A stretch of DNA of 63,625 bases, the filler included, from Asterionella formosa (lineage: Eukaryota), in the NCBI GenBank assembly GCA_002256025.1. It is 16 parts of 16 records of this genome, joined end to end, with 100 filler letters (N's around TTAATTAATTAA, not from the genome) between each part and the next. Parts side by side here need not be neighbours in the genome. Positions count along the whole stretch, not along the records: positions 1 to 16,338 come from NKIB01004963.1; positions 16,439 to 17,451 come from NKIB01004972.1; positions 17,552 to 33,867 come from NKIB01004973.1; positions 33,968 to 34,980 come from NKIB01004974.1; positions 35,081 to 36,093 come from NKIB01004975.1; positions 36,194 to 37,206 come from NKIB01004976.1; positions 37,307 to 38,319 come from NKIB01004977.1; positions 38,420 to 54,730 come from NKIB01004978.1; 8 more parts are not named here. One strand, given 5' to 3'. Of the stretch, positions 1 to 63,625 are shown in pieces. Position numbers and translations under genes: made by a program. Each line of letters opens with the position of its first letter. The stretch's first letter is position 1. A model generated the notes under the pieces. That model ran no database searches. It saw nothing but the letters and a program-made list of their open reading frames with translations, and was not told the origin of the DNA.

Positions 1-2002
1 AAGGTGTACAGAAGTCAGTCTACTTAAAGTTCCTGCATTTGGGAGGCAGCAGCTACGTCATCGTTGCTGGATTCATGTGTACATACTGTAGAGCATTCAT
101 TTTTTCCTGGTTACAACGTGTACCGTATATGATTTTTGCATGCATAAAATCAAACCATGCATGTCATGCATGTTTCAGAAAACGTACAGACAGCGTAAGC
201 GGGGTGGTACCTGGTACCTGGTGCAGGTACTTTTCTTCTTGTACCGGTCGACGACTAGACTACTGGTACCATGTGTACCTGGTAGCAGATATAGACATGG
301 AGCTGTCGTCCTTGTTGTCAAACAGCTGAAAATTATGCCCCGGTGTCGTCTACGGGAATGTCATGTTATTTAAGGAATTTTGTTTTTCTTTTCTTGACAA
401 ATCTCTTTAGTCGAATATTTCAACTTTTCACAACCCCCCTCCTTTGATGGCGGACCCGCTGAAGTGACCTGGTAGGAGTACCAGGTACCCTAGCTACCTG
501 CCTGGTCTGGTAACTGGTACCATCATAATGGTGACTTGCTTGCTGTTTTGTTGCAACAAATTGATAGTTCCATCATGGTTGCTCTTGCAAATGATAACAA
601 ACAATACAGCTACTGTTATGAATCCAGGAGCAGTAGATGCATTGATCAACACTTTAAAGTCTGTTTTTGTTAATTCAATTTCTATGAACATATAGAGTGA
701 ATAGGTTTTCCTTCTAACAAATGGCTGGAGGCATTGGAAGATCGTTGAATATGGCAGGCTGGACAGTTCATGAAACAGCAGGCTAATTTGCTTCCAAGTG
801 TATCCACTTGCACCTAACAGCCTCCTTCCTATAACGCAATCCCAAATCGCTGCTCCAATCTCCGAACATGATGATGGATAAAAGATACACCCAAGACTCA
901 ATTGCCAAGATGCCCCTATGTGACAATGACATTTTCGAAAGGATCCACCAGATGTACTAACTTTCGTAATAAAGACTTTAAATGGTAATCACTTTAGATT
1001 TGAGGTCTGATGCACACAAACTGCAACCTCTAGGAACAGTTACCAGTTAATGTCATTTTTCAGAAGTCAAAATTGTGCAGTTGGCTACTGAGGAGTAATT
1101 TTCCATTAGCATGATGGAGTAGGAGAGAAACTATTTATTTATCCATATTTATTTATTTATGGCAACTTTTACAATGCTATTGCCCTGTCATCCAAATCCT
1201 ATCCATAATGACAAGTGCTCCATGTGTATTTAGTTGGGCCCCAAAACCTAAGTCAAACAACTTTTTTGAATGGAATTTCTTATCACCTTGAGGTGAAATC
1301 TCCCTTTCAACCGGTTTCCCAATCAGGGTTATCAACCCCTGATGTTAAGTACAATGAAATGCCAGAACATCTACTGTGCCCTGATCCTGAGAATGTTGAC
1401 TGGTATGACATGTGGTGCACTGGAATGCCATGCAGTTCCTATAAGTCAATGACCCAAAGGTAGTCATCACGTTTTGTCTTTGTTAAACATTCATCATGAT
1501 TAGTAAAAATTGAGCATCATAATCCTCTTCCAGGGAACAAACCAACTTCTGGATAGGATAATGCAACTACACAAAGTTCAGTGTCCAGAGCATCCAATGG
1601 CATCTACACTCAACCAACTATGTACCAGTCATGTATAGAAAAGCAAATTCATTTGCTGTGGTCACTTTTAAACTTGTCTAAGACCAGAATTTATCATTTA
1701 TAACTGTGCAAGAAATCACTTTATTCAGTTGAAACTTACTTTCTTTTTAAAATAATTCAGCACAGTCTGGTAAATGTATTTTCCATTCCCATCACCGTCC
1801 ACTCTCGAATGATTCAATTTTTTTCAGATCGTCACTCCATCATCAGTGATTTGTAAGACTAGTAATGGTACTGCGTACATCTCTTTGTTTTTCATAATTC
1901 GAATTATTTCCTTGTGGACTACCAGGTACGGCGGTACAACACGAAAGAGAAAGCAGACAGGTAATCGTTGACTGAAATGTCAGTGTAGAGTACGAATATT
2001 AC

Positions 2003-2383
2003 CTACTTACTTTCAGGACCGGGATTGTTAGAGGATTCCTTTCCGATTAATTCAGTACGACCCTCATCATCAGTCGCATCAAAGTTAAATTTGGACATGA
2101 GAGAATTTATCGACGATTCTTCGAATGTAGAAAGCTCCTTGCTGTCGCCTTCGTCTTCAATATCACCAATTTCAGTGCATTTGTATTGCCAAATGTTTGT
2201 AAAGAACCCAGTTCCGCATAATGCTTCATTCTTGGATTGAAGAGCATTAGCAGGCGCCACGAGTCCAAACGTAGTTGCTTGCGCGAGAAACACTCGCCGA
2301 GACGATGCCGTCGAAAGCAATGCCAAAGAGTTAACAGTAGGCCAAAACCAAAAGTTTAGCACAAGGAAGAATGCCCTACTCAT
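2003..2383 (-). CDS. Small probable thylakoid-lumen protein of unknown function (signal peptide plus twin-arginine/Tat motif)
   Basis: ATG at 2383 gives a hydrophobic N-terminus (MSRAFFLVLNFWFWP), then SRRVFLAQ...APANA (Tat RRxFL motif and AxA cleavage site). The mature part has two Cys (LCGTGFFTNIWQYKC) and an acidic tail. Confidence 0.65.
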   Translation of the reverse strand: MSRAFFLVLNFWFWPTVNSLALLSTASSRRVFLAQATTFGLVAPANALQSKNEALCGTGFFTNIWQYKCTEIGDIEDEGDSKELSTFEESSINSLMSKFNFDATDDEGRTELIGKESSNNPGPESK

Positions 2384-3035
2384 ATTTTCAGATTTGAAAG
2401 GGAGAGGTTGAATCAAACCAAAATATGATAGTATTCCTGGTACCCGGTCTTCCGCTGCCGATGATACAGTCTAATACATTGAAGAAACGAAATATTTCAG
2501 TGTATTCCTCATACCGGTATATCACTTCGCCTTACATTTTTAGACATACAAAATCTCCGGCTTGCTTCTGCATCTTGTTTGCAATGTTCATAGCTAATAT
2601 TTGGTACCAAGCAATACAAATTTGGTAATACAAATAGCGCTAAACTCATCCGCAAATAGACTCCTAGTAGACTAAATATGTACACTACTGCCAAACTGGT
2701 ACATACCGTTCCGGGTACGTTTATTCGTAGTCATTTTTGACAGATTGTTTTTAAGTACCGATACCGGTAGCCTATGTATAGACCTAGAGACGACCTGGTA
2801 CCAAATGTTTGTCTCCGCTACATCCATACCTGTGGTAATGTATTAGTTTGCCATCAGGTATCCCATCTTCAGCTAAGCTCACATTTGGGCCATGGCTGCA
2901 AGAGTAAACTGCTTCAGCACAAGGGACAGGATCATTATGAGGCATAACGCTAAACGACCAACAGAGCTCCTCGATGGCATCAATATAGGACTTGCGCTGA
3001 TTTATTTACTTAAACTGCTACTAGGAGTCCTCAAC

Positions 3036-4179
3036 CTACCAGTTGTTCCAAGGAGTTTGGTCGTCGTGAACCGGATATCCCCATATCTCCATTGCTTCCT
3101 TCAAATCGGCACAAGGAGAGTCTCTTAATTCATCCTCTGCAACAAACTTACCAGTGACGTCCAGGTTATTGTAAAAGTGAACTTGGATTGACTTATACAA
3201 TCCCTCCTTCGCTCTGGGGTCGTTCTCAATTAATTCAATCGCCTCATCTCTATCAATCGCGTTATACATAACAAGATCGCCAACTGCCAAACTCGATGGA
3301 TCATCCTTGAATTGCGTCGGTAGATGAAGACTTCCGGCACAAATGACTCTTTCAGTTCTGATCAGGTACTCTAAATGCTCCTTGTAAGTCTCGTCTCTCA
3401 AGGTGCCGGTTCCCTCCTCAGCTTCGTGATCCAAAGCTAACGCCATGCAAGGTGTGCCAAAGCGTCCATCATCTTGACGAAGTGAATAATCTCGGTAATG
3501 ACGCCAACGGTATAAGGGGATCTCCGAGATGTCTCCACCTGTGAACCATTGAATCAAGGGCTCATTCTTCATAAAGTCTTGAACATATTCCAACTTGGCC
3601 GATTCCAAACAAATGATCTGACCAATGACACGACGTACATCCGAAGATAAACTAGTAACAAAAAGGGTTAGTGACTTGAAAGTGCCATTATCTCCAGGTG
3701 CATTCATGGCACGAGCTAACTTACAGTTGACGCGACCAAACGACATCAACCATGGAATCAACATTGAACGTTTCGTTGTAAAGGTTCGCCTTACGGCACG
3801 CCATGACATGTGGCTCAGTGTGTTTGATGCGAGCATCGTGGAGCTCCTCGGGGCTCCTGTCCTCGGTGTCCAACAAACGATCCCAAAGGATGGCGACGAA
3901 TCGATTTCCAGAGTTCTTGCTCATAGGAACTGGCTTTAATTCTTTCGTATTGGTCACTCCTTCCTCATCTAATCTTCCTGGTCTATATGGTTCATCATAC
4001 TCGTCCTCAGCTTCGAAGTCCGAGTCTTTGGAGGAGTAGTCTGACGAATCCACGGAGTACGACGACATGCGGAGAGTGAACGACGGCGCAACGTGTCGTT
4101 GTGGAAGGACCGAAAATGTAAAGGCCACAGTCAAGGGGAAACACACTGACAGGACAATCAGAAGAAACTGGCAGTTCAT
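3036..4179 (-). CDS. Plastid-targeted protein with YciI-like (dimeric alpha-beta barrel) domain(s); 2 exons (4179-3725, 3651-3036)
   Basis: Two overlapping ORFs are joined in frame by a 73-nt GT-AG intron (3724-3652) with a CTAAC branch site. Signal peptide ends VA-F. C-terminal YciI pattern: LALDH...LRDETYKEHLEYL...AGSL...GDLVMYNA...EAIELIENDP...GLY. Confidence 0.75.
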
Positions 4180-6098
4180 GGTGCTATGCAACTCTGTCTA
4201 GTTAACCCGAGATGGATGCGGGTATCACGGCACTGCAAGGATGATCAAGTTATTTCCTAGTCCAACGCAACGGAACCAACCGATTGAGAGCATCAAGAGA
4301 AGAATAAACCCATGTTGATGCATGATGGTTATGGCTGAATGTAACGGTATGTACCGGTAGGATATACACGCATTACGTAAAATGGCCATGTACGGTATCC
4401 CTGCTACCGGTATTGGATTCTTCTACCGGTAATCATATTTTCACGGAATGGGCAGAATAAGCAAGCAAATATCAACTTCCTCCCTGCCTGTAGAAATAGA
4501 GGTGTCTTGCTATAAGTACCTCCTGGGACTCACCTCCTCGAATTGCAGCCACTCATTTTCACAGTACATATGCCTTCTCGCTACCAGTAGGTACCAGGTA
4601 GCGGTATCCGATTATAGGACCACTGTACCTGGTACCACCGTTAAACAACATACGTTAGCAGATGGAGAATGCATGGTGCATCATGTCATCACTGCCTTGA
4701 TCATGATGAAAATATCAAATACTCAAAGTATCTCAATGAGAAATGAGAACGACGCTTTATTCTTAGGTGAATATGTTAAGCACAATATAGAGAATACAAT
4801 GATAAAAGAATTATTGTAATAACAGTAATATTGACAACGAAATGCACATCTTTTAAATGAAATTTATAGATTCACAATTCAAAGCGACGATCCTATCAGC
4901 AGATTTGACACTTTCACAGTAGCTGTACAAAGACAACTAAAACAATAAAATGATTAATTAAAGCAACAAATAGATGTCAAACAAGTTATTTATTGGCTTA
5001 GATATGATTCCTTGTATCAATGCTGCAAAATTTGCAGTGTACTAACATGTGAATGATGGAAGAATGATGGTGATGAGATTGTTTCACAAAATTTTGCTTA
5101 CCTGTATAAGTACCAGTATGTTTACCATGTATTATCTTCATTATGTAGTCAACAGTCGATATACCCCCCAGTAGCCTGGTAACTTGAGTATGTACTGTAC
5201 ATTCATTGTTTAAAATAGGTATATCAGGTCATTGGTATGATGATGCTGGCAGTTACAAATTTCCAATCCCAAAGACATTGAAACTGTGAATTAAGACAGG
5301 TGGTTTTCATCACTTCAACCAGAAAAGGAGAATAATTTTGAGTTTGCAGAGAATAAAGCAAAGTAAGCAAGACTTGCTTACTTTTGCTTTGAGCTGCCCC
5401 TCTAGTATTGCCCTGGCTATTGTTGTGTTTTGCTATTTCCTTGTTTTGAAGAATAAAATTAGCATTGAACCTATGCCACTAAGTGGTGACCATCCACAGA
5501 CAATTTTAAAGAGTAAATAGATACTGTTTTCTTTGTACTTAAAAATACATGTCCTGCATCACTTTATCAATTTCAGCAAAATGACTGCAACTTGCAGCAC
5601 CATGCATGCAAGAATAAAAAGTTGATAAAGTGGTAGACCAGGGAGGTGAGGACTGGTGCCTGGTGGTAACTGTACCAGGTACCAGTACCCTGTACCACCT
5701 TTCTACCATGGTAGTACCTCGTACCAGATACAAGTCGCGGTAAAAGACGGTTAAGACTGTGAGGAAAAAAATAGCTAAACTTCTGTTCCTGCAGCGTGGC
5801 AGTTAGTCCTGTTACCACGGTAGGACCATACCTGTTTATCTTCTGTCCACAATATCGATGGAAAGGCAGGGTTGTTAATTAACTTAAAATCAATCATCGA
5901 GTTTTCAAGTAAATCCACGCCACGATTGAAAGCTCCAAATGTGTAACGCAACATGTCAATCAAAAATCAGCACGGATCGCCGAACCGATCCCATGAAATC
6001 TCATCTAATTTACCAGAGAATTATTCATTTCTCGCTCACAAATAATAAGTCAGAAGAAGACCAACACTCAACTTAAAATCCCAACCTTACAAGACACG

Positions 6099-6482
6099 AT
6101 GAAGATCAACACCAAGACTGTGACACCGATCAAAACCTGCCCCACCAGCAAGATCGCTGACAACAAGGACCTTCCGACTGCGCCAACTGAACAAGGTTCG
6201 CTCGGCAGAGTCCTAACTTTTATTCCAATGATGATATGGACTCCAGTGCTCTCATCCAAACGCACTGAGGTGTCTACCCCGGCTTCTCCCCGACTAACGG
6301 GGGACGAAATGAAAGAAGTTTGCGTCCGGCTCTCAGAGCTATTTATTTCCAAAACGACGGACAAGAAGGATCAACCAGCCGAAGATCGTAAACCTGAGCT
6401 TGGTCGATTCAAGACCACCATTATGGATCCCAAGACCAACCAGGCAGTCCCTGTTCTTCGCAGTGTCCGCGTGCAAGCTTAA
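6099..6482 (+). CDS. Hypothetical small protein (127 aa)
   Basis: ATG-initiated ORF with coding-like composition, convergent with the neighbouring gene. No recognisable domain. Confidence 0.5.
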   Translation: MKINTKTVTPIKTCPTSKIADNKDLPTAPTEQGSLGRVLTFIPMMIWTPVLSSKRTEVSTPASPRLTGDEMKEVCVRLSELFISKTTDKKDQPAEDRKPELGRFKTTIMDPKTNQAVPVLRSVRVQA

Positions 6483-6594
6483 ATTGACAATAATAGCCAC
6501 GTCACCAGTTAGGAAAGCGACCGAGAGGTCGCTATAGTATGTAACTAATAGAAATAATCGCCGTTTTCAATCCCCTTCATGTGTTTCATTCTAT

Positions 6595-7644
6595 TCAATC
6601 TCTGTTCTTTCGTAAGAATACATGATATCGCTGTTTGAAGATAGTGTCGTTTTCCATCGTTAACGAGGTCGGGTCTACGTCCCACCCATACCTATCAATA
6701 GCAGGTTTCCACCAATGAGGATGCACTCCACCCCAATCAAAGTACGCATTGCAAAGCGGCAGGCTAACTTGTTCCACAATGATAGCTTTCCCGGGCTTGG
6801 CAATGCGCACCATCTCAGCAACCCATTTTCCATAAAAGTCGTTTTGTATCCCTTGAGCCATCTCTGATAGCTTCTTGCTCTGCCAATCCTCCGCTTCACA
6901 GAGCTCGGCATATTTTTTATCGTTGGCTTCTGATGTAAGATTAAAGTGAAGAGGATCTATAATGGGGAAAATGTAACCTGTGTACACCAAGTCAAACGCA
7001 TTTGATGGTACAAAGAATAGATGGGTCGAATCTCCGACACAGATCTTGCCCTTTTTAGCATTGTTGGGAGCGACGTGATCAAACAAAAGATTCGCTCTAT
7101 CGGCAGAAACTTTCAGATATTCATTCCCGTAGACATAAAGTGTATCAATATTCTTCACTTCTTTGAGAATCTCCAGCGTCATGAAAATGTTAAGACCGAT
7201 GCCGCAAGCACTTTCATAGATGGAATCTCCCTCGTTAATTTCCGGAGCAAACATATTGCTCTTCCAGTGATACATCCCTGCCTTTACTTGCTCATAAGAG
7301 TGTCCCCAGTTATCAAAAACCTCGGTTCTGAAGGTCTCGAGAAAATGAGTCAAGTTGTTGGTGATCGCGATGGGCTTTGTTGCTTGCTCATATGCTGTGG
7401 TAAAGATTTCTGAATCGTAGTTATCGGCGACTCCAATACCTAGAGGGCATTCAAATGGGACAATAATTGATGTCGAGGAACCCAATGGGATGAATATATA
7501 TATAGCTGCGGCTATCAAGGTGGTTCCAATGATCAATATGGCCCATCGAAAATCGGGCTCGTTCCTGCTGTTCTCTGATTGATCCCCAATTTCCATCTTT
7601 TCCATCTTTCCAACAAAAAAACCGGCATCGCTATCCGGAATCAT
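6595..7644 (-). CDS. Membrane-anchored class I SAM-dependent methyltransferase
   Basis: N-terminal TM segment (WAILIIGTTLIAAAIYIFIPL), motif I IYESACGIG, GDSTHLFFVPSNAFDLVYTG and EMVRIAKPGKAIIVE. Confidence 0.75.
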   Translation of the reverse strand: MIPDSDAGFFVGKMEKMEIGDQSENSRNEPDFRWAILIIGTTLIAAAIYIFIPLGSSTSIIVPFECPLGIGVADNYDSEIFTTAYEQATKPIAITNNLTHFLETFRTEVFDNWGHSYEQVKAGMYHWKSNMFAPEINEGDSIYESACGIGLNIFMTLEILKEVKNIDTLYVYGNEYLKVSADRANLLFDHVAPNNAKKGKICVGDSTHLFFVPSNAFDLVYTGYIFPIIDPLHFNLTSEANDKKYAELCEAEDWQSKKLSEMAQGIQNDFYGKWVAEMVRIAKPGKAIIVEQVSLPLCNAYFDWGGVHPHWWKPAIDRYGWDVDPTSLTMENDTIFKQRYHVFLRKNRD

Positions 7645-8935
7645 CTCTGGGAGATTGGGCTATGCCTCGAGCAAACAAACTGATACGGAGGAGTGTTGGT
7701 CTATTACCGATATCTACGTTCTGCTACCGGTTGAACACCGGTTACTGAGGAAAGGAACAGAACATTTCGTCCGTTTCGTTTCCATGATGGTTCTTACCGC
7801 CATAGCTACCGGTAATAGGTGTATAATAATACCGGTATCATCGGTGTGACATATCATGTGATCATCGTATTTATGTATTTACAATTTATGCATCAATAAA
7901 ACATTTTGACTAGGAACAATACCTAAGTAATAGACTAACGGTATTATCATGTAGCATTGTGTCTACATACCAGCCCACTAGTGGTATGGTAGGTACTCCT
8001 ACATACATCCAACGTCAAAATTGTTGGCTGAGTACCGGTACCTGGTACCTGGTACTAAGTACCATACTGGTAGTAACGAGAGCTACAAATTTCTCATTCT
8101 TCCTGTGGGTTTGATTGAAACCTCCGTGTTTGCTAGCCACTTGAAAAGTGAACTTTCATCGTTTGTTAGTCAAGCAAGACGAGGCTAAATGTTGGAGAAA
8201 GACCTCAATAACCTACCGGCAATGACAAAGGTTCATGCTTCATGCTGAATAGTTTTGTTTTTTAAAGTATTTTCTAAGATGGGAATTAGATCCATCGATC
8301 CTAATCCAAGTGAAAGCTCAATGACAAGTTACTTGAAACATTGACGATGGGACCTGGTATACAAAGTTTCATCTTCCATTTATATACATACATTTATACA
8401 GTTTTTATGGATGTGAAGTAACGTGTCTCACGAAATTAGAAGTCACCACATGCATATCACTTAAAGTTAACGTAAGTGATCGGTTATCCTAGTCTATTTT
8501 ATTGCAGCGTCCATATATACAGTATTAAAATTCAGATCAACAACAGTATTTAATAAGGGCCTAAAAGTTCCTGGCGTGACTAGACGAAAGTGGGAGAGAC
8601 AGATGAATAATATTTCAGACACTTTACAAGAGTCAATTAACGCTACATTTTTGATAAGAGGAGATATTGTTGGAAAGCACAGCATACAAAGTATTCTGTT
8701 TATTGGAGCTCATGATGCATCGACAACTTCGTCCACCACCATTAAAATGAGGGTGTCAAAAGCCATCCATGATAGAGGTTGGTGTAACACGTGTTGTCAC
8801 AAGGGAGTTTACACATATGTCTATGCAGGGACGATAGTAAAAGAACAAATACGAAGGTCACTTAGAATGGAGTGAGGTAGGGTTGGAAATGCAGTTGTAG
8901 GCGCTGCGATGATATGGCGGGTAGGTTCGATGCTA

Positions 8936-10414
8936 CTATGCCACAGAAATGCGCATAGCATTACAAGCAGCCTCAACAAGGGCAGGAAGAGATGGTCCAG
9001 ATGTATCCATCTTCGGGAGAGTCTCTGTGAAAGGCTGAGGGGACACCAGGGAAGGAACGAGAATTTTCGAAGATGTTGGCGTTCGGAAGTGAGCGAATGA
9101 CTGCTCCTGTGAGCGCGGTTGAGGCGAGACCATACGAAGGAATGCCTTCGTTTCACCAACAGTTTGTTCCAGGTCATCAGGAAGAGGAAAGTAGGTAAAC
9201 TTATCCATGCTTTCGGGGTCACTGTCGCCGTACGAAGTTGGCTTTGGCGACGGATACCGAGGAGTGACAACCCCAGTCTGAGAAGGTTCATCGGCATCTG
9301 TAGAAGGAGCTGCAGACAAGTCAAGTTGTGTGGTGTACAAACATTCGGGAATTGCCTCTGTCTCCACCATCGCTGGCGCGTAAGCTTTGGCTTCGAGACA
9401 AGAATGAGTAGCTGTACGTACGACAATGCGAGAACTTTTTTCCATCATCCTGGCAAGAACCCGAGTGTCAATCTGTACCGAGACGCCAGTGAGAGTCTCT
9501 TCACCTGCCTTGGTGATCGTGAAAGTTCCTTCGATGATACCAGGAGCTTCCAGAGTAACTTCAGTGAAACCAGCTGAAGTACTGAGGTTCAAGACCGTTT
9601 GGAATGAAAGTGCGTGGGAGACACTGTAGACCTTGTCGCTGTCAGTCTCAAGTTTTCGCTTTTTCGCCGGAGGTGCGGTGCAAGCAGGAGAGGAAATCCG
9701 TGAGTCCTTTTCCATACGCTGTGGTCGGACACGGTAGGAGGTGCGAGCGTCAAGAACATCAAACTTGGAAGCCCCGTGCTTCAGAGAGGCCAAAACCAAA
9801 GCTTCTGAAGAGCTGAGTAGTTCACGAAGATCGTCTTGGCTTGCGCCTTGAGCCAGCAGGTCGCGCTCCTGCAAGACCAGGGATTCGGCCAGCTCGCTCA
9901 CCCAAGTGTCAATTCTCCATTGCACAGCAGTGTGAAAAGATTGGAGCATGTTCCTTGCCATTGCCTCTGCTGACAAGCGCATGGCATCCCGATCATCGAC
10001 CCCAAGAGGTCTACTCAGCAAAACTGCTGGTGGCTGCACATGAGTTAAAGCACGCTCGCTGCTACCATCGGTGACTTGACGCTGTATGACTGACGGGCGA
10101 GTTTGAAATGACGATGCATCCAAAGACAATGACGGGCACGAGAAAGCGAAGCTCTGTTGATGGGAACCCGAATTCTGGAGGTCGTCATGTCCTCCATTTG
10201 ACGACTGAACTGCAATTTCTTCGTCACTACTTAATGGCTCGTCAATAACAGAGGTGGTTGATGTAGACGTCATCAAGCTCATTAGTAGTTGCGCATCTTG
10301 GCGAAGGTCACCATCGGTGGCAATGCTGCCATCCTCTTGTGAGACGCAGGTACCGAGACGAGCTGCAAAGCCAATCAGGGCCAACTGTTCAGAGGTTGTA
10401 CCAGCCTCGTCCAT
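8936..10414 (-). CDS. Hypothetical protein (492 aa), probably nuclear
   Basis: Long uninterrupted ORF with a monopartite NLS-like PPAKKRKL and a Ser/Pro-rich C-terminus. No family recognised. Confidence 0.7.
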   Translation of the reverse strand: MDEAGTTSEQLALIGFAARLGTCVSQEDGSIATDGDLRQDAQLLMSLMTSTSTTSVIDEPLSSDEEIAVQSSNGGHDDLQNSGSHQQSFAFSCPSLSLDASSFQTRPSVIQRQVTDGSSERALTHVQPPAVLLSRPLGVDDRDAMRLSAEAMARNMLQSFHTAVQWRIDTWVSELAESLVLQERDLLAQGASQDDLRELLSSSEALVLASLKHGASKFDVLDARTSYRVRPQRMEKDSRISSPACTAPPAKKRKLETDSDKVYSVSHALSFQTVLNLSTSAGFTEVTLEAPGIIEGTFTITKAGEETLTGVSVQIDTRVLARMMEKSSRIVVRTATHSCLEAKAYAPAMVETEAIPECLYTTQLDLSAAPSTDADEPSQTGVVTPRYPSPKPTSYGDSDPESMDKFTYFPLPDDLEQTVGETKAFLRMVSPQPRSQEQSFAHFRTPTSSKILVPSLVSPQPFTETLPKMDTSGPSLPALVEAACNAMRISVA

Positions 10415-12709
10415 GGCAATTCAAGATATCAATGTGCTTGTTATGGAGAAGTCAATGCCCAATGCTTGTTCCTTACAAGAATTGGAATGTATTATGCAAG
10501 GAGCAATGCTAGAAAGAATAATAACTTTCGCTAGTTGATGCGTTTCAGCTGGGATTACAACTGTTCTGTTGAAATCGCACTGAGCATCACTGGCCGCTGT
10601 GTGTTGAACTTCGTTCTGACAAGAGCACATAGCATATCCTCGTAGACTTTGGTGTAGCTAGAGAAGGCACTGACACCATAGTTCTCTGTGAGTATAAATG
10701 TATGTAATGGTTGGTACCTGGTACTACGTACCGCATTTATGCCCATTCTTGTTTCCATCGTTCCACCTCTCGTCCTACAAAAGACCCAGTCCCCGTAAAA
10801 AGACCCAGTGCCGGAACTCGGCGGTCGAATCCCCTTCGCAATCTCGTGAAATTACATTTTTCAGAAGGGTATTTAGGGAATGTTAACTTGGACAAGGAAT
10901 ATATTATATTTTCGCGGGTTTTAGTTGTGGAAAACGTCAACGCCGGCCCAATACTGGTTACACAAGTTATTACTTGTTGGTCCTTTGCATACCAGCAGGG
11001 AAGACAATACCACACGTGATCGGCTTGTTTTAGGGGATCAACTTTTATGTGTGAGGTGCGTTGAACGCCGACCGGGTAGCGCAATAAATATTTCCTTTCG
11101 TCCATCGTGTCACGCTTTTTCTGATGATTCGCAAAAAAGCAAGCATGACAACGAAAAGCAATCGCTATATGTACGGTCGTGAGACAAGAAAAGCTGACAC
11201 TGACGCTCGTATCATACCTTGCCAGCGTTACTGAGGAAGCCTTAGTCTAGAAATTTTACTTATGATGTACCCCGGAGTACTGACGGCCGGTAATAGGATA
11301 GCAGTAAGTACTGGTAACCGGGTACCCCACATCAATTAAAAACTGTAAGGAACTGCTATTTTACTCCATCTTCCGACTAAAAATATTTATGTAATAATAC
11401 AATGATGAAAACTTGATGCAAGTACAAACTGCATGTTAGAAGATGCTCTCTGCTAGGAATTCTAATACTAGGTGTGCATTTTCAGTCATAGTTAAATTTA
11501 CTGTCTTAGTTTAAATTTATTTAAGATTATTCATCATCACTAACTTCATTGTTATCATCATAATTTCAACTTTGCAACATTGAACTTTCCAGGTTACAAA
11601 CCTGACACATTTATTTTTCCTAGTACTAAGCCTGCCTACATTGGCAGTCTGTAGTGCTGCTGCTGACACCTTGCTTCCCCATTCACCATGTCCATTTTGG
11701 ACACTGCCACTCCCTTCACCGACTCCTCATCCACTCTTATTCACACTCAACTTGCTCTGCTAGACTTTCTGGTCTTTCCACAACAAAAATCAGCCAAATC
11801 GGCACTTGACATATTGATAAAATGCATTTTGCCTACTTTACGCACTTCTCACAGTGCTTTGTTTTTCAAAAAAGGCCTATTCCTCTTCCCAAGACCTTGC
11901 TTGCTGTCTCCCTCTCTACCACTTCCAATTCTCCCATATTCATCTGGAATATCTGGAAATTTCAAGAAACTGTTCTCTATTGCTGTTGCCCACATTCTCT
12001 GCCATCAGGTACCAAGGCAGGAACTTCACTTTCCCCTGATCCCTCCATTGTATTGGCAACCCAAGAGTCGCCTCTCTCAATATTTTGCGATTCGTCTGTA
12101 TGTATCACCAGTGTACATAGAGGAATGAGTACCGGTACCAGGTACCTGGTACATAGTATAGTACGTACTATAATCATGCAAATCGAATCAATTGCTCCGC
12201 TTTTGTCACGTACCTATAAAAACTAAAATACCGGTACCAGTATGAAATTCCCCGCAAATGTCGTTTATGCTTCGCCCATTCCATAGATGTATTTATGTGT
12301 ACCAGGTACCGTTGTTTGCATGGCTGCTCGACTTGTGTACCTGGTACCCTGGTACCAGTACCGGAACATATGTACTATTATATTACTCCGTTCTGCGGAG
12401 TTTTATGACCATCCATTTTCTCGCGTCACAAAAGGAATCATTACTTTATACCGTTTATACTGGCACCCAGCATCAATGTACCGATCGGTAAGCTGCACCT
12501 GTACCTGGTACCTGGTACTCCAGTACTTTGGTACCAGGTAGACCAGCAGCAGCAAAATAAATATGATAGGAATTGTCAACAACCCGCCGGCCATCGCGTA
12601 GATCATTCAACAACACATCAATCTTCGGTTTTTGTTCTTTAACAAAACGTTCTGGCCCATCACACATCAACCACCAACTCGGAACGTGCGTCAGAAAGTC
12701 TACTGTATC

Positions 12710-13920
12710 ATGCGTCTATCTTTCGTTTTCTTGTCACTCGTCGCGCCTGCATCTGCCTTTGTTCCATCACCGTTGTGTGCGACACGGCTATGGACAGGTG
12801 TTGCAAGTAGCATCCTTTCTGAAGCCCCAGATAGCTTGACGGAGGAAGGAGTAGATCCGATCAAGGAGCTCCTCAAGTCATCTGCCATCAACGAGCGCCT
12901 TGAAGCACAGATACAAAAGATGATGGAAAAGGACAAGACGAGCAAGGTTCTGACCAAAGATGTGAGTATTTCTTTTGTGGTTGACATGCAAGTATCTCAT
13001 GTGACAAATGAGAACCTTCAAGGCCTTGAATAAGATTGCATCCCATCTGAGTCCAGTCTAAGAAGTTCTCTCACTTGTTCTTTGTTATCTTCAATAATTT
13101 GCCTTATCAGGATTTAAAGATTGTATTTGAGGACGAGCATGTCGTTGTTGTCGACAAGCCTGCTGGTGTTCTTTGTGTTCCAGGAAAGGGTGGTGGAGGA
13201 TCCTTGAGTCAAGTTGTCTATGATACCATAGGTTGCGAAATGGATTCTATGGACAAGATGGTAGTTCATCGACTTGGCATGGATACATCAGGCTTAGTGG
13301 TATTTGCCAAAACCATAGCCGGCATGCGAGGTATGAATTCACTTTTTCGGTCACGCGAAGTCTCGAGGAAGTATGAAGCATTGGTGTGTGGACACATGGC
13401 GAAAGACTACGGCGTGATCAATATGCCATTGATGAGATGTCTCTTACATCCGCCTTTTATGCGAGTATCTACCAACATGGCTCAGTGTGCAATTGCATCT
13501 TTGGATTTGACTAAGAACGATATCGGAAAAAAATATTTGGAAATGCCGAAAGAAAGTCTGACTGAGTACAAAGTTATCGCCAGAGAGGAGCTAGGTGGGC
13601 AACCTGTGACTCGTGTCGAGTTATCAAGCATTTCAGGCCGAACTCATCAACTCAATGTACATCTTGCTGCCTTTGGGCACCCAATAGTTGGTGATACCAC
13701 CTACGGTGTTGATGGGGAGACCGAACCCAATGGTGGATTGAGCGACGAAGAACTTGCTCTCTTTCCACAGAATCCTAATCGAGTTAGCGAAGATATTGAA
13801 CGGGCTGTCATGAAGGCTGCCAAGGGTAGAGGAATGTTGGTCCATGCCAAGTCCATTGCTTTCCGACACCCGACTGATACAAGAATTGGAGTCTCACTGA
13901 GTTCGGATGCTCCATTCTAG
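12710..13920 (+). CDS. RluA/RluD-family RNA pseudouridine synthase, plastid-targeted; 2 exons (12710-12961, 13111-13920)
   Basis: Signal peptide with ASA-FVP motif; GT-AG intron 12962-13110; motifs VDKPAG, VHRLGMDTSGL, GRTHQL.H and GHPIVGD..YG. Confidence 0.9.
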
Positions 13921-14025
13921 GCATTTGTAAATGACGATCACCAGAAGGCTCCTGTGATGCTAGCAACTTAAATTAGAAACTTGATATCGTATTGGTCGAG
14001 GGATAAGACTGCTTATAAATATAGC

Positions 14026-15216
14026 CTAAAGCAACTTCTCGTTCTGAGATTGTTCCCACTGTTTGCTTCGTTGGTCCTTCTCCCAGTTCTTGGCCTCGCG
14101 TTCTTTGTCTAGACGTTTGACTTCTTTCACCATTTCTTCCAAATTTAAGACAGGAGGGAAAGCAGGTCTGTATAACAAGGCAGTATGTCCAACCACTTGG
14201 GCAACGTGAGCATCAAGTTCCCGAGCTATTCTCTCCCCCAATAGTTTGGCGCCCTTCTTCTTCGAAACTGCATTGGTGAGACGGAGCAAGATTATTTCTT
14301 CTTTCCATAGCAGACTATCAACACGTTCCATCCAAATGGGGTCTAGTAACAAAGCGCCAATGGCAATCGGTAAATCGGCTAAATCGTCAACTCTGTCACC
14401 TTTCTTTGGCCATTCCTCTTCAACGATTGTCTTATCAGTCTTCTTGCGACCCGCGTACGTTCTAAGTGCTACTCGTTTGGCCCCATTCATGGTAATTTCA
14501 TAGTCTGTGCTAACTCTCGGCATAATGCGTTTCGCGAAATTCTCAACAAGAGCCAAACACTTGTCCTCCATGGCTTCATCCGCGTGTTCCACTGACACTC
14601 CACTATCTTCTAATAATTTGACACCACCACCAGAAACCCGAGGATTTGGATCAGGAAAACCAACCAATACTCTGTCAACCTTAGCTAATGTCAACGCGGA
14701 AGCACAAGGAGGAGTCTTGCCATGATGGCAACAAGGTTCGAGAGTGACATATGCGGTCACATTCTTCGCCTCGAAAATGTTTGCAAAAAGCTTTTCTGAG
14801 CCCCCATCGGACTTGTATATCTCTGTAAGCCTTGCGACTTCACCCTTTCCGTCACTATCATTGAGAACGCTCAGAGCAGCTTGAAGTCCATCAGGGACAT
14901 GACCGGCCGCCTCCAGAAGGGCAAATACTTCGGCATGCGGATAGCCGGCTCGAGGGTGAAAGCCTTGACCAATGATCTCATTTGTTTCTTGGTTCACCAA
15001 GACGCAGCCAACAGCAGGGTTTGGAAAGGTCTTTCCGAGAGCATTTTGAGCATGCTGGATAGCGAGATCCATAAACTTTGAGTCGTCAGCTGCCGAAGAA
15101 AAGAGCGCCGAGAATGCTCCTCGACCTGTGCGACACCTAACAGTTTGAATAGCATGAGCTTGGCGCACAAAAGACAATAAGGCAATCATTGTTACAGAAT
15201 GAAAGCAATGGAGCAT
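14026..15216 (-). CDS. ribD: Riboflavin-pathway pyrimidine deaminase (RibD/PyrD deaminase domain) fused to a C-terminal CRM/YhbY-like RNA-binding domain
   Basis: Deaminase motifs PNPAVGC, HAE, VTLEPCCHHGKTPPC, DPNPRVSGGG; no reductase domain. The C-terminus (KRVALRTYA...LWKEEIILLRL...IARELDAHVAQVVGHTALLYRP) matches the YhbY/CRM pattern. Start is ATG 15216 or 15189, with an organellar-type presequence. Confidence 0.85.
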   Translation of the reverse strand: MLHCFHSVTMIALLSFVRQAHAIQTVRCRTGRGAFSALFSSAADDSKFMDLAIQHAQNALGKTFPNPAVGCVLVNQETNEIIGQGFHPRAGYPHAEVFALLEAAGHVPDGLQAALSVLNDSDGKGEVARLTEIYKSDGGSEKLFANIFEAKNVTAYVTLEPCCHHGKTPPCASALTLAKVDRVLVGFPDPNPRVSGGGVKLLEDSGVSVEHADEAMEDKCLALVENFAKRIMPRVSTDYEITMNGAKRVALRTYAGRKKTDKTIVEEEWPKKGDRVDDLADLPIAIGALLLDPIWMERVDSLLWKEEIILLRLTNAVSKKKGAKLLGERIARELDAHVAQVVGHTALLYRPAFPPVLNLEEMVKEVKRLDKEREAKNWEKDQRSKQWEQSQNEKLL

Positions 15217-15460
15217 GATCACAAGAATTGTCAATGAAATAAATTGATGAACTTCGCCCTCACTAAATATATACCGGTATGAATATTAATGCATACCCGT
15301 GTTTTATTTTCACTCGTTTTATTATATGTACTGTTTTGTAAAGAATATTAGCCCGAGTCACAAGGATTGTGGACTCGATTGTAATCGAACGAGTCGTATA
15401 TTGCATTGCCACGTCAATCAGCTGTCTAACAAGATCAAAGATTGAAGATTTCTATGGAAA

Positions 15461-15952
15461 TGTTAAGTGGAAACTCGAAGAGAGTCTTAGAACGGCTTTG
15501 CGGGAAGCAAAGATGCATGGAAAGGAAACATTTAGTTTAGCTTACTATAATTTAATTTGAGTTTTAGATTATCAACCGAGGAAACAGTGTGTTAATTGAC
15601 AGGAAGGTCAATTAGTCTATCTAGCAGGAAGGCTAGAAGCAGAGACAAGAGAGAAAGTAAGTGGTACTAGGTAGTACTACGAGCACGTAAGAGTCTACGT
15701 GAAGAGAGACCCAGCCCGCGGGAAGGAGTACGGACCATTTCAACACGCTTTAAAGCGGATAGGTTTGAAAGGGTACTCAAGATGGGAATTGACGACGAAT
15801 CGTCAGGAGTGCGGTTGCCAACATTTGATGGTACCGATGCCAAGTGGCATGTTTGGAAAGCGAAATTTGTGGCCTATGCCTGCTACAAAGGTTTTGAAGG
15901 AATCCTAAATGGAGATGAAGTATCACCAGGTGAGAGAGATTCAGCTGCTGCA
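15461..15952 (+). mobile_element. 5' fragment of a Ty1/copia LTR retrotransposon (putative LTR about 15461-15745 plus start of gag)
   Basis: TGTT...AACA imperfect inverted ends. ORF from 15782 (LPTFDGTDAKWHVWKAKFVAYACYKGFEGIL) resembles a copia gag N-terminus and breaks off at about 15953. Confidence 0.6.
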
Positions 15953-16338
15953 TCTACAACGCCGATTACTGGTACAGCCGCCACAAAAAAAACGCTAGTC
16001 AAATATGATCACCCAAATTAATTATTTGGGTGGCCCAATATGACGAATTTAGCTACGTACATAATTTAAGGGTATGACATCTCAAAAAAATATGATGCAT
16101 CATACAATATATATGGACGGAGTGAACTTAAATAGTTTCGACAACTTCCATAATTATTTTAGAAACCCACATAATTTTTGGGGCCAACTGACAATATTTT
16201 CTGGCGACACGAAGAAAAATTTGTTCAGTAATAATCTCTATAATACGGTACTTTTCTCGACAATTCGCAACATTTCCGTTCACAAATATTCTTCACTCTG
16301 ACTACCATTAATTCTGTTAGTTTGCTCCCATTTTATCT
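15953..16338 (+). mobile_element. Repeat element end, Helitron-like 5' terminus, inserted into gag
   Basis: 15953-16031 is near-identical to the reverse complement of 26420-26497. Both copies begin TC immediately after an A and contain the ACCCA(A/C)AT-TAATT-ATTTGGGT hairpin. Confidence 0.45.
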
Positions 16339-16438
16339 NNNNNNNNNNNNNNNNNNNNNNNNNNNNNNNNNNNNNNNNNNNNTTAATTAATTAANNNNNN
16401 NNNNNNNNNNNNNNNNNNNNNNNNNNNNNNNNNNNNNN
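16339..16438. other. Artificial contig spacer (first of 15; others start at 17452, 33868, 34981, 36094, 37207, 38320, 54731, 55843, 56955, 58067, 59179, 60291, 61403, 62515)
   Basis: Identical 100-nt N44-TTAATTAATTAA-N44 blocks with stops in all six frames. Confidence 0.98.
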
Positions 16439-16515
16439 ATACGTGCTTGCGGGCTCGCCGAGTTCACGACACGAGAGACGGGGAAGCGAATCATAGCCGT
16501 GCGGAGAGGCATCAT
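16439..16515 (-). CDS. 5' end of a gene with a mitochondrial-type presequence (truncated by contig end)
   Basis: MMPLRTAMIRFPVSRVVNSASPQAR: Arg/Ser-rich, no acidic residues, runs into the spacer. Confidence 0.35.
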
Positions 16516-18479
16516 GATTGTGATTTGAGAATTTGATTTGGATGGCAAAACAAGAGCGTGAGTTAGATTTTATGGGAGCTTTCTTGTTGTTGAATGTATG
16601 TAGGCGTGATGGCAGTTTCTCCATGATTCTGATGGCTCCTCAATGGGTCATTCTTGTGTACGAACCTAACTCACATCACTTTCGAGTATGTTGCCCTGCC
16701 CTCAACCGTGTAGGTTACTTTCAAGACTGGCCTTTCTCACGACTACCGGGTACTTGCTTAAACAACGCACTGGAGCAACAAAACCGTCGAAGTCATACAT
16801 GATTGCTTATTAGAAGCTGTCAAAGGAGTTGCTCCCCCGTGACTCAGCATGCCAGCGCATTTCCTGTCAACTCCGACCTCCGTTGAACGTCAGATTTCCA
16901 TTCGTAGTATGTACTGTAGCAAAGACAGAAACAAGCAGTAGTGTAACAACGGGCGATAGGTCCACCTAATATGTATAACAAATGTGAATACATAAACACT
17001 TGTGGATATGCATTATACTGTTGGCTCTGTGACTCCTACATACATACGGATATACCGGTAATTATTTTGCTTTTAGCGAAGAATAAGGCAGTGAATTATT
17101 TACCGGTACGAGGTAGTCGTACTAAACACTTTTTGAAAATGTGTAGTATACGTACATAGGTTATCCCTCAAGTATATACCCGGTAGGCAACATAGAGTGA
17201 AGGCTACGAAGAGGATTTACCGATACCGGGTATGTAGTAGCCTTTCAAATTGGGTTTTTGCAATATCGTGACGATGATAAATAAGTGTCACTTCACGGTG
17301 TCATGTTAACATACTATCAACTGCAATGTCGCGGCCGTGCGATGGTTGGTGATTGGGATTCAGCACATCACGAGAACGGGCGTCAAGTGATGAAGAAATG
17401 AATTAGACCTCGACTAGGCTGGTAACGCGAAAGATTTTTCTCGTTTCAAAANNNNNNNNNNNNNNNNNNNNNNNNNNNNNNNNNNNNNNNNNNNNTTAAT
17501 TAATTAANNNNNNNNNNNNNNNNNNNNNNNNNNNNNNNNNNNNNNNNNNNNGGAAAACGAGGTAATATTTTCTAACCGTTTACCATTAAAAAGTATATAT
17601 ACATGATGAAAAATATATGAATGGCTTAAGACCACTAAAATGCAAAATGAACGACTTAAAAAGTTGGATATCGCAAGAAATATCCTTCCAATTGTTAAAA
17701 TGATTCATTTATCTAGTACTTGCATGCATTAGTTGACCTCTGCTCAAAGGGTTTTAAATGGGGTCGGCTGAACATTTTTCTAATTTTAGTCCAGAAACGG
17801 GGTAATATAGTGGTCTTAAGCAGTTTTTGACTGGTAGTCTACAGTAAAGGCGGAGCCCTCTGGACCACCTGCAAATTGCGGTAAATTTGCCCTCATGCGG
17901 ATTTGGACATTGAGGATATTCACACCTGCCAACCCAATGCTTAAATAATTATGCCGGCCAGCTTGGACATTGGATATCTTTCATTCGTGGCATGATTGTT
18001 TTGAGTACCAGTGCTGGTACCCCTCTGGAACTAGATTACCGGTATTGGTAGGTTGTCTGGAGCTATTTAAGGGTGGAATTGATTCTCCCAATTTCAAACC
18101 CCCAATCCAAAACTCCCCAAATGCAAAAGCACCTCAACCGAAATCATACTGGGGAATTTTACGACCGCAACTTCGACAGGTAGTATGCACCCCATACCTT
18201 GTATTATACCAGGTACCAGGGTACCAGGTACCAGTACCAGATCATCCGCCATGATCGTGGAAAACCATCATCGCGACTGCGTCATCGTCCGCCATCGTTT
18301 GCGCTGTCATAGACATCCAGTAGATTAGTTGACGACATACGTACCTAAATTTATAACCTTGTGTATCGAGTGATGCTGATGGACTCAAAACCAACACGAA
18401 GTATTTGTCAATAGCTGTTGACTTCACGGTCCAGCAGAAGCATAACTTATTCTAGTGACTCAATACGTTCTTTCCGGCC

Positions 18480-19560
18480 ATGGCAAAATCATTTAGCACA
18501 ATCGCCATTCTCGCTCTAGTACTCTTCGCCAGTGAGAGAGCTTCGGCGTTGTATACTCAGAAACAAAAGTTGGTCGCTCCGACTTTTGGGATCAAGGCGC
18601 CTTCTCGTGCTACTTTCGGGCCCCTTTATGCCGTCGACGACGACTGGGAAGGCGTCGATTTGGTCAAGCTTCTCGGAACCAGTAAGGTTAAGAAGCTGCA
18701 AAAGAAGCGCCAACGAGCCCGAAACAATGCCATCAACGACGCAGCTGCAGAGCTTGCACTGGAGGAACGCCGAGCAGCCCACGCAGGTTCAGTTGTCGCA
18801 GAATCCCCTCATGTTGGAAAGGCATTACGGTTGATTATTGCCGGAGCTCCTGCGAGTGGAAAGGGGACCCAATGTGCTTTCATAAAGGAAAAGTATGGTG
18901 TTGTCCACCTCTCGACAGGTGATATGCTCCGTGCCGCTGTCGTTGCTGGTACAGACGTTGGAAAACAAGCAAAGGACTTTATGGACAGTGGCAAACTTGT
19001 CCCAGACGAAGTCATAATTCGAGTTGTGAGTAACATTTTATTATATCGTACATAGTGGTGCAAACATGGAGTTTTACTTGGACCCTATTGAGCTTTCGTA
19101 CACTCACTTTGCGCCAACCACGTTGACTCTCAAGGTCACGAGCAGACTTGAGGAACCCGATTGCAAAACGAATGGTTGGTTGCTGGATGGCTTTCCCCGA
19201 ACAAAAGCACAGGCGCAAGCCCTCGCGGATGCTGGTGTCTCAGCTGAATGTTTCATATCCTTAAATGTCCCCGACGACGTGCTAATTGAACGTGTGGTTG
19301 GCCGACGAACAGACCCCGTAACGGGAAAGATCTATCACATGACCTTTTCGCCTCCTCCAGTGGATGTCATGGATCGTCTGGAACAGCGTAGTGATGATAC
19401 GGAGGAAAAGTGCCGTGTGCGTTTGGAACAATTCCATGCGAATGTAGAAGCTGTCAAGGGAAGTTACAAAGATGTTTGTGTGGAGATTGACGGCACATTG
19501 CCTCCTGACGAGGTGCAGAAAGTTATTGCCTCCTTTATCTCGTCCAAGGTTCAGACATAA
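18480..19560 (+). CDS. adk: Adenylate kinase, probably plastid-targeted; 2 exons (18480-19025, 19135-19560)
   Basis: P-loop [47 protein letters not shown]; in-frame GT-AG intron 19026-19134; signal peptide ending ASA-L. Confidence 0.95.
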
Positions 19561-19831
19561 CGCAACACTTTGTTGCTCAACCACCTGGCCACTATGAACC
19601 AGTGTGTGTTTTGATACATAGAGTTCCACCCAATAACAAATCCATACAATCATGTAATGTTATAACGGGTCCATTTCCTAGAGGTTGTAACTAGAATACT
19701 AATTTAGCAGCGACCTTGAGGACCTGGCTGATTCAATGCGGGCATCGTGACCACAGTGAATGTTGTCAGTTCAATGAACAAGTGAAAATATGTGTGATGA
19801 TGAATTGAAATACCTAACGACGCCAATCGAT

Positions 19832-20432
19832 CTATGCCATACCACTAGAGAGATCAACAACCTCCTGGAACGCAATTTCCTGTCACAAGAAAAGCAAGGG
19901 TGAGTTGTTGCTATATGTAGTGTCACAAGAGTACGGTAACACAGTCCAGTCCCTTCCATGTCACGTCATAACATGATTCACGTACTGTCGCTTCACCAGC
20001 AAAATCATTGTCTTCTGTAAGAAAGAGCATACAGTGACATTCATGTCTCTCTCGCATGGGCACGCATGGGCAGTTCCAGAACCCATCCTTGGCCTCAGCT
20101 TCCTTGTCGTCGTAGAAACGGCAAGGACATAGGGGAGCTCCCAACGTGACCTTGTGTTCCGCCAGGCCTTTGATGACAACAGCAGGAACTGACAAGTCCG
20201 AACAAAGTGTGGTGCCTGTATTCTTTAGGTATGTATTGGTAAATGCAGTCATGGCCTTGGTAGCCTTTTCGACGGCAACAGCTCGTTCTTCCGCAGTCAT
20301 GCCGGCATCCCTGACGCGCAGGGCAGTGACGAGCTTGTTACTTGTTCGTGCCGTCATGGGGACGAAGGCTTGCGACTTGAATAGCACCGCGAGTAATGCA
20401 ACGGAAACGAGCAATATATGTCTGGAAAGCAT
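19832..20432 (-). CDS. ftrB: Ferredoxin-thioredoxin reductase catalytic subunit, nucleus-encoded and plastid-targeted; 2 exons (20432-19986, 19879-19832)
   Basis: LCPCR, WNCPCVPM and ECHCMLF cluster/active-site motifs; SQA-FVP presequence; intron 19985-19880 restores the C-terminus EIAFQEVVDLSSGMA*. Confidence 0.93.
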
Positions 20433-21668
20433 GTTGTGACTGCAACGATTTGGTTAGAGTATCCCATTGATGGATCGGTTGACAGCCACCGGAACGGAAC
20501 TCGTTTTCTGTATCTTTCTTTGACATGCAAACAGAATCTCTCAACTCACAATTAATAGATAGTCAGGGACTAGCCGACAACGGTGTTCGAGCAAGTGATG
20601 GAGTGTAGCAATCAACGATACTTGAAACACCAAACGATATGATGGGCAGGTCTAAATTATTTTTAGAGCAGGAGATGACACTGATCACTGATGAATTTAA
20701 GTTTTACGGTACATGTCATCTATAGAACAAAGAGGCAGGTGGGAAATGATCGACGATGAATGAGACCACGACGCTTCTTCGCGATGATTGATCCAAGACA
20801 CGATCTTTTTCCTTATTCCAATACCCCTTTCCTTTTAGTATTGCACGTTGCTTTGTCTAGTTGGATCGAACGAGTGATGGTGGTACCAGGCAGGTATTAA
20901 CTGCCGGTACCGGTATATACCGGCATGCCAGTTTGGTACCATATCAGGTAACCACAACGAAGTCACGAGGAACGTATGCGGTGACGTAAGAAGTGACGCT
21001 CCCATGATCATCATTTCGTCTTCACCTTTTCTTTGCGTGGTGTAGTTGTATGTAAAGTGCGTATGTCAAATGCCCGAATCATTGAGACGTATGTTATGTA
21101 ACGGTCGTTGTCCTAACAGCTCTCGTGGTGACGAACTGTGAACAAAGCTACGACCGGAGCGTGGTACATAAAAATTACTACCTGGTATCGGAAGTACAGA
21201 CGCTAATGTGAATACAAAAGAAGTACCCGGTACCGTATTGTTGTGTTGCTGCTATGGAGAGTACCAGGGGTACCAGGTACCTGATATCATGCTTCAAGCA
21301 TGGCTGATGGTTTCCCTTTGGGAACATACCTCTGGGTGCATGCTGCTAGGAAAATGATGCAGTGACACCCCAGAATGGAAGTTCATGGATGATATCAGGA
21401 GTAACTGTAATTAACTGAAATATGTAGCTACAGATGACCACAAGTGCAATGATCTTGCTTCATTAGATTGGCAATCTTTGTCACTGTTCAATCCACACCC
21501 TTTACATTTGTACCTGATCAAGTTTGTCAATATGAAAGGGGCAAAACGTGATTATATAGGATCCACTATTAAACCACAAAGGCTTCTACAATATGAGTAT
21601 GCAGTGAACCTTCATAGAAAACAGCCTGACAAACAATGCAAGGAAACGAGACAAAAAAAATTGAGGGC

Positions 21669-22883
21669 CTACATAATGGTGTCCCAATCCAACTTAATTG
21701 TCTCATCGAATTGAACATCTTTCAAAACGAGACCACCAGGAGGCGCACATTGAAAGTTTCCGTGCGTATCCCAAGTGCCACACTCCAACGCAGATACGAG
21801 GCTTTTGTTGCTGATTTTGTGGGTCCCGACTGCGGCCAATACTCCAGCAATAAACCTTACCATTTTGTATAAGAATCGATCACCTTTCACGACCACAGTG
21901 TATCGTATCAGAGGTGAATCTAATTCAGGAAATCTGGATTCTTGTGATTCCGAGCGCAGTTCGACTTTATCAAGAGTGCAAATTGTACTTTCCCTCTCTT
22001 GCCGCCTTTTGTCATCCTTTCCTCGAGGTGCTCCTCGAAAGGCAACGAAATTGTGCGTCCCCTCCAGTGCCTTGCAGGCTAGCAGCACTGCATCTATATC
22101 GAAAGTGTCGGTATTTTCCAAGTGCCATGTTCGTCGCCACACGAGTGGGTCTTGAATAGGCCCAACTGAAAAGGAATACTCATAGGTTTTTCCAGTACAG
22201 TCCAGGGTCGGATGAAACGGCAAACCTTCCTTCTTTGTTGGCGTTGTCATGACACCGCGAATTTTGACATCGTCCGTGCACATTTTGTTCAAAATGTCCA
22301 TGAGTGTGGCGCTGTCTTTCGGAATTGGGACAAAGCATGACGAATCATGAGACGATCGCGGATGAGGGATTCGTTTACCGGGTATAGACAGGTCATCAGA
22401 GTTGTATTCTTCCGACAGGCAGTAAATCTGGCATATCATGCTCTGGGCATGTACACCCTTGTCGGTTCGAGAGCAACTTTCTATAATTATGCGCTCCGGA
22501 TCAATGTCGCCAAAAATCCTTGCGAGATTAAATCGAAGTACTCCCTCCACCGAGCGAACCATGCCACGGGGTTCTTTGGACCGTCGTCGGGCTCGGACTG
22601 ATAACTCCGGCTGCCGAGTAGAGTTCATATTTGCGACTTCTTGATCCTCGTTTTGCGCACTCCATCCTGTGAATCTTCCACCATCATAGCTGACATTGAG
22701 AAGCATCGTAGTCGGGAGCAAGGGCGGTGTCGCTTGGTTGACACATGATTCCGATAGCTTTGGGGACAGTGAACAGAGTGCTCCTACTGAGCAAGGCCGG
22801 TGAACGTGCCATGTATGCCATCCATCGCACTGTTGGAAGTAGAAGAGCGCCAAAGTAACGGAAAGCAGTCCACCAACGACCAT
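21669..22883 (-). CDS. truA: tRNA pseudouridine synthase A family (TruA/Pus1-like), organelle-targeted
   Basis: VSYDGGRFTGW, SRTDKGVHA, GTHNFVAF, GDRFLYKMVR, APPGGLVL; N-terminal signal peptide. Confidence 0.9.
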   Translation of the reverse strand: MVVGGLLSVTLALFYFQQCDGWHTWHVHRPCSVGALCSLSPKLSESCVNQATPPLLPTTMLLNVSYDGGRFTGWSAQNEDQEVANMNSTRQPELSVRARRRSKEPRGMVRSVEGVLRFNLARIFGDIDPERIIIESCSRTDKGVHAQSMICQIYCLSEEYNSDDLSIPGKRIPHPRSSHDSSCFVPIPKDSATLMDILNKMCTDDVKIRGVMTTPTKKEGLPFHPTLDCTGKTYEYSFSVGPIQDPLVWRRTWHLENTDTFDIDAVLLACKALEGTHNFVAFRGAPRGKDDKRRQERESTICTLDKVELRSESQESRFPELDSPLIRYTVVVKGDRFLYKMVRFIAGVLAAVGTHKISNKSLVSALECGTWDTHGNFQCAPPGGLVLKDVQFDETIKLDWDTIM

Positions 22884-23346
22884 GTTTGCTTCGTATTAGG
22901 GGTATTACCAGTCGTAGTGACTCGCGTACAAACATGCAAGTAGCCAACCATGGTGGTACCTGGTAACTGTACCTAGTAGGAGTAGATACCAGGTACCTGG
23001 TGCCACTGGTACATTCCGGTAGACCAGGTACCAGATACCAGTGCAAGCTACCTGGTACATATATTTTCGTACATTGCTATGTATCCATTGTAGACTACCT
23101 GTACATAATAGACTCTATGGACAATGTAGTATGGTAAGTACCAGGTACCAGGTACCCGTTCAGGTAAGAAATACCGCGGGTATCATGAATCATGCAGCAT
23201 CTTCGATCTTCGTGCGGATCAGCATATGGCCATGGGTTCTGGAACTGCGTCGATCAGCCTCGCTTTCCATTTTCCTCCTCTTCTCAGTGGTGAATTATAG
23301 AGCTGCTACATACCTATTGACTCGAAAGCGATCAGCTTAGCTCAGA

Positions 23347-24604
23347 ATGGTAAGACACAGCGCGTAAAAAATGAGCTACTTCTCTGCTGTGCTGACCTAA
23401 CACAACAATACCCTTTTTACTGGTAGAACTTTCTTGGTTTGGGCGGAAGCGGTCTCAAGATCGAAATCGTCTTGAACACCACTGAAAATAGACAAGTTGT
23501 CCCGATGACACACCATCCGTCTTGGAGAATGCGAAAGAATCCCTTTTGGAAAGTAGGAAGTACACAAGTTGCTCCTGATGCTGACTTGGGTGGCGGCTTG
23601 TTGCTGGCCTATGACTCCACGGAAAATATTGCTGGGACTGTTGTTTTAAGCTTGTCTCCAGGGAAAAAAACTGACCATCTTGGGATTAAGATTCAATTCA
23701 TTGGACGTATCGACATGGTGAGTGAGAAACAAGTCACGCCCCATGACCAATTTTGAATTCTATTCTCTGTACTCATCATGTGCACATCGCTGCAGGGTCA
23801 CGGAGTGCACGAAGGACGTCCGCACTACGATTTCATTTCGCTCTCCAAGGAGCTTAGTCCACCTGGGTCAATATTTCAAGCCAAAACAGAGCTGCCGTTC
23901 TTGTTTAAGAATATGGATAAGGAACACGAAAGCTACCGAGGTAGAAACGTTGCCGTCAGGTAAGAAGTTGGTGTGAGTTCGCTCGCCAACAACGAAGATA
24001 AATCTACTTACACAACAGCACCTACTATAGATACTTCGTCAAGGTTGTGATTGAAAGGAAGTTCCTCCCGCCTATTCAGAAGGAACAGGACGTGTGGGTC
24101 CAAATCATGGGAAGTGCCCCGATTGATAACCAAGCCATCAAAATGGAAGTTGGCATTGAAGACTGCCTGCACATTGAGTTTGAATACGAAAGGCGAGTCT
24201 ATCATTTGAGTGATGTTATTTTGGGAAAGATTCACTTTCTATTAGTACGTATCAAAATCAAACACATGGAGTTAGCCGTCATTCGTCGCGAGACAAGTGG
24301 CGAAGGTGTAGCGGCGGCAGCTGCTGCACAACAGCAAGCTGGAGGGCAATCGTCGCAAACCATTTTCACAGAAACGCAAACGCTGATCAAGTACGAAATT
24401 ATGGACGGTGCGCCAGTCAAGGGTGAAGTCATTCCCGTGCGATTGTTCTTGGCCGGCATTCCAGCTGATTTGACTCCAACTTTCACTGCAGTAAACAATC
24501 GGTTTAGTGTGAGGTACTTTTTGAACTTGGTGCTGGTGGATGAAGAAGATCGAAGATATTTCAAGCAGCAAGAGATTTTTTTGTGGAGAAAAGAGCTCGG
24601 GTGA
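23347..24604 (+). CDS. VPS26: Retromer subunit VPS26; 4 coding exons (23347-23349, 23427-23717, 23796-23959, 24031-24604)
   Basis: Three in-frame GT-AG introns; [70 protein letters not shown]. Confidence 0.95.
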
Positions 24605-24888
24605 AGATGATGCTTGTATGTAGGAATGAAAATGATGTCTAGCTATTGTCCCGTGATACCTCCAGACCAATCTCAACAGCGGTAGTAGTTCCGAATGTTT
24701 TTACTCCTTTCACATGAGTTTCTTTTCCGGTATAGTCGCAAAATGTTTTGCATGTCCGTTAATGATCATCTATGGAGGGCGAAAAAAGCAGTTGATGTTC
24801 GCAAAGAAAGAGGTAATGGGGGACAATCGTGAGGGTGAAATGATTCTATTCTAAACGGTTACAGTACAATTGGTAGTTCACTCTAAAT

Positions 24889-25440
24889 CTAGCTGATGGA
24901 ACACTGGTCGTCAACACCATATTGTTGTCCCTTGGACGAACAAGGCCGCAGCTTCCCAACCTTGTGCTTTTTCCACATTCCACGAGCCTTTTTAGAGTGA
25001 AACTCAAAGTCGACCGTACAGTCCACTCGTCCTCCAGATTTCCTTAGAATGGATTCAGCTCCTCCTGGATGCCGGGAAAGATACGAGCTGGCATCGTAAA
25101 TTGTGTCTCCCACGACTAGCCATGCAGAATCGGCAGTGCAATGGTGACGGACTTGACAGATGGTATAATAGCTCTCCACCGAAGAAAATGGATAATGGTC
25201 TGCTTCTAAGCACATTGATGATTGCGGTGTGCTGCAAATGTGGCGACAATGTGTACAGACATTATATTCCAGACTGTTCAGTGACAATTCGCATCCCTGC
25301 ACTGGCAATTCTTGAGTGCCGCCATTTCCGAAGTCGTGTTCACTGACATGGCTCGTGATGGACTTGCACATTTTGCTGTGATTACAATCTTGCTTGTGCA
25401 AAGGACTTCTCAGGGAAGTATTTCCCACAGCGATGGCCAT
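24889..25440 (-). CDS. Cytochrome b5-like heme/steroid-binding domain protein
   Basis: [27 protein letters not shown]...[13 protein letters not shown]; both heme His present; Cys-rich N-terminal extension. Confidence 0.85.
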
Positions 25441-26249
25441 TTATGATAATAATCTCGTCTTCGTTGATCAATGTTGACAGAGAGAGGAAACGTGGAAAAT
25501 TATGACAACATGAACTGCATATGTGTACGGTATATTTGTAAAATGAGTTCCAGTACTGTACCAGGTACCGATAGGTAACCAGCGTAATAGTGCCAAAAGT
25601 ACCACTGGCACAGGGTTGCCTGGCGGAAATGTAGGCTGTGCGTAGGCCGTTTCGTTGTGACCTCGCTCCTCCTCGACAATGACACACTGAGATGCATCAA
25701 CATCTCCTATATACCGGTAGTCAATATGGAGTAGGAGTAGGTAGCAGGTACCTGGTACCACCAGGTGATCGACAGGCCGCTTCTTCTGGAAATGCAGACG
25801 TATTAGGTAATAGTAGTAAAGAATGCTATGTAGCATATACAAGTGCGACAAACAAAATAAATATGTGGCAACAACATCCAAGCAGTGAATAGCCGCATGC
25901 CAATCTCGTGTCGAATTCAAAACATTCGAGGTCCAATGAATGTAAATGGAGAATGGCAACAGTTGTTATTACTTGAAGCTAGAAGGATAAATGTTGGAGC
26001 AACCTATTTTCAAAACAAAACAGCTCGTGATGATGGGCAATTATAGACGATAGAGTGATGTCATGTGCACGCTACTCGAGTTCGCAAAAGAGGAAACAGA
26101 GAGGAACGACGCATGCATGCCACACTTCAATGAACTTTTTATCACGAAGGCCCTGCGGTTACGCATTGCGAGGTCTGTATTTTCCCAAAATATTTTTATG
26201 ATTTACCTCAATACACAGTACGTACAAGTGATTGAGGTTGCTGCATTTG

Positions 26250-26497
26250 AAACCCTAGGCAAAAGTTAAAATATTGCCTAGGGTTGCTAAAATTCCCTGG
26301 AATTAAGAATTTTTTTTTGCCTATTTTTAATGACGTGATTCCATTTGAAACATTTAAATCAGTGGGAATTTGCGAATACGTACATAGATTCCTTGTCGAA
26401 ATCGCTAAATATATATATTGACCCAAATAATTAATGTGGGTGATCATATTTGACTAGGGTTTTTTTTGGCGGCTGAACCAGTAATCAGTGTTCTAGA
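26250..26497 (-). mobile_element. Second copy of the Helitron-like end
   Basis: Matches 15953-16031. Also contains a 12-bp perfect hairpin AACCCTAGGCAA/TTGCCTAGGGTT at about 26251-26285. The distal boundary is unknown. Confidence 0.4.
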
Positions 26498-26596
26498 TAT
26501 ACATGGCTGAAACATTTGAAATCATGTTTTCATGTTCCTTGTCATGCATACTACACTTTGCTCCTGATATGAAGGATCATCACACATGGATGACGT

Positions 26597-26734
26597 GGAA
26601 AACGAAAGTGATGATACAACACAATAATACTTGTGACCAGTTTAAAACGAGTGACTATGGAGAAAGGAAAACGAAAGTGATGATACAACACAATAATACT
26701 TGTGACCAGTTTAAAAGGAGTGACTATGGAGAAG
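26597..26734. repeat. 69-bp tandem duplication
   Basis: GGAAAACGAAAGTGATGATACAACACAATAATACTTGTGACCAG...GACTATGGAGAA occurs twice, starting at 26597 and 26666. Confidence 0.9.
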
Positions 26735-28457
26735 GGCGGAATAAATTTATGGTAAGTCAAGAGCAAATGCCTTTCATGTTCCTTGTCATGCATTCACTTC
26801 CTGAAATGAAGGATCTCAAGCAACACATGATAAGAAAAACTGAAGTGATGATACAACATGATGATACACCATGCGGCTAAGGGCTGTTCTTATCATTCTG
26901 TCATTCTTGGTCATCATTGGTGTATCATCTCCAAAATATGATACAAAAATGGCGGTTTGGTTTTTTTTGGTATATCACCAACGGTTTTTTGATCTGATCA
27001 CTGGTGTATCATGGGTGTATCACTGATACAGTTTTTGGACCCCTGACCAATGCTGTATCAGTGATACAGCTGTTGATCACTGTGATCACGTCCGTTGCCA
27101 CTGATAAAATAACTGTAGACATGCCAGCGCCAACTATATAATTTATTTTGTGGATGGGAAAATCAACATCAGCAACACAGCGCAACTTGAAAACGCCACT
27201 GGTGCAATCGATTGATCTAATGGCGTCTATAACACAAATTCTAACCTAACACCTCTTTTTGCAAGCATTTTTGTCATATGATAGTATTATTGTAGTCATA
27301 TCAGCAGTCATTGCTTTAGTCGTTGTTGTAACAAATCAATAGTTCTGTTTGCAATCATATAAGATGACAAATGTTCTTCTACATTGTTGATTCGTAATTT
27401 CTTATGCAATTTTAAAGATAAATCTATATTTCCTTTTCTATTGTATCGCTCGTACATTGATATCTTAGACCGCAAAAGCGCAGCAAATCCTTTGCCATTT
27501 TGATGGAGAAATAGCTGATTATCGACATGGTCAATGTGTTGACGACAACATGTTGACCAGGGGCTAGCAGCATGTACCACACAGTCTCCATAAGATGATA
27601 TGATATTTGTTATTTTATTCCGGTAGTTATTTTTATTTAAGATACGCATATGCATATTACTGCTCATATATATCAAGATGCTCGTAGCTGGCCTGTCACC
27701 GTAGACAATCCTTGTTACTCCATGATACACTGTGATACAAATTAGTGATACAGTGTCATTTTTGGAATGAATGAAATTCAGTTCAAATCGAGTTACCGTT
27801 GCTGATACATTTTCAAAAAAAATCAAATTCCGTGATATACGGCCGAAAAAAATGATAAGAACGGCCCTAAGAAGGAGTGAATATGCAAGCTGTGCAAGGT
27901 ACCTTGATGTCAAGAGCAAATGCCAGGATGATCAATTGCTTGTTGGGATTACAAATACGGAATGACTCGTCCCCTTCTTTCAGTGATGATTCAATAGCTC
28001 CTTTTGGATTTGGTGGCCAACCATCAATGTGTACAAAAGAAATTGGCAAGTGCTATCAGGTATCTTTGGATCAATCCACAAATGTTAGAAAAACTGACAC
28101 ATGTGTGTTGCTTCTTTCAGGACAATGGTAAAAAACAGTATTTGTAAGTTACAAACAGCAGCGTTGGAGCCTATTTATTGATCGATTCTTTCTTATTCAA
28201 GTTTACCGGTAGTTAGTATATCATGTGATTTTACCTTGTTGCATACTGGCTGAATACATATGTAGCCAGTACGGTGGTATGTACACAATTGGAACAAAAG
28301 TTACCTACCGCAGGTACAGCTACGCCATACTGCTACATAATGAACATAACGGCAAGCCATCATATATAAGGTTTGCTCACATCAAATGGAGCACTTGTGG
28401 TTATGGATAGGATTCGGATGCCAGGGCAGTACGAAATGGATTTTTCCGTTATTACCG

Positions 28458-30060
28458 TAAATCCCTTACTCATGTCTCCTCAAATGTACACACCCACTAC
28501 TAGTTGGGGAGACGAATGATGGCGATTTTGACATTGCCCACTTTCGTTGATCAAAACGTCATCCCCATTGATTTCTCCATAGTTTAAAACATACAAATGG
28601 ACATGAAAGTAATATTGTTCTTGGTTGAATCAGTTTCTACGATCATCTGATTTTCCTAATTTTGGCACACTTGTGCGCCAGAAATTAGCACAAGCCACAT
28701 ACTAAATTTTAGAGTGACGTAGAAGTATATTCCTATTTCTACAGGATCTAGATTACTCTAGGACTCTTCCATAAGGGTCAGGTGGTCCATTGCTGCTGGA
28801 AAATAGCTTCCCGTACCCTCCGGGTGCGTTACTCCCGGTTGGTGCATGGATCCGTGCAGGTTTATTATGCTCCTGCAGCATCGCATTCGCCGTACGACTC
28901 CTGCTACCCACATCACAACGTACGTATAGATGCAGTCCCTCCATATGGCTACATACCCGATAGACTTAAACCTGGAGGTAGTTCTAGTCTATCAAACAAA
29001 GGAGGATTACTCCCCACGAGGTTTTGTGTGACCCCGTCCTTGATCAGGCAGTGAGTATATTACAGTAGTTGGAATCGCTACTTTCATCGCTTGCCCGTAG
29101 GAGCTACATGCCAATGTACTATGTGTACCTGACCACCCCTCAAGCTATGAACGTAGTGCCTCTAAAGTAATGGTGAATCTGCCACATTGCCTCGTTATCA
29201 TATGTGTCACGCTGCAAAATGGCATCTTCTATGATCAAGGTAGATAGACTTCTCGATAGCTTTGGTAAAGCCATCGCTAAGATTCAACTTAGTGTCTACC
29301 TTCGCGAGTTGGATAATTCGAGATACACAACACTCTCGCACACAGTGGTAATTAACCATACTATGTTTCTTATGGCATTCAGACCCAGGATTCGAGGTAC
29401 TTTGGAGCGAGCCTAGGTTGTCTCCCAATAATAGCGTTCGTGTTGTCACGGGCACCCCTAAAGATCTCAGCATGTATCTAATGCTGATGGCTTCCTCAGC
29501 AGCCGTTCTACCCGCACATAGCTCTGCAGTGTAAGTCCTAGTTGCTATGGCCCCTTGACGCTTCGATGCCCATGTTACTGGGGTAGATCCTATGAAGGCA
29601 ATCATCCCAGTAATAGAGCGTCTCGTTTTCTGATCATGGGCGTGGTCTGAATCAAAGTATATGGTTGTGCTAAGTTCCTTCCCTAGTGGAGTAGGGAATT
29701 TCTCATCCATTTCTTCGATTGCTCCCGGGTACTGCTCAGTACAATCTGCGCCCTCGTACATGATGTCATGCTTTGGTAAGACATAGTTTTCCGGATTTAT
29801 CTTAATCGCCAGTGCTCTATTCTTGTTGATATACTTGAATACTCGCTCCAGGGCATTTAGATGTTTTATCCGCGGTGCAGAGCTGAATCGACTTGAAATG
29901 GCATATCAAAGATCAAGCCTACCACATGTTATCAACCACTGGGCTATTCCAACTAGCTGTTGGTACAACCTGTGTTGGTCGACATCTAGTAGTTGTGAAT
30001 TGTCTAGCTCTGGATGGAATGTTGGTGAGATAGTAGGCATAACGTTGCCCAATGGATGGA
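28458..30060 (-). mobile_element. 3' part of a degenerate Ty1/copia retrotransposon (RT C-terminus, RNase H, PPT, putative 3' LTR 29009-28458)
   Basis: FHPELD...YQQLVGIAQWLITCGRLDL*YA (in-frame stop), then RNase H YFDSDHAHD...RRSITG...WASKRQ...AEL...GDN...NLSDGFTKA. PPT GGGGAG is followed by TAATCC; the LTR end at 28458 is tentative. Confidence 0.85.
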
Positions 30061-30360
30061 GGCTGCTTGGGCCCAGCAGGTAAATACCTGGGCCAGTTTT
30101 AGATACAAAGCTGGTTTAATTTAGTTGTAGTATAATTTTATAACATTTAGTGATTAAATCTTTTATTTGTTGAGCAAATTGTTTTCAAACTACATGTCTG
30201 ACTTAAACATGGAAAAACATTATTTGTTTTGTTGACGACTAGAAATTAAATCATACAACCAGTTTCAAATAGTTCAAATGCTAGTTAATATGTATTGAAT
30301 TTATCATTTTTCAATCAAGATTTTTAAACCTTATTCAAAGAGGCACCATTTAGAATGCAT

Positions 30361-30870
30361 TTACTCTTGAATTTGTTGGATGTCATCAAAAAGTCGAAAT
30401 GAAGCCACTCCGAGGTTATGAAGCCACTCCGAGGTTATGGTTGCTCCTAACCCTCTTTGTTTGATTGCCACTTTCTTCATACAGCTCAATGATTTGAGCA
30501 AACTTGTCTTGAAATCGAAATCTTGCTTGTTTTGTCCAAAGCAGTACTGTTCTTGCCCCAAAAAACCGACTGTGTACAGCTCTGTTCCATCTCGGAAAAC
30601 CGCAGCCTTTATCGCCATCTGCAGCTCCTTCTCCTCACCAATCTCCACCATTTTCAGCTTGAAACGCACTGTGTCATTGATGCAAACATGAGATCCACAG
30701 CAACGATGTTGCACACATCTTCGCTCATTTGTGAAACCATGTAGGTTGAGTATTTCTTTATCTCGAAGGGATGATGTCATTTTCATGAGGATGGTGGCAA
30801 ACAAAATAATATGATGCATAGTACTGGGAGCTTCTTGTAATAGAAAAATAATATGTTCTATTTTCCGCAC
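30361..30870 (-). pseudogene. Degenerate repeat-associated gene with a C-x2-H-x-C-C-G motif (possibly HIRAN-like fold)
   Basis: EILNLHGFTNERRCVQHRCCG...VRFKL...AIKA...DGTELYTVGFL. A 19-bp tandem duplication at 30401-30438 disturbs the 3' frame. Confidence 0.4.
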
Positions 30871-32557
30871 ATGTAAAATATTTGGGTGTTTACTAGCAAC
30901 AGATAAAAACCGAGACGACAGGAGCGTGGTGGAAGACAGAAGCCCGGGATTAAAAACACACCTTCATTCACCATGGAGAACAACGATGACTGTGTTCCTG
31001 ATACTGGTCCGTTCAGAGGCGTTCTGGCTAAATGTTTTTGCTCCGTTGTTCCTCGATGCTTTGTCATTGCTCATGCCATTCATAATTGCCATGAATGTGA
31101 TTTATTTAGGGAACAATATCAATATTCCAGAGGAGGCAAAAAGATCATGAAAATAGGCACAGTTAATGATTCCATGTGGAGAGAACAAGGTAGCTATGGA
31201 AGATGACTCGCTTGATTGGCGTGGAACAAGAAAAATATCTCAGCAATGGACTGTTGTTCGATTTTGGTGATTCGTGAACCAGTAATACGTTCAGGTAGTA
31301 GGACGATGTGGGGGTGGAGTGGAAGTGCTTGCTCTGGTGCAGCATTGGGGTAGATTTGGAAAAGAATGGGTCTGTCCCACCATTCAGTGTTGACATCCAA
31401 CAATTGACCGACATTCCTATTTAAGAACAAACTCTCCTCCATGAAGAGTAGTAGATAAAGCTTCTATAAATATAGAGTTCCTACTGTTGATTAGGGCATT
31501 AGCTGCTTCTTGACTAGCAACAGACAAATCTTCATTAGCTATCATTCTGGAAGAGATTTCTCGTGGTAAACAAACAGTAAGCCATTTACATGGTGAATAC
31601 CATAGTAGCAAGTCTGAGGTTCAGAGATCAAAAACAGGGGCCTTGAAGCCTACTAAATTAGTCGACTATCAGATAAAATTGCGAAACTAAAATAAGTGCA
31701 CATCTAAACAAAAAAAGCTACATGACGTGCCCGTAGACAACATATGGGAGCAAAAATCCTATCCGTCACGACAAGTGCTCCATGTGATATGGCTGGTTTG
31801 ATTTTATATTCACGGACAAAATATTCGCAATATTCGAACTTCCCCGGAACTCCCAGAGCTCAAAGTTGCTTTGACGAAATGGTAGTGACACGAACTTCGC
31901 AGAAGGACGCGCGACTAGAATTTATTATGATCATTTTTGGAAAATAAACAGCGAGGTCTGTGCACGATACAGCCGCGACATCAGGAATTTTCCACAATTT
32001 TGAGGAAGCACGGAGTTTCCCGTATCTCCGGGTCAGTACAGTGCTGTATATGGTATTCTTTATTCTTTGGGGAGACGAAACGACCACGACTTTACCCAAG
32101 AACTACGGTACCGGCATATACCGGTAGTCGCACATGCACGTACCCTGTACCGGTGCCAATAAATGGTCCCGAAGAAGAACCCGGATCAACAACATACCGG
32201 GAAAATAAAAAATTAAACTCCCAGTTAAACACGTAGTGGAAGCTAGCGCTAGTAGTTAACTACCTGGTACCAGTAGCACCGTGCACAAGCTAGCGACAAT
32301 GATCATAAGGTCCCTGGTACCGTTGCTGCTTGCTTCATCGTGTCTTTTCCTTCTGCATAATAATATGCATATAGCTCATGGGGGGAATCCTGCCGGTATA
32401 CCAGGTACCAGGTACTGGTACCGGAAATACGACTCTATTCCATTTTATGGGTACCAGTGTTTCCATTGTATACTGTCAACATGCCGGAAATGAAGTGAAC
32501 ACAAGCAATGAATGTAGCTAAATGTAAAATATCATGCATGCTAGTAAATGTAATTAT

Positions 32558-33867
32558 TTAAATGCGAAGCTGTGGATGACTAGCACCAGAGCAACGATCT
32601 CGCATCATTTGATTGACAATCTGTGTTACTGTTTTATCTTGACCATAGACCTCATATATTTTGTCAATTGCAGTATGAGCAGTGAATCCAGCTCGAACTA
32701 AGGCAGCCACAGTATCCCACACAACCCGGCGCCGACAATACTGTACCTTGACTCTTCCCCTCTCAACCCTTGTAAATAGTCTAGCTGCCTTTTGTCCCCC
32801 AATTCCAACTTCGAATTCCTGCCAAAGAACAAATAGTGTCTTTGGTGCCTTGGAAAGGCTACTGACATAATTGCTACCTCCATCCTCCACATCCATCATG
32901 TCTGGATCAGCTGTAGCATCAATTTGTTCATTATTGCTTGCATTGCATACCACATTTGCGGTGCTGGCAGCTGCCGAATTTTGATTACCTGCTGCTAATC
33001 TTTGTGATGGCATCCGTGACATTCTTGAAAGGGTAGTTTGCATCTTTTTTATCTCCTTCATAACTGTAACCTGGTTGTATCCCACTTGTGCCTGTAACTG
33101 TATCATTCCATGTTGTGTCTCCCTCTACTGGGAGTATAGCCCAAGGATCCTCTACTGGGAGTATAGCCCAAGGATCTCGTTTCGACTATGCCCAGCAGCT
33201 CGAGCTTGTTGTCCACCTCGTCCTTCACCTGTGGTTGTTGTTTTTGTTGTTCCACCAGCAGCCACACTATTGTCTACTGCAGCCTCCACATCAGCTCCAA
33301 CCTCATCAATGTACACCTGCGCCTCTGAACCATTAACAACAATCAGTCGCCGCTCAACTGGATTATTGTTGTCGATGTTCTGCTGAAGAGGACGACATAT
33401 GATTTCATATGCAGCTTTAATCCGACGCGTTAGCGATTGAGGCAGGTAACCCTGCAATGTAGGCTCAAACACTGCCCACAAAAGTGGAGGTGCCAGCACC
33501 AGTGCAACGTCACGTGCGTACTCAGTGCAAACATTTGGGACCACATACTGTAAAAGCCAGCTGTCTGACACTCCGTTTGATTCCTTTATGACATATTTGC
33601 ATGCTCCACCAATGCAAAGTGCTGCGGCCACCTTGGCATTAGGGTAGGGGAGCTCTACATCTATGTACGTATCCACTTGCCTTGTATGTCTTTTCCAGCG
33701 TCCACCGAAGTCAATATCATCCCTGGAGCATCCATTTCTACGTGCATGCGTCGACGGATATTTGCGGAGGCTGTGAGTTCCAATGAGACCTGTCACAACT
33801 TTCTCGAACTCACTCTTTGCCCAAACATCGTCTCGCAGGATCCGATATGCTCTGTTCTTTGCGTTTT
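32558..33867 (-). mobile_element. Crypton-type tyrosine-recombinase transposon ORF (YR C-terminal half plus GCR1_C-like domain), pseudogenised and 5'-truncated by contig end
   Basis: GTHSLRK (HxxR), GRW and a downstream Tyr (VDTY). In-frame C-terminal PKTLFVLWQEFEVGIGGQKAARLF...YCRRRVVWD domain. Two in-frame TAG stops lie inside a 27-bp duplication at 33123-33176. Confidence 0.75.
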
Positions 33868-33967
33868 NNNNNNNNNNNNNNNNNNNNNNNNNNNNNNNNN
33901 NNNNNNNNNNNTTAATTAATTAANNNNNNNNNNNNNNNNNNNNNNNNNNNNNNNNNNNNNNNNNNNN

Positions 33968-34935
33968 CGACCTCATCTTTCCTACAGTAAGTATTGTTTC
34001 GATGAAAGGAAGGACGAAGTGTGATTGAATGCCAATTGGCGATGTGTAGAGTTAGCATAGCTATCCGTACAAAGTCGATTTGCTTACGTCATCAGTCGTC
34101 GAGTAGATCCATACAGCAATTTTTTCATTTCATCGCGACCATGACAGGCCTTGTCTACCGGTGTTGTAGGTCATATAAAGAGCTAATAGCTACAGCTTCA
34201 TGTACCGCTTCCCGCTGAGATACATAGGAACAATGTGATCGATGCAGCAACTCACGGAAACGCCGACTAACCTTTTGTTTTTGCTGCCCAACACATTCAA
34301 AATACTTTTTCCTAGCCACTACTCGGGCTCTGGCTGCTTCGTCGTCAGCTCCTTCGGGAGTGTTGAAGAATCACGAACTCGGCAGCGTGGACCACACTTA
34401 CACGGACGACCGAGTCGACAAGGTTGCTGAGCCCGAACGTCGCGCCTTTACGTACCTCATGCTGTCGACAGCTCGGTTTGCCTACGCGTCCTTTACTCGC
34501 GTCTTGGTTGTTAAGTTTGTCGCATCCATGAGTGCATCTGCCGAAGCCTTGGCAGCAGCGTCTGCTGAATTCGACCTGTCGGATGTACCTGTTGGAAATA
34601 CCTTGACGGTCAAGTGGCGCGGCAAGCCAGTCATGATTCGACACCGTGATGAAGATGAAATTGCAATTGAAGAGGCAGTGACTCTAGGCGAACTCCGTGA
34701 TGCGGCCTTGGCCGAAGATTGCTACATCAAGCCAGAGTGGGTTATTGTATTGGGGATCTGCACACATTTGGGATGCGTTCCTTTGAACAATGCAGGTGAA
34801 TACCATGGTTGGTTCTGCCCATGCCACGGATCCCATTATGATACTTGTGGACGTATTCGCAAAGGACCGGCTCCTTTGAATTTGGAGATTCCGCCATATA
34901 AGTTTATTGATGAAGCAAAGGTGTTGATTGGTTAA
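33968..34935 (+). CDS. RIP1: Mitochondrial cytochrome bc1 Rieske Fe-S protein, 5'-partial; intron 33987-34315
   Basis: CTHLGC and CPCHGSHYD motifs, RRAFTY, KWRGKP, GPAPLNLEIP; phase-1 GT-AG intron with CTAAC branch site. Confidence 0.95.
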
Positions 34936-35080
34936 TTTAAGAGAAAGGACATGAATGTGGCTGGTGTGTGATCAGATACANNNNNNNNNNNNNNNNNNNN
35001 NNNNNNNNNNNNNNNNNNNNNNNNTTAATTAATTAANNNNNNNNNNNNNNNNNNNNNNNNNNNNNNNNNNNNNNNNNNNN

Positions 35081-35885
35081 GACTCATGCTGCCCAAAATA
35101 GTACAAGGCTGGATCAGGAAAAGATTGGGGATTTCGTTGCCAATGTCAACAATCAAATCGCTACATTCGAATATCCTTCTGGAAGCATTGTAAATTAAAA
35201 TGACACAAACATCAATTTTGACATATTTGGATCAACAACTTTGGTGAACCATGGCGAAAGGACCATCGGGCTTCAAACCACAGCAGGGAATTAGAATTGC
35301 TGCACTGTGCTGTCAGGTGTGAAAATGAGCGGCGAGAAATTGCCACCATTCATTGTATTTACAGGAACAAAGAATGGACTTAGCTATTGCCAGGCAATTG
35401 GGATTAATAGACAATAATAAAAAAATTCTGGTTGGTATTAAATATGCTTGTCAACCCAAAGCTTGGGTTGATACACCAGACATATTCTTATGATGGATCG
35501 AAATAGTTTGGCATCCATTGTTTGCTTTGGAAAAAGGCGGCAAGACTTATCACCTCATCGTGAATTATTTTACTGTCCAAAAGGAAGGACAATGTGTCAA
35601 TACAATTAAAAATTGCGGCACTGAGGTTGATTACATCTTCCCAGGCTACTACACTTCTAGAACAAAATGTTGGATGTAGGAGTTAATGAGCCCTTCAAGG
35701 ACTAGTACATGCGAGGATACTGGGAAGACTACATAGTCGCCAATGTGGATTATGCCAGGGTGCAAAGTCACCACATTGCACGCACAATGGGTAGAAATGG
35801 CATAGGCCAGAGAGTGTCAATTGATACTATCACCAATACCTGCTGGAGGAGCATTGGATTTGACAGCTTTGCTACTGTTACATAG
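35081..35885 (+). pseudogene. Decayed pogo-like (DDE_1) transposase of the Tc1/mariner superfamily
   Basis: Frameshifted remnants TNINFD, SGEKLPPFIVFTG, YACQPKAWVD and LDVGVNEPFK; multiple stops. Confidence 0.75.
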
Positions 35886-36193
35886 TCAGTTAGCTAGTAT
35901 TGGATAGGATCATTCGATAATCTATTTTAAAATTTTATTTTAGTGAAACAATCATTATTCTCAATTAGATTCATAATGGCACACCCTAATCAAATAAATT
36001 AAGTTGAGGACTACAAAATTACTAGACCGAAGTGATTCTAATGTTGAATTCTAATTTCTAATAAGATTATTAATGTGATAATGTAGATTGATTNNNNNNN
36101 NNNNNNNNNNNNNNNNNNNNNNNNNNNNNNNNNNNNNTTAATTAATTAANNNNNNNNNNNNNNNNNNNNNNNNNNNNNNNNNNNNNNNNNNNN

Positions 36194-37206
36194 GTTTGGC
36201 AGGGTGGGGTGGGCCACGATTCGGACGCCAAGGCAGAAACTAACCCCAAAAAGTGCCAAATGTGTCATGCTTGGATACAGCCATGACCACGCCGGTGATA
36301 CCTACCGCATGTACAACGTTGCTACGAAAAAGGTCTTCAACACAAGAGACCTTAAATGGGCTGACTGGCATGGAAATGCCAAACCGACAGCGGACATGGA
36401 CGAATTCACCACAGACGGATCCGGTATAGATGAGGAATTTGACACTCCTACTAAACCCTCCAACGCAATAGTACCTCCTGACGAACAAGGGGCTGATACG
36501 CAACTACCTACGAAACCGGACGATCCCAGTACTCCCAAGGGAGTGAGCTTTGCAGATTCCGTCGCAGGTGGTATGAGTACGAACGAGCATCGTACGAATT
36601 ATGCTACGAAATCTACAAAGCTAGATCGAGAAATGAATAGGCTATCAACAGGCCTTGTGACCTCGCCTACACCTACTCGTGCAGGTACACGTCAGCAATC
36701 ATCCGCAGCACGCACGCTTATTTTGGATGATGACACGAATGAAAACCTACAAGAACACGAACCTAACGAGGAAGCACATTCAACGAGCCTAGCTTCCGAC
36801 CCACTGGAACCCAAGAGCTACAAGCAGGCACTACTAAGTAACGAAAAAGACGAATGGACCAAGGCAATCAAAGCTGAAATTGAAAACTTCTACTCCCGCA
36901 AAGTGTGGAAGCTACATCCTCGTAAGAATCTAAATGGACGAAAGCCACTTGGAGCAAAATGGGTATTTAAAAAGAAGAATGAGCACGACAACACTACGCG
37001 CTACAAGGGCCGCATCGTGGTAAAAGGCTACGTGCAGATACCAGGTGTCGACTTCACAGACTCATTCGCACCTGTTGTCACGGATACAGGCCTACGTATT
37101 GTGTTTGCGCTCACCCTACACAGAAACGATTTTGTTTGTGAAATTGTGGACATCGAAGCGGCATTCCTCGAAGCCGACCTCGACGAAGAAATCTACATAG
37201 AATGGC
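36194..37206 (+). mobile_element. Ty1/copia pol fragment (post-integrase SH3-like region, linker, RT N-terminus)
   Basis: KCVMLGY...YRMYN, EPKSYKQAL, KWVFKKK, YKGRIVVKGYVQIPGVDFTDSFAPV, DIEAAFL; open across the contig. Confidence 0.92.
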
Positions 37207-37306
37207 NNNNNNNNNNNNNNNNNNNNNNNNNNNNNNNNNNNNNNNNNNNNTTAATTAATTAANNNNNNNNNNNNNNNNNNNNNNNNNNNNNNNNNNNNNN
37301 NNNNNN

Positions 37307-38319
37307 GTGCGGCAGGGTTGCCCTCTTTCGCCTATACTGTTCAACATCTTCATTGATGACTTGGCAGTGGGGACGGAGGAGAGCGGTGCCCTGGTACCAA
37401 CTGGGGACAGTCGCACATGGCGGAACTCCACACCCACACTGACAGTAGGATGTACCCTCTTTGCTGATGATGCGGCCGGAATCTGTCCCTCTCTGGAGGC
37501 GGCCAAACGGTTCTGTACGCACGTTACCAACTGGGTTACAGCTAACGAGATGAGTGTGGGCATAGGGAAGTGCGGGCTGATGGAATTCCTACCGCCAGAC
37601 CCAGGTTCGGCCACCGAACCGCTTGTCCCTGGACAAGATGTGGCTGGACTGGAACTGGAGGGACTTCCACTCCCTGTTGTGGACAGATATATGTATCTGG
37701 GTGTCCTCATGACACCAGGTCTGTCTATCTCGTCTATGGTGGACCATAGAGTCAAGCAAGGGCGGGCCACAGTTGCCACCTTGGTACCGTTTCTACGGTG
37801 CCCGGTGGTACCAATGGCCATGCGTTTGCTGACTGTTGCAGGAGTAGCTGCCCCCCGCCTCCTTTTTGGGGCTGAGCTGTATGGTATGAACCGTCACCTT
37901 ACGGACAAAATGCAGGTTCTTCTGAACCGATGCCTTAGGGCTAGCATTGGAGCCAGGAGGGCAGGGGATGTGCCATCAGTAGGCCTGTGGAAGGAGGCAC
38001 GGATGTTGCCAATGTGTGCCTTGGCGGGTGCCCGACGGGCCAGAGCTTATGCCAAGGCCTCGGGTCTCAAAACCTGGCTTCAGGAATTGGTCCTAAGACC
38101 ATTCCGAAGTCAGAAATGGACATGGTGCTCAGGGGTTCCGCGCTGGCTGAAACGCTATGCGCTCCCCCATGCGCCAGTGTCTATTGTGGAGAGGTACTTG
38201 GGTGCTGGATGGCAGAGCCTGGAACCAAAGGTACTGGCTGAGGTAGTGAAAGCATGCATCTTGGAGAGAGAGTGTGGGATCCGACGGAACTTGACTCGTC
38301 CGTCGGGGGCCCGCACAGT
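37307..38319 (+). mobile_element. Non-LTR retrotransposon reverse transcriptase fragment
   Basis: VRQGCPLSPILFNIFIDDL, LFADD, KCG, YMYLG; open across the contig. Confidence 0.9.
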
Positions 38320-38766
38320 NNNNNNNNNNNNNNNNNNNNNNNNNNNNNNNNNNNNNNNNNNNNTTAATTAATTAANNNNNNNNNNNNNNNNNNNNNNNNN
38401 NNNNNNNNNNNNNNNNNNNGTCATTTGTCAATAAGTAAACATCTCCAGTCATTTGTCAATAAATGACGAGATGTTTTTGGGTCTTGGTTTCTAATCACTA
38501 CTAAGAATATTGATTCTCGATTCGTTGGATTCCATATATTTTATCACAATACAAGGACCCCAACAGCATCAGGTCCACTTGTGTATTGGTTTTCCCCACT
38601 ATCATTCATTCATTCACATCAGCAATTCTTGTCGTTTTGATTAATATAGAAAATAACGCAGCAGCCCCGCACAGAAAGGCGGAACTGATCAGACAAACGG
38701 GTCTCCAATCATCAGAGTTCCGCCGTTTTCAACAGAGTACACCCAGAAGTACACTTTGTGGCCATT

Positions 38767-41226
38767 ATGCCAATCTCACGCAATAGTATGCGACAACATT
38801 ACGCCGAAATGAGCGACAACGATGATGTCAGCGACTGTGATCTACGTACCCCTCCAACGAACTTGTCTAGAGGTCAAACTGATCCAGTGGCAAGTTGGGC
38901 GAAAAATCCAGCAACAAGGGGCGAACGTGTCAGCGCTCCGTGTCCTTTCCCAACTAGGTCCATGTCGGAACAAACACCGGATGAGATTGACAGTGATAAC
39001 GAAACGCTATTTACAATGTTTTCATGGAGCAAGAAGGACCCTGTCCCAGAGCAAAAGGAATTGTCAGAGATGGAAAACTCTGAAAGCGACCGTATCAACT
39101 CGTCATGGGCTGGTGGTAACAAGGCTCCCAAGATCCATCGGCTTGGGGAATCATTGCGTGATTCGAAACCAGTAGTGACTGCTAGAAAACGATCCAATTC
39201 CAAGGATTTCTTGGACACTGCCACTACCAATAGTACGTCTCGATCCAGCGGTCGGAGCAAAACAAAAGAACGAGAAAACCGCGATGAAAGTAAGGGAAAA
39301 TCCAAGTCAAAGTCATCCTCTCGCAAGTCAAAGTCAAGGAGTTCGAGATCAGTCGATCCTTTCGACCTTGTCGATAGGATGTTATCCAAGTCATTGCTAT
39401 CACATCATCACAACACAAACCGATCCAAATCTGTATCGAACCACAATCGACTAAAGTCGTCAACATGTGTAGACGAGCTTGACGATAATTTTGTCCCGAC
39501 ACGTCGAACTGACGCCATTGACACGAATGGTATTCGTGAGGCTTCGAGACACCGACGTACGAAGATTTCTAGTGACGACGGGGAAGGTACTGTCAGATCT
39601 TCCAGGACCTCAAAGTCATCATCGACAAAAGTAAAGAGGTCGAAATCGGCAGATGAATTTGATCTTAACGACAGCATATTGTTGAAGTCGTCATCTAATA
39701 AAGTTCCATCCGGATCAAAGTCTGTGGATCCTCCGGACGGAGTCTCTGGATTCATCAAACATGAACCAACGACAAATGATTCACGCCGCAGCAACACTAT
39801 TGACCCAGCATTTGATCCATCATTTTTCGAAAATAAGGGATTGAAGCGGAATAAATCTGTCGATATGTGTGATGAATTCTTTACTAGAGGTAACTTGTTC
39901 ACACCAAGTGCTCCTACTCGCCACGAGTCTTTTGACGATTCTGCATCCCGCACCAGTACCAAGTCCTCGGTAAGCCGTTCCACGACTTCGTACTTCTCCG
40001 GATTGACCCGCAGTCGCTCGTCACGACTTCAACCGGTGTCGTCCCGAAGTTCCAAAATGTCAAATGGAATACCAGACTCCATGTCCGTCTCTCGGAGTAC
40101 TCCTACATTTAGAAATAATGTTGACATGATGGATGATGCCCATCACTCTGGAAATTCCAAAAATGTGCAATTTGATCCTCCCTCCCATAGTCGCTTGTCT
40201 GATCGGAACAAGCCACGATACTTCAAAAATGATTTGCTTTTCGAGGATGTGATTCATGAAGAGTCTCGTCATCACTCGTCTAAGAAAACAAATTCTACAA
40301 GTCTGGAGCATCCTGCGACAACAGAACGAAAGAACAGTTCATCTAAGGGCTCGGAACATGGCCACACTATTACGGAAAAACATCTTACATCCAAGACTAA
40401 ATCCAAAAGCTCCACGAAAAAGTCGAGTGCGTCCAAGGATGCCTTTGACGATCGCGTGAGAGAAGCATTGTCTCGGACCAAATCAAGTAAATCAAGCAGC
40501 GGTGATAAAAGTGTTGGTAAAAAGAAACATCGAGACGACGATGACAAGGACTTATTGCCCAAGGTACCATTTCCTATCTCACAGAGCGCTCCGATGTTAC
40601 GAAATACTACTGGGTCATTGGCTACTCTCGCTGGGAATTCCAGAAATATCACCTTTGATGTAATGAAAAGCAGCCAGATTTCGGAAAGGAAGAAGATGTC
40701 ACGAGGTTCCAAGAATGAATTGCGTTCGGAGGGTGTGATTCATGACGAATATCATCATTCGCCGCACATTAGCCATTCTTCCAACGATCTTTTGGATCGT
40801 GCGAAACGTGAGAAGAAGAGCAGCTCGTCTTCGGACCATTCCCGTGCGATCAAGGGGCCAGAGCATTTTTGTAGCACGACAGTCGGGCGACGTTCTTCCA
40901 AGAGTAAAACTGCCAAAGATACACGATCCCACAGAATGTCCCCGAAAAGGTCGAGTCCGACTCGTTATCCCTTTGAAGATCGCCTTGGACAAGCGGGGGC
41001 TCGAAGCAAATTGAGTCAATCAGGCAACAGCGACGAAGTTATTAGTAAACAGAAGCATCGAGATGAAGATGAAGTGGAATTATTGCCTAAAGTCATGGCG
41101 GTTGACCTGCGTGATCTCATGGCAAATGTGTATCTGGAAGTTGACACGCCAGTGTCACGCGATCCAAATGATGAGTTTGAACGTATTTATGAAGACGAGG
41201 TGCAAGGCTACTTGTGGAAATATTAA
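38767..41226 (+). CDS. Large Ser/Lys/Arg-rich, probably disordered protein (about 820 aa)
   Basis: 2.46-kb uninterrupted ORF of low complexity; short conserved-looking C-terminus (DLRDLMANVYLEVD...DEFERIYEDEVQGYLW). Confidence 0.75.
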   Translation: MPISRNSMRQHYAEMSDNDDVSDCDLRTPPTNLSRGQTDPVASWAKNPATRGERVSAPCPFPTRSMSEQTPDEIDSDNETLFTMFSWSKKDPVPEQKELSEMENSESDRINSSWAGGNKAPKIHRLGESLRDSKPVVTARKRSNSKDFLDTATTNSTSRSSGRSKTKERENRDESKGKSKSKSSSRKSKSRSSRSVDPFDLVDRMLSKSLLSHHHNTNRSKSVSNHNRLKSSTCVDELDDNFVPTRRTDAIDTNGIREASRHRRTKISSDDGEGTVRSSRTSKSSSTKVKRSKSADEFDLNDSILLKSSSNKVPSGSKSVDPPDGVSGFIKHEPTTNDSRRSNTIDPAFDPSFFENKGLKRNKSVDMCDEFFTRGNLFTPSAPTRHESFDDSASRTSTKSSVSRSTTSYFSGLTRSRSSRLQPVSSRSSKMSNGIPDSMSVSRSTPTFRNNVDMMDDAHHSGNSKNVQFDPPSHSRLSDRNKPRYFKNDLLFEDVIHEESRHHSSKKTNSTSLEHPATTERKNSSSKGSEHGHTITEKHLTSKTKSKSSTKKSSASKDAFDDRVREALSRTKSSKSSSGDKSVGKKKHRDDDDKDLLPKVPFPISQSAPMLRNTTGSLATLAGNSRNITFDVMKSSQISERKKMSRGSKNELRSEGVIHDEYHHSPHISHSSNDLLDRAKREKKSSSSSDHSRAIKGPEHFCSTTVGRRSSKSKTAKDTRSHRMSPKRSSPTRYPFEDRLGQAGARSKLSQSGNSDEVISKQKHRDEDEVELLPKVMAVDLRDLMANVYLEVDTPVSRDPNDEFERIYEDEVQGYLWKY

Positions 41227-41302
41227 ACGTACGCCAGCATGGTGACGTACAATCCAGTTAAATAAAATAGATAAACACTGTTTTTGAAGTCGTGCTATCT
41301 TC

Positions 41303-42049
41303 TTATCCTTCGACTGGTAAAATTGCAAGTCGATACCAATCTTTGGTTTCTCCTCGGGTACTCCAAACCGACAGATGCTTGGCATGAAATGGTCGAAGCA
41401 AGTGTTGAGGTATTTCCTTTTCTGTATAATTCTTCAACCAAGTTCCATAACATTCTGGTGCGTAGACAAACGCCATGTGAGGTGAATAGTTGTCACTGCC
41501 ACTACCACCACCACTGTGCCTCTCATCAGGAGGAAAGACTTGTTTCACTGCTCGTTGCAAATCAACAAGCCATTTCGATTTTTCTAGCAGAAGCATGGAA
41601 ATGGAACAGCCAAAGCCTCTTCCATGGTCCGCTGATTTTGGATAATGCATGTAATGAAACGATGTAGGTACGAAAAAGTGGAGAGAGTGACTACTATGCT
41701 GCATTTCCTTGTTCAACATTGCTTTTCGTTGTGACTGAAACAATTGTTTGGCTTCATACAACAGATCCATGGCTTTTTCTTGTTCTTGTTCTCCACTACT
41801 ACCGCAACTACCTCTACTACTGCTACTGGACGCAGGTATGGGTGGGACGATGTTGTAGAGCAATGTACAATGAGGAATAATGGTGTACACTCCCCGTGCT
41901 GGTCCTCCACACTTTCTCTGTAAGTGCGAACATTCGTCAAAAATATCCTTGGATGTTTCTGGACATGGTTCGAGCCAGACTGACCATCCCTCAAAAATGT
42001 GAGAGAACGATTGAGTAGGGTCGTTAGGGTAGTGAGTAGTTGCAGTCAT
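41303..42049 (-). CDS. 2H phosphoesterase (cyclic phosphodiesterase, CPDase-like)
   Basis: GWSVWLEP, first motif PHCTL, second motif PHMAFVY, C-terminal LSVWSTRG...DW. Confidence 0.7.
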   Translation of the reverse strand: MTATTHYPNDPTQSFSHIFEGWSVWLEPCPETSKDIFDECSHLQRKCGGPARGVYTIIPHCTLLYNIVPPIPASSSSSRGSCGSSGEQEQEKAMDLLYEAKQLFQSQRKAMLNKEMQHSSHSLHFFVPTSFHYMHYPKSADHGRGFGCSISMLLLEKSKWLVDLQRAVKQVFPPDERHSGGGSGSDNYSPHMAFVYAPECYGTWLKNYTEKEIPQHLLRPFHAKHLSVWSTRGETKDWYRLAILPVEG

Positions 42050-43180
42050 TTTAGCTAAAAATGGTCCTGTTTTTGTCAATGATTTGATGAGGATCAAGAA
42101 TTAATGAAGGAACAACTAATAAATTATCCAAGAATTATTACCGGAGGTCAATTTTTACGAACGACCTACAGGCAAAGCAAGCAGCATGCATATATTCTGA
42201 GTCTGCAAAATTTGCATTGTTGTCAGCCTTTAGCTGACACATCATGTGAAGGGATTATTATTGGTTGCATTTAGATACACTATGTACTGGTAAGCAGAAA
42301 ATAAAATACCGGTATGAACATATGGATGCAATTTAGAATTATCCTGTCTTATCCAGTGCTTTCAAGGACTGTATTGCAAAGTTGCAATGTTCTCTGGATA
42401 GGTGCAGGTGCTGCCCTACTTGCCAAGTCACACTATGCTGATCAATTGTCCTTTGCTACTTCATCAGAACCCATGCCAGAGAATGTGAGCATGACTGTGA
42501 AGCAGCAGTATGTTTCCCAAGCTAGTACAGAGAAGGTGAACAACACAACAAAGAAAAAGTTGGCAGTATCAAGCAAGGATGAAGTAGCAAGGGTCAAGGT
42601 TAACAAAAGGAGTTGGCATTGATTGAAGTGGAGATACCTCTGCTGGCAGCAAAAGCATGTCAAACCAAGCTGCAGTGAAGGATTCGAGTGCAGTTAGCTA
42701 TTGATATGCATTTCTGCAGAAGATATCACAAGACAAAAGTGGTGGTGAGCCCTGCCCCACAGACTGGTACATTCAGAAAATGAATTACAACAGAAAATGT
42801 AATCTGTACAGAGTGTAAATGATGGTCATGACACTACCCACAAGAACATTAAAAGGGTACTTTACAGACATGGAATAAATATGTAAAGGAATAATTTTTA
42901 TGAAGAAATAGGATTTGTATGCAGAGGAGGATGGAGCCTTAGCATGCAGGATTCCAATGGAATGATGGTCAAGTAGTGGTACACGAGCAAGGAGAGCATA
43001 ATGAAAGCAAAACAAACCTGATCAAGAGTGGGTTATTTACCACAGCTAATGAGTAGGACTCAACAATGGTGTGCATACAATGAAAAATTCCCTACCAGAA
43101 ATATAGCATGTGGATTCCATTTTGAGAAAATGATTTAATAGTTATAGTGGTAGTATGTATGGCTTCAACTCATTTTGAGT

Positions 43181-43516
43181 TTACACTCGGGATGGGTACA
43201 GCATCACACGGACTCGTCCCCCAATGGCTTGTGGTGGTAAATTCCTAGCAAAGCGACAACGGACAACTCCATTGGCCCCATGAGCACGGCATACCTTGCC
43301 CCACGTGACACGAAACTTGTTTCCAAATTTATCCGCCACCTTGGCTTTGGTAATAAAGGCAATTTTCTTTCCAAAGTAAAATTCCGCATCGTCTTTGGAA
43401 TCGACACCCTTGATTTTAATCAATGACACGGTGTTGTTCTGATTGCGCAATCCTCGTTGGTATCCAAGAATGGCACCATCAACGTGGAGGCGGGGTGATC
43501 GTTTGGATTCTGACAT
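43181..43516 (-). CDS. RPL35A: 60S ribosomal protein eL33 (L35a)
   Basis: RLHVDGAILGYQRGLRNQ, FYFGKKIAF, WGKVCRAHGANGVVR, RVMLYPSRV. Confidence 0.96.
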   Translation of the reverse strand: MSESKRSPRLHVDGAILGYQRGLRNQNNTVSLIKIKGVDSKDDAEFYFGKKIAFITKAKVADKFGNKFRVTWGKVCRAHGANGVVRCRFARNLPPQAIGGRVRVMLYPSRV

Positions 43517-44630
43517 GATGACTGTAACTGTAACTGTAACGAGTACAACATGATTAGTTATATGTAAATAGAGAATGACACACCGAGGTGTGAGAGGAAA
43601 TGGTAGAAACAACAATTAACAAGAGATGTGATGCCGTTTCCATTTCAAAATCTAGTCTTGCGCCTTTCACTCCATAACATTCCTTCCTCCGCTTGTCTTG
43701 TATTGCTACACTTCCACTATCTACAGAAGCAAACAACTGAAACAACCAAACAAACACACCTTGATGAATTGCAATAACGACAACTACAAGGACAGTGTGA
43801 TGAAAATTGTATTGCAGTGATTCGATGCGACGTACAATCAGTAGTGCCAGGAAGTAGGCGCTGTCGTGGTGTGTTGGTGCTGCAAGGTTTCGCGTGTGGC
43901 CCTGGCTTGGACTAGACCCGGATGTAGTTATAAGTAAAAGGTAAATGAAACGAGAATGCCTTCTTGGCATTTCTGGATGAACTCTGACAATACCTCTCCT
44001 GTAAAATCCATTCTGCTACCTCACTACCAAGGAGTGCCTCGTAAGTACGTCTGTCCACGTTGAGTAACTACCGTATAGCATATGTACCCACGCAGCATGG
44101 CAATAATACGTAATTTAAAAGTATAAATATTTACATGTAGACTAAGCTACCGGTACCTGGTACAAGGTAGCAGTGGTGCACACTTGGTTACTACATATAC
44201 AATCCATCGTCGGTGTGTAATTTTCATTCCTCCTTTTCTTACAATCACACCACACTCGCATCAAGGTACGAAAGGGAGAATATAGCATCGCACAACTCTG
44301 GCTCATGGGAAGGATCATCATTATCATCAAAGTCTTTTGACGGAAGAGATCGTCGCCATTTTGTAGGATCGGTAATGGAGGATCCACAAACGACGCGATG
44401 GCGTTAAATCAAGGAAACTCGGCAACATGGTGTCTCGTGGTAGCTAGCCGCGCGTGTGCGCAGACCCCTCTCTCCAGAGCCCCAGAATTGCCGTGCTCCT
44501 GTCTATATAGTATCCAAGTCTTGGCACCTTTCAGTTTCATTTCAACATTGTCTCACACTCTCCATTGTTATTCTACAACCTCACGCACACTCCCTCTCCC
44601 TCCCTCCCTCTCCCTCTCTCGCATTACAAG

Positions 44631-45329
44631 ATGGTTCGCATGTCAGTACTTGCCGATTGTCTCAAGACAATCTCGAATGCCGAAAAGCGTGGACGTCGAC
44701 AGGTCCTTATTCGACCTTCGTCCAAGGTTGTGATTAAGTTTCTTCAAAAGATGCAAGAGCATGGTACGTTTCTCTCTCTCTCTCTTTTGTTGTATGTAGA
44801 CACAAGTTTATATATTCAATATACACTTGTTGAGTTGATTCTGGGGGTTCCATTATTCTCTCTTTTTTCTGCTCGAGAGCGCCACACGAAAGTGACGAGC
44901 TGCCATGACCCGACGCAAGTTCCAACCCCCCAAAGTGAACAAGGTCATTAGAGTATCACACTCACGAAACTATGGTTCATCTACTATCTAGTTTTGCCGT
45001 ACCTTTTGATACACGATACACAAAAAAGCTCACACACTATTATTATTTTTATTATTCACACATACACAGGATACATTGGTGAATTTGAAATTGTCGATGA
45101 TCATCGTGCCAACAAGATTGTGATTGAGTTGACGGGACGTTTGAATAAATGTGGTGTCATTTCTCCACGTTTTGATGTGGAATGTTCAGAAATTGAAAAG
45201 TGGATTGTCAATTTGTTGCCATCCAGACAATTTGGACATGTAATTCTATCCACTACCTATGGGATCATGACACATGAAGAAGCTCGTCGTAAGAAGACTG
45301 GAGGAAAGATTCTTGGATTCTTTTATTAA
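44631..45329 (+). CDS. RPS15A: 40S ribosomal protein uS8 (S15a); 2 exons (44631-44763, 45070-45329)
   Basis: [33 protein letters not shown]...[14 protein letters not shown]...GGKILGFFY; 306-nt GT-AG intron. Confidence 0.97.
44903..45016 (+). ncRNA. Candidate intronic box H/ACA snoRNA
   Basis: Hairpin 1 ATGACC/GGTCAT (44905-44948); box H AGAGTA (44950-44955); hairpin 2 with TCA/TGA base, open pocket and CGAAACTA/TAGTTTTG upper stem; ACA at 45011, 14 nt from the pocket top. Confidence 0.6.
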
Positions 45330-45639
45330 GGACAGAACAAGAAGAGCAAATTAGTATAGGCTATAGTAGAAAGAATAGTATACTATTTATTTTATGAAAG
45401 ACTGTGGATCAAAGTGTGTTGGATTTTTCTATCAGGGCTCTACTTTTGTACTTTGTATGTACAGCAGGTCCTTGATTTATATTACATGACTATAGTACCC
45501 TTGCCTTTGGCAAGAAGAGCCACACTCGAAGGATGAACAAGGACAACATACCGTATTTGTACCATGTCAAAGGTCGCATCATCTACAGAAGTACGGTCGT
45601 AGTAATAGAAGAAATACCAGTGTACATTTCGAATATAGT

Positions 45640-47217
45640 TTACACACACCCCAAATCATGAGCTGCATTATAGTCATAAAGTCTAATCCAACCATACACC
45701 CCATACAAACTGTTGTCATCATCCCCCAAGACTGGTAAACCTTCACTTACCATAGATGGTGCTTTTTTCCATGGGTCACTACTATAAACATTTGGCCAAA
45801 TCAACAATTGTCCAGTTTGTGGTGGAATGGAAAGCCAATCCAAATTTGGAAATCCCATTGCACCACCACCACCACTACCTGTATCTGACAAGCACAAATA
45901 CCATGAAAAGATCCGTGGACCGGCTGGTAAATACAAGTCTTGCGCATTATAATCAGAATGTACTCCATAGGATTGCATATACGTAGAATGCACAAATTCC
46001 AATGGTTCCATATAGGGCAATGGGATAGAAAAAAGTGTGGAAATGTTGAACAGAAGAGATGTGTATATGGGATTTGTGGCACAGTCATTGAAACAGAACG
46101 CTGACTTGCTAGTTCGACGAGTAACATGAAGAGGAATAATGGAGGGCTTCCATTCTTGATCCTTCATCAATTGTATCAAGGCATTGGCACTGTCCTTGGA
46201 TACAAACTCATTTTTGGCAAGCACCCAAGGATCATCAGGATCGTTCTTGATGGATCGTGTGGATGCTACTCTCATGTGTTGATTCAGCAGTCGCTGATAG
46301 ATGGAATCGATGCTTCCATCTGCACTAGAATTAAGGAGTGGTTTCGCATCAGGTAGTCGTTTACCATTGCATTTCTGAAATCGAGCCAAAGCTTCTCCAC
46401 AAAATTGACATGCCAAGGGACAATTGGGCATCATGAATAGAATATTTTCTTCACACTAGTAGTAAATTTTGAAATAGTTTTGTAGCAGCCACAGTGATGG
46501 AGGTGGGTTAGGATTGAGCATACAATTGATACATCATGGTACAATGATACCTAGATAGATATGCACATCTATACATACCTGATTCTCAGCCGCCCAAAAG
46601 GCACATTCTGTATCATTATTAATACAAACCTTTCGTTGATCCCGTGGCAATCTAGTCACATTATGTATCATGTACTGTTCCATGGCTATGAGAGTTGGTT
46701 TAATTTTGGCCTTGTCTGCTTGCGATATTCCAATGGATTGTTGTACGCCGTGTGATTCTCTGGCATATAGGATACGTAATACAATGTCATTTTCGTCCAA
46801 TGGGTTATCTTTTCGATTTCGAAGGGCCGTCACATTGATGCATTGGAAGCATGCTGCTGGACACACGTGATGGACATAATTTGGATTCAAGATACATTCG
46901 CCCGTGGCAGCCCAAGTGTCACAAAGGGAATGGAAATTGGTGCAATCGGCGTCTTCTATTTCTGTGCATAGGGCACAGGAGGAACGACAATGCTTGTGCA
47001 TGTAGGCAGCATTGTTATCGCATTCTCCACGAGAGGCCCAATAACGACAGATTGGATTCAAATCAGAACAGGGCGCACGACTGCATGTTGTCGAACCGTC
47101 AGCTTCGTTAACGACGCATTGAAGTTCGTTGTGGTCTGCCGTTTGTTGTCCGAATGTGAGACGAAGGAGTATGGACGCAAAGAGGAATAGAGAAATGAGT
47201 GTCGCTGTCGTCGTCAT
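45640..47217 (-). CDS. Secreted ShKT-domain protein with a prolyl 4-hydroxylase-like domain; 2 exons (47217-46579, 46455-45640)
   Basis: Signal peptide; three ShK-type repeats (C..WA..GEC..N..YM...C..SC..C); intron 46578-46456; P4H-like RRTS..AF, HSD, GPRIFSWYLCLSD, GG...FP, LIWPNV. Confidence 0.85.
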
Positions 47218-47698
47218 GGTGGTAAACAGGACATGTATTAGCTACCGGTATCCTGGTTTGTATTTAGCTAAAATGATAGTACATTTGTCTACCGGTACGG
47301 TACTTTCCTTCGTTCACATTCTTAGTCATTTATTACCATTTAGAACTGGAGTTTCATGATTTTATGATTTGACTATATTAGAGCATCGCCACCGCATCGA
47401 CCAAATACCAAAGCCAATTGCAGTTGAAAATATCAATACACGTCACTTGGTCGAGAAATTTTTTATCAATAGTCGAATTTTTCATTTTTTTTTCTCACCG
47501 CATCGACCAAATCCTAGAATAGTCAAATCTCGCGCCGAAACTTTAGCGAATAGAAATAGCACTAGAATGTTGTTACATGTGTATCGTTATATCAATAAAC
47601 CCGATCACTACCAATAAGAAAATGATGGGACTGTGTGGTGTGTGGTGAGTACCAGGGTACCAGGTACCAGGTACTCTAAATATCTGCCTGATGAAATG

Positions 47699-49146
47699 TA
47701 GCAGAGGAATATTGCAGCATACCTCTGATAAAGTCATTCAATGGTGAACATCAACAGTAGTTTGTTGGAAGATACATATGTCCAACACGTATGTATGTGC
47801 CAGTACTTCAATATTTGGATTTATGACAGACAGCGTACTGCTACCTGCAGTATGCTGACACAGTAAGGAATGTAATGAATTTATAGAGCACACATAAGTA
47901 GAAGTAAACAATTGGTAACTGTATTCTCTGTGTCCGGCGGCATATGCTTTTGTCGTGATATGTTCAGCGCTTGTCTATAATTTGCTTACTAGTTTATCAG
48001 ACCTTACTGCTCCTTTCTTGCCTTGGACCCAACATACTTCTGTGAAGGGCTTCGCCATCCTACAGAAGCAAGTGCTGCTGCATACAAATCGTCAACGTGT
48101 TGAAACGTTGCGCGCCATAAGTTTGCTGTTGAAGGCATTTTCTGGCAGACCTTCGCTGCCCATAGTGGCGCTCCAGCGTTGTTGCAGACCGCCACCTGTG
48201 CGTCATGGTTGTTGCCAGCCCTCACTACCCACTTCCGTTGGATACTTGCTCTAATTGGTTATGCCCCCCATCCCATCACACTCTACTCTGTACTAAGTAT
48301 AACAGATGCTCACAACGCCCAAAAGAGCCTAACAAGGGGTTTTCTTCCTTTCTTCGTTGTTCCTTTACTTCCATCTCCCAACAGCCAAGGACTCCGCTTG
48401 CCTCGTCGGCTCAGCACTCACCTTCCCTCTTGGGAGAGGAGGGGGGATATTGAACACTCCTGTCTTACTTCATTAAACTAGCACAACTGAGTGGAAAGAC
48501 AGCAGACAGGGGGGATATAATGCACCACAGAAACACAACAGATATTTCAAAGCCTAAGATGGAAAGGCTGACCTATGATTCTTAAAATGGCAACCCAATC
48601 ACACAGTATTTTACCCCAGACAGTGCCATATCAATGCCAAATGCCAGAGGAACACCAAGCCATTGGATGGAAATGGGAACCATGCACACTCTACTCCGTA
48701 AAATTAATTGATGAGCAATGCATTAGAGTTGGTTGGAGATTATTATTGATGAAAATTATTGCAGCAGCAGATCTGTGCTAATTTGAGACACATGGGAATA
48801 ATCACCTGTTGAGCATAATTGTGGGCCAAGAATTGAATGAAGGGGAGTAGCAGAGGAATATTGCAGCATACCTCTGATAAAGTCATTCAATGGTGAACAT
48901 CAACAGTAGCATGTTGGAAAATACATATGTCCAAAACGTATGTATGTGCCAGAACGTCAAGATATGGATTTATGACAGGCAGCGTAGTACTGCTACCTGC
49001 AGTATGTTGACACAGTAAGGAATGTAATGAATTTATAGAGCACACATAAGTAGTAGAAGTAAACAATTGGTAACTGTATTCTCTGTGTCCACCGGCATAT
49101 GCTTTCGTCGTGATATGTTCAGAGCTTGTTTATATTTTGCTTGCTA
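47699..49146 (+). mobile_element. Complete non-autonomous (internally deleted) copia-type LTR element: LTRs 47699-47991 and 48848-49146, TSD AAATG
   Basis: Direct repeats of 293 and 299 bp with TAGCA...T(G/A)CTA ends; AAATG at 47694-47698 and 49147-49151; PBS-like GTTTATCAG at 47992; PPT AAGGGGAG before the 3' LTR; no long ORF inside. Confidence 0.9.
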
Positions 49147-50891
49147 AAATGAGCAACAATGGCGACTCATCAGATGACGACCGGCGCTCCTACACTTCCG
49201 TACATACCGGTTAAACATATACAGGAAGAAAACAAGAAAGACAACCGAAGGAGGAGGCGGAGGATCAAAGGAAGTCGCTAGTAGCACTACGTTTCCTGTA
49301 AATTCCTTATTCTTACGCAGCTAGTACTACGCCTATCTAAACTGCCCATCAAAAACTAATATGACTATTCATTTGTATATTGATATTCTAGAATAGAAAA
49401 ACCCTTCCGTTCTTTCCAATTAGCTACTAGTACTAGAGTGATAGCTTTCTAATCAATCATACTAGCATTGATATGTAATCTATATTATTTTTCCTTCATT
49501 TGGAATCATCTACTACATCAAAATCATCAGTGGTGGATGACAAGTGGGACAGTGGAGTACTGGAAGCATTTAATTTATTGAGATGCAATTGGATCACACC
49601 TAATCACTCCTTCATTTTGTTCCATTAAACGACATTGCCTTTATTGGCGTGAAACCCTTTGTTAAATGGCACAACTCTCTTGGATACTTTTTTTAAACCC
49701 ATAGCATCATAACTTCACATAATGCTGAGCAAACTTGAGCATAATGTTGATCTGCAGGTAAGGGAAGGAGATATCAATACTAGCAAGGGACATGCAGCAG
49801 TCTGCCAACGATGATACAACACGGTACACGAAGAACAATGCTGCCTTGACTAAACTCGCACAATCGCTATCGATTGTCGCTCTTGACAGCGCCAAAATAA
49901 TCCAACTTTGGTCAAAAGAACAGGAAAACCCGGATATACGACGTTTTTCTGCGGTCTTTTGCGACCTTCGCGTTCTTCTGCGGTCTTTTGGGAAAACGTG
50001 ATGCGAGGTCGATTTTCGATAAAACTCCGTTTTTGTACTTGACTTTTCGTACTTCGGAGTTTCCGTCAACTCCCAGGTCCAGTGTACAGAATAGGTATAG
50101 TACTGATTACTGATTATCGTCCGATACAATCGATTATTTACAGGTACTTACTGTCGGTATCTATTGCCCATTTCAAATTACTTTTCTTGGTCATTATCAC
50201 ACACGACAACCGGTAAATGCGAATGTAGGATGACTGTTGCAAGTTTCACCGAATGGCATCTGGGTTTGAACTGGCATCTATGGTATTTACAAACATACAG
50301 GGTTCCTGGTAAATAAATCAGAACATCATACTTTTTATTCCTGATCATAAATCAATGCATTCGCGCTCGCAATACCGGTAAAAAAATATACCATATTATA
50401 CGGTATAACCGAGAAAGAAAAAGAAATGAAGATTGGACACCCACTCTTCGGTGCAGCATTGGCATTGCTCTTGGTTCTCACTACTGCACAGGACGAATCC
50501 TACTGCACAGGACAAATCGGTAAGTCCGTTATTGCACTCTATGCTTGTTAATCATTAAAGTTTTACCTTGAAAGAGGAAATAACATTTCCTCGTCATTCC
50601 CTTCATCTTATTGTAGGGCCTCCCCGGAGTTGAAAAGCAAGTCGGAGTATGTCTCTACTGTAAGGAAGTATATATATATACATACAAAACCACTACCCCC
50701 TGCTGATTGCCTTGCCAATACTACATAGTATAGGTACCTGTGTAAAGTCATATCTATATACCGGTACATGGTCTAAGTCATTATCACGCCAGATGCAACA
50801 GCATACCGGCGGGGTACCTCTAAGGCTGGTTGCATCAAAATAATAATTTTAGTAGCCCACGTAGTGCTGGTACAAACTATTATCCTTATCC

Positions 50892-51290
50892 CTACCGTAG
50901 GAAGGAATATCGCACCAATTTGTTTGCTTCGATCAGCTCACCATGTTGCTCAATATCGCCACAGTTTCCTGTGTGCTGGGTGCCGGGATGTTCGGGCGGT
51001 AAAAAGGGTTCACCAGCATGTAAGAGATAAGGAGCAGCAGCCATGACAATACCAAGGAAACCATTGGCACCACCACCACTGGTACAGTGGACAGAGCGAG
51101 CGTTGGCAAAGAGTTCCTTGCGAAGGCGGGTTACAGTGAGGGCTGTAGGTTTGCCCTCGATTGGCGTCAAGAGCAGATGAGGGAATGGGAAAACAGCGGA
51201 ACAGAGTGGAGTCGCCATGGTGGAAGAAGGCCCGAGACAGGGAAAGCGAACAGGCAAGCGGTGTTTCACAGTTAATTGTTGAAAACAGTG
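50892..51290 (-). mobile_element. Truncated gag N-terminus of a diatom copia-like element
   Basis: LTPIEGKPT...LRKELFANARSVHCTSGGGANGFLGIVM....Y...GEPFLPPEHPG resembles a diatom copia gag start; a possible LTR end TTTCAACA lies just upstream (51284-51277). Confidence 0.6.
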
Positions 51291-53450
51291 CTATTTGCTT
51301 CACTGACAAGAGCGGCAACGTCACAGGTGTGGACAAGGGAGCGAGAATAGATATTGTAGTTTTGTATAGGGGAACCTTGTCGTGAATAAAGGTGAATGAC
51401 AATATTATGACTATTCTATTGCTGTTACGAGTACATCGTTGTCAGCACTCACACATGTATCTAATCTGGTGGCTGCGCCGGTATGGTTTGTACGGAGCAT
51501 GTATGGAGCATCATATGCAGATATTAACAATAAGCATCATCCCTCGTGCCTTTCCTCGTGGCATAATTTTATTGATGATGATACACGTGAATTCCGTTAT
51601 GACATAGCTAATATGTAAGAGAAAATACATACGGTAGTACCTGGACAACCTATATTTATACTTTATATTAGGTCGTGGTAAATAATGAACTCATACAGCA
51701 TTGTATATATTCTAATATCACTTATTGAAATTTTTACAGACTAAATTCAAAAACAAATGAAATCATACAACATTGAATAAAATCCTTTTTAAGTATCGGT
51801 AAAATTGATGATATTCAGATCTATGTGTACGACAGCACCTGTACACGGGTGTTTGAAATATTCAAACATAGAAGTAAATAAATACATATATGGTTGGCTC
51901 AATTATATTGGGACTCGTGTGTACATGAATATGTCAGAAAATTCAATTGTTGGATTGACAGTAACTCAATGCGTGCATTCTCTTCAAGTGTTTATTTGCT
52001 TACCTGTATATGCATACTTTCAGGGACAAATTAAATGTGTAGAAATGACGGTCGCAGTAAGTGCTGTCGTTGGATCAATGCTCACAAGAATCACCCGTTA
52101 GAACATAAGTAACACTTCCTTTTATATCTATCGGGGTAATTGTATACAAAGAGTTTAGGGAAGTTCTGAACATCAATGTCTTCACGATTTATTGAGGAAT
52201 ATGGAAAGAACTGAACATGGATTCGTATCATTGTTGCGGTAAATGACCATATCATCATGATTGGAACTGCCTGTTGTATTAAAAGCTAGACAAGACAAGC
52301 CTAACACACAATTCCTTCCCATTAGTTAATACAGTGAACAATCGAAATGGATCGTTGGACACATTGTGATGGGAAAACCTGTGTGACGGAATACATCTAT
52401 TCATGATAAGTGAAAATAGAATGGAACTGCATGTTGTTGCATAAATTTAATATGACTAACATGTATTTGCTTCGCAGTTGTTACAACATTAACATGAATA
52501 CTAATGATGACGGAAAGCTCTGATACGGAGAAGAAGGGAATGAGGAGAGGCAACCCGCCGCTATCAGCAACATCAGTTCATCCTTCGGGATGAAGTGGGC
52601 AGTTACAGTTAGCAGGGAAGAAGCAGACAAGAGAATGAACAGGAGTGAGATGGTGTGAGATAACTGTTTCTATAGATAGATTGAAACAATTCTAAATTTA
52701 GTAGTTAAATTACAATCCGTTTCCACATATTTTGGACAAATACTTCATAGAGATATGATGGTAATAATATGGCTATAAGATGAACAAATACACAATAGAG
52801 GATGTAACTAAGATAAATCGATGATGGTCTTGTAAGTACAATTAGTAATTCATGGTCATGAGAAGAGCGATTGAAATTCAAAGAGAAGTAGTGATTTTGA
52901 CTTGAGTTGTTGTTACTCATTAAATGTATTTGTATGATTACTTTGTGGTTACCACTATGAGTCAATATGGATCAATATTAGAACAATATGATCAAATATT
53001 AAAAATTATAAACAGGCTTATCAAATATTCATATATAAAGTATGTACTTGTAACACAAATAACAAAACGCGTATCATGCACAGAAAAATTCTGTGCCAGT
53101 TATCGTATGATACCCCTGATCTTATATGTACAATACTTTTTATTTGCAGACGATGTTTGGATAGAAAAATATGCACTGTAAGCCACTGCTATGCAACAAT
53201 CTTGATGACTTTGAAAAAATTAGATCTTCATGGCTTAATACACTGAATCAAAACTGATTACTTATTCGTAGAATAGAGTGCATTGTGTAACATACACTTC
53301 TTGCTGGCATCAGGCAGGTTTCGATTGCAATATTGCTTGAATATTTTTAGTCGGAAGATGGAATAAAAAAACAGTAGCTTACAGTTTTTAAGTGGTACCT
53401 TCTTCCTAATCAATACACCTCCCATACCAGTAGGGAGTACCTGATACTAC

Positions 53451-53762
53451 GTGTGTATTACTCCCTCTGTTCCGGTAATGTCTGTGGTGCGAGAGAGCAT
53501 GTCAACAGACAAAGTGTTAACAACAAAAAGGATAAGACATTTTTCAAGGCGAGCAAGACAATACATATGTTCATACTTCAAGATTTGGAAAGATCTGGAT
53601 GAACAACAACATGACAGGATGGACGCCAAAGTTGACACAACAACACATGAAGCAGACCCCATCAATGTTGAGAAGCTTGTCAAACAATTCAAAACACACC
53701 GCTGTGCTCTCGATTTCGACACAACTTTCTGCAAGGCAACCTATGTCAACAATCTAACATAG
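53451..53762 (+). pseudogene. C-terminal remnant of a probable DDE transposase (IS630/Tc1/mariner-like)
   Basis: VLTTKRIRHFSRRARQYICSY...VEKLVKQFKTHRCALDFD resembles a repeated diatom transposase tail. Family assignment is from memory and the catalytic core is not visible. Confidence 0.4.
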
Positions 53763-55744
53763 CAAACAACAGAGCAACGAAGCAAACAAGAAGCAAGCAG
53801 CAAAAGCAACAAACATGAAAGACGACAACAGATCGATTTTACATACCTTTTGATGGGAAATGAGCGGAGGGCAATATATAAACCGGTTTATCAAAGAATT
53901 TGCATCAATTTTTGTATGCGTAACAATTTTTTTCTCTTAATTATTAAATGCAAAAGAAAATCTATACTAAGGCCTACGTATCCTACTATATTGATCTTCA
54001 GGTTGCAACCAGCCATAGTATACTATTTTTGCAATATCAAACATATGACTTGTTATCGTATCTATATATACTATTGTACCGGTATGTATCTTAGGGTCGT
54101 TCTTATCATTTTCGATTTGGTATCATTTTTTTTGAAAAAGTATCATGTAACGGCTACTCGATTTAAACCAAAAAATCCATTCTCCACAAAAATAAAAATG
54201 AAATTGTATCACCCAAAAAGTATCACGAAAATTCAACGGTTACGGGCTGGCTACAATCATGTGCATATCCCTCCAGGCTTCCCTCCAGACTATTTCGATA
54301 ATTTTCCATTACTAAAACCATGTAGGATAACTACGCGTATTATGTAGCAGTATGGAATATATAGCTGACATACCTGCTTAATTCTTGATTTGCCATGAGT
54401 CAACACAGACATGCAAGATCCTCTATACACTTCTTCTTACACTTCCGCTTGCCATCATCCCCTTTCAAGTTTACAAGCAATCAGCACCATGTCATCATTG
54501 TCAGTGCACAATGACGAACAAGTGGATCAACATTGGACTGAAGAAGGTGCTGTGAATATCAACGATGGCAATGATGATGATGGTAATGATGTCATCAGTA
54601 ATCAATTTTTTGATAATGAAAACAACCATCAATTCTTTGATTACGATGACCATGATCAATTCTTTATCCTTTGTCATCTGGCTCTGGAGGCTGAAACGAA
54701 AGTTAAAAAGAGGAAGGCGAAATGGGAGCANNNNNNNNNNNNNNNNNNNNNNNNNNNNNNNNNNNNNNNNNNNNTTAATTAATTAANNNNNNNNNNNNNN
54801 NNNNNNNNNNNNNNNNNNNNNNNNNNNNNNGGGATATTCAAGTCCATACAGCACCAAGACACAACTAAAGTGAAATTGTTTCTTTTACTTAGTTTGTACT
54901 CAATTGTATCATATTTGAATTGTTTCATTTGGACAGAAGTCAAGGTGTTTCTACAGATAGAGTACTGATTATCTCTATAATATAGAGAAGACTAGTTGCC
55001 ACTTTGCAGGATTGGTTGTGGACAATTATTGTTTCATGTATTCATGAAATATGTCATGGTCTGGACGAATCATTTCAAAAAGCAAAAGAAGGAGTTTGAG
55101 TGAAAGCTAAACTATCAACCCATTAACTATAAGTCTCTAGATAACTTGTGAACAGTAAATATCTACATGTCTTCCGATAGCATTATTGCAAGGCATACTC
55201 TAGCTTCATCCATACACCGGAACCGGTATGTTGACTCCCAGCAACGATAGACAACATATCGGTAGACTACCTGGTACCAGGTACCGTACGTTATGCTACA
55301 GTTGGTGGTAAAAGATTAGCCATGAGAATTATGTATGACGATGGTGGTGGGAGGAGAGGAAATGATCCGTCAGTCCTTCCATCCCACGCACATCAGTTGT
55401 TCGACACGACCATCCTTGCACAATTTTGTTCCAATACATTTCCTCCACGCTGCCAACCTAGCTAATGGCACATCACCTGGGTGATGTGGTAGAAGTAAAC
55501 TACCAGTATTGCATTACAAAAAGTCCACTCGTTCCTTCCCCCCCTTCTATTTCTTTCTATATAAAACAACTCTCTCTCTATCATTCGTATGTATTCATAC
55601 ATGTTTGTTTTTTAATGTACCGGTAGTGCGCTCCATCTATTTATCGATCCTGCTGTCATTATTTTACAACTCTTGTTACGACCACTAATAATAATAATAA
55701 ACAACATAACTGCAACCATCCACCCATCCATTCATTCATCCTCC

Positions 55745-55793
55745 ATGGCGTCTCGTGGTGCACCTCCCGGTATGGGACAAGTCATGGTCTTGA
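55745..55793 (+). CDS. First exon of a gene, possibly chaperonin CCT gamma (truncated by contig end)
   Basis: MASRGAPPGMGQVMVL followed by a GTACGT donor; TATA-like CTATATAAAA at about 55557. QVMVL resembles the CCT3 N-terminus. Confidence 0.4.
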
Positions 55794-55942
55794 GTACGTA
55801 TTTTTTAATCTGTAAACCAACGGAGCCATCGTTGTGGAAGCGNNNNNNNNNNNNNNNNNNNNNNNNNNNNNNNNNNNNNNNNNNNNTTAATTAATTAANN
55901 NNNNNNNNNNNNNNNNNNNNNNNNNNNNNNNNNNNNNNNNNN

Positions 55943-56405
55943 TAGTTGATGTTTCAAATAATTCATTTGACTTTTCGAAATTTCGTTTACGTACGAGTGT
56001 TAATTATGTGGTACTTCACATGCATTAATGCCACTCTTCACGTAAAAAGGTTACTTTTAACGGTTTCATTTGAAGTTTTAACGGTTTCATGTGAAGTTTT
56101 AACTGTTTCATGTGAAGTTTTCACAATGAATTTTGAACGCGAGACTGAATTAGTTGATGTTTCAAATAATTCATTTGAAAGTTCAACTAAGATCCTGCTC
56201 TTGAGGCTAATACATTCGCAACACGCATTTTACTTAATGAAATAGTAAGGATATTTGTGGTGTCTAATGTCATCCATCTGAGATCAAAGTTTTACGGTTG
56301 TACACATCACATGAAGAACTCACACTTACAGGTAAAAAAGCTCCCTATTCCCAGTTTTCATGTTATGTACCGGTAGGTTATTACCGGTACTAGGTAAATG
56401 TACTA
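55943..56405 (+). repeat. Repeat family with a 208-bp unit containing three 21-bp subrepeats plus a shared flank of about 230 bp
   Basis: TTTAACGGTTTCATGTGAAGT subrepeats; unit restarts at 55943 and 56151; whole block matches 58525-59178 in reverse complement. Confidence 0.85.
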
Positions 56406-56414
56406 GGAAGAGTA

Positions 56415-56944
56415 TGCCTCACACCTGTACATTGTTGCACACTGCTGTAAATCACTCAAATGTTACTCAGGAGCCACATTTTGACTATCAGCAGGCAGAA
56501 CTGGTAGTCAATGACTTCGAAAAGTGCCTTCCTTGGGGATTGGATATGTCCCTAGGTGCTGGTGGTTTCTCTATAAATGTCTGGGATGGCGAGTCATTTG
56601 AGTCTAACCTCATTTTTGATCGAAAAGGTACAGGTGAAGCGGAATTCAAGCAACATGCCATGGAACATGTAAACCAACATGCGATGCTTCTTCGCATTCC
56701 CTTCAAGTACATCTTCTTAATGCGAGGTGATACAGTTCATGCAGGTGCGATGGATAATCACCTAAGCAATGGTGCATTGAGACTTCACATGTATTTGTCG
56801 CCTGGTTCCACTCCAGAGCAAAACTCAGTTGCTATTTGCAAAAGATTCGGAAATGCCATTAACACAAAAGCAAATGGTACAGAGCGTATCCCTCCATCAC
56901 TAGTTTCGTTTTTGCTTGATTCCTATGGGGAAAGATGGAAGTAA
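56415..56944 (+). CDS. Fragment of a 2OG/Fe(II) dioxygenase-like (double-stranded beta-helix) protein
   Basis: QEPHFD (HxD) ... MRGDTVHAG (distal His) ... RLHMY (2OG-binding Arg). The true start is unclear because the ORF abuts a repeat. Confidence 0.5.
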
Positions 56945-58524
56945 GAATTTTTTTNNNNNNNNNNNNNNNNNNNNNNNNNNNNNNNNNNNNNNNNNNNNTT
57001 AATTAATTAANNNNNNNNNNNNNNNNNNNNNNNNNNNNNNNNNNNNNNNNNNNNAAATGCTGCAGCAGTTACACTGCCATCATTAACTTCTTTCCTTGAA
57101 TGATTAGATGCACTACCGCAATACATAGTTTCACTATGTATTCCAGGAACTCGATGTTCCTGCATGCAATGTCGACAGTGACCATATGCATTAAAAACAC
57201 GGTTGCTACAATTTCGATTGTGAGACTCAGATGGGGATTTGTTCTTCCTAAATTTGTAGTTGCACAGATAACACCATTGCAATGTGCGCAAAGACATTGC
57301 AAATTGCAAATGATGACCAAGTCAGGATATGAAAAGGATAGAATGAAAATGAATTAATATATAATAATAAATTGAGCGACACTTCGAACATGCTGTGCTG
57401 GAAAATACAGAGTCTTGAAATTATCACTCCACCATAGTAGTAAAAATGGAGGCATACCGCTACATGTAGTACAGGCGGCACTAATAGTAATAGTAGTATA
57501 GAGCAGAATCAATGTTTTCCTATCATCTATGATATGGCTTGCATTGTAGAAGTCTCACACTAACTATAATTATTATGTAACTACTAAGTATGCATTGGAT
57601 TCTATTAGATCCATTCAAAATCAACATCGTCATCAATGTCCCATTGATTAATGCGGTCATTATAATCAATATTCCTTTCAGAAACATTTGGTTGAAGTGA
57701 TTCAACATATTGATGTATATCCTCTTCAATTACGTTGGGAAATGAGAAGTATGAGTGTGGGTAGATGATATTTGCGGTGGGAGTAGCAATTCCACTAGGA
57801 TTCCTTCCATATTCAGATCGATTCTTTTGTTAAAGTCCAGTGTAGATTTCATTATAACAAACGAGTAAATCATCAGTCCATTGATCAGTAAGACCATTTG
57901 AAACTGAACTTTCTTCCCTCACACTTTTTTTAATAAGTGGTTTCCCACCAATGTCGACAAAATCGGTAGAATGACGAATTTCGTTCTCTGAAATTTCATG
58001 GGTATCTGGATTGAAACCCAAATATTTTTGTTGTAATCGGAATTTTCCTTTCAGCACCAAGAAGCANNNNNNNNNNNNNNNNNNNNNNNNNNNNNNNNNN
58101 NNNNNNNNNNTTAATTAATTAANNNNNNNNNNNNNNNNNNNNNNNNNNNNNNNNNNNNNNNNNNNNAGTCGCTACCATTGATGATGTCTGCGATGCTTGA
58201 ATCTGAGATTGAATCATATATTGTTGCCCACACGAGGGGCTGTGTCTGTGATGACCACGAATTGATTTAAAATGACCTTTATCACAGAATTGACATTTGT
58301 CATTGTCGTTATTGTCACACAGATCCATGATATTTACTGTCGTTGCAGTGCTGTGTTGGCGAGAGAAAAATAAGAATAACTGGTAGCTAAAATAATGGAA
58401 CTTGTTCGGCACATATTTGGCAAACAATACTACCTGGTACCATCCTCATCAGTAGACATAATTCCACCAGTGTTGATTTTGAGTAATAATAATCACGTAA
58501 AAAAATTGGGTTGCCTACCACTGG

Positions 58525-59178
58525 CTAGTAGTACATTTACATAGTACCGGTAATAACCTACATAACATGAAAACTGGGAAGAGGGAGCTTTTTTACCGGT
58601 AAGTGTGAGTTCTTCATGTGATGTGTACAACCGTAAAACTTTGATCTCAGATGGATGACATTAGACACCACAAATATCCTTACTATTTCATTAGGTAACA
58701 TGCGTGTAGTGAATGTATTAGCCTCAAGAGCAGGATCTTAGTTGAACTTTCAAATGAATTATTTTGAAACATCAACTAATTCAGTCTCGCGTTCAAAATT
58801 CATTTTGAAAACTCCACATGAAACAGTTAAAACTTCACATGGAACCGTTAAAACTTCACATGAAACCGTTAAAAGAAATCTTTTTACGTGAAGAGTGGCA
58901 TTAATGCATGTGAAGTACCACATAATTAACGCTCGTACGATGACGAAATTTCGAAAAGTCAAATGAATTATTTGAAACATCAACTAATTCAGTCTCGCGT
59001 TCAAAATTCATTGTGAAAACTTCACATGAAACAGTTAAAACTTCACATGAAACCGTTAAAACTTCACATGAAACCGTTAAAAGTAATCTTTTTTACGTGA
59101 AGAGTGGCATTAATGCATGTGAAGTACCACATAATTAACACTCATACGTAGACGAAATTTCGAAAAGTGGCGTATTTC
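58525..59178 (-). repeat. Second copy of the 208-bp/21-bp repeat family (about two units)
   Basis: GAAACATCAACT recurs at 58766 and 58974; reverse complement of 55943-56405. Confidence 0.85.
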
Positions 59179-59278
59179 NNNNNNNNNNNNNNNNNNNNNN
59201 NNNNNNNNNNNNNNNNNNNNNNTTAATTAATTAANNNNNNNNNNNNNNNNNNNNNNNNNNNNNNNNNNNNNNNNNNNN

Positions 59279-60290
59279 GGTCCAGATAACCTTGTAAAAA
59301 TCTGCTCTTTGACATTCTTCGTCAAAATGTCTGCTGGATTGTTTTCTGATCTTAGAAAAACAATATGCAACTCACCCTCATCTATCATGTTCTTGACATG
59401 ATGAAACTTAATATCAATGTGTTTTTGTAATGGACCTTGTTCCGTGATATTAAAATCCTCCTTGATCATATTTTTCATGTAGTCCACTGCATTCCTGGTA
59501 CCACAAATAATTCCATCATCCACGTAGTTTGCCAACAGCCCTTCAATTTGTCCATCGTTGTTACGGTAGATAAACAACATTGGGTCTATTTCGCTTTTCG
59601 TTATACCTTTCTTGCTGGTGACGCACTTCGCGAATGTCTTGGACCAGCATCTTGGAGCTTGTACAATTCCATACATAGCCTTAATTAATTTGCAGATATG
59701 TATATTCTGATCGATCCCTGTCAATCCTTCTGGGGGCTCAATATATATGTCTTCGTCGACATCAGCATTTAAAAACGCTGCTTCAACGTCAATTGCTTCC
59801 GCTATCCAACCATAGTACAAAGTAACAGCCAGAACAGTTTTTATTGTAGCATCACTTGCAACAGGAGCGAATGTTTCAGTAAAATCAACTCCCGGGATCT
59901 GTTCATATCCCTTTACAATCAACCGTGCCTTGTATACTGTCTTTCCAGTTATCACGTCCTCCTTAATACGGAAGACCCATCTTGTCTTAAGAGTTTTCTT
60001 GTTCACGTCATTTCTCTTAACTATTTTCCATACTCCTCTTGCTTGGAAGTTTTCAAATTCTTTCTTTATAGCTTTCATCCACTCTTTGCGATCAGGTCTT
60101 ACCATTGCCTCATCATAACTATTTGGTAAACCTGGGTCCGATGCAAGACTTGCATTGAATACGAAATTTACTTCAGTTTCCTTATTCGAAGAAGCTTCCT
60201 CCTCAATCACATTTGGTAGTGAAGTGTCTGGAGGGAATTTAACATTTTTAGTTGGATTGTACGATGAGTCCAACTTCTTCATTTCTCGTT
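59279..60290 (-). mobile_element. Ty1/copia RT fragment with a large in-frame internal deletion
   Basis: RWVFRIK, YKARLIVKGYEQIPGVDF, DVEAAFL, KAMYG..QAPR, YVDD, then directly KHIDIKFHHVK...NPADILTK (RNase H tail). Confidence 0.9.
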
Positions 60291-60390
60291 NNNNNNNNNN
60301 NNNNNNNNNNNNNNNNNNNNNNNNNNNNNNNNNNTTAATTAATTAANNNNNNNNNNNNNNNNNNNNNNNNNNNNNNNNNNNNNNNNNNNN

Positions 60391-61175
60391 TCCTGATGAC
60401 CAATTTGATCAATATATGTTCATTCTGAGAATATCGATATTCGCCATGACGGTATTGCTCTCGTGGACATCGAATACTATGCTGGATAGAAATCGGCCTT
60501 AAATTGGTGGAGAAAGGTGGTTTGTATTTTTTGTTGCCACAGCACTGATGATCAGTCCACAAGCATCCGATTATTTACACATCCGGAGGCCTCCTTTGAT
60601 CAATATACGTTCGGTCTGAGCATATGAACATTCGACATGACTGCATTGATTTTGTGTACATCAAATACTATGCTAGATACAAATCTGCCTTAAATTGGTT
60701 GAGAAGGGTTGTTTGGAATTTTTGTTGCTACTGCACTAATGATCAAGCCACAAGTACCGAAAATTTACACACCATCCTGATGAGCAATTTGATCAATGTA
60801 TGTTCGTTCTGAGCGAGCATATCGACATTCGAAATATCGGCATTGAAATCTCGTATAAATCGAATACTATGCTAGATAGAAATTGACAATGAATTGGTAG
60901 AGAAAAATGAATTGGAAGTTTGGTTGTTAAAGCAGTGGTCCTAAAATTTACACGTCCTGATGCCTCCTTTGGACAATATACGTTCGTTCTGAGCATATCG
61001 ACATTCGACAAGAAGCCTTTGATTTCGGGTACATCAAATAATATATTAGATAGAAATCGGCATCAAATTGGTTGAGAAAGAAATGAATTGGAATTTAGGT
61101 TGCTACAGCACTGGTCATCAGTCCACAGCAAGCACCGAAAATTTTACGCATCCTGATGACGAATTTGATCAATAC
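60391..61175. repeat. Diverged tandem repeat with a unit of about 190 bp (4 units plus start of a fifth)
   Basis: TCC(T/G)GA(T/G)...TTTG(AT/GA)CAAT starts at 60391, 60582, 60775, 60955 and 61151. Confidence 0.8.
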
Positions 61176-61502
61176 TGACTAAGCATAGACTGCGCCAGCT
61201 TTTTCTGAAGTAAAATGTACAAAAATTTAGTACAAAATGAATGTTGGCGAGGAGGACCGTCCGCGCCAGCTTTCTTAACGAAAAGCAGCTGCTGGAATGA
61301 AAGGAACAAAATATCACATTCATGGTAAAATGAAATTATTGTTATTGTTATTGTTATTGTTGTCGTTTTTGTCGTCTTTTCTGCTATCATGGTTGTGTTC
61401 TCNNNNNNNNNNNNNNNNNNNNNNNNNNNNNNNNNNNNNNNNNNNNTTAATTAATTAANNNNNNNNNNNNNNNNNNNNNNNNNNNNNNNNNNNNNNNNNN
61501 NN

Positions 61503-62514
61503 TCCGGGCCAAGGACCGGTTGGACACCTGCGATGCTGCTCTTCTGGCGCCATCCTGCCGTCGCTGAGGCCCACCGCCAATAGTGGCGAGGTTTCTCGCG
61601 CATATTGACGTGAGCCTCCCTAATTGCCTTATACCATGCCCGCCTACCGGAGAGGCGGATCACCTTCCGCGCCCTCTCTTTGGCAGCCTTGTACATGTCC
61701 CCAAGCCGTGCTACATCTTCACGGTCTCCTCGCGACTCCGCCCTCCGGGTTTCCCGGAAGATCCTCCTTCGGGTCTCAATCGCCCGCCGTACCTGTCCTG
61801 TCACTCTTGGTGGGTTTTGTCCCGCCACCCGTTGGTGGAGGTTCAGGTCCTCTGCCACCTGGTGACATGTTGTAGTGAACTTCTTGGCCATACCATCCAA
61901 CCTTTCCTGGTGGTAACTGGTGGGGTTTTCGAGTGAATGTGAACACTCGATTACATCCTCCAGGTCCTCCTCCAGCGAGTCAGCTAGTGGCTGCCAATAG
62001 TTACTACTAGCCACGGTTACTTTGAGTTCCTTCTCCTCCATCACAATCCGCCGGTACAGTGATTCCGGCCGTGGTGGGGCAATCCCCATCTCTGGGATTC
62101 TGGTAAGCCCAGGTAGGTCCGCAACAACTGGGAAGTGGTCCGAAATATCCCATGTGTCGAGGACCCTGGCAGGGGGGACAGCCGCCACTGTGTCACCACA
62201 ATATGTGATGAAATCAATGGCAGGTGTTGGCTGTCCCTCCCGCCGGCTTTGGCGAGTGGAGGCCCCCCCTCGGATGGGTAACACCCGAAAGGGAAGCCGC
62301 CACGGTCCCATCAGAATCTGCAACTCCGTCATCTTCATGTTGAAGTCTCCCATCATCACAATGGGATCTTCTGGAAACTCCCGATGTAGAGCGTCCAAGG
62401 CTCGGGGCAGGGCCCTGAGCACTCGGATGCGATCCGCTCTGCATGGGACATAGATTGTTCCCACAAGAATAGGCCTCAAGAGCGTGGCCCCATAGACTCT
62501 CGCAAAAGTCCAAA
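61503..62514 (-). mobile_element. Non-LTR retrotransposon AP-endonuclease domain and linker
   Basis: VGTIYVP, MGDFN, AIDFI, ISDHFPV; then helical linker ...PRHYWRW; open across the contig. Confidence 0.88.
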
Positions 62515-62614
62515 NNNNNNNNNNNNNNNNNNNNNNNNNNNNNNNNNNNNNNNNNNNNTTAATTAATTAANNNNNNNNNNNNNNNNNNNNNNNNNNNNNN
62601 NNNNNNNNNNNNNN

Positions 62615-63625
62615 CAGCACGGCATCACTCATGCCGGAGCCCCGGTCCATCACCTCCAGCAAAAAGACCGTCCCCACACGGCGCACGGCGACTTGCACCT
62701 CGTGCGGCGCTGAGCCGGATTCGTGCGCATTTTTGATGAGGTTGTGCAGAGCCTGTTCGATTTGCGCGGCATCCAGCCACACCGGCTCAACGGGCCCAGC
62801 ACCCGCAATGTTGAAAGTGAGCTGGGCTTGCAGGCCCGTGAGCAGATGCGACCACTCCATGCGCTGCAGGCGCGGCGTTGGCAGTTTGGCGAAGCTGGCG
62901 TAGCCGCTGATGAATTCGTCCAGGTGGCGGGTGCGCTCCTCGATGGTTGCCAGAATGTGGGGCAGCCGCTCAGTTTGGCCACGGCGCAGCAATTCGGTGG
63001 CAGAGTGTGCCAACGAGCCCATGGGGGCCAAAGTGTTGTTGAGCTCATGGCTGATGACGCGAATGACTTTCTTCCAGGTCTGCACCTCTTGGCGACGCAG
63101 CTCCGCTGTGAGCTGTCGCAGCAACAGCAACTCGTGGGCCCGACCATTGAGCGTAAAGCTGCGCCGTGCCAGGTGGTAGGTATCTTCTTCGTGCTCGGTG
63201 CTTACGGTGAACAGCCCATCGCCGCCACGCGCCAAGGCCTCCCGCAAGGGTGCCTGTGCCTGCGCCATCACCTCCTGGAGCATCAAGCCTTCCATGCGCC
63301 GACCCTGGTGCAGTAACTGGCGGGCTGCGATGTTGGCGTACACCAGCGGCCCGCCGTCACATACCAGCAGCATGGCCACGGGGGTGTTCTGCAGCATGGT
63401 GTCCTGAAGCAGCTCCCGCTGCACCAGGCTCAGGCGTTGTTCGCGCAGCACGTCACCGAGCGCATTGTGGGCGACCACCAGGTCTTGCAGTTCATCGCGG
63501 TGGGGCCAATGCAGCCCGAAAGAGTAGTCACCATCGCGGTAGGTGGTGACCGTGCCCGCCAGCGCCCTGAACAACGAGAGCATGGGCTGCAATTGGCTGC
63601 GCACCAGTACGACCGACACCGGGGC
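62615..63625 (-). CDS. Bacterial PAS-domain sensor histidine kinase (NtrY-like), partial
   Basis: H-box RVISHELNNTLAP, N-box QALHNLIKNAHE, G1 DRGSGM; PAS region YANIAARQLL; high GC and no introns. Confidence 0.9.

Follow-up and report, generated by a model that had tools for sequence, protein, structure and literature searches.

Excision scars of TA-duplicating transposons as the probable source of abundant palindromic motifs in Asterionella formosa

Results

Abundance and location of the motifs

The non-coding DNA of the freshwater alga Asterionella formosa contains far more short TA-bounded palindromes than expected, and these motifs are probably the accumulated end-joining scars of cut-and-paste transposons that duplicate a TA target. 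For the CCGG part of this explanation, sequence comparison makes it very likely that TACCGGTA is the scar of CCG-ended TA elements. The window (the whole stretch of 63,625 nucleotides that was analysed) consists of 16 unrelated contigs linked by N44-TTAATTAATTAA-N44.

The window contains 30 TACCGGTA, 19 TACCAGGTA, 18 TACCTGGTA, 9 TACCAGTA and 7 TACTGGTA, and all 13 intervals cited as examples in the first-pass annotation hold between 1 and 12 units. A rough CDS mask built from the ORF list gave 23,469 coding and 38,656 non-coding bases. None of the 30 TACCGGTA and none of the 37 TACCWGGTA in the window were coding under this mask, in agreement with the earlier remark that the motifs are rare in exons. 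Against an order-2 Markov background, non-coding window DNA has a strong excess of both unit types, with 60 TACCGGTA observed and 1.6 expected (both strands) and 37 TACCWGGTA observed and 0.67 expected; they are its top-ranked 8-mer and 9-mer, respectively. The description of this DNA as saturated was too strong, the units covering 559 of the 38,656 non-coding bases (about 1.4%). TA-(C/G)-TA is enriched as had been claimed, but weakly (125 vs 109 expected in the window; 1,118 vs 801 in 461 kb).

The 461-kb sample comprised 40 ten-kb stretches from long contigs plus the window. Observed and expected counts were 199 and 4.4 for CCGG, 206 and 4.5 for CCAGG, 125 and 19 for CCAG, and 29 and 0.8 for CCAGGG, and no other non-repetitive 8-mer in the sampled DNA was as strongly over-represented as TACCGGTA. 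Genome-wide there are 28,528 TACCGGTA sites (reversed control 1,718) and 1,854 TACCAGGTACCAGGTACC (control 0). The abundance of the motifs in this genome is real. Some of the TACCAGTA/TACTGGTA copies derive from TACCGGTA by CpG decay.

The window loci are listed below, based on motif counts unless another basis is given, with the strand where one was assigned.

208..284: cluster of TA-CCWGG-TA and TA-CTGG-TA units
4352..4634: cluster upstream of a minus-strand gene, with three TACCGGTA, two TACCWGGTA and one TACCAGTA
4657..5597: decayed non-autonomous repeat, its right end at 5594 (minus) a CWG-family terminal repeat; paralogs 70-79% identical (paralogs)
8033..8072: tandem array CCGG-CCTGG-CCTGG sharing TAs, plus TACTGGTA
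12130..12540: densest of the clusters, with 12 units; the gene at 12710 lies downstream
about 12338-12352: one 8-base TA-bounded unit that a second copy or haplotype (L061) lacks (comparison with L061)
17872..17890, plus strand: degenerate terminal repeat of a CWG-family MITE, preceded by CTG (terminal-repeat match)
18207..18236: array CCAGG-CCAGGG-CCAGG-CCAG, upstream of an adenylate-kinase-like ORF
22957..23154: five TACCWGGTA between divergently transcribed genes
25559..25757: three units lying upstream of a minus-strand ORF that ends at 25440
32119..32420: units at the end of a Crypton-like repeat (paralog comparison)
35081..36093, plus strand: remnant of a pogo-type (DDE_1) transposase, broken, which matches a CCG-ended, TA-flanked 2.46-kb element (L216, L211) at 80% identity over 1,013 bases (sequence comparison)
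47650..47673: array CCAGGG-CCAGG-CCAGG
48847..49146, plus strand: repeat copy carrying two GTA triplets, at TA sites, that its paralog at 47698-47991 lacks (paralog comparison)
55268..55283: tandem CCTGG-CCAGG
56368..56375: TACCGGTA where the paralog at about 58556-58562 (minus) has a plain TA, an in-window polymorphism (paralog comparison)

By rough gene models, and with no null for comparison, the 600 bp upstream of gene starts hold 44 of 70 units and the 600 bp downstream hold 4. This placement and the palindromic form would suit selected promoter elements (sites for dimeric transcription factors, as proposed for oomycete TACATGTA and GTACCGGTA) to which transposons are drawn, as would the clustering of three mobile families at CCWGG arrays. 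ATACCGGTAT/GTACCGGTA, which occur upstream of oomycete genes, have been termed putative regulatory motifs (PMC10031896). Promoter selection is, however, not expected to produce gains inside transposons, and the number of units varies between copies of the same upstream region (12130..12540 versus L061). Foreign loci are also nearly devoid of units, with 4 TACCGGTA and 5 TACCWGGTA in 325 kb from 80 loci, many of them short or transcript-derived. Positional conservation across species, which the first-pass annotation had set against a footprint origin, was not seen in the one close ortholog compared, a weak test: in L129, the closest foreign Vps26 locus (94% protein identity), the roughly 245 bases ahead of the inferred start are free of units, whereas in the window two units sit some 200 bases upstream. 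We regard promoter selection as an improbable origin; units that began as scars could still have been taken up later as binding sites. On the scar reading, the excess of units upstream is most likely due to the accessibility of this DNA and to the purging of scars from exons.

Gains and losses between repeat copies

Indels were catalogued as 1,048 merged events from 953 kb of repeat copies. Of 45 six-base indels, 16 consist of CCGGTA at a TA (TA+CCGG+TA; crude binomial p 4e-35), and TA+CCWGG+TA accounts for 5 of 21 seven-base indels (crude binomial p 2e-10). Among TA-anchored classes TA+C/G+TA is the most frequent, with 58 of 311 three-base indels, and TA+GC+TA makes up 13 of 155 four-base indels. 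In informative cases the long allele is the rarer one in 10/12 (CCGG), 3/4 (CCWGG) and 9/9 (GC), and the majority in 2/12 CCGG and 1/4 CCWGG cases. The CCGGTA insertions are thus TA-anchored and mostly derived, as had been anticipated. Units appear as six- or seven-letter gains within transposon copies, including coding parts of dead elements. Two paralogs of the Crypton-like repeat (L011, L012) each have a private CCGGTA at TA, and CCGG, CCAG and CTGG interchange among its copies. Together the C...G and GC scar classes represent 96 of 656 merged indels of at least 3 bases. The idea of a major mutational process therefore holds in a moderate sense, as measured inside repeats rather than in promoters.

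The arrays might instead be simple repeats that arose by replication slippage, or by templated copying from a neighbour, with no transposon involved. In the 461-kb sample, 110 of 206 TACCWGGTA touch another unit. Three of the five CCWGG indels adjoin an existing CCWGG, so slippage could account for those, and a GTA or CTA after a matching triplet is a tandem duplication too. Yet 15 of 16 CCGG events have no CCGG in the 12-base flanks of the short allele, two of five CCWGG events lack a local template, and 161 of 199 TACCGGTA are solitary. Slippage of one unit also does not give mixed CCAGG/CCTGG arrays, whose four dimers were counted 40, 40, 36 and 28 times. As a general explanation slippage is highly improbable, being contradicted for solitary CCGG gains, and it may still, as a secondary effect, enlarge CCWGG arrays that already exist. 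Stacking is seen chiefly among CCWGG units, where slippage could add to it, and less among CCGG units (38/199 touching another unit).

CCG-ended pogo-type families

The prediction that CCG-ended, TA-flanked elements exist was borne out by two resident pogo-type DDE_1 families, with 430 exact CCG ends genome-wide (control 21). TA precedes 24 of 26 ends. The elements are about 2.3-2.5 kb long with terminal inverted repeats of about 26-30 bp; copies of 2,460 bp have TA at both ends and open DDE_1 frames of 421/433 aa, and a second conserved frame of ~145 aa lies on the opposite strand. Their CCG termini are presumably Tc2-like. The reported pogo remnant in the window was confirmed; since the contigs are unrelated, it has no positional link to the arrays.

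Excision of such elements would leave 3-nt CCG overhangs whose terminal CG pairs could anneal, and fill-in would then yield TA-CCGG-TA. The rarer TACCGTA/TACGGTA may represent a Sleeping-Beauty-like full overlap. Some 215 CCG elements survive beside ~28,500 scars, about 130 scars per element, and since scars so greatly outnumber surviving elements, hopping would appear to be far more frequent than survival. T precedes 7 of 26 pogo ends versus 45 of 356 free motif sides, a mild mismatch (Fisher p 0.067). Among the sequences compared, no site had a CCG element in one copy and TACCGGTA in another, the aligned reads being dominated by repeats, and a literature search found no published footprint data for CCG-ended pogo elements.

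The TACCWGGTA series and its candidate source

TACCWGGTA, part of TACCAGTA, and TACCAGGGTA form a second series in a G-TA-C context. From the word spectrum, the predicted source is a TA element, as yet unfound, that ends in CCAG and is cut with a 4-nt stagger; its scar would recreate GTAC on both sides, so that arrays could build up. All three members of the predicted CCAG-end series occur together in the array at 18207..18236. The series is asymmetric in the 461-kb sample, with 125 CCAG vs 37 CCTG and 29 CCAGGG vs 1 CCTGGG (p 6e-8). Neither CCA, CCT nor CCAG ends were found on any TA-duplicating element in ~0.95 Mb (1.4% of the genome, a biased sample); 33 of 93 DDE_1 matches were examined, and a DDE_3 search of the genome gave no match. 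For the CCA-ended origin first suggested there are TA-anchored indels but no such family in the ~0.95 Mb examined; the expected TA-flanked termini were found as CCG and not as CCA or CCT. We lean slightly towards TACCWGGTA being an excision footprint.

The sole abundant families found with CCWG beside TA are two CWG-duplicating MITE families (884 and 153 exact ends), which land in the CCWGG motif itself and whose terminal repeats start CAA and GAA. None of the best 30 of 150 DDE_Tnp_4 loci could be linked to these ends, and only gene-less copies were found. Exact CWG duplication was seen in 18 of 33 copies of family 1 and in 4 of 4 copies examined of family 2. The possibility that CC(A/T)G-ended MITEs are TA-duplicating (Stowaway-like) was rejected: W goes with the site, not the element, and TA is present on both sides in 13/33. 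The CWG target type has so far been described in animals.

Could the CWG families themselves make TACCWGGTA, entering a plain TA with CCWG/CWGG ends and leaving via the inner CWG repeat? The TACCGGTA account would be unchanged by this. The abundance of these families is in its favour, as is their flank consensus GGTAC-CWG-GTACC, which matches the motif context, and one occupied site (L064) reads TA-C-CTG-[element]-CTT-G-TA where its paralog L062 has a plain TA. However, at an empty site (L178 vs several paralogs) CAG is present once and TA is absent; the element therefore duplicates only CWG. With element orientation fixed, the 33 copies include 9 CAG/CAG, 9 CTG/CTG and 1 CAG/CTG. Sloppy CWG exit moreover predicts CCAGGG and CCCAGG in similar numbers, and the 461-kb counts are 29 vs 1. 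Availability alone may give the flank consensus, as 206 of 286 ACCWGGT words (461 kb) lie within the motif. We consider a CWG-family origin unlikely.

The third mobile family is mariner-like and CTCCCTC-ended (L048, 2,418 bp), with TA before 25 of 28 ends; we take it to be a plant-type mariner (DD39D). The L048 frame is broken and has no Pfam match. The family lands beside TACCWGGTA and strongly prefers a GG context. It is probably not the main source of the GTA/CTA gains, because these occur without that context. The arrays serve as landing pads for both CWG-duplicating families and for this mariner-like family.

Discussion

End-joining footprints between duplicated TAs are known (PMC2874221), those of Sleeping Beauty being cag/ctg (PMC5224488). 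As in Tc1/mariner footprints, a duplicated TA here encloses a few bases matching the element ends, gained over a single TA. What differs is the 28,528 copies of one stereotyped scar, about 130 per surviving element, the CCGG core from CCG ends, and a CCAG/CCAGG/CCAGGG series with no identified element. Stowaway elements leave TA...GTA footprints and re-insert into earlier ones in Triticeae introns (PMC1925063); that scar, the re-insertion and the CTCCC ends are shared, but there one or two loci are concerned and here the whole genome. Pogo-like DDE_1 elements share the transposase, TA duplication, terminal repeats and length of the CCG families, and differ in the second opposite-strand frame.

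NuwaI (PHIS) and Harbinger3_DR, the latter with target AAACACCWGGTCTTT, resemble the CWG families in duplicating 3 bp, CWG, at the centre of a palindromic CCWGG target (PMC4482050, PMC3016246). NuwaI is described from 16 animal genomes only, with two frames, a DDE transposase and a Myb/SANT frame, and repeats usually starting GGG (PMC4482050), whereas the families here live in an alga, have ends that begin with CAA or GAA, and could be linked to no transposase. Rice surveys likewise infer excision by sequence comparison and argue for a major source of variation (PMC4423477, PMC5023962). Rice excisions are mostly deletions or fillers (8/94 perfect; PMC4423477); being messy rather than stereotyped, they do not build over-represented words, which tells against a scar origin of the motifs here.

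The oomycete upstream motifs are also abundant, TA-bounded, palindromic and gene-upstream in a stramenopile, one of them having the same eight letters (PMC3520976, PMC10031896). In a Phytophthora study, TACATGTA (motif-1) was read as a transcription-factor site, a footprint origin being rejected via abundance and conservation (PMC3520976), and GTACCGGTA/ATACCGGTAT were read in the same way (PMC10031896). A broader picture can be offered tentatively. Scars may write the alga's dominant promoter vocabulary, a CCAG transposase with a 4-nt stagger might regenerate GTAC and build (GTACCWG)n arrays in which the two CWG families and the mariner-like family specialise, and oomycete TACATGTA and TACCGGTA might likewise be scars.

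The process is known and its scale is unusual: excision footprints are usually seen as rare, locus-level curiosities, and here one scar has ~28,500 copies. Set against ~215 elements, this means that cut-and-paste activity would be badly underestimated from the number of elements. Scar words would come up as promoter signals in the output of motif finders. This genome shows that abundance is no argument against a footprint origin, and the rejection of such an origin for TACATGTA (PMC3520976) is now testable; indels between repeat copies offer a simple test, applicable to oomycete genomes. In A. formosa itself, three other transposon families appear to be guided into upstream regions by the scars.

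Short TA-bounded palindromes in the window and the genome

The TA-bounded palindromic units of the window, chiefly TACCGGTA (CCGG core) and TACCWGGTA (CCWGG core), are a real feature of this DNA. Units were present in all 13 intervals that the first-pass annotation had given as examples, and the window totals are 30 for TACCGGTA, 37 for TACCWGGTA, 16 for TACCAGTA/TACTGGTA and 3 for the TACCAGGGTA type. The proposed rarity in exons was borne out, as neither TACCGGTA nor TACCWGGTA occurs inside our own 23.5-kb coding mask of the window, and in its non-coding part the two exceed an order-2 Markov background ≈38-fold and ≈55-fold, respectively. TA-(C/G)-TA is also enriched, but just 1.15- to 1.4-fold, and the description of the intergenic DNA as saturated was too strong, since units make up 1.4% of the non-coding bases in the window.

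TACCGGTA was again the top-ranked 8-mer in 200 kb of other contigs, where the best rival words in other dinucleotide frames were either simple repeats or shifted versions of these motifs. Across the 68.4-Mb eukaryotic assembly (15,436 contigs) it has 28,528 sites vs. 1,718 for the reversed word. Gene content, together with freshwater and lake labels on the runs containing this DNA, would fit a freshwater diatom. Rough gene models, applied with no null for comparison, place 44 of the 70 units up to 600 bp upstream of a gene start and 4 up to 600 bp downstream of a gene end; by the same models 12 are farther off and 10 are on contigs without a modelled gene.

Other features of the window were as follows.

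All 15 junctions, e.g., 16339–16438: N44-TTAATTAATTAA-N44 linkers, the assembly joins between the 16 contigs; they raise TTAATTAA counts and dominate the output of the repeat finder
26877–27870: PIF/Harbinger MITE with ends starting GGG and TWA flanks (also loci L251 and L260–L280, outside the window)
32206–33867: Crypton-like repeat with a GCR1_C match and, by eye, tyrosine-recombinase-like motifs; at least eight other copies at 84–96% identity
55943–56420 and 58500–59178: repeat family with internal tandem units of 21 bp and 208 bp, probably sub-terminal sequence from a DNA transposon that is unclassified
56368: CCGGTA indel at a TA between two copies of one repeat
62615–63625: GC-rich contig with a sensor-kinase-like frame and, by eye, a bacterial look, probably a contaminant in the assembly

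Gain of units at TA sites

In a second repeat of the window, two copies are set apart by GTA at two TA sites, and the paralogs of the Crypton-like repeat carry two further private gains of CCGGTA. These paralogs also interchange CCGG, CCAG and CTGG between copies, which fits CpG decay.

Clean-flank indels were catalogued by self-comparison of 231 records of the same genome (953 kb), giving 1,048 merged events. Insertions of CCGG type had been predicted to be polymorphic at TA, and this core was found there in 16 of 45 six-base events, a nearby template being absent for 15 of the 16. The CCWGG core occurs at TA in 5 of 21 seven-base events; three of the five stand beside a nearby template. TA+C/G+TA accounts for 58 of the 311 three-base events, and the cores CAG, CCG, CATGG, CCATGG and CCAGGG were seen in one event each. 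A crude site-density null gave p = 4e-35 for the CCGG class and p = 2e-10 for the CCWGG class, values that come from events drawn from repeat families and imperfectly merged. Where at least three copies could decide, the long allele was the minority in 10 of 12 CCGG and 3 of 4 CCWGG cases; for the C/G class, an earlier, smaller catalogue had a single long copy at each listed site. In four public runs compared with window positions 1–15600, where repeats filled the difference tables, several single-copy contigs depart from the window by a net length of 6, 7 or 3 bases, with 5, 9 and 16 seen too; as only lengths were compared, these differences carry no weight as evidence here.

Among 155 four-base indels, 13 were TA+GC+TA, with the long allele in the minority in all nine informative cases. 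A TA element that ends in GC and leaves self-complementary overhangs of 2 nt would fit these scars; no such element was identified. TAGCTA itself is 2.3-fold enriched. Many four-base indels away from TA resemble a 2–3-base duplication with a central C or G (e.g., CTC-G-CTC, CCA-G-CCA, AGG-C-AGG) and are possibly scars of another DNA-transposon superfamily.

CCG-ended pogo elements as the probable source of TACCGGTA

A DDE_1 search of the genome gave 93 matches, of which 33 were examined. These 33 contained the CCG-ended, TA-flanked elements anticipated by the first-pass annotation, in the form of two families that begin CCG right after TA, together with one further family that begins CAG. Three additional pogo loci are members of the two CCG families. 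Full copies are 2.2–2.5 kb long with TA at either end, two copies have open DDE_1 frames (421 and 433 aa), and TA directly precedes 24 of 26 CCG-type ends. Genome-wide there are 430 exact ends of this type (control 21), equal to about 215 elements and thus ≈130 TACCGGTA scars per element. The pogo remnant reported in the window was recovered at 35081–36093, with 80% identity to one of the CCG families. A second conserved frame of ≈145 aa lies opposite the transposase of the CCG-ended pogo elements (L211, 781–1215, plus strand; L216, 2317–2751, minus strand), and similar sequence was also seen in locus L214 and at window 30361–30963.

In the available excerpts on Tc1/mariner excision, the element ends leave short 3′ overhangs, and end-joining turns these into a footprint between the duplicated TAs (PMC4423477, PMC2874221). 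Overhangs of CCG could anneal by their last two bases and, after fill-in, would give CCGG. Their full-overlap product would be TACCGTA/TACGGTA, as in the cag/ctg footprints reported for SB (PMC5224488, in part); these words occur 79 times vs. 36 expected. Two observations count against this reading: T is somewhat commoner before pogo ends (7/26) than at motif sides (45/356; p = 0.067), and no site was seen that is occupied by a CCG element in one copy and scarred in another. That TACCGGTA is an excision footprint is well supported, and we consider it highly probable.

The CCWGG series and its candidate elements

The CCWGG series is a class distinct from TACCGGTA. Among 91 sites of TACCAGGTA, 72 have G immediately before the unit and 74 have C immediately after it, the context of TACCGGTA being loose, and G is retained at 191 of the 277 CCWGG sides free of an adjoining unit. 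Sites touching another unit number 110/206 for CCWGG vs. 38/199 for CCGG. The series comprises CCAG (125), CCAGG (206) and CCAGGG (29) vs. CCTG (37) and CCTGGG (1). Overhangs of four nucleotides (CCAG) would yield CCAG when all four bases overlap, CCAGG when three do and CCAGGG when two do, and every product would restore GTAC at both sides. An origin of TACCWGGTA by CpG decay was rejected, as CCCGG is infrequent (17 vs. 206) and does not show the G..C context (0.35 vs. 0.79). A 4-bp GTAC duplication was rejected as well, since TA alone is duplicated in events with a C-TA-C or G-TA-G context.

The TA-duplicating family ending in CCA, CCT or CCAG that had been predicted did not appear when boundary clustering and inverted-repeat pairing were applied to ≈1.4% of the genome; only the CWG families, the CTCCCTC family, the CCG and CAG pogo families and motif arrays were obtained. 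A pattern search for a CCAG-type family returned motif clusters and no family, and the DDE_3 search of the genome was empty.

One MITE family, 88 bp long but with longer relatives, has 884 exact ends and appears CCAG- or CCTG-ended after TA. It was rejected as a TA-duplicating element: with orientation fixed, the flanks of 33 copies were CAG/CAG in nine, CTG/CTG in nine, CAG/CTG in one and otherwise degraded, with TA on both sides in 13. At one empty site (L178), CAG occurs once and TA is missing. A second CWG family (153 exact ends) had CTG/CTG flanks in all four copies examined. The apparent CCAG-ended candidates duplicate CWG and are probably squatters.

In the accessible parts of the respective reports, CWG duplication is shared with NuwaI elements (PMC4482050) and the CCWGG palindrome as target with Harbinger3_DR (PMC3016246). 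Unlike NuwaI, the ends of the CWG MITEs do not begin GGG and no transposase was linked to them among the top 30 of 150 DDE_Tnp_4 loci, and we therefore say that they work like NuwaI without calling them members. A very young Harbinger family was ruled out as their partner by its GGG ends and TWA flanks. It has dozens of near-identical copies, many >99% identical, and an open 425-aa DDE_Tnp_4 frame; the MITE at 26877–27870 derives from it.

The mariner-like CTCCCTC family (152 protein matches) adjoins CCWGG at TAs: of 28 ends, 22 have G at position −3 and 23 have it at position −4. As a source of the GTA/CTA scars it is unlikely, since the contexts differ. A lone CTCCCTC end after TA at window 53459 resembles its terminus.

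The CWG families might themselves make TACCWGGTA by entering a plain TA and leaving via the inner CWG. In favour of this, locus L064 reads TA-C-CTG-element-CTT-G-TA where its paralog L062 has a plain TA, a difference that fits a single step as well as a scar followed by an insertion. We regard this origin as improbable. TACCWGGTA, for which no element was found, is somewhat more likely than not an excision footprint too.

Known footprints and a possible promoter function

The excision-footprint process itself is already known. For single loci, PMC1925063 (in part) describes both TA...GTA scars of Stowaway elements and re-insertion into scars, and excisions in rice surveys are given as mostly messy in the excerpts of PMC4423477. 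Footprints as top genomic words in a diatom were not reported in the literature searched, most subscription papers lying outside its reach. For oomycetes, the text available places TACATGTA upstream of 12,070 genes and rejects a footprint origin on the grounds of its abundance and conservation (PMC3520976); another paper treats ATACCGGTAT/GTACCGGTA as putative regulatory motifs (PMC10031896, in part).

A promoter role for the units of A. formosa is conceivable, and a footprint origin does not require one. Units were gained inside dead transposons, two copies of the upstream region at 11983–12618 differ by one unit, and the closest foreign Vps26 locus, a single case, is without units before its inferred start. 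In 80 foreign loci (325 kb) we found four TACCGGTA and five TACCWGGTA, all five of the latter in L099, a metagenome contig from another organism. Over 15 kb, this contig contains five copies of TACCAGGTA and ten of TAGCTA (2684–10572), and its unit content suggests that a comparable process may operate in a different lineage.
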